DNA of 63,976 nt, the filler included, from Sanchytrium tribonematis (lineage: Eukaryota), in the NCBI GenBank assembly GCA_018985235.1. It is 8 parts of 8 records of this genome, joined end to end, with 100 filler letters (N's around TTAATTAATTAA, not from the genome) between each part and the next. Parts side by side here need not be neighbours in the genome. Positions count along the whole stretch, not along the records: positions 8,249 to 16,391 come from JADGIG010000390.1; positions 16,492 to 24,631 come from JADGIG010000391.1; positions 24,732 to 32,866 come from JADGIG010000392.1; positions 32,967 to 41,100 come from JADGIG010000393.1; positions 41,201 to 49,325 come from JADGIG010000394.1; positions 49,426 to 57,543 come from JADGIG010000395.1; positions 57,644 to 63,976 come from JADGIG010000533.1; 1 more part is not named here. One strand, written 5' to 3'. Both the position numbers and the translations under genes were made by a program. Positions 1 to 63,976 of the stretch are shown in pieces (the first letter of the stretch is position 1; the number at the start of each line of letters is the position of its first letter). The notes under the pieces were generated by a model, which saw only the letters and a program-made list of their open reading frames with translations, was not told where the DNA came from and did not search any database.

Positions 1-481
1 TGATCTTGTTTAATTGTCTTTTAGGCAAAATTTGATTATCGGGATGTGAGTCCCGAAATTTGGAAGTGTTTTGAAGCAAATCAATTTCACTCGATTTTGA
101 TAGGAGAATTGCAACAAAAATGATTGGAATAAATTGATTATTTCCAATTTTGGGGATGATTGGTCCCGAAGGACCCTTACAATTGGTGAATCAATCCCGA
201 ATTCTTAATATAAATTGATTTTTCTCGACTCAATGGAGCTACGATCAACTCGCACAACCGAATTCGAAAATTATCTTGGTCGATTCAAGATGACTTTGAT
301 TGTGAAAGAGTGATAACCTTATCTAAACCTAGAATTTTTTCATACAGTACAAATAAACTGATTATTATGATTTTCTATGCATCGGAAATTCCAATTTTTG
401 AAAACAATATAAAAGCGACAAAAGCAAAAGGAAAATCATTTATAAAGGGGTCACTGGATAAAAGTTTATTAAATGCTCATA

Positions 482-829
482 TTAATTCATGGGCACTTTT
501 GTAGTAGTTGCAAAGCTGTTATTTAAATACGCATTCGACTTGATTAAGGTCTTATCGACCAATTGTTTTGTTTCTTTCTCAGTTCTGATGGTAGCATTTA
601 AAACTTTCTTGCCTGTTTTTTCAACGTTTTGTTTACCTTTATTCCAAATAGCATTCCATTCTCTTAAGAATTTTGTAACAAGTTCCTCGAAAATATCTCG
701 ATGTCTGTAAGCAACTGAAGAAGTTATTCCACCTCCAATAGCAGAGCCTATTAAAAGATGGCAGAGCTGGTTGCAGTATGGAATTTTAATAATTGGTATC
801 GTAAAAACTAGTAGCAACAACAGATTCAT
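482..829 (-). CDS. Hypothetical small protein with hydrophobic N-terminus (possibly secreted)
   Basis: ATG at 829 (MNLLLLLVFTIP), Gly-rich hydrophobic segment LLIGSAIGGGITSS, basic C-terminus; no recognised family. Confidence 0.45.
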   Translation of the reverse strand: MNLLLLLVFTIPIIKIPYCNQLCHLLIGSAIGGGITSSVAYRHRDIFEELVTKFLREWNAIWNKGKQNVEKTGKKVLNATIRTEKETKQLVDKTLIKSNAYLNNSFATTTKVPMN

Positions 830-1240
830 TTTAAGGGGTTTGCTGTACAAATGAGAGTCACGAGGCTTTCAGTGTGATAACAAAAGTAACTGCTCATTTC
901 ATGGAGGAACAAGAGAGTTTTCTGAATCTCTGGATGATTTCTCTATTAAAATCTACGTTTCTCATTCAACATAATCTGGGTAACCTAAAAAAATAATTTT
1001 TTGGAGTAGTGATCTCATCCTCATACTTCGATTCATACAAAACAAGCCCTATTTAATATCGTATTCCAAATTGAACTACCTCACAAATTAACCATATTCC
1101 TATTTCCAACTAACTTTTATCCATTTTCTACATCTCATCAATTTCTTTTGCGCTTTTGTAAACTTCAATTAATTTGAACCACAAAAAAACAATTGGCTGC
1201 TCGGTATTGCAAGGTTTCCTTAATTGTCCTGAAACAGGAT

Positions 1241-2746
1241 ATGCTGCTCCTAACAAACCTAATTTTTAGTAAGATGATCGTAGGTATCGTACTAGGTGGT
1301 ACTTACTCTCATGCACGTCCAATATTAGCATATTTGGAAGAGATGAAAAACCGCGGTTATGATGTTGGCTTCGCGTCCTTATCTGAAAATATTAAATGGA
1401 TGAAGCATTACAAGTTTGAATTTATAGACCTGGGAAAAGGTGCGGATTACACTGACTCGCATAAAGGCTGCATTGAAGGGGCTGATAGATTAGATTTGTT
1501 GGTGGATTTGCCACTCGCCAAGAGAGATGTATTTGATGCTCAGTACGAGACTGGAATGATTGGGCTTGAAAATTACTTGAGTCGAAACAAAATTGACATG
1601 CTTATATGTGATTTATTTGCTGATCCTTGCTTTGATGTTGGGGTTAAGCATGAGATTGAGTATGCGGTATCTGCATTCGTATTGGGTATTGGTGGTTACT
1701 ATGATTACGCTTACAATCCGTCTCCCTTTATGGATGTTTTGGAGGAAAATTGGGGATTTTTGCAAAGATTCTTGAAAACTTGGTACATTTTACCAAAAGT
1801 AATTTCAGTAATGATGCCTTCAACCAACGAACTAAATGAGAAAAGAAGAAAATTTAATGTACCTTTGCCCCAGGATCCAGCTGAACGATTTAAAAATAGA
1901 CTTTACTTACTCAATACTTTACCTGGAATGTGGAACGTTGAAATGCCACCCAATGTTGTCCAAGTTGGTCCAATATTTGAAAAAGATCTTTCCGTGCTTC
2001 CTAAGGTAGACGACGATTTGGAATCTTGGATAGCAAAAGAAGTTAGTCAGAATAGAAAAGTTGCTTACATGGCATTTGGAAGTATTGCTTATCTTCCTCA
2101 TGATCAAAATTTGAGAATGTTAAAGGGACTCAAATGTGCTGGATTTTCGGTTATATTTGCTTCTAAATATTTCGATTCCGCTCATTTGAGAGGAGATGAA
2201 GCGGAACATTTAAAGCACTTAAAATGGGCACCACAGCAAAGCATTTTGCATCACAAAGATGTATCTCTAGCAGTTTTACATGGAGGTCTTGAATCCATGC
2301 ATGAAGCCATTGAAGCAGGGAAACCAATGCTCATTAAACCATTTTTCGGCGACCAACCTCTCAACGGTAAAAAGATTATTGAAGCAAAAATCGGGGATAT
2401 GATATATTCAAAATACAATTTTACGAGTGATGAAGTTTGCAATAAAGCCAAAACGATCTCCGAAACCGAGGATTACAAAAGTCACATATTGAAATTTCAA
2501 GCAATGTTAGAATTGAAAGCCAAATACAATGTCGAAAGTGCAGCAGATCATATTGATTTTGTAATGAAACATGGAATTGATATTTTAACAACTAAATCGC
2601 AACAAATGAACCCTTTGGCGGCTTCAAATTATGACGTAATCATTGTGGGATATTTTATGGTATTTTGGGTATTGAAGAGACTATTCAAAATTTTGAGAAA
2701 AGCTGGGCAATCTATCATTGGATCGGGAAAGTCAAAAATTGAGTAA
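1241..2746 (+). CDS. UDP-glycosyltransferase (GT1 family), ER membrane type
   Basis: UGT signature WAPQQSILHH..HGGLESMHEAIEAGKPMLIKPFFGDQ; N-terminal catalytic SH (GGTYSHARP); C-terminal TM helix and KSKIE (KxKxx) tail. Confidence 0.92.
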   Translation: MLLLTNLIFSKMIVGIVLGGTYSHARPILAYLEEMKNRGYDVGFASLSENIKWMKHYKFEFIDLGKGADYTDSHKGCIEGADRLDLLVDLPLAKRDVFDAQYETGMIGLENYLSRNKIDMLICDLFADPCFDVGVKHEIEYAVSAFVLGIGGYYDYAYNPSPFMDVLEENWGFLQRFLKTWYILPKVISVMMPSTNELNEKRRKFNVPLPQDPAERFKNRLYLLNTLPGMWNVEMPPNVVQVGPIFEKDLSVLPKVDDDLESWIAKEVSQNRKVAYMAFGSIAYLPHDQNLRMLKGLKCAGFSVIFASKYFDSAHLRGDEAEHLKHLKWAPQQSILHHKDVSLAVLHGGLESMHEAIEAGKPMLIKPFFGDQPLNGKKIIEAKIGDMIYSKYNFTSDEVCNKAKTISETEDYKSHILKFQAMLELKAKYNVESAADHIDFVMKHGIDILTTKSQQMNPLAASNYDVIIVGYFMVFWVLKRLFKILRKAGQSIIGSGKSKIE

Positions 2747-3294
2747 ATGTGAATTCTTAGATTTACTTACGAAATTAGTTTTATTTTATTTCCTTAAAAA
2801 TAATCTGCATGTAAATCTGACGTGATCGGTGCACCTAATAAGTAATCTCCGAACCCGAATTCGCACAAACATTACATGACTAATACAGACAGAATTCGAG
2901 TGGGAGTAGTGGACAATGATCCTAAAAAGCCCTCAATTGTTTATTTTGACAGTGGACAAGTAAGTATTCAGCATCCAATCTTGCATAAATGTGATAAAAT
3001 GTTGAAGGAGCATCAAATCTCTGAAAATAATCGGGAAATACAAAAGGGCCGAAATAATTAATTGATTATGTCGAAAATAAATTGTGCTTCCTGCAAATGA
3101 AAAATTTGCTTTTCAACTCGTTTTTATTGATGTTAAGTAACTAAACGGATTAACTTATTATCAAGACAAGTTGAAGCTTTTGGAGACCAGAAGGCATTTC
3201 AATATTTTTTTACAGCAAAGGTTTCCTTGCAATCTAGAATGATCCAAAATTGTGATACTCAAACGACTCTCCGGTTTAATTTTAAAACAACTAA

Positions 3295-3963
3295 ATGATG
3301 GACACTCTTCATGTTCCAATCTCAAATTTATTAAATTTTGCACCATTAAAGCCACACGTAAAATCAAAAATCACTCAAGTATATGCCTGGTTGACTGTGG
3401 CATTTTTATTAGCTGGAATTGGTTACGCATCTGCGATCCCTAGAATGATAGCTGCACCAGTTGCTATTTTAAGTTATCTAGCCACTTATGGACCATTTAG
3501 TTATAACGTGAGGTGTGCTGCGTTTTTGACATTTGCTGTCACCAAGGGAGCATCATTGCAGTTTCTTGAATTTTTGCCACAAAAGATAGTTTTACAAGCA
3601 CTGCTTTATACAACATTGATATTTTTAGCCTTCTCGGCAAGCATTTTAAAGTCACCCACTAGATATATGTCTTATATTTCTAGTATCATTTCTAGTGGCT
3701 CATTAATTTTGGTTTCAAATTCTTTATTATCTTGGATGTTTAACATCCGACTCGGTCTCTATTTCGAGTTGGTAGTAGGCATAGCTGTATTTGCTGCATA
3801 TATTCTTTATGACACTCAGGTTATGATTTATAAGGCAGAAACATCTCAATTGGATGTCCTCAGAAGTGCAGCTGACCTGTACATGGATGCAGTCGCTTTG
3901 TTAGTCAGAATCGCTTTACTTTTAAACGAGAAGGAAAACAAGAAAAAGAAGAAATCTCAATAA
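3295..3963 (+). CDS. Bax inhibitor-1 / TMBIM family membrane protein
   Basis: Multi-TM; YDTQVMIYKAE..DLYMDAVALLVRI motif; poly-Lys tail typical of BI-1. Confidence 0.88.
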   Translation: MMDTLHVPISNLLNFAPLKPHVKSKITQVYAWLTVAFLLAGIGYASAIPRMIAAPVAILSYLATYGPFSYNVRCAAFLTFAVTKGASLQFLEFLPQKIVLQALLYTTLIFLAFSASILKSPTRYMSYISSIISSGSLILVSNSLLSWMFNIRLGLYFELVVGIAVFAAYILYDTQVMIYKAETSQLDVLRSAADLYMDAVALLVRIALLLNEKENKKKKKSQ

Positions 3964-4037
3964 ACCATAACGTCATGCTTCTTTTAAACTTGACAAGAAA
4001 CTGAAAATTTTCCGTGAATTCGTACGTACTTTAAAAA

Positions 4038-5036
4038 TCACTTAAGAGGTTTGCCTAACTTAATGTGTTCAATCAACAAAGCATCAGCACTTTTCCTTTT
4101 ATATTCGCTCAACATCAACTCCAAAAGACTAAATTTCTCCGGGTTTGCCATTACGCAGTATTCCAGAGCTATGGTTTTTAAACAAAACAAATGCTTGTTC
4201 CAATCTTTATCCGACACATTTCTAGGTTGAATTGGAAAAGGAGACATCCAGTTAATGACACTTTTGGGGTCATCAAGTAAAGGATCAAGTTTCTCATCAG
4301 CTAGAATTTTTTCCTCAGTCCATATAACACCATTGTTCCGCCAAACTGGAAGGGTTTCAAGGACTGCAGCTTTGATGCCCAGCCTATAATAAAGTGCTTG
4401 TCTCAATGGTCGAACTTGTAAGTGCGGATTCCCAAGTTTTTTTGCTAGAGGTGAGCCTGTTCCACGTCTATATTCACAATGTTGAACCAACTCGACAACT
4501 TTTGGTACTTTTTCGCTCATCTTTGGTACTTTGGACAAAAGATTTCTCGATTCAAGGCCACTAATGATAGGCATATTTCTACTTGAAGTCAGATGCAGCT
4601 TTTTCTCTTTGATTTGAAAGTTTCTATAAACCTCAAATTCAGAATTTCTGTACCTATAAAAGTCCTTGTCTGCGCTTAATATCGAGCCTTTTTGGTGATG
4701 AGCGAATGCGGCAAGAGCGTCATCATTATCTACCTCAGTGGAATATAATACAGGGATTCCATTTGCACGAAAAGAGTCAGCTAATAGAACATCCATACTT
4801 TGAGGCATATATTGGACACCCCTTTTCATTTCGTTCTCTCTTCGTTTCTTCCATTTTCCAATCGCTTCAGGTGTTTTTCGTTTGGCATCTATGAAAAGTG
4901 TCATATCTATTTCACTTGCTTTTGCAGCATTGGCAAAAGCTTTAATTTTACGAAAAGCATAGTCTATTTTATGGAACGGACTTTTTTTCACGAAGAAAGA
5001 GTCAGCATAATTTAAAATATCCACAAAGAGTTTCAT
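4038..5036 (-). CDS. PIN/FEN-like 5' nuclease-fold protein
   Basis: Acidic motifs LFVD, LFID, EVDNDDALA, ILSADKDF spaced as in PIN/XPG-like folds. Confidence 0.6.
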   Translation of the reverse strand: MKLFVDILNYADSFFVKKSPFHKIDYAFRKIKAFANAAKASEIDMTLFIDAKRKTPEAIGKWKKRRENEMKRGVQYMPQSMDVLLADSFRANGIPVLYSTEVDNDDALAAFAHHQKGSILSADKDFYRYRNSEFEVYRNFQIKEKKLHLTSSRNMPIISGLESRNLLSKVPKMSEKVPKVVELVQHCEYRRGTGSPLAKKLGNPHLQVRPLRQALYYRLGIKAAVLETLPVWRNNGVIWTEEKILADEKLDPLLDDPKSVINWMSPFPIQPRNVSDKDWNKHLFCLKTIALEYCVMANPEKFSLLELMLSEYKRKSADALLIEHIKLGKPLK

Positions 5037-5126
5037 GGAGTTGTAACTTATCCTTAGCCAAGTGTTGAGAACGTATCAAATTGTTTTATTCAACTTTTAA
5101 ATAAAAGTACCATGTCTTTTTCTCCG

Positions 5127-5984
5127 TTAATTGGCCCTGTCAATATCACCAAAAATATCAACCCCAAAAAATGTCAAGGGATCATAAACTCGTTGAAACT
5201 TTTCATTTGACATGCCATCAATCAAACTAGTGTCTATCTCTTTAATTTGAAAGTTTTCATCAATTCTAGATTTTGTATTGCTTTTAGGAATAACATAAAT
5301 ACCTTTTGAATAAGCCCATGAGAGCAAAACTTGGGATATTGACATTTTGTAGTTGGTGGCCACTTGTTGAAGCAAAGGATTATTAAAATAGTCGCATTCT
5401 GAAGCTCCAAGAGATCCATAAGCAATTACTTTAATGTCTTCTGATTTACAAAACGAAATTAATTGACGAGGGAAGCAATATGGGTGTATCTCGAATTGAT
5501 TTGCATAAGGTTTAATTTTACACTTGGCAAGAATATCTTTTAAATGCGAGATGCTAAAATTGGAAACTCCGATATATCGCACGAGCTTTTTCTCTACAAG
5601 TTTTTCCATTTCTTTCCAAGTTTGTACAAGATTTAAAGCAAGGTCTCCCTTTCCAATTTCTCCATTTTTATCTCGAGATATAGGCCAATGAATTAAATAC
5701 AAATCGATGTAGTCTAACTGCAAATCATCTAGAGATTCTTTGAAAGCCTCTTCAACTCTGAAATGATCGGTACACCAAAGTTTAGAAGTAACAAATAATT
5801 CCTCCCTTTTGAAATCTTTCAAAACCAAGCCAATCGCATTCTCATTCTGGTAAAAGTGCGCAGTATCAATATGCTTATATCCAATTTCTAGGGCGTGTCG
5901 AACATTCGATTTTACATTTTTTAATTGATAAGTTCCAAATCCAATTCTTGGCAATTCCATTTTAAGTTTCACGGGTTGCAACAT
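5127..5984 (-). CDS. Aldo-keto reductase
   Basis: GFGTY, GYKHIDTAHFYQNE, LFVTSKLW, LYLIHWP, IGVSNF, VIPKS motifs. Confidence 0.95.
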   Translation of the reverse strand: MLQPVKLKMELPRIGFGTYQLKNVKSNVRHALEIGYKHIDTAHFYQNENAIGLVLKDFKREELFVTSKLWCTDHFRVEEAFKESLDDLQLDYIDLYLIHWPISRDKNGEIGKGDLALNLVQTWKEMEKLVEKKLVRYIGVSNFSISHLKDILAKCKIKPYANQFEIHPYCFPRQLISFCKSEDIKVIAYGSLGASECDYFNNPLLQQVATNYKMSISQVLLSWAYSKGIYVIPKSNTKSRIDENFQIKEIDTSLIDGMSNEKFQRVYDPLTFFGVDIFGDIDRAN

Positions 5985-6070
5985 GAATTACAATTAATTA
6001 ATCAAGTTAAAAAATCAAATAGTACAACTTTAAAGCATTATTGTAGAGTATGCTTTTATTGAATTTAAAT

Positions 6071-6487
6071 CTAAACAACTGATGCAGCAGATGAAGCAAT
6101 TTTTGACCAAATATCTGCACATTCTTTAGCGACTGGACCGGCAATAGCAGATCCTTTCATTTCACCTTTAGAATTAATGATCACTCCAGCATTGTCTTCA
6201 AAATATAAAGTAATACCATCTTTACGTTTCCATGCCTTTCTCTGTCTGATAACAATAGCAGGTGTGACTTTTTTCCTCAAGTCTGGCTTACCTTTTTTAA
6301 CAGTTGCAAGAACGACATCACCAGGCGCAGCTGCAGGGAGTCTATTTAATCTAGCTCCGAATCTTTGTACGGCAATGATGTATAAATTCTTTGCTCCGGA
6401 ATTATCAGCGCAGTTCATAACGGCTGCAACTGGTAAACCAAGAGACATTCTATATTTACTAGAGGTACTTGCAATTTTAGTGGACAT
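6071..6487 (-). CDS. RPL23: 60S ribosomal protein uL14 (L23)
   Basis: [38 protein letters not shown]; intronless; ATG at 6487. Confidence 0.97.
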
Positions 6488-6625
6488 TAAATTATACTTT
6501 TGATAGAAAAATCGGAGAATGAATTCACGTGTTTGATAATAGTTCCCCAAAATAGGCTTTTAGTTTCATTGGTTTGCACGTGCAAATTAGAACTGTCTGA
6601 TTGTCGCGAATCTTCAGAATTTAAC

Positions 6626-7039
6626 ATGGGTACCAAATTTCTTAAGCAAGGAAAGACCGCAATTATTGTACGTGGCAGATATGCTGGAAAAAAAGTAGTG
6701 ATAATCAAACAATTCGATGAAGGTACAAAAGACAGACCATTTCCACATGCGCTAGTTATTGGTGTTGACAAATATCCAAGAAAAGTAAAGGCAAAGTTAA
6801 CAGACAAACAAAAAGATAGAAAATCAAACTTAAAACCATTTATCAAAGTTGTCAACTACTCACACTTAATGCCTACCCGTTACGCTTTTGAATTAGATCA
6901 GCTCAAAAATGTAGTTAATGTTGACGCATTAAAAGAAAAGAGTCAAAAGAAGCAAACTGTCAAAGCTGTAAAGAAAGTATTTAGTGAAAGATACAGTTCA
7001 GGAAAGAATCAGTGGTTCTTTACAAAACTCAGATTTTAG
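6626..7039 (+). CDS. RPL27: 60S ribosomal protein eL27
   Basis: KFLKQGK..GRYAGKK..KPFIKVVNYSHLMPTRY..WFFTKLRF; intronless; divergent from RPL23. Confidence 0.97.
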   Translation: MGTKFLKQGKTAIIVRGRYAGKKVVIIKQFDEGTKDRPFPHALVIGVDKYPRKVKAKLTDKQKDRKSNLKPFIKVVNYSHLMPTRYAFELDQLKNVVNVDALKEKSQKKQTVKAVKKVFSERYSSGKNQWFFTKLRF

Positions 7040-7044
7040 TAAAT

Positions 7045-7857
7045 TTACTGAATAACACAGCTCTTTTCTCTATTATTATGCTTTCGTCTTAGATTAGGAG
7101 TTAACTGGGACTGAGATTGCGAAGGAGATTGAGAGGACATACTTGGATCTTGCAATTGTTCCGAACTTGGTGTAGAGTCACAATGTAACAGGTTTGCAGC
7201 ACTTGGCTCTCTCAAGTGAAAATCAGAGTCATAGTACAGGCTGTCTCCATCTAGTGTCACTGTTTCCCAAGTTATTGATGTATTCCGAAATCCTTCGTCA
7301 GTAACAAGTTGAAACAATTCTTGGTTTCCTCTTTTATACAAAACATTAAAGTGATTATTTCTAAAAAAAATTCCTAGCCAAGGAGTGGGCTCAAGTTCAT
7401 AAAGCATTTGCAGCCCATTGACCGAGAGTTGATTAGATTTAAGAAAATCTTTAGCATCGTCATCGGACTCGGTCGTAATAAGGGCTGCAGCCTGATTGTA
7501 ACTTATCAGTTTCTTGGAAAGTGGATCAAGTGGATCCAAAACCCAGCCATGGACAACTCTAACGCCAAATTTAAGTAATAAACATTCTTGAAATTCATAA
7601 ATGCTTGAGAATTTAGGATCAACGAAAGTACCTCGTAATAGTTGATCAGAGTAATTAAATATTAATTCGGTGTGTTCTGGGTACAACCCCACCGCTATAG
7701 AAAGAAGATCTTCCTCTGATACTGAATTTGGAATTTCAATCTGGTCTAAAAGGCATCGGTAATTTATAAGAGCAATCAGTGGACAGTTCCCACCTTGTTT
7801 CTGCATGACAATATATTTCGCTTCATTTCCAAAATAGATGGGTTTTGTTTCAAGCAT
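7045..7857 (-). CDS. MINDY-1/2 family deubiquitinase with C-terminal CAAX box
   Basis: Q..GNCPLIALIN catalytic Cys, VHGWVLDP, FFRNNHF catalytic His, LVTDEGF; ends SCVIQ. Confidence 0.85.
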   Translation of the reverse strand: MLETKPIYFGNEAKYIVMQKQGGNCPLIALINYRCLLDQIEIPNSVSEEDLLSIAVGLYPEHTELIFNYSDQLLRGTFVDPKFSSIYEFQECLLLKFGVRVVHGWVLDPLDPLSKKLISYNQAAALITTESDDDAKDFLKSNQLSVNGLQMLYELEPTPWLGIFFRNNHFNVLYKRGNQELFQLVTDEGFRNTSITWETVTLDGDSLYYDSDFHLREPSAANLLHCDSTPSSEQLQDPSMSSQSPSQSQSQLTPNLRRKHNNREKSCVIQ

Positions 7858-8148
7858 GAAAACCGTTTCACAAAAAAGCCACAAATCTGGCAATTTAATG
7901 TTTTGTGGACAAATTGACCTAATTCTAGTTTTTTTATTTATGTTATAGATATCTAATTGGATTCAGCTCCAAGTCCCGCTTCAGGACAGGTCCGCCGTGA
8001 CGCTTCTTCTTTCGATGAGTGTTCAAATGACTCACAGTTCCATATGCCTTGGTACATCCGTAATAATCACAATTGAAGATTCTCACAACTTCTCTCGACA
8101 ATTTTCGCTTTCGCTTGGTGGTGTCTGAACATTCAGAGTGATCAGACT

Positions 8149-8248
8149 NNNNNNNNNNNNNNNNNNNNNNNNNNNNNNNNNNNNNNNNNNNNTTAATTAA
8201 TTAANNNNNNNNNNNNNNNNNNNNNNNNNNNNNNNNNNNNNNNNNNNN
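8149..8248. other. Artificial contig linker
   Basis: N44-TTAATTAATTAA-N44 (stops in all six frames). Confidence 0.98.
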
Positions 8249-8390
8249 TGACACTGGGCTTGATCTGGGTGGTACAACGCTGGGACCACGTGTGAAGATC
8301 CACCTGAAATCCAAGAGGGTATGAATAGAAAGTAGTCTTAAATAAATTATCTGTAGTGAAAATGCACGTCTTACTAACACTGTAATATTT

Positions 8391-8906
8391 TCATTCTTTA
8401 GTAGTATCAAAAACAGGACTCCCATTTAAATCCAAATCTGTTGCCATACACCATACTTGTGAATTCCAATTTCTCAAACACATGTACGGATACAATGATG
8501 AAATTCTAATATCTGTGACATCAGAACCAGTCATTTGTTTCACTGATAATGTAGTAGATGCCAATCCACCTTGAATTGGCTGAGTACCACAATAAATTCC
8601 ACCATTGTCTGATTTATCCAACACAAAACAAATGCTATTTCCTTTAAAGTCCATAGATTGAATCAATGGAATAGATGTATCAGCACCATTTTGTTTATAT
8701 TTCACGCTGTCATCTGAATTAAAGAATTCGACGGATTGTCCATTTGTGTATAAACAGGATACTACTAATCCATATGAGACTGTGCATTGTTGCAAATTGT
8801 TGAGATGGGTGACTTGGTATTCATTTGCAATAGATCCATCTACAATAGGTGTGTATGTATCCATGGTAGTTTGTGGAATTGCATATAATGGAAATGAATA
8901 AATCAT
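8391..8906 (-). CDS. Secreted Cys-containing beta-rich protein, 3'-truncated paralog of 9082-9705 (possible pseudogene)
   Basis: Shares YPYMCLRNWNSQVWC with neighbour; TGA falls where the paralog has Trp. Confidence 0.6.
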   Translation of the reverse strand: MIYSFPLYAIPQTTMDTYTPIVDGSIANEYQVTHLNNLQQCTVSYGLVVSCLYTNGQSVEFFNSDDSVKYKQNGADTSIPLIQSMDFKGNSICFVLDKSDNGGIYCGTQPIQGGLASTTLSVKQMTGSDVTDIRISSLYPYMCLRNWNSQVWCMATDLDLNGSPVFDTTKE

Positions 8907-9081
8907 GGTAAATAAAGAGATCTGATCTATTTATGGTTAATGACACAGTACTTTGTCATTTATTCAATATGCACGCAGCCAATGAAAGGATTTTTAAGAT
9001 TGGTGCAAGTATTGAGATGCTTGCCAAGTGAAAAACAATTTAGCGGGACATCAACCTGATTTTGTAATATTGTTTTATAAC

Positions 9082-9705
9082 TTAATTTACTGGAGGGAAT
9101 TTGGGATTTGTCACAATAGCATACGTTTTAGTAGGATCAAATGATGTTCCAAGTTGAACGCAATAGCGTGTGGAATCATCTTTTTTTGTCCCACAAATAT
9201 AATCTTGTTCAAATCCAAAATCCTTATTCGTAATGCCATCTGAAATCACTCGAGTCCATTGATATGAAGCACTAAATGTACCATGACCGGGATGGTCGGT
9301 AGACACGCACCATACTTGTGAATTCCAATTTCTCAAACACATGTACGGATAATCTTGAGATAATCTGATATGTGTAATATCAGCACCATCCATTTCATTT
9401 AGCGTATAAGCACCCACGGATAATGATGGTTGATTTCCACAGTAGAGCATCCCATCATTTCGAGCAATACAGATACTATTACTTCCATAAAAATCAATTG
9501 AAGCAGGAGATGCCTGATTGATATCAGATCCGCTTTCATCTTCCATTTCACAATTTTGGCCAGATTTATCACAGTATCGAACTGATTTATATCGACCTCC
9601 ACATTGAATAGCGAATCCCTTAATTTTGCAAACAAATTGATTGTGAATTGGGACATAGTCGTCCTCATTTTGATTAATTGCAGATAATGGCAACACGAAA
9701 ATCAT
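9082..9705 (-). CDS. Secreted beta-propeller/tectonin-like hypothetical protein
   Basis: Short hydrophobic N-terminus MIFVLPLSA; ~40-aa repeats with ICxxxxDGxLYCG / MCLRNWNSQVWC; fold is inferred. Confidence 0.6.
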   Translation of the reverse strand: MIFVLPLSAINQNEDDYVPIHNQFVCKIKGFAIQCGGRYKSVRYCDKSGQNCEMEDESGSDINQASPASIDFYGSNSICIARNDGMLYCGNQPSLSVGAYTLNEMDGADITHIRLSQDYPYMCLRNWNSQVWCVSTDHPGHGTFSASYQWTRVISDGITNKDFGFEQDYICGTKKDDSTRYCVQLGTSFDPTKTYAIVTNPKFPPVN

Positions 9706-9906
9706 AATCAAAAGGGAGAAGTGGTCTATTTATGTCTTTTCAATACAGAATGACAATATATCCAATATGCACGCAGCCAATGTAAGGATTTTTTAAATGA
9801 GTGCAAGTATTGAGATGATTGCCCAGTGATAAATTGTTTAACGGGACATCATTTACAATTTTGACTATAAATATTTATTAAATGACAATGCAGTAGCTAT
9901 TTACAT

Positions 9907-11598
9907 TCAGCCTTTATTCATGATGTATTTAAAATAATATAAATACGGGTCATAGAATCCAATTGGCAAATCACTTGCTATTTGATGTACTTCATCAACA
10001 AATCGACTTAATTTGTATTTTGCTACAAGATGCTGAATCAAATGGGTCTGCTTAATGATTCCTTGCTTTCGATTTAATATAAATTGGTTTGAAAAGTCAT
10101 AGAGCAATAGTGGAATCTGACCAGGTTGATGTTGAGCCAATTTATCAAATAAATATCGCATTATTTGATAATATACACCATTTTGAGTAAACACCTTGTC
10201 CAAATCCTTGAATAAGTCAATTACAGTGCTACAAATTTGCATTTGTGGCAAAAATGATTTGCTTTTTGTTTTAAGCGTTTGCAGTTTCATTCCACAGTAT
10301 TTCAAGGCATTCGATGGCCACTTGGGTTCCAGATTGATAATATCATCGGAATTGAAATTTGGATTTGCCAATTTTTGCATATACATGTCTTTTGTACTAG
10401 TATATCTACCACGAACTTCAATTTTTTTGTAAATTGTATCTTTAACTAGCAATTTGACACCGACATATAATTTTGGATAAAATCGGACAACTTCTGGGTT
10501 TCTGAATAAGTCCACATACGGATCTATAAATTCGAAAGACAGTTTTTTAATCCATTTCATTCCAAATCGATTCATATTATATTCATCAGCAATTTTTAAA
10601 ACGGCATCTCTTTGAATTAAAAATGAATGTGGTCTATACACAAAAAATGTGGTTGCAAAATCAATTAGCAACTGCGGGATGAGATCCACATGATTTTTAA
10701 TCATGTGCTCATACATCTCACGCATTAAACCAGAATACACGCCATTTTGAGTGAATAAGCAGTCTAAAGATTCAAAAGCGTTGAGTAACTTGTCAGTATT
10801 ACCTATCAAAATCAGATACTGGTAATTATTAATATCTTCTCTTAAAAATGTTGCCAAATAATATAAAGCATTGACCATCCAGGCAGGATTATCGCTAGCT
10901 ATTGAAAGTAAATCAAAATTGGCTCTCATTAACAAGTGTTGATTTCGATCTGAAAGACTTTTATAAGTTGAAATGTATTCTTCAGAATCTGTGTAATCCG
11001 TCAACAATTTGAGTGATTTAATTCCAATAAATCCTAATGGAAAAAATGGAATCATTTTCACATCCTTATAAATTTGCATAATATTGTCAAATTCAAATCT
11101 TGGCACATTTTTTAGCCATTTATCTATCTTACTAGTACTGCCGTATTTATCGCTAAGCCATTGAACTGTAAGTTTTTGCGATTTTTCTGTATTTGGTCGA
11201 TAAATGTACAAAAGAGTAGCCAAATCTCGAAAAGGTTCCGAAAGTTGAATTGGATTCTCATTTTTTAACTTGTAAAACAAATCATAAATTAGCCAATAGT
11301 ACACTTTATCCTCTTTAAGAGCTGAAACAAGTCTCTGACCATGTAAAAAAAACATGTCCGAAGTTGTTGGAGGATACTTTTTACGAATTTTCCCTTCATA
11401 CTTTGCCAAATAATACAATGAATTGACCATCCAGGCGGGACCTTTCCCTCTGATATGACCATCGTTAATCCTGTTATCCAAAAATAGATCTCTATACATT
11501 TCCTCATTGCTTCCGTGATCTGCTATAATTTTATCCATACTGTCATACTTTTTCGTCAAATGAAGTAAAGCGAATGTTCCTATTGATACGAATAACAT
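9907..11598 (-). CDS. Hypothetical (possibly secreted) protein with three ~180-aa internal repeats
   Basis: Recurring PAWMVNSLYYLA / PAWMVNALYYLA / PKWPSNALKY and FTQNGVY motifs. Confidence 0.75.
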   Translation of the reverse strand: MLFVSIGTFALLHLTKKYDSMDKIIADHGSNEEMYRDLFLDNRINDGHIRGKGPAWMVNSLYYLAKYEGKIRKKYPPTTSDMFFLHGQRLVSALKEDKVYYWLIYDLFYKLKNENPIQLSEPFRDLATLLYIYRPNTEKSQKLTVQWLSDKYGSTSKIDKWLKNVPRFEFDNIMQIYKDVKMIPFFPLGFIGIKSLKLLTDYTDSEEYISTYKSLSDRNQHLLMRANFDLLSIASDNPAWMVNALYYLATFLREDINNYQYLILIGNTDKLLNAFESLDCLFTQNGVYSGLMREMYEHMIKNHVDLIPQLLIDFATTFFVYRPHSFLIQRDAVLKIADEYNMNRFGMKWIKKLSFEFIDPYVDLFRNPEVVRFYPKLYVGVKLLVKDTIYKKIEVRGRYTSTKDMYMQKLANPNFNSDDIINLEPKWPSNALKYCGMKLQTLKTKSKSFLPQMQICSTVIDLFKDLDKVFTQNGVYYQIMRYLFDKLAQHQPGQIPLLLYDFSNQFILNRKQGIIKQTHLIQHLVAKYKLSRFVDEVHQIASDLPIGFYDPYLYYFKYIMNKG

Positions 11599-11773
11599 AG
11601 GGGGATGAATTCTTTATCTTTTTAAACTTATTTGGATACACAAGGAAATACAGAAACACTCCTTGAACACAACAGAAATTTGTGTTTTTCAGCTAAAATG
11701 TTTTGCTTTTTACATACTTTTGCAATTCAATATCATTCATTGACATATAATTCATTCTCATTTATTGACTGTT

Positions 11774-12655
11774 TTATTTAAGCAATCTTTGTCTCCAAAA
11801 TACTTCAAAATTCACTTGTTTGGTTCTAATATCATATCCAACATATTCACTCAAATCAGATGTATCCAATTCCACATCGATGGGTCTAGTAGCCTCACCA
11901 GTGACTTGATTGAATGGTTTCAAATAATCCACTGGTTTGGATAAAATTTTACCAAAAATCAAGCACATTTGATATTTAGTCAAACATTGTGGACCACAAA
12001 AGTGATAAATAGATGCATGTGGTTTCTTGGTTAATAATTTTTTGTAAAAATCAACAAAAACATTGGCAATATCCATGACATTTGCAGGAAATCGTTTACA
12101 GACATTATCCAATTCAGCTGATTCATTTTGATGTACATATTTCAATAAACTATCAATGGCACCATCATATTCTTTGTATAAATGGCCATATAATACAGGA
12201 ATTCGGATGATAATGCCATTTTCATATGATTTGACAAGATTTTCTGCGACTACTTTTGATTTACCATAATCATTTAATGGATTGGTGGCATCTGATGGTA
12301 AATAAGGAGATCCCTTTTTACCATCAAATACATAATCAGTAGAAATAAAGATGAATGGGATATTCAAAGATTTGCAATGTTTTAATAAATATTGGGTAGT
12401 GGATTCTGTAGTGGCAATGGCTTTGGATGGATCATGTTTAAAGACATCTGGTTGTCTTTCTGCTACTAAATGGATGACACAGTTGAATTGATGGGTTAAA
12501 AAGAGTTGGTTGATTTCATCTTCATTTGTGAGATCAATTTTGGTTAATTCTGGATGAGATTGGGAATGGCATGTGCCTGTGACTAGGAAATGTTGTTTGA
12601 ATTGACGGTAGACGGCTGCACCTAATAATCCAGAAGCACCTGTGATTAAAATCAT
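11774..12655 (-). CDS. RmlD-like / MAT2B-type NAD(P)-binding SDR protein
   Basis: ILITGASGLLG, ISTDYVFDG, PLNDYGKSK, IRIPVLYG; ATG at 12655. Confidence 0.9.
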   Translation of the reverse strand: MILITGASGLLGAAVYRQFKQHFLVTGTCHSQSHPELTKIDLTNEDEINQLFLTHQFNCVIHLVAERQPDVFKHDPSKAIATTESTTQYLLKHCKSLNIPFIFISTDYVFDGKKGSPYLPSDATNPLNDYGKSKVVAENLVKSYENGIIIRIPVLYGHLYKEYDGAIDSLLKYVHQNESAELDNVCKRFPANVMDIANVFVDFYKKLLTKKPHASIYHFCGPQCLTKYQMCLIFGKILSKPVDYLKPFNQVTGEATRPIDVELDTSDLSEYVGYDIRTKQVNFEVFWRQRLLK

Positions 12656-12831
12656 ACAAGGGGCAAATTGGCAAACAATCAAGTTGTTGCAAAAATTGAT
12701 TGTAGACATATTCATTTTCAAAATTAATTTGAATGATCCCATCCTGTGAATCATTAACATAATTGCTATTTGTCTTCTCAAGTTACACAACTCCGCAAGG
12801 AAGAAACATCATTTTATCATTGAAATCACAC

Positions 12832-13716
12832 ATGATACTACTATTTCTACTCATATTCACATATTCTAAACCACTTGTAGATATCCAAAACACTTTAGAG
12901 TCTCAAATATGTGGTATTTGCTTAGATCCTTTAAACGAACAAACAGGTAGTTGTTCCAACTCAAATTACCCACACAAATTCTGTCGTGACTGTATTCTAA
13001 ATTGGATGATTCACAAATCAGAAAGATCCAACTATTGTGCAATTTGCTCATCAAAATGGACAAAAGATTTAACAGTTGAATGTTTTGCAAAGAAACTTGC
13101 TCATTTAATGGAAAATGATGAAATTGTGAGTTTTAATAATATTAAATGTATCATGGAAAGCATTGCGTCTTTATTGATGCGACAAAAAGATTTGGAGTCA
13201 AAAGCGACTAATTCTAAAGAGTTAAAGAATGCATTTCATTTATTAATTGAAAAAACTACTTTTTATGGTATATTCTCAAAAATCCGCACCATCATTGAAT
13301 ATCAATTGAAAAATAAGAAATATCACATTCGTGGCTCCATTTTGCTTTTAACCGAGCCCGCTGAAGCAAATAATTTTGAGTTGAATAGATATTCCAATAT
13401 AAATAGATTAAGAGAGTCTATTCGTTCATATTCTAAAAAATTAAATGCGAAACCAATTGATAAATATAAATTATCTAGAAATCAATTAAAATCCATTATT
13501 GTCCGTATATTATCATATGAATACCACTTATTCAAGTTTAGGAATCTCTCAATGAATCAACTAGACAATTGTAGAGCCAATTTAAACGATATTTATGGTA
13601 ATTTAGAAATTCAAGATACACTTTTATTAGATGCGATTTCTTATATTTTAAATCAAATTCCGATTGAAATTACGATTTATTATACTTATAAAGTGGTTGA
13701 TAAATGGTTATTCTAG
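12832..13716 (+). CDS. Signal peptide + C3HC4 RING finger protein
   Basis: MILLFLLIFTYS then CGIC..C..HKFCRDC..W..CAIC; helical C-terminal region with no TM. Confidence 0.75.
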   Translation: MILLFLLIFTYSKPLVDIQNTLESQICGICLDPLNEQTGSCSNSNYPHKFCRDCILNWMIHKSERSNYCAICSSKWTKDLTVECFAKKLAHLMENDEIVSFNNIKCIMESIASLLMRQKDLESKATNSKELKNAFHLLIEKTTFYGIFSKIRTIIEYQLKNKKYHIRGSILLLTEPAEANNFELNRYSNINRLRESIRSYSKKLNAKPIDKYKLSRNQLKSIIVRILSYEYHLFKFRNLSMNQLDNCRANLNDIYGNLEIQDTLLLDAISYILNQIPIEITIYYTYKVVDKWLF

Positions 13717-13758
13717 TAAATATTTCGTGTCATTCTTGGTGGCTTGTTTCTTCATCTC

Positions 13759-15322
13759 ATGGTCCAATTTCTAATTTTATTGATGATGGCTACAGATTGT
13801 GATATGATGATGCTATTCTTTAGAGCATTGAATATGCATATCACAGACACGTCTAAATTTAATTTGATTCCTGTAAATTGCTGTAATTATAATGATAACT
13901 ACAAAATCACCATTACGTGTACATCCAATACCATCACTAGGCTATCGTTGAACTTTATTAATATAAATGGGACCATAGATGGTAGTTTGTTGCCTCCAAA
14001 TATCACATTTATTGAAATTCGATTTAATGCTAATTTAGCATCTCAGATTCCAAATAATCTACCCGATTCCCTGACATTTATAGATTTCATGGGAAATAAG
14101 TTATATGGTCCACTTCCCACTGTTTATCCGTCGAGTTTAGTGCAATTTAGAGCCAATTCAAATTATTTGACAGGTCCATTGCCACGGTTTCCAGATTGGA
14201 TTCAAAGCATGACACTAAGTTCCAATTTACTACATGGTGATATTGATCATTTGCCAAATAGTTTGACATTCTTTTCTGCAAATGGATGCAACTTCAATGG
14301 GTCGATTGTTTCACTCCCTCCGAATATCACATTTTTATCAGTTTCTTACAGCAAATTATCGGGCAATATCAAAACAATGCCAAGTAAAATCATCACTTAT
14401 GATGTCGGATTCAATTTAATGGGTAGAGATATCAATGTGAATCAGAATTGGCCAATTAGTCTAACTGAAGTTTATATTGGTGATAACTATTTTTATGGCA
14501 TCTTTCCAATCCAATTAATGAGTGCAAGACATCTCAGTATCAGCAACAATCGATTAACGGGTTGCTTTAATCAAACCTTACCATGTTTATCATGTTTGTT
14601 GGACAGAAATCAATTTAAAGGTCCCATCACGTTTAGTCAGCCTGGGGACATTTATTTACAAAATAATTCCATTACCAATGTGACTATTTTGGATGCTTCT
14701 TATTTAAATGACTGTATTTTAGATCATAATCCAATGTTGGGTAATTTAGGGCGTATTTTTGTATTTTATCGATATACTCCAATGCCGCCTACTTGTAGCA
14801 CAATCGGGCTATTTAATAGTACTGGATATCAATGTGATAATGTAAAATATACCACGTCAATCAAATTGTTGTCAAGCACGACCTCTTATTATACTTTTCA
14901 AGAAACAAAGGAAACAACTACAATTGAAGTTTCATCAATTCAAATTAGCGAATTGCAATCCACGACATCAAGTAAACAGTCAGTAGACTCATTCGATACA
15001 AGTCATACAACATCTAATTTGATTGATACTCAATTTACAACTAATGTCATTCAACGACGTATTTTTAATTTATTTAGGTCCTGTTTTCAGCACAAAAGTA
15101 AATGCTCCATACACAGACTCATCTATATTTCAATCAAGTACAGCCTTTACAGCCACAATGACATCACCTCAAAAAATGGTTAGTTTTGCTGTTAAATGGA
15201 ATGGAAAATTAAACACAATTCAAATCCAATCTGGTTGGGTTCAAATATGTAAGATTGCTATTAATTTTATATTTCTAGGCACATTATTAATGAAATTGAT
15301 TCTTAGAAATAAAAGAAAATAA
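13759..15322 (+). CDS. LRR surface protein (signal, CC cap, LRRs, Ser/Thr stalk, C-terminal TM); exons 13759-15058 and 15078-15322, 514 aa
   Basis: LPxxLTxL/NxLxGxLP repeats; the 19-nt intron joins the two ORFs in frame and adds a TM + basic tail. Confidence 0.85.
15059..15077 (+). other. 19-nt spliceosomal intron
   Basis: gtatttttaatttatttag, phase 1; restores ..IQRR-PVFSTK.. and the TM tail. Confidence 0.8.
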
Positions 15323-15567
15323 ATTTAATATATGCTTAATACATTGCTTGGGGTTAAATTGAACCTTTATCATGAATTAAACAAATTCAATCCATGACAT
15401 TGGTGACATGGCTTATTGCAATCAATTTCCAATATGATGGAATACAAATCGACAGTAAGCAGTTACTGACTCTGACTTGATTACAAATATTGAGACCCTT
15501 TTTGAAAGTCGTCAAATAATTCTTAAGGAGAATTGTTGTGTAATTTTACTAAACAGGATCAAACAAC

Positions 15568-16236
15568 ATGATTTTTTGGATGTTGCTAATTGCATTTCCA
15601 ACGGTTGATGACTGTAGTATTTGCTTCAATCCTATTAATGAAAATCAAAGAAGAACGGCTTGCTTATTTCATCCAGCACATTCATATTGTGGTAATTCTC
15701 ATAGTCATAGGTGTGCTTCGTGTGATGCTCCAAACGGATTGATGGAGGACGAATGGATCATTAAGCGCCCCTTTTATAGCTTTTTGTATCAGTTGAATGA
15801 TTTTAAGTTGAATGATGTCGAAAAGGATGGAAAAAAATATCAGGATGCACTAATTGCATTAATTGCTCAAGGGGCTGATATTTATCCCCAAAACGAAGAA
15901 AACCAGAATTATTTCAAAGATATTTGGCAAGAAATTGACCCAATTATTGTTGAACTTGGAATTCAACAGAACATCATTGAGAATGCAAGCCAAAATTTGA
16001 ATCTGAATGAAGTTAGTAATGCTATTAAAGCATACTACGAGTTTAACTCTATTGTGACATTTGAAGATGACGATGAAGGGTTGCAAGAGGCCAAGGAAAA
16101 AATTTTGATTCAACTCGGTGAAATTTGCGCAAGTCCGAATCCAGTCACATACTATCGAATTTATCAATCTATTGAAGATATCGTAAAGAGTATTCCCCAG
16201 GAAATTCTTGAGAAATTGCAAAATTGTAACAAATAA
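15568..16236 (+). CDS. Signal peptide + degenerate RING-like Zn finger protein
   Basis: MIFWMLLIAFP then CSIC..C..H..HSYC..CASC; acidic helical C-terminal region. Confidence 0.6.
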   Translation: MIFWMLLIAFPTVDDCSICFNPINENQRRTACLFHPAHSYCGNSHSHRCASCDAPNGLMEDEWIIKRPFYSFLYQLNDFKLNDVEKDGKKYQDALIALIAQGADIYPQNEENQNYFKDIWQEIDPIIVELGIQQNIIENASQNLNLNEVSNAIKAYYEFNSIVTFEDDDEGLQEAKEKILIQLGEICASPNPVTYYRIYQSIEDIVKSIPQEILEKLQNCNK

Positions 16237-16391
16237 TAAAATATTTTTTCGCCAATTTCCCCTGAAACCATGTCAAGAAGTACGAGAAATGAAAGAACTC
16301 AACCTGCTCAAGTTCATTTACAACCCTCATTTGCCAGACAAGTAGCCCCACCCCACTTCAATGCTGGATGGTATGAACATATGATATCCTC

Positions 16392-16491
16392 NNNNNNNNN
16401 NNNNNNNNNNNNNNNNNNNNNNNNNNNNNNNNNNNTTAATTAATTAANNNNNNNNNNNNNNNNNNNNNNNNNNNNNNNNNNNNNNNNNNNN
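16392..16491. other. Artificial contig linker
   Basis: N44-TTAATTAATTAA-N44. Confidence 0.98.
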
Positions 16492-17268
16492 CTCCACCAA
16501 TTGTAGCTACTACAATTCCTTCTGAGACACTCACAGATACCCATTCTTGAGACGCATCCCATAATTCAGTATAAATAGTCGCACCCACTGCAGTATCTTG
16601 GATTGCATCTATGCTCATATCCACACAACTCAAGAATTGCCTGTTTAACCAAGTGTCAATCCACACAAATAATTGCCTCTCATACTCATTTGTTCCAATT
16701 GATATGGATATTTATGTGTTAATTCCATATTAGGATCCACTGGATTTGATAAAGCACCACAATAAATCCCATCTGACTTGCTGAAACAAAGTTGTCCCGC
16801 ATCTACAGCAATGGACGTACAGCCATCTCCAGTAGGTGTGATTCTAACCCAGTCATCATGTCCAAATGTAGCACACCATAATTCAGTATGACTATTTGCA
16901 ACACACATGTACGTTTCATCAAATTGAATTTCATCCACGTATTGCCCCAATTTGTCTGTAAATGACACATCATAAGTACCTTGGTCATTTAATGTCCCAT
17001 CAATATTCTTTGTACAACGTGCATAAGTATCAAATCCGACAACACATGCCCATGAACCATAAACAGAAATATAATGTGCAGGTGACCAAGTGACACCCCC
17101 ATCTGCTGTATATTGACAATAGAAAATGCCATCTGACATTCCAACACCGCATAATCGACCTTGACCTGGATAAGATTCTGCATCAAGTGCGCTGACAGAC
17201 ACCCCAACTTGTACAAATTTACTAGGTGATTGTGGGATCATCATAACTGCGTATATGAGTGAAATCAT
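16492..17268 (-). pseudogene. Frameshifted paralog of 17442-18353 (or a sequencing indel); runs off the contig end
   Basis: At ~16645, ACA CTT GGT TAA AC is one base short of the paralog's alignment (..AAT TTA AAC); homology resumes as LNRQFLSCVDMS in another frame. Confidence 0.7.
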
Positions 17269-17380
17269 GTCGCTGTTAGACCCAGTAGCTTTTTTAATCA
17301 TGATTTTAATGACTCAGAAATACTTTGATTGGATAAGGGACTCTTTTAAATGACCAAGAGATTTGGGGTAAACGACGATG
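17269..17380 (-). promoter_or_regulatory. Duplicated upstream region (copy 1) with CCAAT, TGACTCA and GGGGTAAA motifs
   Basis: Near-identical to 18354-18467. Confidence 0.6.
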
Positions 17381-17441
17381 GATTACTGTTATTGGGTGGA
17401 AACAATTCAAATTAAAGATACAGTTTATCATTTTTAAACAT

Positions 17442-18353
17442 TTATTGATATTCGCCGGTCCCAGTTGCAAAATAAGCCCATTCTGTTGTCAAATTATTAG
17501 TTGCATAATAATCCCCAGAGTCTCCCATCACATTTGCAAATGTTAATCCATAAGTCATACTCACATACGACCATCCTTGAGTTCCCCCAACCCATATTTC
17601 AGGATACATGATTAAATCTTGAGTTGAAATTGTGTCTGGCATATAAAATGTCTGACTCATATCTAAACATTTCAAGAAACTCTTGTTTAAATTCGGAGTG
17701 ACGCCACACAAGATATTCCCCAAAACAGCCATTTGATCCAATTGGTAAGACGGATACAACAAAGTGAATTCAAGATTGGGATCGACGGGATTGGTTAATC
17801 CAGTGCTTGATTTATAAATCCCATCTTCTTTTGAAATGTAAACATAGCCACCATCTAATGCTACGGATATAATACCATCTCCATTTGGCGTAATTTGGAC
17901 CCATTCTACATTCTCAGTGGCAAATGGCGCACACCACAATTGCGAATTTGAATTTTGTAGACACATCATGCCTGTTGTGGAATCCATTTTAATTTCTTCG
18001 AGATCTCCACCATCAATTTTACCAAAATCAACATCATATGTGCCACTATCATTCAATGTACCATCGATATTGTCAGTGCATCTCACATCTGCTTCTCTAC
18101 CAATGACACATGCATTGGCGCCCACGACAGTGATGTAAACACCTTGAAATCCATCTTTTTGTTGTGGAGGTGACCATGTTGCACCCCCATCTGCTGTATA
18201 CTGGCAATAATAAATGCCATCTGACATTCCAACACCACAAAGTCGTCCTACTCCTGGATCTTTGGCATCTGGTGGATTGATGTAAGTACTGACTTGATAG
18301 TATTTACTAGGTGATTGTAAAACCATTGTAATTGCGTATGTAAGTGAAATCAT
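17442..18353 (-). CDS. Secreted acidic beta-propeller/tectonin-like hypothetical protein
   Basis: MISLTYAITM; repeated C..(G/S)xLWC/IYYC blades; tandem paralog downstream. Confidence 0.7.
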   Translation of the reverse strand: MISLTYAITMVLQSPSKYYQVSTYINPPDAKDPGVGRLCGVGMSDGIYYCQYTADGGATWSPPQQKDGFQGVYITVVGANACVIGREADVRCTDNIDGTLNDSGTYDVDFGKIDGGDLEEIKMDSTTGMMCLQNSNSQLWCAPFATENVEWVQITPNGDGIISVALDGGYVYISKEDGIYKSSTGLTNPVDPNLEFTLLYPSYQLDQMAVLGNILCGVTPNLNKSFLKCLDMSQTFYMPDTISTQDLIMYPEIWVGGTQGWSYVSMTYGLTFANVMGDSGDYYATNNLTTEWAYFATGTGEYQ

Positions 18354-18467
18354 GTTGTTGTTAGACCCAGTAGCTTTTTAATCATGATTTTAATGACTCA
18401 GAAATACTTTGATTGGATGCAAGGGACTATTTTAAATGACCAAGAGATTTGGGGTAAATGATGATGG
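18354..18467 (-). promoter_or_regulatory. Duplicated upstream region (copy 2)
   Basis: Near-identical to 17269-17380. Confidence 0.6.
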
Positions 18468-18540
18468 AATCCAAATGAGATGCGTCACTCTTTATTCAAA
18501 TCTATGCATTTGAATTTGCAACATTTATTTTTTGAAACAC

Positions 18541-19566
18541 ATGCATCTTTTGCCACAAAACATACATCCAGAAGCAGATATATATTCACTTGAACTATTC
18601 CAACAAGTTTATCATGAAATACAATCAGTCAAATCACTCGTCATATCTTCTAAATATTACCATAAATTATCCAATTTACCCAAATTAAAACACATTTCAG
18701 TCATCAATAGATCCAATCACCAAATGATTCAAGAAACAACGACTACATCCATTAATATTGCATTAGAAATAGGCGATGATTTATCCGAATTAACAGATGA
18801 AATGAAATTATTGTTTAAAACATTAACCATTAAATCTGGCAAATATTTTGATGCGCCCAAATCCACTCAAGATATCCCAAAATTCATCAAAACATATCAT
18901 ATCAACATGAATGAATATGAAAATAAAGATTATACCTCATTTAATGACTTTTTCACCCGTCAAATCAAATTAGAATATCGTCTTCTAAATTCTAATAAAA
19001 TGGCATTTACAAGTGCTGCTGATTCTAGATGCATGGTATTCAATCATCCACATCAAGCTACAGATATTTGGATTAAAGGCAATCAATTCTCCATTTCTAA
19101 TTTAACCAATCCTGAAATTGCCAATCAATTCAAACATCCACAAATTATCATATTTAGATTGGCCCCTGATGATTATCACAGATGGCATTACCCATTTAAT
19201 GGTCATTTAACTTATATTCAATCGATTCCAGGCACCTATTACACCGTAAATCCAAAAGCCATCCATTCACCAATCAATGTATTTACAGACAATCATCGCA
19301 TTATTAGATGTTTTAATACCCCATTTGGACCCATTTGTGAAATTGCCATTGGTGCATTATTAGTAGGAAGTATTCAAATCAGTGATTCAATGATTCATAA
19401 TGAAATCAACAAAGGGGATGAAGCAGGTTATTTTAAATATGGTGGGAGTACAGTGATTTATTTAATGCAAGGCATTGAATTTGATGATGATTTAGTACAT
19501 CATTCATTGGATTTAAAGATGGAAACATTGGTACGAGCTAGAGAACAAGTTGGATTATTTAAATAA
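18541..19566 (+). CDS. Phosphatidylserine decarboxylase proenzyme (PSD2-type)
   Basis: SFNDFFTR, FRLAPDDYHRWH, GALLVGSI, YFKYGGST autocleavage motif. Confidence 0.92.
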   Translation: MHLLPQNIHPEADIYSLELFQQVYHEIQSVKSLVISSKYYHKLSNLPKLKHISVINRSNHQMIQETTTTSINIALEIGDDLSELTDEMKLLFKTLTIKSGKYFDAPKSTQDIPKFIKTYHINMNEYENKDYTSFNDFFTRQIKLEYRLLNSNKMAFTSAADSRCMVFNHPHQATDIWIKGNQFSISNLTNPEIANQFKHPQIIIFRLAPDDYHRWHYPFNGHLTYIQSIPGTYYTVNPKAIHSPINVFTDNHRIIRCFNTPFGPICEIAIGALLVGSIQISDSMIHNEINKGDEAGYFKYGGSTVIYLMQGIEFDDDLVHHSLDLKMETLVRAREQVGLFK

Positions 19567-19568
19567 AT

Positions 19569-20516
19569 TTATTGAGTCTTTGTTTTTCCAGTGATCTCTG
19601 CAATTTGGAATTTGTATTGTAGTGCTTTATAGTCTTTTATAATCTCTATTAGGATATTGCCTTTGTAGTTTTTGATAAATCTATCCAAGGCGCCCATATA
19701 CTGTCGAAATTTATAATCACCAGTTGTTGTTTGAAAATAAACATGTTTTATCAAATGAGAAAGAAAATGATTCACATCATCCCAATTTTCAATCAAATAT
19801 TCATCAAAATTACTAAAACCATAAATTTTCAATTCTTTAAAATCAGAATCATCCTCTAATTGATCCATCTTGTACAATTTGAAATGTTTTAAAAATGAAA
19901 TGTATTTTTCAATCAATTCGTTTGAAATTAAGATGGAATACCTTTTAAAGAATGCGACAATGCGCTCGATATGGTCTTGATTGTAATTAATAGAAACATC
20001 AGATATTATATTTGATGCAATCCTTTCAACATCTTGCCATGAATCAACTTGACTGTCATCTATATCAATTAAATTTATAAAAGTCTGTTGAGTTTTAATT
20101 TGATCAAATAGAAATTCAGATGGATTATTTGCAATTTTTGCATCTTTCAAATCCTCAACATATTTGGTCCAAATATTCTGCAACTCATTGAATAAATTCT
20201 TATTTAGATTACGTCTTTTTCTACTAGAATCATAATACTGCTGTAAAATGAAAAAATTACTTAATTCCATTCCATCAGTTTTAATTTGAAATTCCCGTTT
20301 CCAAATATTCTCAAATACAATTAATAATTGGTTAAATGCAATTGATAGGTTCTTTGCAGCAGTTTCCTTAGATGACGTGATGATTCTAGCACCTATTAAT
20401 GCATCTATTTGTGATTCCCAATGAGTGTACAGATTTTCAAGTGCCTCTATAGCTTCTTCCTCTTCTATCACCCTTTTAAATAAATGCATTCCAAAAATGA
20501 ATGGAATCCATAACAT
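19569..20516 (-). CDS. Hypothetical secreted helical protein
   Basis: MLWIPFIFG..LFKR (short signal then dibasic site); long ORF, no recognised family. Confidence 0.65.
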   Translation of the reverse strand: MLWIPFIFGMHLFKRVIEEEEAIEALENLYTHWESQIDALIGARIITSSKETAAKNLSIAFNQLLIVFENIWKREFQIKTDGMELSNFFILQQYYDSSRKRRNLNKNLFNELQNIWTKYVEDLKDAKIANNPSEFLFDQIKTQQTFINLIDIDDSQVDSWQDVERIASNIISDVSINYNQDHIERIVAFFKRYSILISNELIEKYISFLKHFKLYKMDQLEDDSDFKELKIYGFSNFDEYLIENWDDVNHFLSHLIKHVYFQTTTGDYKFRQYMGALDRFIKNYKGNILIEIIKDYKALQYKFQIAEITGKTKTQ

Positions 20517-20604
20517 GTTTACTCCCAAAAATGGGGATTGATTTTGTGACACTATTCATTTATATCCACCAATGAAATGCATTTCCTTTCCCCTTTGCAC
20601 CTCG

Positions 20605-23214
20605 TTACACATTGGCATCTCCAATTGGAAGCAATTCAATATCACCTTGTTCATTCTCAATGACTCTATTTGTTTCTGTTAATAAATGATGATTTAATAT
20701 GATTTCAGTGTATAAAAAACATCTCCAATAATCCATATCTTTATAAGTGAAATTTAAATATTCATGTAATTGGGTTATATCATGGATATCTTGATAATAA
20801 TGGAGTATATATCTAATAGTGACTAGTAGAAATACCCCACTATCACATTTCTCAAAGCATTTTGGTGAATTAATGATTTGAAATGTAGGATTTGAATTTG
20901 TTTTAAATTGGAAATAATTCACTAAATTGAGTTGAATGGATCTATAGAGTGAATGATGGGGATAATGAATTATTTGGTCATTTATTTGGGTATTTAATGG
21001 TAATAATGTGTATGCAGTGCTGTCAAAATAACAAATTGTATTTGATTTTGGAAAATAAATTGCCAATGACCAAAAATCATCAATTTGAATGGGAATCATG
21101 ATTAAATGAGAATGATTGAGTGAATTGGAGTTTAATGGAGTGTCTAATGATAAATTACTGAATGATCTTGTGGATGATTCACTTAAATTTGTATAAAATT
21201 GATTGGAATGAATCTTAATATTAATATTTTTACTGGTATATATTTTAGATTTGATGATTTTAAGAGAATAATCAATGCAATTTGAATCAAGTATTCGTAT
21301 TTCGGGTGGTCTTTGGAATTGAATATTGTCAACACACTCGTAAATAGTGAAATTTTCAATTTGCAACAAATCAAATTGAGTCATTTGCAATTGCAAATTC
21401 GAATCTGAGAAACAAATCAGTAGCTTATCTTTAAAAAATAGTTTAGATTCCATATGAGGCAATTTAATGGGTTCAATATCACTATAATTTGCTATGACTT
21501 CGATATTGACCAATTTGGCATAATTGTCAAATAAATTTGACTTTCCAATCACTCTGAAATCATCATATAAACTAAATTCATCAGTTGTAATAATCAAAAT
21601 TTTGGAAACATCGAGTTGATTTAAATTTAGACTTGAATTATTTTGAGCAAGTCTACGGAGCCTTGAATACGTTTCAAAATGACCTGGTACTGCTGAAATA
21701 ATTTTTCTGTCACTATAAAGCCATCTAGTCAAACCAGCTGCTGTCAAATTTCGTGTGCTTCGCAATGGTAATGGGGCTTCTGTCATATTGGCTGAAAAGT
21801 AGACATTTTGCAATTCTTGGCGACTATACGACATGAGACAAACGAATTTTAAAACGGATGCTGCTTGACGTCGCGTTGAAAAATAAAAAGTTACGTCCCA
21901 ATTTAAAAAAAGACTGACAGTTGTGATTATTTCTCTCCAGTTGAAATTATAGATCAAGTTCAGTTGATTTTGAGTTGATGCACTTATATACGAATTCGAT
22001 ATGTAAACAAAAAGAAAGGTGAAAAACGAAAAGCGAGTAAACGACTCAAACCTATCTTCTTTTGAACTAAAATACAAAGCCAGCTCCTCTAACTCGCTAG
22101 AATTCAAACATATATTACCTGATAATTGGTTTTGGAATTCAACAGAATTTATAGAAGCAATCATCATTGAGATTTGTGGTGAAATTAAAGGCGTTATTAA
22201 AGGCGCGTTGACTACTTTGGTGGAATTTAAATGTAAAAAACCCTCTAATACAATCGAGAATAAATCCGATCTCCATAAAATTAGACAAATTATGGGAACA
22301 ATCAAAAATATCAATAAAAAACCTAGTGCCATATAAACAGTTATTGCTAACCACATGAAAATTTCTGGAATCAGCTCTAGATTTACATTTGGAATAAATT
22401 TCTTTTTCAATATACATCTTTGAGATCTTGCAGTTCTTTCAAATTCAATCATATTTTCAGGTAAAATTTCACATAATTTAATCGGATTCATTTTTTTATT
22501 GATCCACCCCATTGTTCTTCCATTTTGCACTTGTTTTAATTGATTTACAAGATAGTCTGTTAAAACTTCTTGAGTCATAATCCATCCCACAATTGGATCC
22601 ATATTTGCAATACTAGTGGCATTTGTTATAAATTTGAGTAAATCTTGATAAAATTCATGATCGAATGCAATGGCTGTAATTACAGACTCATTTGGATTCT
22701 CTAAATTGCTAAAATGATTTGAAAATTGTGGTGAAACATCGTTTGAAAATATTAGTTTGGATTGTGTCACTAAACTTTGATGAATAGGAGTTGATTTTAA
22801 TACATGTTGCATTATTTCATGTCGTACTGCCTTGAATTTGATAGCCATACTACCTCTACCATATAAAAATGAATCAGAAGTATCTAAAAATGATACAATT
22901 GAAATTCCTAATGGAAATTTCTTTAATATATCCACAGTATTAGTTAAAAGAAATGACAGACTAGTCAAAAGCGCCAAAATAGCACTAAAAGAAACACTGG
23001 GATCTCCATTATAATCTATATTAAAGGTGTTTTTTAGCTGGCTTTGAAATGTTTGCCAGCTCAGCAGAAAATCAATAAAATATAATAGGGTGGTTCCAAT
23101 TTGTGCAGTCCCAATATGGGAGCTGCATTGACCCCGAAATATTGGTAATATATGAGTACCAATCACAGCCATCGTCAGAACACGTGATTGGTACAAGGGG
23201 TTCCCAAAACACAT
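20605..23214 (-). CDS. Membrane protein with C-terminal Ulp1/C48-like domain, catalytic residues substituted; start uncertain
   Basis: IMIPIQIDDFWSLAI..ICYFDS and CDSGVFL match the C48 pattern (HW, DS, DCG) except His and Cys; TM segments in the N-terminal half. Confidence 0.65.
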   Translation of the reverse strand: MCFGNPLYQSRVLTMAVIGTHILPIFRGQCSSHIGTAQIGTTLLYFIDFLLSWQTFQSQLKNTFNIDYNGDPSVSFSAILALLTSLSFLLTNTVDILKKFPLGISIVSFLDTSDSFLYGRGSMAIKFKAVRHEIMQHVLKSTPIHQSLVTQSKLIFSNDVSPQFSNHFSNLENPNESVITAIAFDHEFYQDLLKFITNATSIANMDPIVGWIMTQEVLTDYLVNQLKQVQNGRTMGWINKKMNPIKLCEILPENMIEFERTARSQRCILKKKFIPNVNLELIPEIFMWLAITVYMALGFLLIFLIVPIICLILWRSDLFSIVLEGFLHLNSTKVVNAPLITPLISPQISMMIASINSVEFQNQLSGNICLNSSELEELALYFSSKEDRFESFTRFSFFTFLFVYISNSYISASTQNQLNLIYNFNWREIITTVSLFLNWDVTFYFSTRRQAASVLKFVCLMSYSRQELQNVYFSANMTEAPLPLRSTRNLTAAGLTRWLYSDRKIISAVPGHFETYSRLRRLAQNNSSLNLNQLDVSKILIITTDEFSLYDDFRVIGKSNLFDNYAKLVNIEVIANYSDIEPIKLPHMESKLFFKDKLLICFSDSNLQLQMTQFDLLQIENFTIYECVDNIQFQRPPEIRILDSNCIDYSLKIIKSKIYTSKNINIKIHSNQFYTNLSESSTRSFSNLSLDTPLNSNSLNHSHLIMIPIQIDDFWSLAIYFPKSNTICYFDSTAYTLLPLNTQINDQIIHYPHHSLYRSIQLNLVNYFQFKTNSNPTFQIINSPKCFEKCDSGVFLLVTIRYILHYYQDIHDITQLHEYLNFTYKDMDYWRCFLYTEIILNHHLLTETNRVIENEQGDIELLPIGDANV

Positions 23215-23271
23215 AAATACCGGCTCTCCCCCAAATAAATATCATCTTACACTTTAACATGGTAGCGAGCG
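23100..23271 (+). mobile_element. Probable 3' part of a 5' LTR plus primer-binding site (left boundary not resolved)
   Basis: Inverted CCAAT pair, CATAAATA, AATAAA, terminus ..TTTAACA (23259) directly followed by TGGTAGCG, complementary to a fungal initiator tRNA-Met 3' end. Confidence 0.55.
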
Positions 23272-24631
23272 AACAAAACAATCAACCAACAAACCAGGAA
23301 CAACAAATTGAATCTCCGATTCAACAAACACCTCATGGAACGAGAGGAGTATTGACATCTCAACCACCAACTCCAACCCCGCAGCACACTGTGGAAGAAC
23401 AACCAACATCAATGACCAACATGATCGAAGAATCCGAGGAAGAAAATTTACCGGAACTGAAATCCACCAAAGTGGATGTAGATCATTTTGATCCACATAA
23501 GGATGACGTGGATGATTGGTTGGACATGATGGAAGAATTTGGTTACGATTTAAAATGGAGTCCAACACGACTTTACAGAGAGACCAAATTACGATTGTCA
23601 TCAGGAGTTTTAAAGAAAGTCAAAAATGCTGAACGAAATTATGACAGCCTAAAAGCAGAATTATTGCTTGAATTTCGTGCACCTCGTAACGATTTGAAAT
23701 ACACAGCCGATTTCTTTTCAATGAAGCAGCGATTTAACCAATCAATTCGAAAATACAATCAAGCATTGATTGAAAAATACAAGAAATGTCACTTTGAAGA
23801 GGAGTACACTACTTCAAAGCTATTTATGCGAAAATTTTGTTCTTCGTTGAATTCAACACAAGTACGACAACAATTGCAGACAGAATACGCTCGACGACGA
23901 ATTCAAACTCATAGAGAAGCGTATGAGCTAGCAATTAATTTGGAAGCTGAATTAGGAAATCAAGACTCATTTGATCGAGAAAAAGGAAGACGTACATTCT
24001 CCAAGCCTAAGCCGAAATTTTCAAACTTTCCAAGCAAGTTTAAGAAATATGACCGATATAAGTCTGATCAACAGTTTCATGAACAAGAAAAGAAGCCTTA
24101 TTACAAAGGTAAATCTGCAAAAGGAAAACGACCTTTTAAAGGAAAATCTGGATTGAATCAAATAAACCAGGATGAATCCTACTCAAACATTCCTTCTTGT
24201 AAAGTCTTGGGTCGCATCTTCAATGACCTACATGAAATTTTAATTGATACTGGAGCTACACATAGTTTTATTGATCAAAGTCTAGTGAATAACTTGGGAC
24301 TAGCAATCAAACGATCTAGATTATCTAGCACTATATTAGCTGATAGAAGCACGCTAGATATATTAGGATTAGTTAGCATTCCAGTACAGTTTAGCAGCAC
24401 ACCTCACATATATTGCTTCAGGGTAGTGCCACAACTTGCTTGTGGAATTATCATTGGAAGAGATATGATGAAGGAACACAGTATCTCAGTGGACATGGCA
24501 CGTGCGATGGTATGGATAAAATCAACACCATTTAGGATGAAGAGATCCGCACAAGAAACTGCAATCCACACAAGCCTTCTGTTATATGCTACAGAGACAA
24601 ACCATCGAAAACCAGATTTTCGATATCAATG
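23259..24631 (+). mobile_element. Ty3/gypsy-like LTR retrotransposon gag + aspartic protease, cut by the contig end
   Basis: Capsid-like FDP..DVDDWL and MKQ..SIRKY motifs, basic NC-like region, retropepsin ILIDTGATHSFI..IIGRD; real start may be ATG 23412. Confidence 0.88.
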
Positions 24632-24731
24632 NNNNNNNNNNNNNNNNNNNNNNNNNNNNNNNNNNNNNNNNNNNNTTAATTAATTAANNNNNNNNNNNNN
24701 NNNNNNNNNNNNNNNNNNNNNNNNNNNNNNN
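24632..24731. other. Artificial contig linker
   Basis: N44-TTAATTAATTAA-N44. Confidence 0.98.
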
Positions 24732-25879
24732 TTATGGTGTTGTGAGTTGCATGAGTCAGAATGTCACAAAGATCGAATTTTATAAAGGATATTTTAATTT
24801 GAACACGGTAGATGGATATGCTTTTAAAACAGAATATATTCCCCCTAGCTTGGAATCTTTGATTATTTACAGTGAATATAATCAATCTGCTAAAATTCCT
24901 GCTTTACCTGGTAATGCTAAATATTTTGAGCTGGGATACACAAGAATTAATGGAGATTTGCCAATATTTGAAGAAGGATTAGAAACCCTAAAATTGACAA
25001 ATTTGAAGATTGATGGGAGCTTGCCACCATTGCCAAGCACCTTAAAAACACTCATTGTCATTTATTGCGGACTAAAAGGTGTTTTACCACCATTGCCACC
25101 CAATTTGACAGAATTGCAAATTCAAGGCAATTATTTCATTGGCCCATTACCAACATTCCCTGACTCATTACAGACAATTGTATTGGGTGACAATGTACGA
25201 GAAGGTAATACTTTTAATGATAAATTATTTGTAAATCATCCTAAAACATTGATTTTAGGAAATACAAATATTTCAAGCATTGAAATCAAAAATACCACAC
25301 TTTTAACAAATTGTGATGTTTCTTATAATCCATTACTGAATAGTACATTTATTGGTAATTATACCATGTGCAAAAAGTATTATTTGACCCCAAAACCATT
25401 GCAATTGCAAATTGTTTTATCGAGTAGTTTGATTTCTACGACTATTTCAACTAGTTTTACAAGAGAAACAAGTGTGGAATCTACTGCAATAGTTGTGACA
25501 AGTAGTAAATCAGCAGATTCTACAGTCTCTGTACCAACAAACACAGCAGAATGGTCAGTTTTCAGCTCAGAATTGCAAAACGGTGCCCCATCCAGTAATT
25601 CGTATTTATTTAGTCATTACACGCATTCCATTTAAAAGAACCACATTGCTTTCATTCAATGAAACTACTGATAACTCATTTGCAACAAGCAGTATATTCA
25701 CGTTGGCGAATGTCGCAGGGACCACATCGACAAAATTTGGATTGCGCCCATTTCAATTGAACTGGACATGGCAGATGATTGTCAAATTAGCTGTGGATGG
25801 CTTATTTATTATGACATTATTTGCAAATCGGTTGGGGAGACAAAAGAAGAAAAAATTGAATCGTGTGTCCGCATATTAA
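24732..25879 (+). CDS. LRR surface protein, 5'-partial; exons ..25594 and 25614-25879; paralog of 13759-15322
   Basis: LPPLPxxLxxL repeats, CDVSYNPLL cap, Ser/Thr stalk, TM + basic tail after splicing. Confidence 0.82.
25595..25613 (+). other. 19-nt spliceosomal intron
   Basis: gtaattcgtatttatttag, phase 1; joins APS-I-ITRIPFK in frame. Confidence 0.8.
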
Positions 25880-25897
25880 ATAAAACTGAATGTATAT

Positions 25898-26383
25898 TTA
25901 TTCGGCTTTTGGTGCTCTAGGCGTATCACTGTTTAATCTCCAAAATTCAAAGTTTAAAACAGTTGCAAATGAAATCCATGCCATATATGGAACCATCAAC
26001 CAAGCAGCAGTCTCATCAATTTGTGCAAATGCATTAATTGTATAAGCTACTGCCACATCTAATGCAATAATATCCACTAATGCTGTTCCCAATAAGTGTT
26101 TGCCAAAAAAGAGAGGAGACCAAAGCAAATTCAATGCCATTTGAGTTCCATAAAACAACAGCGCATCATCTCTCAAGTAATGCACGGAATTGTAGATTCT
26201 TAATGAGGAATAACCCATCATCAAGTATAATGCGCTCCAAACAGGTCCAAATACTTTGTTACTTGGTTTAAAACTAGGTGCATTTAATGTAGCATACCAG
26301 TTATCAACGTGTTTGTGAGTGGCTAATCCGGATAATGATCCGAATAAAAGTGGACTGAGTGTGATGGCTGCTTGCGTAAACAT
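25898..26383 (-). CDS. TSPO: TspO/MBR translocator protein
   Basis: WYATLNAPSFKP..FGPVWSALY..QMALNLLWSPLFFG..LMVPYMAWISFATVLN. Confidence 0.93.
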   Translation of the reverse strand: MFTQAAITLSPLLFGSLSGLATHKHVDNWYATLNAPSFKPSNKVFGPVWSALYLMMGYSSLRIYNSVHYLRDDALLFYGTQMALNLLWSPLFFGKHLLGTALVDIIALDVAVAYTINAFAQIDETAAWLMVPYMAWISFATVLNFEFWRLNSDTPRAPKAE

Positions 26384-27673
26384 TTTGATGCAAATTGGGG
26401 CAAGTCATTTTCATTTTGATGCTTTGGCACGTGGCTTGGGGTTGGCTAAACGTGGCACATTTTGCATTTTTAAAATGGTCTAAATATAAATCACAGCATG
26501 GCACATTTATTAAAATGCATTTTCACAATTGCCGTTGCTTGTGTCATTTTGTGTGATAATTTGCCATTTCATAGATTCCATGTGGATCTCCTTGCTCTTT
26601 AGATTGCATTTTAAAAAGACACACATCCCATTTGATCATGTCTTCTCAAATACTCACAAATTACAAATCAATAGAAACTGAGAGTGTTTTTGGGAATTGG
26701 TGTCTCTGTGGATTGGAAATTAAACATGGATATTCCATATACTGTAGTGAAGCTTGTTTAGTGAATGATTTATAAATAATAAATACAAATATATCTAATA
26801 ATTGGCAAATATATTTGTAACTTTTGTATCTTTCGCCGAATAAAAGTCGCGACTCGTTTTGCAACTTGGAATTGTAACAAAAAACAATTCACATTTGCCT
26901 ATGTCGTCATAATTCGTGTGACTGCAAAATACATGGTCGTGACTCATCTATTTAATGATCCAGTATTCTATTCAGCTATATGGATAATTGGGTTTTGTCA
27001 GGTTGTTTGGTGAATCTCATATGTGCTAAAGAATGGATCAGTTTCCGATGTGACATAAAAGTCGATCTAATTGAGATATTACCCTGATCTATGGCGCAAT
27101 GAATACTCTAGATCAATTCTGATTGGCCGCACAGATCAATTTTATAGAAACGTGTGTATGGGCCTCACTCCGTGTCTTTTAGATTCGATTTAAAAAGGAG
27201 CAACGACCCCACACTCTAGAAAATGATCCAATTAGAGATGAGAAGTAATACCAAAATAGAGTCTGAATTTATATTTGGAAATTGGTGCTTATGTGGCAAG
27301 AAAGTTGCAAATGGGATTTATTGTAGTAGAGATTGTCTTATAGAAGAATTGAAATCAGCACATCAGAATAAATAGAATTAATCATTTGTTGAATGCGATG
27401 TTGAATTGCTTGCAGGGCTTGGGTGTTTTGAGTAATTGAGTAAGATCATTTACATAGACATTTTAGTTGCAAATCAGCTAATCTTTAATAGGATGCTTTG
27501 GTGCGACGTACAGTTAATTCACGCAATTGTGGCATTCCCTACTATGGTTGTTAAATTCCATCAAGCACAAAGTGGCTTTGTAATATCCTCTCATTGGTAA
27601 ATTATGAAAAATCAATTTTTACCCAATCAAGTCACAAATTGACATTTTAAAACCACTGGTGAATAGTTTTTGA

Positions 27674-28969
27674 ATGCAAGTGATTGACATCATTACGTTG
27701 ATCATCATACCTGCTATTATTTTATTAGTAATCGGATGTAGTATTATGCAATGTCTTCAAAAAAGGAGAAAACAAATTGATTTGGAAAAATATCAAGTCA
27801 AATTGGATAGAAATGAGTCTAATAATGGTCGAAGATCATTTATGGGTAAATTAAATCGATCTATCAGTTTAAAGAAGAATCAAAGATCCTCTCCATCGAA
27901 TTTGCCTCAACCTCCAAAATTACATGGAAATACACTTTCTCATCATGTTATCAACACACCAGGGTATAAACAACCTAATCCTAATGCATCCCCTGCCAAA
28001 TCAACTCTCAAAAAACCCAAAAATTTACAACAAATCCCAGAAATACCCAAAATTCCAGATATGCAAGATGTGCCAGTTACGCCTCCATTAAACACTAAAA
28101 AGAGGAAAACAGACATGAATCCAAAGCATAAATCCAAACATGATATACGGCATAAACCCAGAAATGAATCCATGCATCCCAGAAACAAACCCCCTGCAGA
28201 AACATTACAATCATCAAATCCACCAACCCCTCCATCTTTACCAGATACTCCCAAATATGAAGCCAAGATTAGTGAGTCTCCTCGTAAAGAGAAGTCTAAT
28301 CATTCTCGCAAATCTTCAAAAGAAAGTATTTCTAATCATTCTCGCAAATCTTCCAAAGAAAGCATCCACAAATCAAATGAACCCAATTCAATCACCAAAC
28401 ATTTTAAAGATAGTCAAATAGCCAAGAAATTAGCATCCAAAATCATTTCCAAAGATTCTCTCCCCTCTTTTCTATTTAAAAAAGATTCTTTACCAGCCCC
28501 TCCAAATATCCCAAGTATGAACAGAAAAGGCAGTGCACCTTGTCTTTCTATTCGTAAAAATAGTAATACATTCACCGCATTAGATTTATTACCCCATAGA
28601 TCTTTCAGAACATCCATTTCAGAAGTCCCTCAAATAGAATTATTCACAAAACAACCCAAGAATTCCAGAGTTCAATCATTTTATTTCCAAGATGCCCCAA
28701 ATGTCACTAAAAAAGCATCCCGAGTCCATTTAAAACAAGAAATCACACCTGAAATCAATTATCAATTAAATATTGCTCCTAAATTACCCAACAAAGATTA
28801 CGGAATGGAAATTAAACAGCAATTGCCTAGTACGACTACTCACGATGTCATGCTTGCGAATTCTTACAATCAAACTAGATTGCCACAAATTGGAGATGAT
28901 ATTTATGATATTGAAGATGATGATTTTGTGAATAGCGCATTAAGTAGTTTAGAATCTATGAAATTGTAA
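27674..28969 (+). CDS. Single N-terminal TM protein with long Pro/Ser/Lys-rich disordered tail
   Basis: 431-aa ORF; TM at residues ~5-27 followed by a basic stop-transfer. Confidence 0.75.
   Translation: MQVIDIITLIIIPAIILLVIGCSIMQCLQKRRKQIDLEKYQVKLDRNESNNGRRSFMGKLNRSISLKKNQRSSPSNLPQPPKLHGNTLSHHVINTPGYKQPNPNASPAKSTLKKPKNLQQIPEIPKIPDMQDVPVTPPLNTKKRKTDMNPKHKSKHDIRHKPRNESMHPRNKPPAETLQSSNPPTPPSLPDTPKYEAKISESPRKEKSNHSRKSSKESISNHSRKSSKESIHKSNEPNSITKHFKDSQIAKKLASKIISKDSLPSFLFKKDSLPAPPNIPSMNRKGSAPCLSIRKNSNTFTALDLLPHRSFRTSISEVPQIELFTKQPKNSRVQSFYFQDAPNVTKKASRVHLKQEITPEINYQLNIAPKLPNKDYGMEIKQQLPSTTTHDVMLANSYNQTRLPQIGDDIYDIEDDDFVNSALSSLESMKL
28295..28366 (+). repeat. 36-bp tandem duplication (SNHSRKSSKESI x2)
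   Basis: tctaatcattctcgcaaatcttc.. at 28295 and 28331. Confidence 0.9.
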
Positions 28970-29046
28970 TAAATTAATTCGTGCTTGCAAATTTAATCAT
29001 TGGGTGAAAAGAATGAAATGGCAAGTAAATATTTGATTGCTCCGAG

Positions 29047-29057
29047 TCTGTGATTGG
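29047..29057 (+). promoter_or_regulatory. TCTGTGATTGG (inverted CCAAT box); also at 29758, 30443, 31021, 31788, 32424, 32808
   Basis: Exact 11-mer once upstream of each gene of the array. Confidence 0.8.
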
Positions 29058-29107
29058 GACAAGATTGTATATCAAGTTTAATAGACGCGAGTCACTCTCT
29101 TTTAGAA

Positions 29108-29545
29108 ATGAGTCTACAGCTATCAGCATCATGTAAACTTGCATATACGGCATATACAGAATGTTACAAAAAAACGAATCCTATGAAAATGAGTACTAAA
29201 AATCCAGGAATACCCGCAAATTGTGAGTCTTGCAAAGATTTGTCAGACAAGATCTTAAGTTCATGTAATGAGGATGACTTGCAGACAACAGGAATCTGGG
29301 TAGCTGCTGCACAATGTCATCAAGAAGAGGGTAAATGGTGCATGTCATCACAACAAATGATGATAGATGTGAGTGGATGTCCTGATAAATGTGCGCAATT
29401 TATGGCAAAAATGAATCCTGCTATCAATAATCCAGAATGTGCTGCAAAATACAAACCAAGTTCTGGTTCAGATGGAAACACAAATTCATCTGGCAGTAGT
29501 ACTAGATTTACAGTGTTGACACTGTCTACTTTGTTGCTATTTTAA
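29108..29545 (+). CDS. Cys-rich protein with GPI-signal-like C-terminus (array member 1)
   Basis: C-x9-C, CxxC, C..CH.E.G..C, C.DKC pattern; Ser/Gly spacer + FTVLTLSTLLLF. Confidence 0.8.
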   Translation: MSLQLSASCKLAYTAYTECYKKTNPMKMSTKNPGIPANCESCKDLSDKILSSCNEDDLQTTGIWVAAAQCHQEEGKWCMSSQQMMIDVSGCPDKCAQFMAKMNPAINNPECAAKYKPSSGSDGNTNSSGSSTRFTVLTLSTLLLF

Positions 29546-29826
29546 ATTAAATAAATCGGATCTTTTTGCATCCAGCTTGCAGTTGACCAATTATTTATAA
29601 TTTTAAATACATATGAAAACAAATGCTACACTCTATATTGTCTATCTTATGGTGGTTCAAAAAAATCTAAAAGATCTTTTCTATTCGAAGTGACTTCAAA
29701 TCATTTTTATCCAAGCAGCGTGATTGCAATATAAATTCACGTTGTTTCGCATCTGTTTCTGTGATTGGGCTAATTGATATGAATTTAAATGACAAAAAGG
29801 ACACCGTGGTAGCAATCACATTCCAA

Positions 29827-30285
29827 ATGAATACCACATTATCAGTCACTTGTGAGAATGCATTTATGACTGCAAATAATTGCATCAACAAGCCTGAAAA
29901 TGCATTGGATATTTGCAACAAATGTGGGGATTTGACCGAATCATTATTTCCACAATGTAATGAATTAGATTTCAAGAATATGACATTATCAAATATTGCA
30001 ATGAAATGCCATGTTGAAAATGGACAAATATGTGCAAAATCAAAAGAGATATTGAATATTGTGGATTGTGCAGATGTGTGCACACAATTCTATGCTACAA
30101 TGGAATTGGTATCCACTAGTGAGGATGAGTTGAAGCAAATGGATTCCAAATTATTGCAGAATATTCAAAAATGTGCAGAGAATTACCCAAATGATTTACA
30201 AATTGGACGAAATGCAGGATCATTATCATCATTTGCAACTGCTTCATTTTCATTATTGACAGTATCTGCATCTCTCTTGTTGTGA
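29827..30285 (+). CDS. Cys-rich GPI-like protein (array member 2)
   Basis: Same Cys scaffold; ends FSLLTVSASLLL. Confidence 0.8.
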   Translation: MNTTLSVTCENAFMTANNCINKPENALDICNKCGDLTESLFPQCNELDFKNMTLSNIAMKCHVENGQICAKSKEILNIVDCADVCTQFYATMELVSTSEDELKQMDSKLLQNIQKCAENYPNDLQIGRNAGSLSSFATASFSLLTVSASLLL

Positions 30286-30506
30286 GTTAATAAACATACG
30301 AGTTTATTTCATTGCACTGTTTCATGCTCCATCATACAAATCATGCATGTTTTTCAGTCATTGTGTGCGCCTGATAATATATCACAAATATAAATACACC
30401 AATTAAATATCCAAATAAGATATCACGCAGATAATTTCAGAATCTGTGATTGGCTTTTTGAAATAACTTTTAATTTAAATAGAACATCCCCTGCATTATT
30501 TCAAAA

Positions 30507-30983
30507 ATGAGTGCAACAAACTTCACAACATTATCAGGAACATGCCAAACTGGATTATTTGCAGCCCAAGATTGCTTTAATAATCCTGAAAATGCATTTG
30601 ATTTATGCAAACAATGTGGGGATGTGTCAGAAGCATTATTTCAAATATGCAGTCACAACGATTTCCAAAATAGCACTGTCCCGTCATCATATGCTGACAA
30701 ATGTCATAAGGAAGATGGCAAACTCTGCTTACCAGGTCAAAATTCAACCATCAACATCCAAAAATGTTCAGACACCTGCTCTCAATATTTTGCAACAATG
30801 CAATTAGAGACAAAAGACTCTAGTTTCTGGGACAATGGAGATTCTAAAATCTATCAAAACGTCAAGGATTGTGCTGCCAAATATCCAAATGATTTACAAA
30901 TTGGTAAAAATGCGGCATCTGCTTCTTCAATGATGGCAGTGTCTTTTGCAGTAGTCACAGCATCTACCTTTCTATTTACTTAA
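30507..30983 (+). CDS. Cys-rich GPI-like protein (array member 3)
   Basis: Close paralog of member 2 (PENAxDxC, YPNDLQIG). Confidence 0.8.
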   Translation: MSATNFTTLSGTCQTGLFAAQDCFNNPENAFDLCKQCGDVSEALFQICSHNDFQNSTVPSSYADKCHKEDGKLCLPGQNSTINIQKCSDTCSQYFATMQLETKDSSFWDNGDSKIYQNVKDCAAKYPNDLQIGKNAASASSMMAVSFAVVTASTFLFT

Positions 30984-31071
30984 TAAATTTATTAGGCAAG
31001 CTTGATCATTTTGCAAAAGTTCTGTGATTGGGTTGTTAATGTAGAAATACAAACACATCCAATTTCTAAAA

Positions 31072-31455
31072 ATGACATCTGCGATGACACCTAAATGTGA
31101 TGTTGCCTATACTGCATTAAAGAAATGTCAGGACCAATTTCTTGTTGTTGCGCCAATGCCATTATGTAAAGCGTGTGGCAAAAAAGCACCGTCTGTGATT
31201 GAAAATTGCGCAGGAGTCGAATTGACAGATAAGTCCATTTGGAAAACAGCAAAGATGTGTACTAGTGGTGAGTTTAGTACTAACAACCAGGATAAAAATG
31301 GGAATTCGACAAACAGTACTGGCAATGGCACCAATAGCACAGATAGTACGAATAGCACTGACAGTACGAATAGCACCAATTCAACAGCACAAGCATCTTC
31401 ATCTAGTTCATCTACATTCTCTGTATTGACAATCACCACATTGCTTTTATTTTGA
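31072..31455 (+). CDS. Cys-rich GPI-like protein (array member 4; short form with NST-repeat stalk)
   Basis: 6 Cys, (NSTDST)n sequons, FSVLTITTLLLF tail. Confidence 0.8.
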   Translation: MTSAMTPKCDVAYTALKKCQDQFLVVAPMPLCKACGKKAPSVIENCAGVELTDKSIWKTAKMCTSGEFSTNNQDKNGNSTNSTGNGTNSTDSTNSTDSTNSTNSTAQASSSSSSTFSVLTITTLLLF

Positions 31456-31838
31456 TCAATAAATTTTGCATTGTAATCAAGTTTCAAAAAAATAGCTGAC
31501 TCGGTTTGAAACACTCAAATTGAAGAAACCATGACATTATTTTATTTATTAATATTAATTTGAGGTAGTGTGAATCTAAAATTGACACTGTAATTATCAA
31601 ATCATTGGGAGCATCATCAAAATGCCCAAACTTTTGTCTACTCATAGACTATTATTTGTCCATAATCAATTCCCTGTATTTCCTATCACTATTCTACCAC
31701 TATATTAAGCAATAAATGAGTACAAACTACTGTTAAACAGAGACGGTATTCGATTTCAAACTGTTTATCTCTCTTTGCTTGCTGTGTTCTGTGATTGGTG
31801 CTTGAAAATATAAATAATATTCGGGGTCCTTTAACCAA

Positions 31839-32363
31839 ATGTCATTGAGTTTCCCAACAACTGACGTGCCATTAACATTAAACTGCCAAATCGCATATGG
31901 CAAAGCATACCAATGTAAAACAAAAGCAGGCGAATCACCCATTTGTTCATCTTGTGGCAGTTTAACAGAAGCATTATTGACTCAATGCGCGGTGAATGAT
32001 TTCAAGGATCTAGAAATGACAGATTTGGCAATGCAATGTCATCAGGAAGGCGGTGAATACTGTATTGACAATCCAAAATTCAAAATGGATGTGAAATTGT
32101 GTCAAGACAGATGTTCTCAATTTTACTCAAAAATGAGATCATTTGCAAGTCCAAGTATGCGAGCAGCATTGGATCCAGATCAGGTCTTACTACGTTGTGG
32201 GTACAACTATCCAAATACCACTCAAATTGGATACAATCCATTTCAAAATCAACCCATTACAGCATCAACAGCAGCTTCAAATGGAACCAAAACTGACAGC
32301 AATTCAGCAGCATCTGGTGTCACATTCTCTGTTTTGACTTTGGCTACTTTGATGTTGATTTGA
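31839..32363 (+). CDS. Cys-rich GPI-like protein (array member 5)
   Basis: Same Cys scaffold (QCHQEGGEYC, CQDRCSQFY); FSVLTLATLMLI tail. Confidence 0.8.
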   Translation: MSLSFPTTDVPLTLNCQIAYGKAYQCKTKAGESPICSSCGSLTEALLTQCAVNDFKDLEMTDLAMQCHQEGGEYCIDNPKFKMDVKLCQDRCSQFYSKMRSFASPSMRAALDPDQVLLRCGYNYPNTTQIGYNPFQNQPITASTAASNGTKTDSNSAASGVTFSVLTLATLMLI

Positions 32364-32449
32364 ATAAATATTTGTATGATTTATTGGTTGTTAAATGATT
32401 TCACTTGCAGTTTACCCTTAGTTTCTGTGATTGGATACTAGATATACAA

Positions 32450-32761
32450 ATGTTCTATCCTGCTCCCACATCAATGGATCTATGTACCAGCGCGAAAAAT
32501 GACTATGCTGAATGTGTGGACATATTTCCAAACTGCGTGACTTGCGATTCCCAATACAGAAAAGTAATAACAGCATGTAGTCTAGCAGAATCGAGTCGCA
32601 TCGTTTGCAAAGCATTGACTCCTGAAGCAGCGACTTCAACAAATCACACAAATTTGAAAAACTCGACTACTTTTGTCAATTCAACAAACCCAGGTAAATC
32701 TTCTTCAGCCAGTAGTATCACATTTACAGTAATGACACTGTCTACTTTGCTACTAGTTTAA
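32450..32761 (+). CDS. Cys-rich GPI-like protein (array member 6; short form)
   Basis: 6 Cys; FTVMTLSTLLLV tail; a seventh member probably starts at ATG 32858. Confidence 0.75.
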   Translation: MFYPAPTSMDLCTSAKNDYAECVDIFPNCVTCDSQYRKVITACSLAESSRIVCKALTPEAATSTNHTNLKNSTTFVNSTNPGKSSSASSITFTVMTLSTLLLV

Positions 32762-32866
32762 AATAAATCACTTTTAAATGAACCAGCTTGCAGGTTTTTC
32801 AATTGGTTCTGTGATTGGGTAATTTTCAATAAATAGAAATGACAACCCACATCCCAAATGTTCTCC

Positions 32867-32966
32867 NNNNNNNNNNNNNNNNNNNNNNNNNNNNNNNNNN
32901 NNNNNNNNNNTTAATTAATTAANNNNNNNNNNNNNNNNNNNNNNNNNNNNNNNNNNNNNNNNNNNN
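32867..32966. other. Artificial contig linker
   Basis: N44-TTAATTAATTAA-N44. Confidence 0.98.
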
Positions 32967-33208
32967 TCTGAAACCGTTTCTGCAAATGGTGCCATATAAT
33001 GTATAACGGAAAGAATAAAATTCATTGAAACAGTTTTTTTGAAAAGTGGCTTATTGCTACGTTGCTTGTCACAGAAAAGCCATTTTGACGCGAGCGACTA
33101 GTTTGAACGAACAAAAATTCAACAGAAAATCAACAATAAACAAATCAAGGTATGCGAGGACTAAGGAAATAAAATTTGAACTTCGGTTCAGTAGTAATTT
33201 TTTGAAAC

Positions 33209-33565
33209 ATGAAATTGGCAAAATTATTTTTGATTCTTTGGTGTTTATTTATATTAGGTACCTCGATTTATGCTACTATTAGTACTTTAGACTATACATT
33301 TATACCCATTGCTGCATTTATGCTGATTGATTTAATCGCAATTGCTATTAAAAATGAGAAATTTAAAAGATTTGCATTTTACACGCATTCTATTTCATCT
33401 GCACTTGTGATTGTGCTCATGGTGGTGCTGTTGTTCAATATTGCATCTAAATCATTATTTTATACCTCATTAATGGTATTATTGGTTTTTGCAATTGGAA
33501 GTATTTTATCCATTTTGGCATTTAAGAGGGTATTACCGAATCGAAAATCCTTTTTACCTCAGTAA
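33209..33565 (+). CDS. Small four-TM hypothetical protein
   Basis: Four hydrophobic segments in 118 aa. Confidence 0.6.
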   Translation: MKLAKLFLILWCLFILGTSIYATISTLDYTFIPIAAFMLIDLIAIAIKNEKFKRFAFYTHSISSALVIVLMVVLLFNIASKSLFYTSLMVLLVFAIGSILSILAFKRVLPNRKSFLPQ

Positions 33566-33698
33566 ATGACTGTATATTCCCTATTTTCATGATTGACTTG
33601 GGTTTGTTCCTATTGGTACTTTGCGAGCAATGCAAGGCCCCTGCAAGCAAAATAAATTAAATCGTTTCATTTATATTTGGACATTTCCCTCTTCTGTA

Positions 33699-34280
33699 AT
33701 GATCTTCCATTTACTCACATCTGCAGTCGTCTGTACATTTGGTACTGCTACAAATGATTCAACCATGACAGTCATCATCACCCCATATTTCTTTGATTTG
33801 CATTTAAACCAACAATTACAAATCAAAACATCCTGTGGCAATTCCCATTTTAAATTAACCCCACAATTGAAATTGACTTTATTTACCATCCCAAATTGTC
33901 CATCCATGTCTAATGTCTCCATTAAATTGCCACAAAGTCATGAACAATATGATTGTGATTTATTGCATTTTGTACCCTCCCCATATGATCCCACATCTCA
34001 ATTGGATATCGCATTACCATCTGAATACAGTCTACAAGATTGTGGTAAAGTCTTTCGAATGGCAATGGATTATCGTCTTCCTGAAACCTATTTGCAATTA
34101 TTATCAAATCAACATTGTTGTGATCATCAATCTGATTTGGGTATTCAGTGTCGTGATGATGGATTAATCACTGCAATTGACTGGCATTTACTAAATACGA
34201 CTGGTCAATTGAATCAAAATGTGTTTCAACAATTATATTATTTGACATCCTTTTTACCACCTGTTCAAATTACCAATTAA
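33699..34280 (+). CDS. Secreted hypothetical protein ending in an LRR N-cap-like module (possibly a truncated LRR gene)
   Basis: MIFHLLTSAVVC; DC..F..M..CC..GIQC..ITAIDW..GQL resembles the cap of the LRR protein at 13759. Confidence 0.55.
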   Translation: MIFHLLTSAVVCTFGTATNDSTMTVIITPYFFDLHLNQQLQIKTSCGNSHFKLTPQLKLTLFTIPNCPSMSNVSIKLPQSHEQYDCDLLHFVPSPYDPTSQLDIALPSEYSLQDCGKVFRMAMDYRLPETYLQLLSNQHCCDHQSDLGIQCRDDGLITAIDWHLLNTTGQLNQNVFQQLYYLTSFLPPVQITN

Positions 34281-34351
34281 TAAATGATATTAAAATGCAC
34301 AGATCAAAAGGAGGGTAAATAGATTTCTCCTATTAATTCTCCCTCGCAAAA

Positions 34352-34870
34352 ATGAAATTTATTTTTTTGCTGTATGTTGTATACGCACATTGCACTTTAC
34401 AGGACATTCTATTTTCAAGTTCATTAGAATCTCTTTTGAGTCAATGTGAAGCACCATGTGATTTTGGACATTTCATAACAACAAATCAACATGAAATCAT
34501 TTTATTATTACATCTATTACCAGGTATTGTGAATCAATTACCTGCTCAATGTGTCTATACGGATACTAAGCAAGATGCACGCACACTTGCAAAATCAATT
34601 TTAAATACAAATCATCTCCAAGTCATTCCATGTCAAACTAAAGCAATTAGAGTCTTTAAACGAGATCAATCATGCTCCCGTATTGATATTGGCATGTTTA
34701 TGGCATTCTTTGGTGGTGCTACATGGATATTAATGCCAGATGGCCCATTAACACTCAATGAGAAACATCAATTGGAATTTCTAATTCTAATGAATGCAAT
34801 CGCATTATTCATTGGTGGAATCGGATATTCGTATGCCATTACATTCACAGAGAAGAAAAAGCAAGAATAA
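34352..34870 (+). CDS. Signal + pro-region + KR site + two TM helices (family member 1)
   Basis: MKFIFLLYVVYA..VIPC..VFKR/DQSC..TM..TM. Confidence 0.7.
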   Translation: MKFIFLLYVVYAHCTLQDILFSSSLESLLSQCEAPCDFGHFITTNQHEIILLLHLLPGIVNQLPAQCVYTDTKQDARTLAKSILNTNHLQVIPCQTKAIRVFKRDQSCSRIDIGMFMAFFGGATWILMPDGPLTLNEKHQLEFLILMNAIALFIGGIGYSYAITFTEKKKQE

Positions 34871-34984
34871 ATATATGTTTGAAAAAAGATTAGGCATCTT
34901 TTCAAAAGAGGGGGCTTATCAACACCAATGAAGCCCATTTTAAATTGCATCATATCATGTCATCACAATTTGACATTCCCCGTG

Positions 34985-36082
34985 ATGTTGTTGCCATTTC
35001 TATTTTATGCTCGAATTGTCATGACGCCACAATTTGCCACAGATTCAGCCAAAATCATTCAAGATGTATTGCCCACCATGGTATTTCAATGGGATATCAT
35101 GCGTAACTGTTTGATAAATGGTGAATGTGATGCATTAAGATCAAATAGACATCAATTTGATCCAGTCTTGCAAATGATTAAAAGTGTCAAACAACAAGAG
35201 ATTCAAATGGATGATTTAAGAATGGATCAACATGAATTACATGGTATTTTGACTCAAATGGCACAGTATATGCTTAATCCAGTTACAATTCCAACACAAT
35301 CTGAGGTACAACAGATGACTCAGCATTTATTAAAATGTCGAAGAGGGAGAAGAATTGTAAAGCGAGATGGTGTTGGTGAAGTTGGTGAAGTTGAATTGGG
35401 TCTTTCTGCACCAAATACTGGATCAGGGATGGTACACATGGGAGATAAGAAGAAAAATGGCTATCAGGAACTCTCTAATCCCCCCAATTGCCAATTACGG
35501 TGGCATACTTTAAAATCTAAAATCATGGCTATATTAGTAGGTGGGATTCTGTTATTCAGTGTTGGTATTACTGGTATGGTTGCATCTATCTCTCGATACA
35601 ATCATAAAAATGTAGAAATCCAAGATTTGAAACAACCAATCGCACCAATTTGTAATTTCAAGGCGGATTGCAAGAATGGCTTCAAATTGCAGGAATACGC
35701 AGAAATAACAAGATTAGCTGATGTAGAGACACCACATTGTTATGTTTGTTATACTGCCAATTGTAATCCAGATAAATTAAATTCATGTTATTGGTTTGAT
35801 ACGATTACAGAACAAGTTTTGATTAAACATTTGGATTCAGAGACAGCCGAGGTATTGTCTGATGTATTGAAAGAAGCCATTAAGGAAAAAGAATGCGTGA
35901 TTGAAAACTATGGTGAATGGAAAGGATCTGATGCCCCTGATAGATGCGCAAAAGAAGTGGCACGTCGACAACATATTCCAAAGAATCATTATATTTATTG
36001 GGTAGTTGCATCTGCTATGGCATCTTTTATTGGATTTATTGCCGTGTTTTCACAAATTGCGCGATTGATGATGAATAAATAG
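34985..36082 (+). CDS. Signal + pro-region + KR site + TM, Cys-rich loop, TM (family member 2)
   Basis: MLLPFLFYA..LLKC..IVKR/DG..C..TM..Cys-rich insert..TM. Confidence 0.7.
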   Translation: MLLPFLFYARIVMTPQFATDSAKIIQDVLPTMVFQWDIMRNCLINGECDALRSNRHQFDPVLQMIKSVKQQEIQMDDLRMDQHELHGILTQMAQYMLNPVTIPTQSEVQQMTQHLLKCRRGRRIVKRDGVGEVGEVELGLSAPNTGSGMVHMGDKKKNGYQELSNPPNCQLRWHTLKSKIMAILVGGILLFSVGITGMVASISRYNHKNVEIQDLKQPIAPICNFKADCKNGFKLQEYAEITRLADVETPHCYVCYTANCNPDKLNSCYWFDTITEQVLIKHLDSETAEVLSDVLKEAIKEKECVIENYGEWKGSDAPDRCAKEVARRQHIPKNHYIYWVVASAMASFIGFIAVFSQIARLMMNK

Positions 36083-36270
36083 GATTTGCCATTATTGTCA
36101 TTTTATGGATAAATGGGCAATGAAGTGATCTATTCAGACACGTGATGGATATGATGTGATATATGGTGTCATTTTGAATCTTGTGATGCATTATGATGTC
36201 ATTTTAGAGTGGCACAGATCAGTTTCAAAGGGGGTAAATGGTTTTTAAACGCGACATCCCCAAATGTACA

Positions 36271-36942
36271 ATGATTTTGACGACATTGTTGTTTGCCACA
36301 TTGGAACTTGGTCAACTTGATGCCACATTAAAACGTGTACCTGCATTAGCTCGACTGATCGAAACTTGTCAAAGTGAAGAGAAATACGGCTCGTTCAACT
36401 GTGCCCCCGCCACCTTCAATTCTTTGATGCTATCAATGGAAGATATTGCTGCTCTCATCACTGAATCCTATAAAGTGGATAAAGATGTGTCTGCTGTAGA
36501 TGTGACCGCTGTAACAGTAGAAGCGGAGGCTTATTTGTATAATCAGGGATATTTAATTCAACCTTGCAAAACTGCTAAAAGTAGCACAATGATGTTGAAG
36601 AAACGTGGTAAGTTTTGTAGAACTGTTCCAGATGTTACATTGGTTCTAGTGGCAGCGGCAGCAATTGTTTTTAACTTTATCAAAAATGTCGAAGGTGTTC
36701 ACATTTCTGAACAAGTATCAAAATATTTACTATTAGGTGCTGCTGGTCTGTTGGCTTTAAGATCAACTATTGGTGTTTACCGAACATGGACTGCAGTTGA
36801 GATTGAAAGAGATAGCTCGAGCAGAACGAGATTAACCGAAACTCGAAGAATTCCGGAACCGAGGAAAAAGGAAGCGGCAAAGGATTCTTCAAAGGGTGAA
36901 GTAAAAACTGGTACTAAATTTCAACGCGAAGTGGATGTTTAA
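36271..36942 (+). CDS. Signal + pro-region + KR site + two TM helices (family member 3)
   Basis: MILTTLLFA..IQPC..LKKR/GKFC..TM..TM, charged tail. Confidence 0.7.
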   Translation: MILTTLLFATLELGQLDATLKRVPALARLIETCQSEEKYGSFNCAPATFNSLMLSMEDIAALITESYKVDKDVSAVDVTAVTVEAEAYLYNQGYLIQPCKTAKSSTMMLKKRGKFCRTVPDVTLVLVAAAAIVFNFIKNVEGVHISEQVSKYLLLGAAGLLALRSTIGVYRTWTAVEIERDSSSRTRLTETRRIPEPRKKEAAKDSSKGEVKTGTKFQREVDV

Positions 36943-37344
36943 ACCAATAAATGATTAGACTTATTTTATTGTTCCAATTGACATTTCAAAGTTGTAAGAG
37001 CATATCACAATTTGCAAGAAGTCATTGAAGAAACACAGACTTCCAATATCTCCTCTTGAATGTTGTAGATCTTTAGTCAAACAAACAATTACTCAATTGC
37101 GAATTTGCTCATCAATTAGAATTATTGACCTTGTTGCGGATATTGGGGCAGTAGAGTACTTTACTTTGGTGGGATTTAGTATTAAAAAAACTTCTAGCGC
37201 AGTATCGAATACTGGTCAAACAGCAATAGACCTTGAAGTAGGACAAACAAGTCGCAAAAAATGGACCAGGGCTGCGAAATCTGGTGCTAGATGTTTTATT
37301 TTTGTCATACCCTTGCAACAAGGAGATATTTTTGTCAATTCAAA

Positions 37345-37866
37345 ATGCTTTTCATTTTTATCATCTTGCTACATGCTCGAGACCTCCCATCTTCTATTGA
37401 ATCCATTCAACAATTAGTCAATGTATGTCCTACTTGCAGTGCTGCTCAAATATTAGCAGATCATCCAGAGATGATTTCGTCAATTTTGAGAGAATATAAA
37501 GAATTGCCCCATCATTTTCATTCGTCCCAAACATCCAATTCTCCGTTGATAAGTGATTCCATAAATGCTCAGAGATTATTAGATCAAAGTGGATTGCAAA
37601 TAAGTAGATGTAATCACATCCAAAAGAGATCTTATAAATGTTTTTTATTCAATCTTGGATTAGCTCCAGTGATATTTGGATTATCATCTATTGTAGTGAA
37701 TCATTTGGGATTATTTAAATTGTCTGCAGTCACTAAAGAGATTATTAATTTGATTGGTGCATTTGTGATTGTTGTGAGTGGGACATTTTTGATGTCTGCA
37801 GCGAGTCAAATTAGATTGAGATTAGTTGCACAAGATACAGTGAATGAAGAACCTCCATTGATTTAA
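37345..37866 (+). CDS. Signal + pro-region + KR site + two TM helices (family member 4)
   Basis: MLFIFIILLHA..ISRC..IQKR/SYKC..TM..TM. Confidence 0.7.
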   Translation: MLFIFIILLHARDLPSSIESIQQLVNVCPTCSAAQILADHPEMISSILREYKELPHHFHSSQTSNSPLISDSINAQRLLDQSGLQISRCNHIQKRSYKCFLFNLGLAPVIFGLSSIVVNHLGLFKLSAVTKEIINLIGAFVIVVSGTFLMSAASQIRLRLVAQDTVNEEPPLI

Positions 37867-37900
37867 ATGATGGGACTCCTACTTAAAAATAAACTCATAT

Positions 37901-39160
37901 TTATTCATTTATAGTCAACATTTTAGCATTTACAGATATAGAGGGCTCCATAGTCTGTATAGGGGGTGTAATAATATCCAAATGATCATTTTTCATATTC
38001 ATTTGTGGACTCTGTATGGAATCTGGTTTATTTTTACTATATTTGGCATTTAATAATTTCCAATAATCCGTGGTTAATTGATCCATAGATTTCAATAATG
38101 GATGAAATAATCTATGAACATATACATAGGGTGTACTTACAAGTGTGCAATTGCCATGAATTCGATTTGAATGACCTTGTTTGATCGAAATAATAATGGG
38201 GTGATTTGAATGGATCAATTTCATTGATTTGGATTGTAAATGGGATTGGATATTATGTGATACTAATTTAGCATGTTGGATGGCAATATATGCCATTTTA
38301 AATGGACTCAAATTGGACACATCTCCAATGGCAAATATGTCATCATATAATTGCAATTGGCAAGTATGGCGTGTTTGGATATATCCATTGGAATCTAGTG
38401 TATTTATTGGCATAAATTGACTATTTGGATGTAAATTACCAGTGCAATCCATAAGTAAATCACAATTATACGTATTTTGAGATGTTTTAATTTGTAAATC
38501 ACCAGTTTGCCATCCTTTATCCATTGGATTTGGAATATGGTGTCTTAAATTAGTCACACGTTGATTTAATATGACATTGACTTGTTTCTTGTGTAAATTA
38601 GCGCGTAATTTATGATGAAATTGTGGTTTATAAGGACCTGGTACCAATTGAGAACCAGAATGGATTAATGTAATGTGTTTATCAGGATAATCGGTGGCTA
38701 TTTCATGGCATAATTCAATACCAGATGGACCACCACCTACAATTATGATGGAATTGGCTAATTTGATAGCTGTAGTAATTTGGTGTAATACATCCATTCC
38801 AGCATGTTGATTTAAATGTAATTTGAGTGGAGATGGATATGCACATCCACTGGCAATTACGAGCATATCATAATGAATAAAATGATGATTTGTTTTTATA
38901 AATTTCTCATTTGGATTCACAGAAATGACAGTATCATGAATCACAGTGAGATGAGTGGATAATTGAGTGTACGGAATGAATAATTTAGAGTGGAATTGTG
39001 AATCAATAATGCCTTTAATAGATGCCAAATTGAAATAAATGGAATCCTGTTTTGTAATCATGGTGATTTCCACTTGAAGTGATTTAAAAAGGGATTTTAG
39101 ATATTGAATCGTGTGAATGGCACCAATGCCACTTCCAATAATGACAATTTGAGATGGCAT
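37901..39160 (-). CDS. AIF/AMID(FSP1)-like FAD-dependent pyridine nucleotide oxidoreductase
   Basis: IVIIGSGIGA, YDMLVIASG, IVGGGPSGIEL, IFAIGD. Confidence 0.88.
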   Translation of the reverse strand: MPSQIVIIGSGIGAIHTIQYLKSLFKSLQVEITMITKQDSIYFNLASIKGIIDSQFHSKLFIPYTQLSTHLTVIHDTVISVNPNEKFIKTNHHFIHYDMLVIASGCAYPSPLKLHLNQHAGMDVLHQITTAIKLANSIIIVGGGPSGIELCHEIATDYPDKHITLIHSGSQLVPGPYKPQFHHKLRANLHKKQVNVILNQRVTNLRHHIPNPMDKGWQTGDLQIKTSQNTYNCDLLMDCTGNLHPNSQFMPINTLDSNGYIQTRHTCQLQLYDDIFAIGDVSNLSPFKMAYIAIQHAKLVSHNIQSHLQSKSMKLIHSNHPIIISIKQGHSNRIHGNCTLVSTPYVYVHRLFHPLLKSMDQLTTDYWKLLNAKYSKNKPDSIQSPQMNMKNDHLDIITPPIQTMEPSISVNAKMLTINE

Positions 39161-39255
39161 TTTAAAAAGGAGACATTTGCGATTTTTAAATGGACGTGTG
39201 CGTATCTGCTGATTGGTAAAAACTATATAAAAACATCATTTATTGATTTCATGAT

Positions 39256-40176
39256 TTAATCTTGTTTCTCATCTTCATCATCACTTCTAGAATCATCCAC
39301 ATTATTGCCTTTAATCACTTTCACGACTAATTTTAAAATCATGATAAACCAGAAAAATACCATAAATAACAATCCCACCATTAATATTTTGGACCAAAAC
39401 ATCATCCAATCATTCACAAATAAGCCATTCTTTGGATCCCATTTCATTTCATTATATTTTGAGAAATCCCACCATTGTAAAATCACATGTACATACAAAT
39501 ATTGGCGCGTATAAACCCATCCGACAACGAATAGACCAAAAAGGAGGTCTGCTGATTTATTATAATGCAAATATTTCATGCATTTGGCTAAACAAAGCAC
39601 GATATCCATGGAATCAAAGATTGTTTCAATTAAAATGCCTAATAATGCCCCATTAGCGTACCAACTTGTAATCACCATAGATAGAGCCACAAAGTGATGC
39701 ACCAGCATCATCAAATGGTCTTTTCTCTTCTTTTCCATGTGTAATACAAATATCATGTGACACCAAAGTGCGCCAATTCCTAAATAATACTGTTTTAAAT
39801 GCCATGACGTGTATTTCTGAGGATAGGGATGCACAATATACACCCAACTGGTGGGCAATGGGCTAATTTGATAATTATAAATGCCATAAATAAATGAAAT
39901 ACTGTAAATCATAAATTGATACGCTTGTTCTTTCAATCTTTGTTCTTTTTTGACATTAAAATGCACGTATTTCATAAATATGATTCTGATCCACAGTAAT
40001 AACTGGGTATACGTAAATATAATACATAAATCTTTGATGCCATTTCCATATTTCACTACATTGTTAATTTGGACTGGATAAGAGAGTTGGTAGAATGATT
40101 TGAATTCTGGAATGACTAGTGAAGATATAGCAATACACGGCAGTATACCAAATGAGAGAGATTTCAGCGAGGGCAT
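39256..40176 (-). CDS. Ceramide synthase (Lag1/Lac1, TLC domain)
   Basis: Lag1 motif RKDHLMMLVHH..DSMDIVLCLAK; WFIMILK; DDSRSDDE tail. Confidence 0.9.
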   Translation of the reverse strand: MPSLKSLSFGILPCIAISSLVIPEFKSFYQLSYPVQINNVVKYGNGIKDLCIIFTYTQLLLWIRIIFMKYVHFNVKKEQRLKEQAYQFMIYSISFIYGIYNYQISPLPTSWVYIVHPYPQKYTSWHLKQYYLGIGALWCHMIFVLHMEKKRKDHLMMLVHHFVALSMVITSWYANGALLGILIETIFDSMDIVLCLAKCMKYLHYNKSADLLFGLFVVGWVYTRQYLYVHVILQWWDFSKYNEMKWDPKNGLFVNDWMMFWSKILMVGLLFMVFFWFIMILKLVVKVIKGNNVDDSRSDDEDEKQD

Positions 40177-40332
40177 TTTTTATAAAACGAGGAGAAATAT
40201 TTGACGTCAGAGATGGAATAGACGATTTATGACGTGCTGAATGCTTTCAAATCGAAAATGGTTTTAAATTTGATAGAATGATCAGGGCATTTATTTGCTG
40301 TTATCCGTTGAAAATGGGGATATAACTCGTTT

Positions 40333-41001
40333 CTACTCCTCGAAATAATAGCAATCAACTAGATCTTCTAGGGTATTATCAAATGAATCTGGTCTGTAAA
40401 TAGATTTACGATTAGTGACCATGATTGTCTTTCTGTGATTTTGTTTTTCAGTTGGCATCAGACTAGATGGTCTGTTTTGAGTCTTTTGACGTGGGAGGGT
40501 GGTCATATCTAAAATCACATCATTGGATGGGCTAGCTGTAGATTCAGAGAACATGGTGTTGCCATAGCTAGAGAATGAGGATTGACTACTTGGTGGGGAT
40601 GGCAATGGAGATCTTTTGAGATAATGCGTTTGTGCACGTCGTTTAGATTTGTGCTTTTTAGAACTAGATGGCTTAGTGACTGGCTTATTTGTAATTGGAC
40701 GACTTTCTGGATCAGTAAATTTAGAATCTCGTTTCTCTTTTCTTTCAATGGGTGATGGTATTTTAGCCAGTTTGGGTTTATGAACAATATCATTGACTGA
40801 TTCTAAGGGGACTAGTTCATTTTGAGTGGCTCTTAATGATTTATCAACCTTGCGTTGTTGATCTTTTGATAATTGTGGCTGAATTTCAAATTGATTTCCT
40901 TTTAAATATTTGAGTTGTTGACGTTTTAAATATACATAAACAGATAAGAATAGAATAAAAATCAAGCTAAAGAATATTAGAATCGCACTAGTGGGGTCCA
41001 T
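40333..41001 (-). CDS. Single N-terminal TM protein with basic/Ser-rich disordered tail
   Basis: MDPTSAILIFFSLIFILFLSVYVYLKR; architecture like 27674-28969. Confidence 0.65.
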   Translation of the reverse strand: MDPTSAILIFFSLIFILFLSVYVYLKRQQLKYLKGNQFEIQPQLSKDQQRKVDKSLRATQNELVPLESVNDIVHKPKLAKIPSPIERKEKRDSKFTDPESRPITNKPVTKPSSSKKHKSKRRAQTHYLKRSPLPSPPSSQSSFSSYGNTMFSESTASPSNDVILDMTTLPRQKTQNRPSSLMPTEKQNHRKTIMVTNRKSIYRPDSFDNTLEDLVDCYYFEE

Positions 41002-41100
41002 TTCAACTACGGATGAGTGATTGTAAATAAATATAGAATCAGATACTTTGATTGGTACGAAAGAGATTGCAATCAATTTGAATTTGTTTGTCACTCAAAT

Positions 41101-41200
41101 NNNNNNNNNNNNNNNNNNNNNNNNNNNNNNNNNNNNNNNNNNNNTTAATTAATTAANNNNNNNNNNNNNNNNNNNNNNNNNNNNNNNNNNNNNNNNNNNN
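41101..41200. other. Artificial contig linker
   Basis: N44-TTAATTAATTAA-N44. Confidence 0.98.
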
Positions 41201-41343
41201 CAGATCACCGTAAAAACGGACACGCAACAGGATACTAGTAGCTTGAAATTAACTTTTTAAAAACACCCCTTTTAAGGTAGCATAAATAATTTTTTTTTAG
41301 TTTTCGAATTTTTGATACATTTTAAAATCAATATAATTGGGCC

Positions 41344-43120
41344 ATGAATTTCTTTGCAACGACTTACAAGAAGGATGACAGCATCCCGCTAACAGTCAAT
41401 GCAATTTCTAGCCGTAAGAATTTATTATCGTATGACTACTACGATTCAAGACTTCACCATTGTGAACCTGCAAACAAGCAACTACAGGAAGAAAATTTAG
41501 GTGCTATTCTTTTTGGAGACAGGATTTATAATTCCAATTTTAAAATCACTATGCTAAATTCTAAAGAATGTGAACTGCTTTGTGAAGAAACCATAGGAGC
41601 TGAGGATTTTGGTTTTGTAATGAATTTAATAGAGGGACAGTACACAAACAACTGGTATATTGACCAACTACCGGTGCGAATATCCGAAAAAGCGAATACA
41701 AACAAATTAGAATTTTTAATTGGCAAAAAAGAAAATGAAGATTCAGCCAAGTTATTTAACCATTTTAGTTTAAACATTCAATATGTAACTGCAAGCGATG
41801 GATATCAAATTGTTGGAGCTTTTGTTGATCCAAAATCGGTATATAATGATCAGCAAAATTGTGGATCAAAAAGAAATTTTCCAATTCGTATCTATCGTAA
41901 TCGTAAAACGTCATTTCATTATTCCTATTCCGTTAATTTCGAAGAACGAACAGATATTGACTGGAGTCATAGATGGGATCAGTACCATCAAGCTGATTCC
42001 CTAAGCAATGTGCATTGGTTTTCTTTGATTTTTTCTTGCATTATTGTTTTCTTTTTATTGATTTTCGTAGGCATGGTACTTATAAAAAGTTTGAGAAATG
42101 ATATTGCGAAATATAATAGATTGAACGATCTGTCTGAAGAAGAAAGTGGATGGAAAGTACTTCACACTGAAGTTTTTAGAAATCCCGAGAGTAAGTCACT
42201 ATTGGCAATTCTTATCGGAAATGGTATTCAGCTGGGATTGATGGTCGGAGTTACTCTGATTTTTGCTGTCTTTGGATTTCTATCACCTGAAAAGCGTGGA
42301 CAACTTTTCACAATTGCGATTATATTTTATTTGCTATTTTCCGTTGTAGCAGGCTATTTAAATTCAAGAATTTATAAAATGTTTGGTGGAAAAGAATGGA
42401 AGTCAAATGCGATTCTAGGAGCTTTATTAGTTCCAGGATCCTATTTTCTATCTGTGCTACTTTTGAATTTTTTCTTGATATCAGCGCATTCTTCAAGTGC
42501 TGTTCCATTTGGGGCCATTTTAACTTTGTTTACATTATGGATTTTTGTAAGCACCCCATTAAATTTCTTAGGCGTTTTTTTGGGATTAAGAAAAGAGCGT
42601 ATCCTTGCTCCTGTGAGAACAAATCAAATCCCTCGGCAAATTCCAAGAGCTTCTTGGAGCCTTCGCCAGGTTCCATCATTTTTAATTTCCGGAATACTTC
42701 CATTTGGTTGTATATCAATTGAAACATATTTTCTTTTGAAATCAATTTGGTCAAATGAAATATATTATGTATTTGGCTTTATATATGTTGTGTATATCAT
42801 TCTTTTGACAACAAGTTCACTTATTTCTCTTCTCATGTGTTATGTTCAACTTTGTAACGAAAACCACTCATGGCAATGGCGCTCGTTCTACATCGGAGGA
42901 TCGTCAAGTTTTTACTTAATGGTGTTTTCAATTATTTATTACATCAAATTTATAAAAGCCTCTTCTTTCAGTTCAGCTGTGCTTTATTTTGGCTGGTCTG
43001 TTCTAATTTCTTTAACTTTATTTTTGATTACGGGTACAGCTTATTTATGAAGGATCGTTTGCATATTTCTTTTGTTTGATTTTTGTACGGAAAATTTATT
43101 CATCAGTAAAAATAGATTAG
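41344..43120 (+). CDS. EMP70: TM9SF/Emp70 nonaspanin; exons 41344-43033 and 43053-43120, 585 aa
   Basis: ENLGAILFGDRI, VHWFS, EESGWK, PVRTNQIPRQIP; splicing restores the conserved ..FVRKIYSSVKID* end. Confidence 0.95.
43034..43052 (+). other. 19-nt spliceosomal intron
   Basis: gtacagcttatttatgaag; removal gives ITG-SFAYFFCLIFVRKIYSSVKID. Confidence 0.92.
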
Positions 43121-43123
43121 CGC

Positions 43124-45974
43124 TTATTTCTTCCTTTTTTTCCGAGGTGCTTCTTCCTCGTCGCCGAGACGCATTCGTTTTCTATCGTCGTCTTCACGTG
43201 CCTTTTCTTCCAATTCATCCCAATCTAAGCCTTCTTCGCTGACTTCGCTTGCACTGACATCACTCTCTTGGGCACTGACATCACTTTCATAGCTCTCGCT
43301 ACTTTCAACTTCCTCCTCTTCGTCAGACAAGTCCTGCGCGTTTTCAAATTCGCTTCCACTTTCACTGGAATCCCCACCAGCATCACTTTGTTCTTGTAAA
43401 AATTCCCAACCACCATCTTCGAAAAATCCTTGTGGGCTTTCTCGGACAGTTTTCATAATTGCGGTCCAATTTAAAGATACAGGGCCCTCGGTAAAAGCTA
43501 TATTACAAGTGCTAAATAAATAAAAAGTACTCTAGCCACTCTCTAACCATTTCTAATTCAGTAGTAGGAATTGCTGTAATCTGAGTTATAGGCAGTGTGA
43601 AATCACGATAAATTATAACCATATCAAAATTTTTAAGGCCAAATTGAACTCTTTCCAAATGGACGACTTCGATCTCACGAATAGGAACTACTAAAAATGG
43701 AGGGTCTGTGAGATGTACTAAAAAATCACTAGTAGGTTGCATCAGAACAGAAGTTCGAAATGGTACACCTGTAAAGCCAAGTTCCCTAAAAGGGACGTCA
43801 ATTTCGACCGTATTTCCGCTCAATTCAACAATCTTTTCTCCAAATTGTTTGAACTCTCGATTGAGCTTGGCCTTTCTTCTCTTTTCCTCCTGCTCTTCTT
43901 CAAATTCATCATCAGCATACATTCCTCTTCTTCTTAATTGTGTTTCATCGTTCCCTTCACTTGTTTCTCTATAGAATTGAACATTCCTAGTTTTTTTCTT
44001 ATTAATCATAATGTGATCTTTGAGATAACAATGTAAAATAACGTAATTCTCATTATCACAAGGTTGAAAGAACATTACTTCAATATTACTAAACAGAATA
44101 TCTACCTTTGAGTTATTAAGCTCGCTTTTATATCGTAGTCCGTTGCTATGAATTTCCAGAGGCGACGAGACCTGCTTTCCCTCAGGTTTAGGTCTACATA
44201 GTACATCGCGTAGTCCCAAAGGTCTTCTACCCTTAACCTCAATTAATTTATCTTGTTCCACCAAATTGGCTTTGTCTTTCTGTTCAGCTTCTTTTTTTGA
44301 GACATTCCGTTTCAAATCAGTTATTTCCTTATAGATAGAATTAAATCGAACAGCATCTGAAGATCGGAAGGTCAAGGATCGCACAAATGTTGCACTGGAA
44401 TCTTCGTACGGAACCTCGTCTTTCTTTGAAACCTGGCCAGGTGTGATAAAATTTAAACGCAAATAAACATAGTCACTCTCTTCATTTTTTGAAATATTCT
44501 TTAATGTAGTTATGTGAAATGGTACGACTGTTCCACAAATTGGCAATAAAATGCTCTCGTTTCTAGTATCCACCATAATTTTCATTTTTATAGTCTCTCG
44601 TGGAAGCTGGTAGTCTCTTTTGTAGCTGTCAAATTTTTTCACGGCAGGCTGGTCGTTTTCTTGATCACCCGTAGCATCTCCTTTTCTGTGTCTTTTGAGA
44701 CCACGCTCTTGGACTTCAGCATAAAGTTGCTTTTGATGTATTCGGCGTTCTTGCTGTTTGCTTAGATCATCTTCCTGAACTCCACCATGGCGGGTTCTCT
44801 TGCGAGTGCCATTCATATTTCCAAAATCTAGATCCTTTTTGGTCATTTCTAGAGTCATGAACGACAGATCATATGGTAAATTGGTAAGCCTGCGCGATGA
44901 GGATGTCTCCACCACAATCGTGTCAGCCAGATATAAACTGTATGTCATATCTTTATCTCTTAAATTATTTAAACCCATAGTTAAGGTGAAAACCATGCCA
45001 GCTTCAATTTCTGCCTCACAATCACTTTTGAATTGATAATTTTTGTCCCTAAATTCTATGCCAAGCATAAATCCCAGACTTTTCAGAATGTGTGTTTCTA
45101 AGTTTTCATGTTTTTGACGGATGTATGCAACAAATTTTGTATAGATAGAACTACAGATGGCTCCTGGAACGATATTACTGAGCGCATACTCAAAAAGTTC
45201 GACCAAAATTCCATACATTTGAGTCTGTTGTTGTGTAGGTGCAGGAAGAAACGTTCTAGCTATGTTTGTGCAATAAGCCTGGTTACGGATTCCTAATTGC
45301 AGTACTACCGGGTATTCTTGATCCAAAAAGGATGAATTACTGACAGCAGAAGGTTTCAAATTGTATTCAGAAGTTTGGACAATAGGCAAGTAACAAAATT
45401 CTGAATCGGGAAATTGCTTTTCAATTAGTCTAGCTAATTGCATATGAGTGATTTTTCGCTTCAAATCTCCAAGAACATTTTTTGCTAACTTTATAGCATC
45501 GTCGACATCACTGCAGGCCTTGGCAATGTATCCGATCTCATCGTTTGTTTTAATGCTCAGATATTTGGATACAAAATCTTGCAAATCTTGAGAGTCTTTT
45601 CTCTGCAACCAGCTCTGAACTTTTTGAACAACAGTGTCGTCACTAGATTCACTCAGCACTCCGATTGTAGAAGGCAAATTTGCCAAATATTCGTCAATAT
45701 TTGAATAATCCTTTTCACGAGTTACGCATGAACCGAATGGTTCTAAAAGCTTACATTTTTTCGAAGATGCGTAAACCCTGAATTCAGTTTGAGAAACAAA
45801 CATCAAAGTATCCGGAAATTCATATTGCAACAACTTGACTTGTAAGGCTGATGTCTTTTGGTATGCAGCTTGAGACTTTCCATGTACAATAAGAATGTTG
45901 GGCATGCCATTATTTTTCAAGGCATCTTGCAAGTCTTTGAGCTCTTTGTGCACATGAGTCGCAGATATTGACAT
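43124..45974 (-). CDS. SPT16: FACT complex subunit Spt16; exons 45974-43531 and 43511-43124, 943 aa
   Basis: [30 protein letters not shown]; splicing restores [33 protein letters not shown] and the acidic tail. Confidence 0.96.
43512..43530 (-). other. 19-nt spliceosomal intron
   Basis: gtactttttatttatttag, phase 2 (GA|C = Asp). Confidence 0.93.
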
Positions 45975-46001
45975 ACCCGTGTATGGAAAATTTTGATAGA
46001 T

Positions 46002-46397
46002 TTATTTTTTAGGCCTTTTTGCTCCATACTTTGAGCGAGAGGTAATCCTACCTTCTACACCAACACAGTCCAGGGTTCCTCTACAAACAGTGTAATTAAC
46101 TCCGGGTAAATCTTTTGGACCTTTTCCTCTTATCAGAACAACAGCGTGTTCCTGAAGGGAATGACCAATACCAGGAATGTATGCCAAAACAGATCTTCCA
46201 GTAGAAAGACGAACTCTGGCGACTTTTCGATTTGCAGAATTAGGTTTCTTTGGACTTTGAATTAAAATTTGAGTTATGACTGCTTTCTTTTGTGGACACA
46301 AATTTAGGGCTGGTGAATTTGGCTTATTTGGAAAAGATTTCCGGATTCCTCTTATACACTGATTTAAAGTTGCTGCCAAAGATCTTGTAGATAGCAT
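46002..46397 (-). CDS. MRPS12: Mitochondrial ribosomal protein uS12m (nuclear encoded)
   Basis: [41 protein letters not shown]; presequence-like MLSTRSL. Confidence 0.92.
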
Positions 46398-46445
46398 TTC
46401 AGAATTTAAAATTGTGAGTGTATCAACACAAGAGGGGTTCTTAAG

Positions 46446-47292
46446 ATGACAAATCATTATGAACTATTTAAGAAACTTGGTGATTTAGACAGAAAAACTG
46501 TACCAACTATTGCCCCACAACACAAGGACAAAAATCGCTATTCCGACGTCCTACCTTACGATTTTAATCTAATTCAAGATATTCCATTTTATTTCAATGC
46601 CAGTATTATGAAAATTAGCGGCTTAAATACGGGATTTATTGCCACCCAAGGACCCATACCAAATACTTTTTCTGATTTTTGGAAAGTTTTGCATATTAAA
46701 GATATCAAAACTATTGTGATGCTAGTTGACGCGACACCTTTAGAAAGTCATAAAGTAGGAAATTGTCATGTCTATTGGCCAGAACAAGAACCATTTATAT
46801 CTGACAATGTAAATGTTCGTTTATTATCCAAATATATCTTATCTGAAAATTCTACAATTAAAAACAAATGTGATAATGTTATTGTGCGGACTTTTGAAAT
46901 TGATTATGATAACACAAAAAAAGTTGTTGAGCAGTTTCATTATCAGAATTGGGTTGACCGAAGCATTGTCGATAAATTGGAATTATTTCAATTTGTGAAA
47001 TTTTTTAATGAGTATATGGTTTTAAATAAAATGACCACTGATCCAATTGTACACTGTAGTGCTGGATGTGGGAGAACTGGAGTTTTCATTAACATTTACA
47101 CCGCCTACCTTCGCCTTCTTTCAAAATCTAGTAATATTGAAATTTTAACAAGCGATATCATAGAGTTCAGAAGTCAAAGAAGATATTTTGTTCAAACATT
47201 GGTATTATCAACTAATTAAGAAGCAACTAGACTTTATTTACGACATTTATTTGGAAATGGATAAAATGTTGAATGGCCAAGGAGAAAACTAA
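46446..47292 (+). CDS. Classical protein tyrosine phosphatase; exons 46446-47201 and 47221-47292, 275 aa
   Basis: [31 protein letters not shown] loop reads WVD; splicing restores Q-loop VQTLKQLDFIY. Confidence 0.92.
47202..47220 (+). other. 19-nt spliceosomal intron
   Basis: gtattatcaactaattaag with CTAAT branch motif; phase 0. Confidence 0.92.
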
Positions 47293-48484
47293 AAAAGGAA
47301 ACAAAAAAGCTGAAAAAGCAATAAATGAATTCAATATTTATAAACAACAAGATATGAAGTCTCAAAATGAATTATTGAATTTTGAGATAGATTTAGAATC
47401 TAAATTGTTGACTTTATCAGAAGTTAGAATGAAATATATCAAGGACACTACCAAAAATATTGAAGTTTGGAGGAATTCAAAGAATTCCACTAACTTGGTA
47501 AATCTCAAAACTAAATATGATAAATTGGAATTTGAAGCCGTTAATTTTGTGGATGTGACGCAAGAAAGATGTATATCGAACCTACTGGAAAGGCAAGAAA
47601 TCTCTCGAGAAGAGTTTGATGATTTGTTTGTAGATTTTTTACTTTTTCAACCTACTGAAATATCAGAATTCCAAGCACAATGTATTAGAAGGTACTTGCT
47701 TGGTGTTTCAAATTCAATTTATTCTTTTCCAATTGAAAATTTTGCAAATTTCGAATTCTTGCTGGTCCAAAACCACAATGTAAAGCGTTTACTCGATATT
47801 TTATGCGGCAAATTTATAAAAAAAGTTTTGATAATGAAAAACTTGAAGAAGGAATGGCATTCAAATTTGTCTATATTCAAATCAGCAGATGTGTTGATCT
47901 ATAATTTGTTAGATCTTAAAATTTTGGATTTTGAAAAAATAATAGCTCACCAAAACATTATGGTACTCTTAATTGAGTCTGTAGGGTTGACTGACACGTT
48001 TGAAGTTGTTAAAGACCAAAGTAGCTGCAAACTTATTTTACCCAACCAAAATGCATTAACTTTAACCACAGATAGAAAGTCGACAGATATTAAGCCCCTG
48101 GACGATCTAACATTTGGAATTGGCCTACTTGCTCTAATTTCGTCCAGTTTAAAATTCAAAAGGCTTTCGGAAATACATATTTCTTATTTGCTAGAAATAG
48201 AATTTGGAGATACTCATTTTTCTAAAATTTGTGAATATTTACAAATAAATCAAACCAAAAGTAATAGCAAGATACTCGTCGTAGAGTATACACCAGATTT
48301 TTTATGTGTAGGGAAAAGTGTTTTGATGTGCAAGGTTTCAAGTGGAGACAGCGAACTATTCATCCATATTTCAGGACTGCTTGAAATCTCGTTCAAGGCG
48401 GTCGAAGCAATGGGGTTGCAGGTGGAAGATTTGGGTATTGACTCTGACGCAATTGGAAGCAAATTGATCGAATACATCAAATAA
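47273..48484 (+). CDS. Hypothetical protein (403 aa)
   Basis: Long ORF filling the gap between conserved genes; family not recognised. Confidence 0.65.
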   Translation: MAKEKTKKGNKKAEKAINEFNIYKQQDMKSQNELLNFEIDLESKLLTLSEVRMKYIKDTTKNIEVWRNSKNSTNLVNLKTKYDKLEFEAVNFVDVTQERCISNLLERQEISREEFDDLFVDFLLFQPTEISEFQAQCIRRYLLGVSNSIYSFPIENFANFEFLLVQNHNVKRLLDILCGKFIKKVLIMKNLKKEWHSNLSIFKSADVLIYNLLDLKILDFEKIIAHQNIMVLLIESVGLTDTFEVVKDQSSCKLILPNQNALTLTTDRKSTDIKPLDDLTFGIGLLALISSSLKFKRLSEIHISYLLEIEFGDTHFSKICEYLQINQTKSNSKILVVEYTPDFLCVGKSVLMCKVSSGDSELFIHISGLLEISFKAVEAMGLQVEDLGIDSDAIGSKLIEYIK

Positions 48485-48494
48485 AGCGCAAACA

Positions 48495-49223
48495 TTAAAT
48501 TGTTTTCTTCTTTCGCTTCACGAGGTTACTCAAATCATTGGCAGTGTCGAATTTTCTCTTGGCAGAAGCCCTGTCATTTACAAAGTTGTCAAATCCCTGC
48601 AGTTCAAATTTTTTAAATTCGAAAGTGCTACTTTTAATAGATGGGTTTTTGCGCACTTTGTCTATCAAGCCGGAAAATTTCGAAGAAGACAGACTGATAT
48701 AACTCAATGCAATTTGGTCTTTTATATCAATACTTAAAGAAAAACAGCCAACGTATTCTGTCATTTCATCCCAATTTTTGCTTGGATCATCAATTCCGTC
48801 AGACTTAAAGTCATATCTTGGAAATGCATGAAAATCGATACCCGAAGGTAGATTGTATGATGTTTCGATTTCGTTTGGCACATAGAAACTACCAGTTGCA
48901 TTTAACTTGCTGAAAAAGTTTATCCACCAAGTTATCAAACCTTGTGGATTCATAATCACTCTAGCAGGATCATGAAATAAATATTCACTAGGCTTAGATG
49001 AGAGGTACAATCTTTTGTCTTGCATTTCGCTTTTCAATATAGTCACAAGAAGAAAAGAGGTACAATACTTTTTTGCAAATTTTGTACTGTCCACTTTGTC
49101 AATGAAAATCTTGTCTTTGTATACATGTATGAGTACTCCTACGCAAATTTGATCGTTATCTATTAAATAATATAGTTTAGAATTAAATATTTTGCCGCTT
49201 TTTTCAAAAGCCATGAGTTTCAT
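48495..49223 (-). CDS. RTT109: Reduced Rtt109-like histone H3K56 acetyltransferase
   Basis: IFIDKVDST (cf. SKADT), EYLF..LITWW, basic C-terminus NDLSNLVKRKKK; much shorter than yeast Rtt109. Confidence 0.6.
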   Translation of the reverse strand: MKLMAFEKSGKIFNSKLYYLIDNDQICVGVLIHVYKDKIFIDKVDSTKFAKKYCTSFLLVTILKSEMQDKRLYLSSKPSEYLFHDPARVIMNPQGLITWWINFFSKLNATGSFYVPNEIETSYNLPSGIDFHAFPRYDFKSDGIDDPSKNWDEMTEYVGCFSLSIDIKDQIALSYISLSSSKFSGLIDKVRKNPSIKSSTFEFKKFELQGFDNFVNDRASAKRKFDTANDLSNLVKRKKKTI

Positions 49224-49325
49224 TTCGACAAGAAACGGGGAGGAAATGGAAAATTTACTGGTACAAATTCAACAACCATTGACACCCCTGCCAGCAGTTG
49301 AACATGTATACAAAATCAAAAATGA

Positions 49326-49425
49326 NNNNNNNNNNNNNNNNNNNNNNNNNNNNNNNNNNNNNNNNNNNNTTAATTAATTAANNNNNNNNNNNNNNNNNNN
49401 NNNNNNNNNNNNNNNNNNNNNNNNN
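49326..49425. other. Artificial contig linker
   Basis: N44-TTAATTAATTAA-N44. Confidence 0.98.
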
Positions 49426-49427
49426 GA

Positions 49428-49757
49428 CTAACAATCCTTGTTTTTATATATTTTGTGTAAATAAATCCATTCATTGTAAATGTATTGTTCAAATAACTCC
49501 TTATTACCAGGCCAAGCAACTGTCCCCTTACATTTAGAACGAGCAATACTGACTGTCATAACAGAACCAGGGAATTTAAAGTCTTTCGTTTGACTTTTGA
49601 AAAAGGTTGATAAATCTTTTGTCAATTCTTGTTCGCTGTAGCCCGCATTTGTAATATCAACATACGTTTTAGCAATTATTGGGGCCTTATTTCCTGATTG
49701 TAACTTAAGGTTGAGTGTGTAAGCTGCTGCAAATAAAAGTGATAAAAACGCAATCAT
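49428..49757 (-). CDS. Small secreted protein
   Basis: MIAFLSLLFAAAY; N-terminus paralogous to the gene starting at 55723. Confidence 0.7.
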   Translation of the reverse strand: MIAFLSLLFAAAYTLNLKLQSGNKAPIIAKTYVDITNAGYSEQELTKDLSTFFKSQTKDFKFPGSVMTVSIARSKCKGTVAWPGNKELFEQYIYNEWIYLHKIYKNKDC

Positions 49758-49935
49758 GTACAGTCAAACTGTGATTTCCTTTTTATACTCATGTGCAAGT
49801 CAATTCAAGAGATTGAACCAATCTGGTACATCCATAAATTAAAAAATTTCATTTGCAAGTTGACTTGTGCTTGTCAGCTAAATGACATGTCAGTCCATTA
49901 TTTATTCAATTTGATTCTGATAAAATCATTTATAT

Positions 49936-50226
49936 TTATTGAATGTCTTGACAACCACCCTTGTTGTATTTTGTGACAAATGATTGATATGCAATCATGA
50001 TATATGTCAAAAATCTATCTTTGTTTTTATGCCATTTAATCGTACGGTGACAAGTTCCAACTGTAATAGCTACTAGTTTTTCACTTGATCCAATATAATT
50101 TGATATTCTCTTTCTAATTCTAGTCCAATCAGTTGATTTTGGTAATACATCTGATGGGAGTGGATTTCTATTTACTTGTTTTATAACAATGAGATGTGCT
50201 GCAAATATGAGTTTGAAATAGATCAT
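49936..50226 (-). CDS. Small secreted basic protein
   Basis: MIYFKLIFAA; C..T(I/V).W..NK..F..YI pattern shared with 49428-49757. Confidence 0.6.
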   Translation of the reverse strand: MIYFKLIFAAHLIVIKQVNRNPLPSDVLPKSTDWTRIRKRISNYIGSSEKLVAITVGTCHRTIKWHKNKDRFLTYIMIAYQSFVTKYNKGGCQDIQ

Positions 50227-50633
50227 GGATTGTGAGATGGGGTCATTTGATATATGACTTGCTCAATTTATGGAACCAATTAAAAGTGTTGCAATTCATT
50301 TGCAATCAATTTGTATTTGCTGGTGAAATGATCGATTAAGTGTCAACTCAAGTGAAACTGGAAAGCCAATAAATCAATTTATTTTAAAGGATGGCATTGT
50401 TGTAATGTTGAAAGTAACGTGGATGCTTGTTTAATTTCATTGGTGATATCCTTATCGTTACAACTCCCTCCAGATAAAAAGACATTTAAAACCACTGTTT
50501 TGCCAGAAGGTGACTCTTTGTCAATTGAGGATTCACTTTCAATCTCATTTGCAATATCTTCAAGATCTTGAGTATTTTTAACACTACTATCCATTTCACC
50601 TTGTAAGAAATAATATTTCTTATTTGCTGACTC

Positions 50634-50647
50634 ATATGGTTTTGTAT
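50634..50647 (+). repeat. Target-site duplication, left copy (atatggttttgtat)
   Basis: Identical 14-mer at 55580-55593. Confidence 0.9.
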
Positions 50648-53600
50648 ATAACACGGAGTATTACTGTAAAAAATGTCCTCCAGTAAAAATGTTATAAAGA
50701 AACCCCCAGGCCCTCTGCAGCCCGCAAACCTAGCAGAAATGGTTGACCCGAAGCAACTACAATGGTTATGTTGTCTAAAAGTCCAATCAACAATGTACAG
50801 AACAACTATGAGTGGATTGCCAGATACAAATCATATGCGACGCCAATTACTGAAAAAAGCAAAGATTAAGTCTGAAAATGTACGAAGATTTGAGTTTATT
50901 CATAATTGTAGATATTTGGAAGTCATCTGCACTCAAAGAGTTTTAGAGAAGATTCTAGAATATTTGAAAATAGAACTAGGAGGTACCCCTATTCAAATGG
51001 GAAGTTGGATCAAATTTATTAAATCACCTGGAAACAAATCATTATTCAAAAATGAAATTCTACGTCTTAAAGAAGATATGTTTGATGTCTCGTTGTCTAT
51101 CTTTAGTGAAACAAGATATGAAAATGATGTTACTAAGCTACTCGGCATTTTATGTGGTCAATTCGACACCAAATTTAACTATAAAGTACACATGAAACGT
51201 GTCAAAACCCAAATTGAAGAGGAAATGGTTAAAAAGGTACCAATCAAGAAACCACAATGTACCATTACATCGGATGCAGATGATGATGAGATGTTGGCCT
51301 TGATGACGGATTTAAATAGCCACAGTGTTGCTAATAAACATAAAGCAGACAAAATGGATGAAGATTTGGAAAGTTTGGACTTAAATACAACACCACCTGG
51401 AACTCATAATGATAAAAAGCGCAAATTGACTGATGATAGTCAGGTTTTAATCAGTTTTAACTTGACAAAGAATGGTCACCTAAACTATGAAACATGTGTC
51501 GAACAGTCAACAATTTACGACATCTGTGAAACATTTGATTACACCTACTTGATTTACAATCTGAAGAATACAAAGGATTTGCAACAAGAGGTGATTGGAG
51601 GAAGCTCAATTACAATAACTACTTGTGATTTGATTCACACAATCAAAGTTTCATTGTTTGAAGTGAATTATGATTTATTCGTACCTTCTGGTACTTTAGC
51701 TGGTCATATCATTCCTCCTTTGTACTGTGACACTGAAAAGTATTCAATCAAGATTGATAACTTGCCAATGACAGAAAATGATATGTTGCTTGATGATTTG
51801 AAAAGTGTTACTATTAGCTTAGTAAATAGTATTCAAACTTATCTTTGTGAAAAATCTCTATTTCTATACAATAACGAGTTTAAATTACATCAAGAAATCC
51901 AATGTTTCAAATACTTTGATAAGTGTCTATCTATAGTGCTCAATAATATTCAAATATTCATTTATTTTATTTTTTGGTGCCACTTGCTACCAACCAATGC
52001 CTTTAAAGTTCAATTTGGTGGTCAGAGTATCATTTTAGATGAGCCAGTGCATCTTGTACAGGATATTGCCATCTCTCTTTCTGCTAGGGGTATAGCTGCA
52101 GGAAATATCATATATAATGGTGATCAACTACCAATGGGTGAAACAATTACACCAGAGCATAGTGGTAGTGTCTATTACAAATTAAAGACACCTAATGAAT
52201 TAACAACTGTAACCACTAAAAATCGTAGTCTCAGAATTCTAGGATGGAATATTTGTGGTATCAAGCATAACGTCAACGACTTATTAGCTATCATTCAAGC
52301 ATTCGATTTAGATTTACTATTCTTGAGTGAATGCAAAGTTGCTCATGATTTTAAATTACCAACTAATTTTATTTATTATAACAAATCCAACTCTCCTTAT
52401 GGATGTGCTGTAGTATACAATAGTGAAAGATACTCTAGTGGAGATATAAACATAATTGGAAGTGAATATCACCTGCTCTTGAAATTGGAGTCTGTTGATA
52501 TTCTCTATGTTTATCGCAAACTCAGCACCAATTGTGTTGAATGGTATCACTCAATAAGACCAATGATATCCAATCAGGTGTTTTTATTCGGTGATATTAA
52601 TGTAAATACACTCCTCCCTTTGAATGTAAATCAATTGACCATGTTCGATCTCATGGCAATGGATGGATTATTTCATTTCGATATCGTTAGTGATTATTCA
52701 TTTTTACGAAATGGTGCCATTGGGTACCCAGATTTGGCGTTTTACAAGACCCAAACAAGTTATAAAGTCATTAGTGGCGAGTTCATGGATAGATTTGACA
52801 TATCAGATCATAAAGCAATGATATTTGAACTTGAATTGGATACTGAGAATGTAGTGATATTTCCTAAGATGCCGCGCTGGAATGTTAAGAAATTAAAAGA
52901 CGAACAGGTAGATTTTATCTTCAAACACGAGGAGGATCTAGAAATTATTAAAGACCAACAAGTAATAGAACAATATTTACTTGAATTTGATAATGATAAT
53001 GTACCGGGGCACCAGAGATATTCAGCATGTACCTCATTAGGTGATAAACTGGTAACAATACTCCATAAATCAGCTAATCATGCAATTGGTAAATCCAAGT
53101 TATTCCACGGAATTGACACACAGGTGCTACAAGATGCAACAACAGCACGTCTACGTGGTAACCATGACATAGCCAATCGTATAATTGACCTTTCTAGACG
53201 ACTGGCAATCAAGAAATACAAGCAGAAAGTGGATGATTTGGATTCCTGTCAATTTCTAAAAGTAGTGAATTTAGCCTCTAGAAGAAAAGGAGTGAGTAAA
53301 CAGCATTTAAATCGACTACGACTAGAACACCATTTTGCCCAATGGGATGGTAAATGGGATATGAAGGCTTTAAATCATGATGTATTTATCCCTGTAAAAC
53401 AAACAAATTCAATTTGGTCTGATTATACTTTCCATGAATTTAATACTATTATTAAGAATCTACCGGGTCATAAAGCAAGTGGACCGGATGATGTGCCTAA
53501 CGAGCTTCTTAAACATTCAAATGATCGATTCAAAATGGTGTTACTCAGATTTTTCAATATTATTGGTAAAACCGGAATAGTACCGGATATCTTTCGTTTC

Positions 53601-55579
53601 TCATCTATAATTCCCATTCATAAAGGAAAATCCGATGATTATGAGTCCATGACTGAGTATCGTCCAATTGGACTTTGCTCGATTCTCCGCAAGATGTTTG
53701 AAAAATTATTTAAACCCCGCTTGATGCCATTTTTACAGACTGGGGAGAATCAGTTTGGGTTCAAGCATGCAACCAGTTTATTAGATGCTGCTTGGTACTT
53801 TGAGTCCAAATTAATTGAGCTACAATACAATATAGACGATTATATAATGGTAAAAGGTGATTTAAAAGCAGCATTTGATTCTTGTTCTCATGAATCTTTG
53901 TTAGAAATGTGTAGAGCAGTAGAAATGCCTGAAAACTTTATATCATTAATTATCAATTTGAATCTACGTCAAAATATTAAGCTGACACTTGGAGATCAAT
54001 GCAGCAACTATAAAAGCATAAATCAAGGGGTTATTCAGGGAACAATTCTTAGTCCCAACCTGTTTACCAAATTGGTGGATTGGATAATGAATAATTTCAG
54101 TTTAATCTCAATCTGGTTCGCTGATGACTTACTGTTTATCGTTAGAAGGAGTGAATATGAAGCAAAAATGGCTGAATTAGTAGAATCCCTTGCTAAAATT
54201 GGTTTGAAATTTAACATGGCAAAAACTCACCCAATAACACAAGTATTTGAAAAATGGATAGGTTTGGAACTCAACCATTTGGGTACCAACACAGAACAAC
54301 AGATTAAAGCCAATTTAAAGAAAGCAAGAAATAGAATTCGTAATGCTCGTAATTCTGGTGTTTTTAATGGCGGCTATAAAAAAGAGCATTTATTACGATA
54401 TATTGGATCAGCAGTACTGCCCTTACTAGAGATGGGATTAGCTATTCATGAACCAATTTCAGATTTAGCTGCTAAGGTGGATGTATTCATAAATACAACA
54501 GTGCGAGATTTGGTTGGTATCCCGATTCATACGCCTGTAGATGATATTCGGTTTTTGACTGGTTATTGCTCATTTATGGATAGATGGACATCAATTAAAG
54601 TAAAATTTATAAACAAATTGAACTATCTGAGTGGATCTATGGATGATTTAGAGTATAGACCCAAAGCAAAGATGAGTTTTAGTCTTAATAAGAAACTCAA
54701 GAAATATATTAAAACCAACTCATCGATATTAAGAGTCTTCAAGAGATCTTATCCAAATGCTGTAGTGAATTGCAACAATTGTTCAAATAACCATGATTAT
54801 GCCAATCAAGTATACAAATGTCATAACTCGTTGATTTCCCAGCCAACAGCGAAATGCAATCGATTTGAGGGTAAAACAATTCTCTCCTTTCCAAATCAAT
54901 GGAAATCCATTATACAACAAAAACAAAGTACTTTACAAGATGAAGAATTACTCATAGTTACTGACGCCAGTTTACATGAAAATCCAGAGATTCAATCAAC
55001 AGGAGCCGCAGTTGTTTTATCCAAATCCAATATCCACATAAAAGCATACAATCTTAACACTTTACGGCCAGATGATAGTACACGTTGCGAAATAGCAGCT
55101 ATTGTTTGTATTTTAAAAGACATTAGCAAACTGCAACAGTATCAGAATTATACTATTCACCTACTTTGCGACAATACGAGTGCAATTAAATTGTGTGAGA
55201 AAGTACGTGATAAGACAGTCCCATTTTATAATATTTATTCGATAGATTTGATTAAAGAAGTACTAGACCAGTTAAATCGTGTAACATTTGAATATTTACC
55301 TGGACATGATGATGAGAATCCAGATTCTTTAAATCATCTTTGTGACTATTTTACACATGCTCATGACATAGCATCACAACCACCAATAGAATTACGAATC
55401 AACGATAAATGGAAACAAACAGCAGCACCATCAAAAGAGGTCTTTAGACTAGCTCATGTGGTATCTTCACATACAAATGAGAATGTGTTATTAGAGATCT
55501 TCAGAGAAATACATAGCAATTGTATCCCAGCGACTTAGTAGCCGTCATTTACAAGAGTAAAACCTCAATAAATAATTAA
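50648..55579 (+). mobile_element. Full-length single-ORF non-LTR retrotransposon
   Basis: Flanked by a 14-bp TSD; 25-nt 5' UTR; ~41-nt 3' UTR ending aataaataattaa. Confidence 0.92.
50673..55538 (+). CDS. LINE polyprotein: N-terminal region, APE endonuclease, reverse transcriptase, Cys/His motif, RNase H
   Basis: APE: GWNICG, LSECK, GDIN, SDHKA; RT: ASGPDDVP, YRPIGL, QFGFK, DLKAAFD, GVIQGTILSP, FADD; RNase H: VTDAS, CEIAA, LCDN, LPGH..N..CD. Confidence 0.95.
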   Translation: MSSSKNVIKKPPGPLQPANLAEMVDPKQLQWLCCLKVQSTMYRTTMSGLPDTNHMRRQLLKKAKIKSENVRRFEFIHNCRYLEVICTQRVLEKILEYLKIELGGTPIQMGSWIKFIKSPGNKSLFKNEILRLKEDMFDVSLSIFSETRYENDVTKLLGILCGQFDTKFNYKVHMKRVKTQIEEEMVKKVPIKKPQCTITSDADDDEMLALMTDLNSHSVANKHKADKMDEDLESLDLNTTPPGTHNDKKRKLTDDSQVLISFNLTKNGHLNYETCVEQSTIYDICETFDYTYLIYNLKNTKDLQQEVIGGSSITITTCDLIHTIKVSLFEVNYDLFVPSGTLAGHIIPPLYCDTEKYSIKIDNLPMTENDMLLDDLKSVTISLVNSIQTYLCEKSLFLYNNEFKLHQEIQCFKYFDKCLSIVLNNIQIFIYFIFWCHLLPTNAFKVQFGGQSIILDEPVHLVQDIAISLSARGIAAGNIIYNGDQLPMGETITPEHSGSVYYKLKTPNELTTVTTKNRSLRILGWNICGIKHNVNDLLAIIQAFDLDLLFLSECKVAHDFKLPTNFIYYNKSNSPYGCAVVYNSERYSSGDINIIGSEYHLLLKLESVDILYVYRKLSTNCVEWYHSIRPMISNQVFLFGDINVNTLLPLNVNQLTMFDLMAMDGLFHFDIVSDYSFLRNGAIGYPDLAFYKTQTSYKVISGEFMDRFDISDHKAMIFELELDTENVVIFPKMPRWNVKKLKDEQVDFIFKHEEDLEIIKDQQVIEQYLLEFDNDNVPGHQRYSACTSLGDKLVTILHKSANHAIGKSKLFHGIDTQVLQDATTARLRGNHDIANRIIDLSRRLAIKKYKQKVDDLDSCQFLKVVNLASRRKGVSKQHLNRLRLEHHFAQWDGKWDMKALNHDVFIPVKQTNSIWSDYTFHEFNTIIKNLPGHKASGPDDVPNELLKHSNDRFKMVLLRFFNIIGKTGIVPDIFRFSSIIPIHKGKSDDYESMTEYRPIGLCSILRKMFEKLFKPRLMPFLQTGENQFGFKHATSLLDAAWYFESKLIELQYNIDDYIMVKGDLKAAFDSCSHESLLEMCRAVEMPENFISLIINLNLRQNIKLTLGDQCSNYKSINQGVIQGTILSPNLFTKLVDWIMNNFSLISIWFADDLLFIVRRSEYEAKMAELVESLAKIGLKFNMAKTHPITQVFEKWIGLELNHLGTNTEQQIKANLKKARNRIRNARNSGVFNGGYKKEHLLRYIGSAVLPLLEMGLAIHEPISDLAAKVDVFINTTVRDLVGIPIHTPVDDIRFLTGYCSFMDRWTSIKVKFINKLNYLSGSMDDLEYRPKAKMSFSLNKKLKKYIKTNSSILRVFKRSYPNAVVNCNNCSNNHDYANQVYKCHNSLISQPTAKCNRFEGKTILSFPNQWKSIIQQKQSTLQDEELLIVTDASLHENPEIQSTGAAVVLSKSNIHIKAYNLNTLRPDDSTRCEIAAIVCILKDISKLQQYQNYTIHLLCDNTSAIKLCEKVRDKTVPFYNIYSIDLIKEVLDQLNRVTFEYLPGHDDENPDSLNHLCDYFTHAHDIASQPPIELRINDKWKQTAAPSKEVFRLAHVVSSHTNENVLLEIFREIHSNCIPAT

Positions 55580-55593
55580 ATATGGTTTTGTAT
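55580..55593 (+). repeat. Target-site duplication, right copy
   Basis: atatggttttgtat. Confidence 0.9.
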
Positions 55594-55908
55594 CGATGAT
55601 ATAATTATAATGTGAGACATTTTTTGTATTTTTAAGACGGTCATCCATTTCGGTTATTGTATTCCTGTATTCCAATTTGTAATTGAATGCAGCTGCAAAT
55701 AATAATGCGACGAATGCGATCATGTACTACATTAGATCCGATTCCCTTTTATGGCGAGCGTGCAATACACGCAACAACTTGCACAAATCAAAGTATTTTT
55801 TTAAATTACAATCATTAATTTAAAAGACTTGCACGACTTGCAGGGGTAAATCCGTTTACCAGGACGTGACATTTCCCAAATACATTTGTTATGCTCGTCA
55901 GAATTTAT

Positions 55909-56112
55909 TTAAATCGGATATTGACAGCCTCTACAACCAAGAATAATATTCTCAATAAAATGAGAATATGCTTTTTTTCGACCAGCATCATATGATACAG
56001 TGGTTGTACATTTTTTGTTATTTGTATACGTAATCATAACGAGTACATTGCCTGTTTTATCACCAACATACTCTATAACATCTTGTCTAATAGTTTGCCA
56101 TTTGAATGTCAC
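55909..56112 (-). pseudogene. 3' fragment of a small secreted-family gene lacking its start and signal peptide
   Basis: KCTTTVSY..KK.YSHFI..GC pattern resembles 49428-49757 and 49936-50226; no upstream ATG or hydrophobic leader. Confidence 0.4.
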
Positions 56113-57042
56113 TTAAAGTCATTTATGAATGAAACCAATTGAATTTCATTTGTCAAATTGTCTAATAAATGAATCCTATCTGGAAATGGGAAAACATATG
56201 AACCAAAATCATTAGATCTCATCAAACGAGTCTTGAGATCATTATTGAAAGATGTCGACATTATTTACGTTATTGGAACACATTGCAGTAATGTTGTGAA
56301 TAGACCAAAGACAAAGCAACAAATGTGGCAATAATCAAAAGAATGATGAGACTGGTAAAAATTCAGATGGTTCAAGGAACCAATCAATTTAATCTACTTC
56401 AAATCCAATTCAAAAGAAATTGATCTCTCTCCAAACAATGTCATTTATGTCATTTAAATCACCAAATGCCCCATATGACTTGCAATTCTCAAGTACATAG
56501 ATCTTGATTGCTTCATCATCAATATATGGCTGCACAAATATTCAAACTTGCATTTAAACCAGTAGCATAATCATTAATTGCACCATGATCCTTGTCAACA
56601 ATTTGGATAGCAAATTTAAAACATTCTATTACCAAATTTGATTCACCAAATAGATCTTGCTCGTGTATGTCCATCTGACTGATACTATTTGTGTCAAATG
56701 GTCAATTTATCATTAATTGTATGATTGAAATTTATCAAGTGTTTTATTTTAATCATCCCATGACTAAAATAGAATGATGTGACTGTGGAATTGATTGAAT
56801 TGTATGGATATGGTGAGATTGTAATCATGTTTATGAATGAACATCCTGAATTATTTAGTGATGTTGACTTATTACAAAGATTTGATAATAATTCAATTTC
56901 ATTCATGGGGATTGAGAGAGATGGTGTGATTAAAATAAATGTAGTTTACTTGCGACTCGATTGTCTAGCCATTTGGATTAAAGCAAATAATCTTGAGTGC
57001 ATTTTATGCATTAACTAGAGAGGTTTAAAGTACACATCACAT

Positions 57043-57294
57043 TTATTTATTTCCTTTTTGGGCGTCTTCGATAATATCCTCAATCTGGCGTAGCATTTCG
57101 GCTCTAATCGCATCATATTTTTTGACAGCGGCTTCTTTTTCAGCTTGAACCTTTTCGATCGCTTTCACTAGACTACCAACGTCATCGTCTTCGATACCAT
57201 GTCGCGCAGCAAATTTTTTCACCTTTCTTAGATCAACAGGACTTTCTGGACCATCTTCATACATTCCAAATACAATCCATAATACAATCAACAT
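57043..57294 (-). CDS. Small secreted coiled-coil protein
   Basis: MLIVLWIVFG then a charged helical region. Confidence 0.6.
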   Translation of the reverse strand: MLIVLWIVFGMYEDGPESPVDLRKVKKFAARHGIEDDDVGSLVKAIEKVQAEKEAAVKKYDAIRAEMLRQIEDIIEDAQKGNK

Positions 57295-57543
57295 GGAGGA
57301 TGGACATCAATTTTCTTTTAATACAAAGTGGGGTACCACGTGGTCGCACATCATTTGTTTTCAGACAATTGATTGGCAGAAATGACAAAAGGAGACAAAA
57401 TAATCATGTTGCACAGAATACAATCAAATTTCCATTGATTGAATCAATTCTTGTGGTATCCATTCAATCCATTTCTCATTTAATGAAAAGACATTCTCTG
57501 TAAAATACAAATCATGAAATTCACTAGGCAATTGATTTTTCCA

Positions 57544-57643
57544 NNNNNNNNNNNNNNNNNNNNNNNNNNNNNNNNNNNNNNNNNNNNTTAATTAATTAAN
57601 NNNNNNNNNNNNNNNNNNNNNNNNNNNNNNNNNNNNNNNNNNN
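57544..57643. other. Artificial contig linker
   Basis: N44-TTAATTAATTAA-N44. Confidence 0.98.
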
Positions 57644-57644
57644 A

Positions 57645-60600
57645 ATTGCAGACAAGTATAGCGACGAGCAACTCGACATATTATTAGGTGAAATGGTCCA
57701 ATCGCAAAGCCTTCCTAAAGATACCATCGACAGACTACGGGACCTTCCGAGAGATTCTAAGCTGACTTTGTTAAATAAGCATTTGAGTGATAAAGATTCA
57801 ATCATGGACACGCCTGATCAATACATACAGGCCGTACTCCGTAAGCCACTGAAAGAAATTGGCAAATTGAGAGTTGCATTAAATACCAAGCCTGTGTCAT
57901 TTGTTGTTGAATTTGCGAACAAAAATGGACTGTCAGTCATTAAAGATATTTTGTGGGATTCTATCACATATTTTGTGCTAGAAGCCGATTATTATAGCAG
58001 AACAAAAGACGATCATCCATTTTTAGTTTATAAGTCCAAAGTATCGAGGGAGCATTGTGATAAGCTTTCTTACGAAGCCTCTCAATGCGTCAAGCCTTTG
58101 ATAAAGTTGCAGGATATCTTAAAAATGATTTTGACGGACGACAACATTTTAACATTATTATGTTTGTATACCAGTTTCGGAAGTTATCTAACTCGAAAAA
58201 TCGCTTGCGAAACACTAACAATTATTATTTACTACGACGGTACACTGGTTGGCAAGATTTTGCAATCATTTTCCAATGCGATTGAAATTCAGTGCTCGTT
58301 GTTGAGACAACATTTTCGACACCCAGGAGAAAATCAAGCCAATGTATACAATGTCTTAAAAGAAAATAAGATGTCCAATAGCCCATTTGAGCTATGGATT
58401 GGATCTTTGGATAGCGTTTTATTGGGACGAGGAATTTTAGGTAGTAAAGTTCAAAGCAACTTGCTCGACAATATGACCGATGACCAATTAAATGATTTCA
58501 CTCTTTCTAATTGGATATTGATAAATGGGCTTTTGAGAGTGCCCGTTTCTATACCATTGAAAATACATATACGTAATCTATTTATTCATGCTAATTTAAT
58601 CAAAATTATTGACCAATCCAATAATATGAATAACGAATTAATAGGTTGGCAACTTAAACAATACAGGGAGGATTCCAAACTAGACCAAAAGTGGTTTGAT
58701 GATACCAATCGTTTAAAAATGGAAGATTTCTCGGATCCATCAGAATGTTTAGATTTTCTGTTACGTCAAACTGAAAAATATCCATCCGCTTATTTTTGGC
58801 TGACAAGAATAATGCAGACTCTGACACTCATTCGGGATGATGAAGGAAATAGCTTCGATGTCAGGCACAGTTATTTGAAGTTGATCGCAAATATTGTCGA
58901 GAAAATTGTACTAGATGGGCACGGAATTGACCCTTCATTCACAGATTTGTACGGAATATCGGTATCATCAATAATAGAAGGACTCGCAAACCAGGAACAG
59001 TTGGATAATTTGAAAAGCGATTTAAAAGATTCAGAAATTAAGTTAACCTTACTTAAAAAGGAAAAAGCTAAAACTGAAGTTCGCTTATCATTATCAGATG
59101 AAAACACTAAAGCACAGTATTTGCAAACAATTGATCACCTTAAGGACCTTTTAAACATCTCGCAATCGAACTCAGAAGCACTCAAGGATCAACTTAAGGA
59201 ACAAGATGAAAAATACAGATCAGTTCTAAAAAATCACGATCATCACTTGGAGAAACTTTTAAAGGCTTTAAAAGAAACTAATGATTTAAAGCAACTCGAT
59301 CAAATGAATGAAATGCTCGACAACGATTTTAAAAACCATTTTCCTGCAAGGGAAATAATAAGCAACCCTAATGAACAATTCGAATCGTTGAAAAGTGAAA
59401 ACGCCCGTTTAAGAGATCAATTGAAAATACTTAAGCATAGACAAAATGCGATCGCACCATTATCTTTGCAAGAACGGCCAGAACAACCAGCAAATGATTC
59501 TGAAGAAAGAAATATCATGCAACAACGCGGTCTGACAGTAAAGGTTCAGCCGCTTTCAAAAACAGAAGAGAAAATTATAGAGAAAAAAGAATCCGAAAAA
59601 TCATTGCCACCTCCACCATCTGCAGTGGGTCTCCCGCCACCACCACCACCTCCTCCTCAACAGAGTACCTATGTTAAACGATTTAGACCAAAAACTCAGC
59701 TTAGGCAGCTCAATTGGGAAAAAATTCCTGAGCATGCAGCTAGAGAGACAATATTCTCTGTCTTGTCCGTAGATGATGCTTCAAATAATTTAGAAGATAA
59801 ACTAGATAAAGAAAATGTTTTCCAAAGTTTGGAAGCCATGTTTGGCGTGAAAGCTTCACCTATTTCGCGAGAACATAGTGACTCTAATGTCAGTGAGGGA
59901 AGTGGAGACAAATTGTTTGTTATCTCGGTCTCAATGAATGAAACTGAATTTAAACCTGGACAAGAGATAAGCATGCTAGATCCGAAAAAGGCTTATAATG
60001 TTAATATCATGTTGCAAAGGATAAGGAATATAACTGCATTCGAAATCAAACAAGCTGTTATTGAAATTAATAAGGACATTTTGAGCCCATTACTCATTCA
60101 ACAGCTTAACAAGTTTATGCCTACACCGAAAGAAATAGGGAAATTACAAGCTTTTAAACATAACAGAAAAAATTTAAGTAAGGCGGACAATTTTTTCATT
60201 GAAATGTTAACAATTCCTAGATTTCAAAAAAGACTAGAGCTTATTGAGTTTAGTTATCTATATCAAGAAAGAGTATCAGATGTTGAAAAGTTTATAAATG
60301 TACTAAATAATGGCTGCTTGGAACTAAAAAATTCGTCGGCATTCCGAAAAGTGTTGGAAATGGTTTTGGCATTAGGAAATTTCATGAACTCTGGTTTTAG
60401 AGGAGGGGCTATAGGATTTAAGATTACAAGCATCAATAAGCTCTCGGATACCAAATCATACGACAATTCCACCACATTGCTTCATTTTTTGGCCAAAATA
60501 ATTAGACAAAAATTTCCCGAGGCGCTTAGTTTCATTAAGGAATTCAACATGGTCAACGATGCCTGCAGGATAGATCTCAATCATAGCAAGCAAGAATTAA

Positions 60601-61056
60601 TTGGATTAAAAAAAGGTCTAGAGGATGTGAATGACGAAATAGATATATTGTCTCTGGAAAGTGAGTTTGATGTCTTTAAGAAGAAAATGAGCGAATTTTA
60701 CGATATTACTTTTGTACAAGTCAACACTTTGAATGAAAAATTTAGAGCTGCTGAAAAATTATTTAAGGAAACCTGCAAATTGTATGGAGAAAATCCGGCC
60801 AAAATCAGTTGCGAAGAATTTTTTGGAATTTTTAGCACTTTCAAAGTGTCTTTTGAAGTACAATCTATTTATTTAGCGTGCAATACAAGATATAGAACTG
60901 GAGGAAGCCCCTGTGCCAATTGCAAAACCGCTAGTATTCCAAAAAAGTGTTTCATCTAATCCCATAGAACCAAATACTGACACCGCAGAAATAGATTTGC
61001 TGCTCGAATCATTAAAAAAAGGACACGCTGTATTGAAAAAAGATATGAAAAAATAA
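57645..61056 (+). CDS. Diaphanous-related formin (GBD/FH3, coiled coil, short FH1, FH2, DAD); probably 5'-partial; exons ..60857 and 60877-61056
   Basis: LRVALNTKPVSFV, poly-Pro, LRQLNWEKI, LGNFMN..GFKITSINKL; splicing restores the DAD motif IDLLLESLKKG. Confidence 0.93.
60858..60876 (+). other. 19-nt spliceosomal intron
   Basis: gtacaatctatttatttag, phase 0; FE-RAIQD.. Confidence 0.9.
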
Positions 61057-61058
61057 AT

Positions 61059-61860
61059 TTATACTTTTTGTAAATTGAGTTCCCTGGAAGTGACAAGCCG
61101 TGCGTCAACTTCTTTAAAATCAACATCATCATCTTGAAATCGAAGTTTATAGGCGTTTCGTTTATAACCAGATGGAGGCAAGATAACTTGAGCTTTATAC
61201 AACTACATAAGAATGAATTACCGATGTCGTGTCAGGATATACAGCATAAACAATCCTGCCAGTCTCCATTTCGGGCCACTTCAATGGGTAGTCTAAATCA
61301 TCTGGGCGTAATACATCTAGATCGTTTGCCTCATTTGGAAGCTGCAATATTTCTGAAGCTTTTAGATCCGTCAATAAAGAGCCTTCTGAATCATAATCTC
61401 TAATATTATATCGAAGATCCGCGGACAGCTCAGTCATATTCGCAACGTGAACTTTATCGACATAACCTAATATCCATAGATCAGAATTTCGAACAGCTAC
61501 CAGATCATTTAGCTTGATACTTTTGTGAACATTGCAGTAGATGGGGCCAGATTTGATTGGCAAATCGAGTTTCGCCTTTTTTGATGGTTTGGTAGCCAAT
61601 TTAGATGCGTCATGTCTCGGTTTTTTATTTGTGGTAGCAACAACCTTAGTGGACAGCCTGCGCTTTGGTTTACTGGTTAGACTTATAAGCACGCTGTCAT
61701 TCAAAATGTTGTCGCCTCGAAATCTTGCGTCATATTCAATGAGTTGTATAGTTCGTTGTATTAATTCGCCTAGTTTATACAAGTCTTCAGAGTCATTTGT
61801 AGCTCTACACTCAATATTATATGCTTCCAAATCTTGCAATCGTTTGATCAAAGACTGCAT
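61059..61860 (-). CDS. SGF29: SAGA subunit Sgf29-like tandem Tudor protein; exons 61860-61222 and 61202-61059, 260 aa
   Basis: VAVR..WILG, YNIRD; spliced VYAVYPDTTS-LYKAQV..YKLRFQDD matches second Tudor. Confidence 0.82.
61203..61221 (-). other. 19-nt spliceosomal intron
   Basis: gtaattcattcttatgtag, phase 0. Confidence 0.9.
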
Positions 61861-61907
61861 GGACAAAACAAGGGGCAAATTTGATCAGTCATTAAAAATT
61901 GAAGAGT

Positions 61908-63976
61908 TTATTTGCCGTAAATTTTGTCAAATCTTGTTACCATTCTCTCAACCAGCAAAATCTGATAACTGCTGTGCATAGCAGTTTCCATGGTTTCTTG
62001 TTCTGGTCTTAAAATATTAGGCCCAATTACAATTCCGAAATTATTTGCATCCATCTTAGTTGCCTCTTTGTAAACACTCATTTTTTGAATATGGATTGAC
62101 AAAACTCTTAACGTCTCTTTGTTTGCAGCTGGCAACTTACTTATAGCGTCCTTCAAATCTTTATCAAAGACTGAATCATCTGTTCCTTCTAAATCAGAAT
62201 AAATGTACTAAGAATGTTGATAAATTTGTTATATTCGCTAAAAGGTATCAACGGGTTTGGTAATTGTCTCAAGAAAAGCTTTATAATTCCAGTGACATTA
62301 TTTACATCTGCAAATAATGAATTTGAAAATTCAGGGAAAAAGTCTGGACTGTCTTCCAACAACTGCTTAATTTTTTTGATCTCATCACTGTTTCCAGATA
62401 AACGATAAATTCCAACAACATCTTTACCTTTTTGTTCCACTAAGGCGAATCCCTTTTCTAAGAGCAAGGGAATTTTACGATTTTTTTTTGTAGTGACATT
62501 TTCCAGAGGAACGCCAAATACAACAGGATCTTTTTCAATTACCATGGTAGCACGTTTAGCGGCTGGCATACTTGCCAATTCTTCTTCTCTTCGCTTTCTT
62601 TCATCTTCGATTCTTTTCTCCTCATCTTCTCTGGCTTTTTTCTCTTCTTCTTCTTTTTTAACAACTGCAAATAGCGAAGATTGTGCCCCTCCAGTTGGAC
62701 CTTGCTTCTTTTCTTTTTTGGGGAAAAATTGTGACATTTCATTTGGAGGTACGCTATCAGTATACTTGGTAGCATTCTTTTGAAGAGCCTCAAATAAGGG
62801 GGCAAATTGATCGGCTTTTTCTACATTCAAATAAATTTGAAAGCCTACATCAGAATATACGGTGATGACTTCTGATCCCAGTTTTGTATTCTTTTTTTGC
62901 ACATAGCCACCTCTAATATCTAAGATTCCAAGAACCTTTGGTGCTTTTTTCTTTGTAGGTTGTTCTGGAAAGAAAAATAAAAAACCCTCAGACATTTGAA
63001 TAAAATATGTACTCCATTTTAAAGCTTTTAATTGAGTGCCGTCGGCTAAACCCCTAGTGATTTTATACACTGTTCCCTCAAAATCTATCCCCCATTGTGA
63101 AATAACCTCGTATTTGAAGGAATCGAGATTATCCAAAAATTTATGAAAAGTTTCGTGTTCTTGTATTATTTTGCCGTTTTCGTCTTCCAACTGGACTTCA
63201 TTTGGATCGATCGCTTGAACTTTTTTGCCCATACCCATGAATCCTTTAGACTTTTTTTCAGTTGTTGTTTTGATATCAGGAAGATCCACAACAGGGCTGA
63301 CTGCTGGAGCATTGGATAAACCGGTCGGCAAAACAAGTTTAGTATTTAACTGCATTCTAACACTTCCTACGTCCCCAGGGATTTTCTTTTGTAATGCTTC
63401 TAGTTCCGTGTCTTTAGTTGATGATGTGTCAGAATTTTGTCCGGCTTGTGTCGAAGAAGCCGCAAAAGTTTTTGGTCTTTCTCCTACTGGAGAGGCATTT
63501 GGCAAAACAATTCGGTTCTGCATATTTTTTATATTGCTAGTAGGCTCGACCTTGGGTTTTTCAAGAACAGGTGCGCTTTGACTTTCTTGCAATCTTTTCT
63601 GCATTTCCTTGATGCTATTTTTCTTCGGTTCTTCCGCTGGTTTTATTTCTAAGTTGGTTGAAATCGGTACTGGATTCTGAATAGTTTCTTTTACTTCTAA
63701 CTGTACCACACTAACAGATTTAATAGATTCTTTTAAATCATTAGTAAGGGGAACTGTGGATATATGTACATGTTCTTGTACCTCTACGTTTTCTTTTGCA
63801 GATTTTACACTGCTATGACTTATGGATTTTTTCAAATCTAAATCTTTGTTAGAGTGAGCCGAATTGATACTTGACGAACTCGGTGCCTTATTTAATTTGT
63901 CAGAACTAACGATAGGAATACTATCAACGACGATCTGAACCTGGTTTTCGACAACAGCAATTGCTTCTGTTTCCAA
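61908..63976 (-). CDS. PH + RhoGAP domain protein, 5'-partial; exons ..62209 and 62188-61908
   Basis: VFGVPLE, GIYRLSG (Arg finger), IKLFLRQLPNPL; second exon KMDANNFGIVIGPNILR. Confidence 0.92.
62189..62208 (-). other. 20-nt spliceosomal intron
   Basis: gtacatttattctgatttag with CTGAT branch motif; phase 1 (A|AA = Lys). Confidence 0.9.

Follow-up and report, generated by a model that had tools for sequence, protein, structure and literature searches.

Analysis of the window, a 63,976-nt stretch of Sanchytrium tribonematis DNA consisting of eight contigs joined by N-spacers with about 51 ORFs in 64 kb, identified eight genes that are each interrupted by one GT..AG insert of 19 or 20 nt. These inserts are very probably ancestral major-class (U2) introns that shrank to a length floor, and we predict that a conventional spliceosome removes them. 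We favor this reading because removal of the inserts repairs proteins, the inserts include a branch-like motif, they are conserved in relatives, one position appears ancestral, and spliceosome genes are found in the sister genus. Sanchytrids are alga-parasitic fungi, and the sequences support the view that a true fungus has U2-type introns of very small size, with an origin that would be independent of those in ciliates, mikrocytids and nucleomorphs.

Identification of the inserts and repair of the interrupted genes

All eight inserts (seven of 19 nt and one of 20 nt) were found at the coordinates originally predicted, but they are located on four contigs (2, 4, 6 and 8 of the eight) rather than the five claimed. 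The ORF is longer after removal of the insert in all eight genes (Table 1), and after splicing the convergent genes abut (stops at 43120/43124 and 61056/61059), as does the rest of this dense genome.

Table 1. Predicted introns and exons of the eight interrupted genes. The last but one column gives the number of amino acids past the site when the insert is retained or spliced.
Gene	Strand	Predicted intron	Length (nt)	Phase	Exon 1	Exon 2	Retained/spliced (aa)	Remarks
FNIP/LRR-repeat gene 1	+	15059..15077	19	1	13759-15058	15078-15322	41/81	
FNIP/LRR-repeat gene 2	+	25595..25613	19	1	24751-25594	25614-25879	13/88	
EMP70/TM9SF	+	43034..43052	19	1	41344-43033	43053-43120	5/22	Intron within Gly codon
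SPT16	-	43512..43530	19	2	45974-43531	43511-43124	6/129	Exon 2 contains SPT16_C (Pfam)
Protein-tyrosine phosphatase (PTP)	+	47202..47220	19	0	46446-47201	47221-47292	5/23	
Diaphanous-type formin	+	60858..60876	19	0	57693-60857	60877-61056	33/59	DAD-like motif in exon 2
SGF29	-	61203..61221	19	0	61860-61222	61202-61059	8/47	
RhoGAP	-	62189..62208	20	1	63976-62209	62188-61908	6/93	Exon 1 open at window end

Restoration of C-terminal motifs in six conserved proteins had been proposed. This was borne out for RhoGAP, SGF29 and SPT16 by profile matches and for EMP70 by the deletion test described below, while for PTP and formin it is putative, the motifs being taken for the Q-loop and the DAD, respectively; the second exons of these two genes had no Pfam match. 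The RhoGAP Pfam match continues over the insert (1-84, then 94-147 from exon 2 residue 9), as does the SGF29_Tudor profile (16-95, then 92-129). SGF29 exon 2 alone matched this profile with an E value of 0.0018, which falls short of the curated cut-off; the SGF29 homologue search returned the window's own protein as sole match, and PDB sequence searches with its two exons yielded nothing informative. The Y_phosphatase match of PTP ends at 222 of 234, its insert has the weakest motif score among the eight, and an alternative acceptor 3 nt downstream (22 nt) is likewise open. Splicing of FNIP/LRR gene 1 adds a hydrophobic segment and a basic tail, raising the maximum hydropathy of the last 90 amino acids from 0.27 to 1.95, and gene 2 is a distant paralogue with a similar layout (alignment E value, 6e-11).

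In a blind test, 8,100 arbitrary deletions per gene, starting anywhere within 45 nt, 1-90 nt long and free of the GT-AG rule, were scored against homologue HMMs. The insert ranked 1st in Spt16 (optimal deletion, 19 nt), 10th in EMP70 (19 nt) and 5th in RhoGAP (20 nt), and in the three genes it was the top GT/GC-AG candidate. DNA contigs from sequencing run X1, which may be the window's own source sample, span six inserts (EMP70, SPT16, PTP, formin, SGF29 and RhoGAP) gap-free at depths of 32-201.

Common motif and intron class

The eight inserts have the pattern GTA...YTNAT-NN-AG, with A+3, Y-9, T-8, A-6 and T-5 constant. Four of these positions (A+3, T-8, A-6 and T-5) occur together in 8/8 inserts and in 3 of 576 other 19/20-nt GT..AG stretches. 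Since the motif positions were picked after viewing the eight inserts, a fair test is provided by leave-one-out scoring, in which, depending on the insert, 0-2 of the 576 stretches reach its score, and by the out-of-sample ranks of the FNIP/LRR inserts among 13,278 candidates (11 for gene 1, with a matrix built without that insert, and 5 for gene 2). A motif-blind count of GT..AG stretches that lengthen ORFs showed a modest enrichment, 12 at 19 nt versus 2-9 at other 3n+1 lengths. The fixed-motif length histogram (7 matches at 19 nt versus 0.78 expected) is circular and carries no weight.

The GT...AG ends with frame-restoring removal and, judged by sequence only, an A within a box that resembles CTRAY and precedes the AG are as expected of U2-type introns; in EMP70, the sole gene examined in this respect, the position is also shared with conventional introns. 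U12-type introns have an extended RTATCCTT 5′ site and a CCTTAAC branch box as hallmarks, and neither is present in the position counts. An Rfam search of the window gave zero matches, snRNAs included.

The A at -6 is the putative branch point, and its use would generate a lariat with a 14-nt loop and a 5-nt tail. The 7-nt branch stretch around it may represent the fungal TACTAAC box in a T-shifted form, and G-U wobbles could allow its pairing with U2. Added together, the 5′ site (6 nt), a linker (2 nt), this branch stretch (7 nt) and NNAG would make up about 19 nt, and deletion would thus halt where the U6- and U2-paired regions start overlapping.

Relationships and conservation in relatives

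The placement sought in the original prediction through Spt16 and ribosomal proteins is with the sanchytrids. Spt16 is 77% identical to that of Amoeboradix gromovi, the two sequences group with 100/100 support inside a clade with chytrid sequences, and RPL27 from the window and A. gromovi fall together in a single 90% cluster. Conserved proteins thus group with a named sanchytrid, as expected of a member of Sanchytriomycota, and the Spt16 grouping does not indicate descent from a heterotrich, mikrocytid or nucleomorph lineage.

The Spt16 proteins of P0002, P0003 (A. gromovi) and P0018 end at the insert codon of the window gene, EMP70 of P0021 breaks where the window gene does, and the RhoGAP relatives P0149 and P0150 break at the window's insert codon; these relatives share 55-77% identity. 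The read-through of Spt16 in P0002 and P0003 decodes only as 20 nt, and the next residues match 5/5, these lengths being decoded from proteins and not from DNA. A metagenome scan recovered 80 EMP70 loci (34-46% identity, too distant for sanchytrids). In 26 of them, the Gly codon that holds the window insert is split by a GT-AG intron in phase 1, 40 are uninterrupted and 14 were ambiguous. The 25 distinct introns at this codon are 32-124 nt long (median 58). The same scan with the sanchytrid Spt16 alignment returned zero loci.

Among the entries listed, the published automatic annotation of A. gromovi includes Prp8, SF3B1, U2AF35, U2AF65, LUC7, U1-70K, an SF1-type KH protein, DBR1 and UPF1. KOG2560, presumably Slu7, had 0 matches among those entries.

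Length distribution and search for further introns

All eight window sites (64 kb) are 19-20 nt, with an upper bound of 31% for other lengths. The proposed near-fixed length of 19 nt is based on these eight sites together with about three introns of relatives, put at 20 nt. The motif was derived from 3′ introns; a matrix scan of the 13,278 GT..AG stretches of 14-60 nt with no position rule gave no further gene-repairing match in the top 40, and a relaxed-end scan of the window (GT/GC..NG, 15-24 nt) gave no convincing added site among the matches listed. A codon-model scan for 10-150-nt introns was underpowered, missing most known sites. A scan of 21-400 nt gave 342 lengthening joins of 1,844 tested, spread across nearly every ORF and therefore considered noise. 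Longer introns may exist in unconserved genes. Intron density is about 0.16 per kb of coding DNA, and about 12 conserved window genes, RPL23 and RPL27 among them, are each contained in one uninterrupted ORF. An 18-nt in-frame stop-free candidate was observed at relative position ~0.64.

Terminal location of the inserts

The eight inserts lie within the last quarter of the coding sequence (relative positions 0.76-0.96), and under a uniform-position model the probability of this 3′ clustering is about 1e-5. This feature, which had not been predicted, is opposite to the usual 5′ bias. It also runs counter to the standard reverse-transcription model of intron loss; we found one precedent, Fabrea salina. 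The lineage would have shed most of its introns. The most likely reason for survival of the terminal ones, at about even odds, is that the final 70-390 coding bases escaped cDNA-mediated loss. Selection for a terminal intron tied to 3′-end processing is a less probable cause, and selection for regulated retention less probable still. A broader scheme, in which nearly all surviving introns of Sanchytriomycota would be 19-20-nt last introns recognized by length and coupling to 3′-end processing, with retention toggling C-terminal modules (formin autoinhibition, membrane anchor) between life stages, is speculative and rather improbable.

Alternative explanations

Programmed ribosomal frameshifting or stop read-through could join the frames instead of splicing, and the inserts are T-rich and shift the frame. 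We consider this extremely improbable. The alignments require removal of exactly 19 or 20 bases with zero residues added, and the inserts of EMP70, SPT16, PTP and RhoGAP contain an in-frame stop or finish with one. Other genomes have conventional introns at the EMP70 site, and the 19-nt Spt16 insert has 20-nt counterparts in two relatives, so that opposite shifts would be needed. Assembly or amplification errors or pseudogene lesions deserve just as little credence; whole-genome amplification underlies the published sanchytrid genomes, but the breaks recur in relatives (three for Spt16, one for EMP70 and two for RhoGAP), the X1 contigs are gap-free, the inserts have a common motif and the second exons are open. 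The uniform lengths and similar 3′ ends would fit recent gain of an introner-like element, a possibility that is very improbable considering that similar copies at new lineage-specific positions were not found, the 5′ halves are unlike one another, conventional introns occupy the EMP70 site in 26 loci, and positions are kept across relatives despite different insert sequences.

More serious, albeit unlikely, is the notion that the introns are real and the sample is biased, so that lengths would vary more widely with 19-20 nt as their short mode, and the 3′ clustering would be a matter of noticeability. The sample is eight, other lengths could reach the upper bound given above, the codon-model and 21-400-nt scans did not discriminate and leave long introns possible, the 18-nt candidate lies outside the last quarter, and myxobolids have a short mode with a long tail (PMC13644364). 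On the other hand, the position-free matrix scan added nothing in its top 40, the conserved genes are intact single ORFs, and decodable sites in relatives yield 20 nt. Somewhat less likely again is poor or conditional splicing similar to that of Encephalitozoon, with retention as a switch that removes C-terminal modules, an idea compatible with shrunken U2 introns. All retained forms stop 5-41 residues past the site and lose a discrete module (the formin DAD-like motif, FNIP membrane anchor, EMP70 tail and Spt16 acidic tail), and 30 of 37 E. cuniculi introns have less than 50% spliced transcripts and M. mackini introns are spliced at 63% and 37% (PMC10245619). However, retention cuts RhoGAP, SGF29 and PTP within a domain and so resembles loss of function rather than a switch, read-through tails vary between relatives, and nucleomorph 18-21-nt introns are described as efficiently spliced (PMC6009652). 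Ancestral U2 introns reduced to a length floor are the explanation that we retain.

Comparison with other very short introns

The 15-16-nt introns of Stentor and other heterotrichs also have a near-fixed length, a GTA start, U2-type features, and a branch A at position -6 that leaves a tail of 5 nt; those of the sanchytrid fungus differ in being 19-20 nt, with a predicted loop of 14 rather than 10 nt and lengths of 3n+1/3n+2 rather than 3n. Stentor introns are 5′-biased, whereas the heterotrich Fabrea salina has an extreme 3′ enrichment (PMC9505925, PMC13685798). Mikrocytos mackini, with 16-17-nt introns, resembles our case in its reduced parasite genome, at most a few hundred introns, two adjacent lengths, conserved sequence and presence in housekeeping genes, but it is a rhizarian with shorter introns and a spliceosome of 17-19 proteins (PMC10245619), while A. 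gromovi retains U1-70K, LUC7, U2AF and DBR1 in its published annotation. Chlorarachniophyte nucleomorph introns (18-21 nt) are similar in size range, AU-richness and GT-AG ends; they number about 3 per gene with an indiscernible branch A (PMC6009652), whereas the introns described here belong to a main nucleus, number about 8 for 51 ORFs and have A at -6 without exception.

Encephalitozoon cuniculi, also an intron-poor holomycotan parasite, has a strict branch motif, CTAAYTT, near the AG, but its introns are longer (22-76 nt) and the first-described set is 5′-biased and in ribosomal-protein genes (PMC3629993, PMC6349667, PMC2483917); the sanchytrid RPL23 and RPL27 are uninterrupted, and sanchytrids are a separate lineage, sister to Blastocladiomycota. 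Myxobolids and dicyemids are opisthokont parasites with a 5′ signal down to GTa and common 20-nt introns (Myxobolus rasmusseni Q25 = 20, median 22), unlike ours in being animals with about 30,000 introns, a myxobolid median of 22-27 with long tails, and a weakly conserved branch A at variable distance (PMC13644364). Yarrowia lipolytica is an intron-poor fungus in which 2 nt separate the branch box from the AG, but with long introns (median 204) and a strong ACTAAC box (PMC2483917).

Tiny introns have precedents in ciliates, mikrocytids, nucleomorphs, myxobolids and Encephalitozoon, so the sanchytrid would be a further independent case of a familiar type. Of the proposed independent origin of a minimal-intron spliceosome in an opisthokont, the independent arrival is supported; the novelty is for Fungi and not for opisthokonts, given the 20-nt introns of M. 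rasmusseni, and nothing indicates an altered spliceosome. No paper on sanchytrid spliceosomal introns was found in a search that excluded subscription journals and bioRxiv supplements, and in the main text of the sanchytrid genome paper the word "intron" appears a single time, within the title of a reference, and the string "splic" is absent. The sanchytrid introns would have the shortest typical length found in print for a fungus, Encephalitozoon starting at 22 nt.

Implications

The layout of 5′ site, short linker, branch box and NNAG offers a testable account of why the floor lies at 19 nt in this fungus and at 15-16 nt in ciliates, and the shrinkage is traceable intron by intron because relatives keep ordinary introns at the same site. 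Truncation of predicted proteins had also been anticipated, and five read-through proteins indeed stand truncated in EukProt; exact look-ups of 10 sequences in the protein collection did not find formin, FNIP gene 2 or the Spt16 exon-2 ORF. Both published sanchytrid proteomes were generated with TransDecoder on genomic contigs, and public sanchytrid protein predictions are cut short because of these 19-20-base inserts, very likely introns. If about 8 of every 51 genes are truncated as they are here, the claims of domain loss and gene content for Sanchytriomycota need re-checking.

Short inserts and reading frames

The window comprises eight contigs of 6.3-8.1 kb each, with N-spacers between them, has a GC content of about 34%, and includes 51 non-overlapping ORFs of at least 100 amino acids that occupy about 80% of its bases. 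All eight inserts of the original prediction were found at their coordinates, seven of 19 nt and one of 20 nt, every one beginning with GT and ending with AG; they are located on four contigs and not on five as had been proposed. When the insert is retained the ORF stops 5-41 codons further on, and when it is removed the ORF continues for 22-129 codons; the splice-like features, GT..AG ends and frame repair on removal, are present in all eight cases. Six inserts (EMP70, SPT16, PTP, formin, SGF29, and RhoGAP) are spanned without gaps by DNA contigs from the sequencing run X1, which possibly derives from the window's own sample. Within 47011-47608, 58166-58307, and 63725-63929 this run includes, in places, two haplotypes at unequal depth, and one X1 contig end omits 596 nt over the 3' end of PTP, the latter a weak observation with a side of only 30 letters.

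Inserts and other features of the window and of one related locus
Feature	Position	Strand	Characteristics
FNIP gene 1 insert	15059	+	19 nt
FNIP gene 2 insert	25595	+	19 nt
EMP70 insert	43034	+	19 nt
SPT16 insert	43512	-	19 nt
PTP insert	47202	+	19 nt
Formin insert	60858	+	19 nt
SGF29 insert	61203	-	19 nt
RhoGAP insert	62189	-	20 nt
RPL23/RPL27	6071-7039		divergently oriented neighbours separated by about 140 nt; neither has an intron
18-nt GT..AG stretch	10502-10519	-	in frame, stop-free; yeast-like 5' end and the branch-like 3' motif of the inserts; within a 568-aa ORF with no Pfam match
Retroviral-type aspartyl protease ORF	23217-24631	+	LTR-retrotransposon gag-protease-like; truncated at contig edge
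Six short Cys-rich ORFs	29108-32761	+	tandem array; alike Ser-rich, hydrophobic C-termini; no Pfam match
LINE-type retrotransposon	50670-55538	+	endonuclease and RVT_1 domains in one ORF of 1,622 aa; looks intact
L071 (metagenome locus)			EMP70-like, GC 0.59; intron of only 32 nt at the ancestral site

The Cys-rich array resembles GPI-anchored surface proteins.

Sequence signal and insert length

Across all eight inserts, position +3 is A, -9 is Y, -8 is T, -6 is A, and -5 is T. The four invariant letters are also found in 3 of 576 other 19- or 20-nt GT..AG stretches. Because these positions were chosen post hoc, the fair tests are leave-one-out scoring, in which each insert was equalled by 0-2 of the 576 other stretches, and out-of-sample ranking, in which a matrix built from the six protein-defined inserts placed the two FNIP inserts, both in frame and behind long ORFs, at ranks 5 and 11 among 13,278 candidates with lengths of 14-60 nt. 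Counting GT..AG stretches that lengthen an ORF, irrespective of motif, speaks against the signal, as the number rose only modestly (12 at 19 nt versus 2-9 at other 3n+1 lengths). The 18-nt stretch may represent either an intron of 3n length or ordinary coding sequence.

Homologue profiles were used to score 8,100 trial deletions, covering every stretch of 1-90 nt whose start lay no more than 45 nt from the site; GT-AG ends were not required. For Spt16 (12 homologues) the insert ranked 1, with 293 bits versus 167 when retained. The best length for EMP70 (111 of 118 homologues used) was 19, the insert ranking 10 (177 versus 150 bits) and the next GT/GC-AG candidate only 569. For RhoGAP (117 of 148 homologues) the best length was 20 and the insert ranked 5 (205 versus 135 bits), with a 14-nt non-canonical deletion scoring equally. 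Pfam profile positions run on past the insert site in RhoGAP and SGF29, and the SPT16_C domain was found within SPT16 exon 2. The PTP profile match ends at position 222 of 234, at the insert site, and a Pfam search of the second exons of PTP and formin gave no match of their own. Repair of the protein on removal is indicated for Spt16, EMP70, and RhoGAP by the deletion tests and for SGF29 by Pfam continuity; for PTP and formin the regained motifs would be a putative Q-loop and a putative DAD, respectively.

Relatives and ancestry of the inserts

The window Spt16 shows 77% identity to the Amoeboradix gromovi protein in EukProt and 73-77% to two ENA clusters, all other sequences being at or below 42%. 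In the Spt16 tree the window protein and these three group together with 100/100 support, on a long branch next to sequences from chytrids, and the window and A. gromovi RPL27 proteins fall in one 90% cluster. The window is accordingly assigned to a sanchytrid. Sanchytrids are reduced alga parasites, the sister group of Blastocladiomycota (PMC8371127).

Three related Spt16 proteins end at the same codon as that of the window; the P0018 cluster also includes P0004, a shorter fragment. In P0002 and P0003 (A. gromovi) the tails produced by read-through decode as a 20-nt GT-AG intron (5/5 next residues agree), the sole alternative being a 26-nt intron with 1/3 residues agreeing, and they also permit the A at -6. 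The EMP70 relative P0021 (55% identity) and the RhoGAP relatives P0149 (65%) and P0150 (60%) are interrupted at the window's codons as well. The P0150 tail, equal in length to that of the window, would fit an intron of 20 nt bearing the window's 3' motif, provided that its stop is TAG. A kept position with a changed sequence and a length shifted by one base is intron-like behaviour, and this combination rules out assembly error and ribosomal frameshifting. We consider it very likely that the inserts are real introns.

P0002 and P0021 are both on contigs with a longest value of 57,795, which suggests that the EMP70-SPT16 neighbourhood is kept in this relative.

Among the best 80 of 499 metagenome loci encoding EMP70 relatives, which look fungal, 26 have a phase-1 GT-AG intron in the Gly codon of the window insert. 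Of these introns 25 are distinct; they span 32-124 nt with a median of 58, and a CTRAY box is present in nearly all of them. Forty loci, many on short contigs and possibly transcripts, have no interruption, and the other 14 could be assigned neither way. Since the same codon holds conventional introns, at least the EMP70 insert is probably an old intron that has since shrunk.

Spliceosome and proposed geometry

The A. gromovi eggNOG table lists Prp8, SF3B1, U2AF35, LUC7, U2AF65, U1-70K, an SF1-type KH protein, DBR1, and UPF1 among its matches; KOG2560 was not among the matches listed (PMC8371127). On every feature examined the inserts class as predicted U2-type. A conventional U2 spliceosome would take the A at -6 as branch point, producing a 14-nt loop and a 5-nt tail, and the seven bases around this A would represent a T-shifted TACTAAC box. 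A 5' site of 6, a linker of 2, a branch box of 7, and NNAG would add up to 19 nt, a sum that suggests, as a geometric argument, a length floor set by U6 and U2 pairing without overlap.

Insert position and probable intron loss

The eight inserts lie at 0.76-0.96 of the coding length, 68-388 nt ahead of the end of the stop codon (P about 1e-5 under a uniform model, with a cut-off chosen post hoc). This 3' bias is an addition to the original prediction. The top matches of a matrix scan with no position rule included no repair in the 5' or middle part of a gene. RPL23 and RPL27, which typically carry a 5' intron in reduced fungi, have uninterrupted ORFs. In the convergent pairs EMP70/SPT16 (stops 43120/43124) and formin/SGF29 (61056/61059) both partners have an intron and the stops are 2-3 nt apart; in both pairs the 3' UTRs probably extend, in antisense, into the last exon and intron of the partner.

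The window has about 0.16 introns per kb versus 1.30 in Allomyces (PMC8476143), from which we infer that the lineage has lost most introns. The LINE-type reverse transcriptase makes cDNA production possible in this genome. That the last introns survived through mutational sparing has about an even chance of being correct; survival through coupling to 3'-end processing is rather unlikely, and through regulated retention less likely still. Genome-wide, a modal intron length of 19-20 nt is quite probable, and a 3' excess of introns is somewhat favoured.

Published record and comparison with known tiny introns

No description of sanchytrid spliceosomal introns was found in the literature searched. 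In the sanchytrid genome paper proteins were called by TransDecoder on genomic contigs, and the main text does not mention splicing (PMC8371127); in the TPPP paper on sanchytrids no passage relevant to introns was found. Truncation of proteins by missed inserts had been anticipated, and EukProt indeed includes read-through forms of Spt16, EMP70, SGF29, PTP, and FNIP gene 1, as well as a likewise truncated A. gromovi Spt16.

Tiny introns of fixed length occur in heterotrichs (15-16 nt; PMC9505925), Mikrocytos (16-17 nt, n=224; PMC10245619), and nucleomorphs (18-21 nt; PMC6009652). Among opisthokonts, E. cuniculi introns measure 22-76 nt (PMC3629993, PMC6349667) and myxobolids have a median of 22, with a Q25 of 20 in M. 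rasmusseni (PMC13644364). The Stentor loop is 10 nt, whereas that proposed here would be 14 nt, the 5-nt tail being equal in both (PMC9505925). A 5' bias is seen in Stentor introns and in the Encephalitozoon introns that were described first, while those of the window cluster at the 3' end, for which Fabrea salina was the single precedent found (PMC13685798). Yarrowia shares the 2-nt branch-to-AG spacing but has long introns (PMC2483917). Several lineages, two of them opisthokont, are already near this intron size, and the system of the window would operate like those of mikrocytids and heterotrichs without descent from them.

Follow-up and report, generated by a model that had tools for sequence, protein, structure and literature searches.

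Introns in Reduced Genomes

The closest described counterpart of the intron pattern in the 63,976 nucleotides of DNA analyzed here (the window) is found in the ciliate Fabrea salina, for which an extreme 3' enrichment of introns is reported and attributed to preferential 5' loss (PMC13685798, PMC9004412). Fabrea resembles the window in its streamlined genome, its mostly intronless genes and its tiny introns, which have a fixed branch-point A. However, Fabrea has 5156 introns of 15 nt in 32% of its genes, with several per gene possible, whereas the window is fungal and no gene in it has more than one intron; these measure 19-20 nt and lie at an apparently absolute distance from the stop. All eight predicted introns of the window lie 3', and 5' loss is seen in one gene, Spt16, in which an intron at residue 892 was kept and one at residue 186 was lost. 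A 3'-biased intron landscape is precedented in Fabrea and none was found for fungi: a literature search, with most subscription papers and parts of the PMC8371127 supplement outside its scope, returned neither a description of sanchytrid introns nor a 3'-biased fungal genome. Near-uniform minimal introns are also described for Stentor, Loxodes, Mikrocytos and the nucleomorphs of chlorarachniophytes, all of them non-fungal (PMC9505925, PMC11441545, PMC10245619). Stentor shares with the window a branch-point A at the sixth position from the 3' end and mostly intronless genes, but its tiny introns are 5'-biased, which shows that introns need not be terminal just because they are small (PMC9505925).

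In intron-poor genomes, a 5' bias of introns is the standard evidence for intron loss by poly(A)-primed reverse transcription (RT); selection for promoter-proximal introns is a confounding factor in this evidence. Intron-poor yeasts and microsporidia have reduced genomes with few introns, which are short in microsporidia (lower limit 23 nt), and the contrast that the initial annotation had drawn with their opposite, 5'-biased pattern holds. Introns of 19-20 nt would be shorter than any known to us from fungi. In Cryptococcus, mRNA-mediated loss tends to leave the 3'-terminal intron, as may also hold for the window; however, the genome is intron-rich, loss is still 3'-biased and 5' introns are kept (PMC2395259).

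Gene Content and Sanchytrid Affinity of the Window

The window, DNA of a parasitic fungus with a small genome, consists of eight contigs joined by N-linker spacers, in which 48 non-transposon genes with 46 kb of coding sequence were surveyed. Judged by its nearest named homologues, which are sanchytrid, and by its position in a single long-branch clade, the DNA is sanchytrid-like: Spt16 is 77% identical to that of Amoeboradix gromovi vs. 42% to that of the best chytrid, RPL27 falls into one 90% cluster with that of A. gromovi, and the clade holding the window Spt16 and the sanchytrids has a support of 100 in a quick tree (19 of 80 loci plus 13 proteins). Comparison of a sanchytrid Spt16 alignment with viral, metagenome and genome contigs, and of RPL27 with genome and viral contigs, yielded no sanchytrid loci, and an Rfam scan of the window gave no matches. 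As previously proposed, RPL23 (6071..6487, minus strand) and RPL27 (6626..7039, plus strand) are intronless, each being a single complete ORF; a complete 137-aa RPL27 ORF is also present in A. gromovi and three more relatives. An intact LINE-like ORF of 1622 aa with endonuclease and reverse transcriptase (50673..55538, plus strand) may have supplied the cDNA by which introns were lost.

Predicted Introns and the Genes They Interrupt

Introns are predicted in eight of the 48 genes, never more than one per gene, with none in the remaining 40. The initial annotation had proposed one intron per gene, always near the 3' end, within 41344..63976; the 3' location stands, while the count becomes at most one, and the range holds six of the introns but neither the other two nor the ribosomal protein genes. 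Seven introns measure 19 nt and one 20 nt, all are GT-AG, and in the window all lie 68-388 nt ahead of the stop. The individual distances (given below up to the end of the stop codon) agree exactly with the eight lengths first noted. Splicing of these segments is predicted from the DNA and from homology: in each of the eight genes it would rejoin a split domain or bring back a conserved C-terminus. Searched alone, five of the second exons gave no Pfam match.

The first LRR/FNIP membrane protein gene carries its intron at 15059..15077 (plus strand, phase 1, 19 nt, 245 nt before the stop end), and its second exon adds a hydrophobic helix and a basic tail that align with the paralogue. The intron of this paralogue, a gene with its 5' end cut off, lies at 25595..25613 (plus strand, phase 1, 19 nt, 266 nt). 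The EMP70/TM9SF gene (41344..43120, plus strand) has two exons, the first of 1690 nt, separated by the intron at 43034..43052 (plus strand, phase 1, 19 nt, 68 nt), and splicing brings back the last helix together with the KxD end seen in 110 of 119 homologues. An in-frame 18-mer in the same gene (41617-41634), considered as a further intron, aligns to homologues without gaps and is coding. A hidden 5' exon supplying the missing EMP70 signal peptide was also rejected, given an in-frame stop 18 nt upstream of the ATG, no AG between the two, and a relative's protein (P0020) that begins at the same place. SPT16 (43124..45974, minus strand), the stop of which is 3 nt from that of EMP70, has exons of 2444 and 388 nt around the intron at 43512..43530 (minus strand, phase 2, 19 nt, 388 nt); the SPT16_C domain falls in exon 2, where four of the four variants among those listed are synonymous.

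The protein tyrosine phosphatase gene (46446..47292, plus strand, two exons) has its intron at 47202..47220 (plus strand, phase 0, 19 nt, 72 nt); exon 1 spans positions 1-222 of the 234 of Y_phosphatase, and exon 2 has codon usage of the coding type. The formin gene (57645..61056, plus strand), cut at its 5' end by the contig start, shows two exons, the first running ~3.2 kb from there to the intron at 60858..60876 (plus strand, phase 0, 19 nt, 180 nt), and exon 2 bears a DLLLESL-type motif that is aligned in homologues. The uninterrupted first exons of formin, Spt16 and EMP70 are thus as long as had been noted. In SGF29 (61059..61860, minus strand, two exons; intron 61203..61221, minus strand, phase 0, 19 nt, 144 nt), the Tudor profile is divided into 16-95 and 92-129 of 132; a search for homologues returned the query alone. 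The RhoGAP gene (61908..63976, minus strand), cut at its 5' end by the end of the window, has two visible exons around the intron at 62189..62208 (minus strand, phase 1, 20 nt, 281 nt), between which the RhoGAP profile is divided into 1-84 and 94-147 of 148.

An assembly or sequencing artefact was rejected as the origin of these interruptions, since contigs of run X1, which may be the source sample, bridge the six introns of the range with 0 gaps, five of them in single listed pieces of more than 5 kb and the tyrosine phosphatase intron in a piece of 670 nt, and since distinct relatives show the breaks as well. We infer that the eight introns are removed by the major (U2-type) spliceosome, as they combine GT...AG ends and a branch-point motif with a restored conserved frame, and spliceosome genes are present in the lineage. 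The accessible part of the A. gromovi annotation contains Prp8, Brr2, U1-70K, both U2AF subunits, BBP, CBP20, NCBP1 and Mago, with one ORF row each for RPB1, TOR, PRP8, MDN1 and TRA1, and no row for the U1-C KO among those listed (PMC8371127). Loss of the cap-binding complex was rejected as a cause of the pattern: with CBP20 and NCBP1 annotated, no obvious loss handicaps 5' introns. BBP occupies two ORF rows on one contig in this annotation (PMC8371127), which may stem from an intron nearer the middle of the gene or from a frameshift.

Splice Motif and Intron Position

All eight introns start with GTA and end with YTNAT-NN-AG (consensus GTA…YTNAT-NN-AG), the A six positions from the intron end being the putative branch point; beyond these splice signals they share no sequence. 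A position-blind motif, trained on the same eight introns, selects exactly these among 584 candidates and no 5' site. In a leave-one-out comparison, every intron scores above all 576 other GT..AG 19/20-mers in the window, the lowest score (3.6) being close to the background maximum; the tyrosine phosphatase intron has the lowest motif score of the eight. The scan was widened to GT..AG 16-26-mers, of which the window contains 3200, with 186 that would extend an ORF; here the eight introns score 8.4-15.7 vs. 2.9 for the top 5'-type candidate. No comparable motif site was found in the 5' or middle parts of genes within the window. The initial caveat that very short, stop-free or 5' introns might escape detection is thereby addressed in part, by the scans and by the one 18-mer compared with homologues, that of EMP70, which is coding.

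Uniform positions, which had been named as a refuting outcome for the full intron set, fit the window poorly (p of about 0.004 to 1e-5), and no 5' bias was found. Within the eight genes, uniform position gives a Fisher-combined p of 0.0038 with no cut-off; the probability that all eight fall in the final 388 nt, a cut-off set after the fact, is 6.6e-4 across all coding bases and 1.3e-5 gene by gene. Since the distance to the stop stays at 68-388 nt while gene length rises from 0.8 to over 3.4 kb, the anchor appears to be the 3' end and not a fraction of the length.

Poly(A) Signals and Terminal Exons

Around the stop (-15..+46), 34 of the 48 genes have an AATAAA vs. 78 of 3847 coding windows (2%). 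It accompanies six of the eight spliced stops vs. none of the eight read-through stops; a seventh spliced stop has TATAAA, and that of EMP70 has neither. With AATAAA beside the stop, the terminal exons are short, and no more than a few hundred nt separate the last 3' splice site from a poly(A) signal. Such an anatomy would be compatible with terminal-exon definition coupled to polyadenylation. Contacts of U2AF and U2 with the 3'-end machinery are known from vertebrate work.

Relatives and Age of the Introns

In Spt16, EMP70 and formin, proteins of relatives that were predicted without splicing end where the window has its introns. The Spt16 break lies at the same site in all three sanchytrid-like relatives that reach it (P0002, P0003, P0018), the EMP70 break at the same residue in the one relative available (P0020), and the formin break at the same site in one of two clusters (P0140/P0290), with 1068 codons from the Met to the shared site in one relative. 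Outside the sanchytrids, the Spt16 intron at residue 892 recurs with identical codon and phase in two of 80 loci, both fungal (L023, 36 nt; L079, 80 nt, its placement being weak with an SH-aLRT of 83 in the quick tree), and was therefore retained and not gained. In annotated EMP70 proteins of Gonapodya, Mucor and Endogone, the sequence diverges from the family consensus directly behind the same TG, which hints indirectly at an intron in this place. The comparison with other fungi covers three of the eight positions.

Upstream, Spt16 is uninterrupted in the window at all sites where other fungal loci have introns (residues 62, 90, 135, 186, 538, 596 and 656), and the alignment is gapless at the intron-free sites 62, 90, 186, 538 and 656. 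The intron at residue 186 is present in one of L023 and L079 and in 24/80 other loci, and is the only 5' loss backed by a position shared outside a large clade of other fungal loci. By eye, L023 appears to have further introns past residue 892 that are missing in the window, so not every 3' intron survives. Between the two origins first proposed for the 3' introns, the comparison speaks for retention, with an ancestral Spt16 intron kept and the 5' one absent; new gain conflicts with the Spt16 comparison and, weakly, with that of EMP70.

Possible Reasons for the Terminal Position

The explanation that we prefer, tentatively and at slightly less than even confidence, is that these are old introns which survived wholesale loss, likely since an intron near the poly(A) site is spliced together with, and aids, 3'-end formation. 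The 5' and internal introns would have been lost precisely, probably via cDNA, while the survivors shrank to minimal size with fused branch point and acceptor. Such a filter would favour introns for which the last exon and a very short 3' UTR span ~90-450 nt, a distance that factors at the 3' splice site could bridge to contact the cleavage and polyadenylation machinery. As 40 of the 48 genes are intron-free, any benefit of the intron cannot be essential. The number of introns, eight or effectively at most seven if the two LRR paralogues represent one event, counts against this explanation, as does the possible split of BBP in A. gromovi. Genes with introns are longer than the others (p = 0.001), which a pure filter by distance to the poly(A) site does not predict.

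A close rival, which is possible though we consider it the less likely of the two, dispenses with selection: if poly(A)-primed cDNA recombines with the genome and 3' UTRs measure only tens of bases, introns in the last ~400 nt would have too short a downstream homology arm for efficient conversion and only upstream introns would be erased. Very short 3' arms follow from the AATAAA beside the stop, the window contains an intact RT-encoding element, the gapless Spt16 sites are as precise loss predicts, short genes lack introns, and losses in Cryptococcus often spare the 3'-terminal intron (PMC2395259). However, the arm argument and RT fall-off should shield 5' introns no less well, and of these none was found; Spt16 has no intron at the sites 135-441 nt from its ATG, and no U-rich tract that could support self-primed RT was found near any intron.

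It is rather improbable that the sample is skewed, i.e., that the bias is real in the window but weak genome-wide, and that other regions have 5' and central introns with a weaker or different build. The small number of introns, the motif trained on them, the leave-one-out minimum near the top of the background, the three intron-bearing genes without 5' ends (formin, RhoGAP and the second LRR gene) and the BBP rows would allow for it. Against it stand the positional p-values, conserved genes with full Pfam coverage in one ORF, the long uninterrupted formin of a relative, and the ~92% BUSCO completeness that unspliced ORF prediction reaches in two sanchytrids (PMC8371127). Very unlikely, in turn, is a role of the introns as non-coding islands for signals of neighbouring genes (an antisense AATAAA serving a convergent gene or an AT-rich promoter of a downstream gene that overlaps) where almost no intergenic space exists: five of the eight genes have a convergent neighbour 2-18 nt away, several introns contain AATAAA in their reverse complement, and EMP70 lacks this signal near its own stop, but most convergent neighbours (SPT16, formin, TspO) have their own signal at the stop, the antisense AATAAA is a consequence of the branch-point consensus, and many convergent pairs are intron-free. 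New gain of introns at 3' sites within the sanchytrid lineage, suggested by two introns in lineage-specific LRR genes and the five positions without fungal comparison, is the least likely of all, given the Spt16 position shared with L023 and L079, the EMP70 divergence and the lack of sequence shared among the introns beyond the signals.

Implications

Published sanchytrid proteins are unspliced ORF predictions (PMC8371127), and affected ones are therefore C-terminally truncated. Truncation drops the acidic domain of Spt16, one half of a RhoGAP domain, a portion of the SGF29 Tudor domain, the KxD end of TM9SF and the formin tail, and can look like domain loss when reductive evolution is studied.

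A fungal lineage in which the bias is reversed separates RT loss from promoter-proximal selection, and the mutational and selective models are testable with a few hundred introns in public sanchytrid assemblies, by position, gene length and ancestry. The sanchytrid pattern would be a second, independent case beside Fabrea. A bolder possibility, which we regard as unlikely but worth stating, is that the sanchytrid spliceosome processes almost solely terminal introns, all 19-20 nt long and less than ~400 nt from the poly(A) site, with splicing dependent on 3'-end processing; if true, splicing in sanchytrids would be the mirror image of that in yeast and microsporidia.

Predicted Introns and Evidence for Splicing

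A scan of both strands of the window for the motif GTA…YTNAY-NN-AG (17–24 nt) returned 21 matches. The seven 19-nt matches and one of the two 20-nt matches are all in sense orientation near the ends of long ORFs. These predicted introns, tiny and uniform, belong to two LRR/FNIP membrane protein paralogues and to genes for EMP70/TM9SF, SPT16, a protein tyrosine phosphatase (PTP), a formin, SGF29, and a RhoGAP, and they reproduce exactly the downstream coding lengths of the initial annotation (245, 266, 68, 388, 72, 180, 144, and 281 nt). Six fall within the range 41344..63976 originally assigned to them and the two LRR introns (15059-15077 + and 25595-25613 +) outside it, while the proposed “one intron per gene” becomes “at most one”, because 8 of the 48 non-transposon genes of the window have one and 40 have none (0.17 introns per kb of coding sequence).

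Comparisons of the encoded proteins argue for splicing of the eight candidates. The Pfam profiles of RhoGAP (1-84 / 94-147 of 148) and SGF29 (16-95 / 92-129 of 132) are split across the break, and the SPT16_C domain lies entirely within exon 2. The spliced EMP70 product gives a gap-free alignment with the C-terminus of its family and has the KxD/E ending of 110/119 homologues; formin exon 2 carries a DLLLESL-type motif, as in homologues, and both LRR paralogues, once spliced, acquire a hydrophobic helix and a basic tail that align between the two. Codon usage favors the spliced frame in seven of eight second exons, that of EMP70 (21 codons) being uninformative, and AATAAA adjoins 6/8 spliced stops vs. 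0/8 read-through stops. Contigs of the DNA sequencing run X1 (possibly the source sample) span all six introns in the range with zero gaps. Among the 40 of 84 variants that were listed, every one of the 24 in Spt16 is synonymous when read in the spliced frame (four are in exon 2). Run X1 contains a haplotype that differs at 48 of 5205 bases over 41201-46405, and the contig 57644-63976 is mostly near-invariant.

In relatives, proteins predicted without splicing break off at the residue where the window gene is interrupted. This holds for the Spt16 of A. gromovi and of two ENA relatives (P0003, P0002, P0018; P0004 ends earlier) and for EMP70 in P0020. The formin of P0140/P0290 runs 1068 codons from Met to the same break site, and four relatives have an RPL27 ORF that is complete. 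The sanchytrid genome paper describes proteins from TransDecoder on contigs and ~92% BUSCO completeness of unspliced ORFs for both published genomes (PMC8371127). Among the A. gromovi annotation rows listed (PMC8371127 supplement file 4), PRP8, RPB1, TOR, MDN1, TRA1, and BRR2 occupy a single row each, but BBP occupies two on one contig. In the A. gromovi annotation, too, SPT16 and PTP (43124-47292 here) lie on the same contig. EMP70/TM9SF (41344 +) and P0020 lack the N-terminal signal peptide of fungal homologues; a hidden 5′ exon encoding it was sought in the window, and none was found.

Genomic Context and 3′ Ends

The window comprises eight contigs of ~8.1 kb (G+C 30–37%), each shorter than the one before, with abutting or overlapping genes; the last PTP exon overlaps the start of the next gene by 20 nt. 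Gene neighborhood is meaningless across the artificial N-linkers (8149-8248, 16392-16491, 24632-24731, 32867-32966, 41101-41200, 49326-49425, and 57544-57643). Spt16 identity (77% to a protein named Amoeboradix gromovi, 42% to the best chytrid) and an RPL27 in one 90% cluster with A. gromovi point to a sanchytrid-like organism; Sanchytriomycota are described as algal parasites with small genomes (PMC8371127). An ORF for a retroviral-type aspartyl protease (23259-24631 +), ended by the contig end, is probably an LTR retrotransposon fragment. A tandem array (29108-32761 +) encodes six short proteins rich in Cys and Ser, whose hydrophobic C-termini look GPI-anchor-like by eye, with TGATTG(G) at most ~60 nt upstream of each ATG.

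AATAAA occurs at -15..+46 nt of the stop in 34/48 genes vs. 2% of coding windows, TAA itself often forming part of it. Poly(A) signal use thus appears strict and animal-like with almost no 3′ UTR, predicted lengths being tens of bases. The distance from intron to predicted poly(A) site is ~90–450 nt, whatever the gene length.

Position of the Introns

Within the window the introns are anchored at the 3′ end: the post-intron share of coding sequence is 0.04–0.24 in the eight genes (uniform-position null, Fisher-combined p = 0.0038). The probability that all eight fall in the last 388 nt, a post hoc cut-off, is 6.6e-4 over all coding bases and 1.3e-5 gene by gene; these values are conservative, because three genes lack their 5′ end. 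A position-blind weight matrix, which would miss introns of different signal, scored every intron above all 576 other GT..AG 19/20-mers in leave-one-out. Among 3200 GT..AG 16–26-mers, 186 lengthen an ORF; here the eight introns score 8.4–15.7, an alternative PTP acceptor 4.2, and the best 5′-type candidate 2.9. In conserved intronless genes, Pfam profiles are covered by a single ORF.

Ancestry

Among the best 80 of 485 metagenome Spt16 loci, many of them redundant, two, L023 (36 nt) and L079 (80 nt), have an intron identical in codon and phase to that of the window gene, and 78 lack it. A quick tree (19 loci, 13 proteins) places the sanchytrids in a clade of their own (support 100), pairs L023 with Polychytrium, a chytrid (84), and puts L079 next to that pair (83). 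Since both fall outside the sanchytrid clade, the Spt16 intron predates sanchytrids. L023 seemingly has two further, more 3′ introns (by eye), which the window Spt16 lacks.

Recurrent intron sites in other loci lie at residues 62, 90, 135, 186, 538, 596, and 656; all seven, four of them 135–441 nt from the ATG, are uninterrupted in the window Spt16. Sharing across distant groups is seen for site 186 only (24/80 loci, plus L079), where one 5′ intron has been lost; the others may be younger. In L079 (110-2242), a central exon of 2.1 kb runs unbroken from the intron at residue 186 to the one at residue 892; the long first exon of Spt16 is therefore partly ancestral. Indirect evidence suggests that the EMP70 intron is old too: annotated proteins of Gonapodya, Mucor, and Endogone (3/119) diverge from the consensus immediately past the same TG.

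Possible Mechanisms

Introns could have been lost precisely via cDNA recombination, survivors shrinking to a functional minimum, with a filter sparing terminal introns. An intact RT-encoding ORF (50673-55538 +; 1622 aa, endonuclease/reverse transcriptase) is followed by AATAAA; on both its flanks, near 49757 and 55726, related small secreted-protein genes start on the minus strand (by eye). The filter we favor, at not quite even confidence, is coupling to 3′-end processing. In vertebrates, U2AF and poly(A) formation are linked. An intron close to the terminator can raise transcription in yeast (PMC8287100). A close but less likely rival is a mutational shadow, in which short homology arms spare terminal introns: terminal introns are spared in Cryptococcus (PMC2395259) and short genes here lack introns (p = 0.001), but a simple mutational model also predicts 5′ survivors, and none are seen, which is why coupling is preferred. 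Skewed sampling is improbable, and an effect of neighboring signals very improbable. Least credible is intron gain, which the initial annotation set beside retention; for Spt16, the site in L023 and L079 speaks for retention.

Comparison with Known Systems

Tiny introns are described in Stentor (5′-biased there), Loxodes, Mikrocytos, and nucleomorphs, and the ciliate Fabrea salina is known for introns extremely enriched at the 3′ end, those at the 5′ end having been lost preferentially (PMC13685798; genome paper PMC9004412). Within the searchable literature, which included part of the PMC8371127 supplements, neither a description of sanchytrid introns nor one of a comparable 3′ bias in fungi turned up; in the searchable text of PMC8371127, as in that of PMC10459994, “intron” appears once, in a reference title. 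Tiny 3′-biased introns in fungi are thus unreported so far as this literature shows; the feature is real and, judging from eight predicted introns, likely represents a convergent fungal case.
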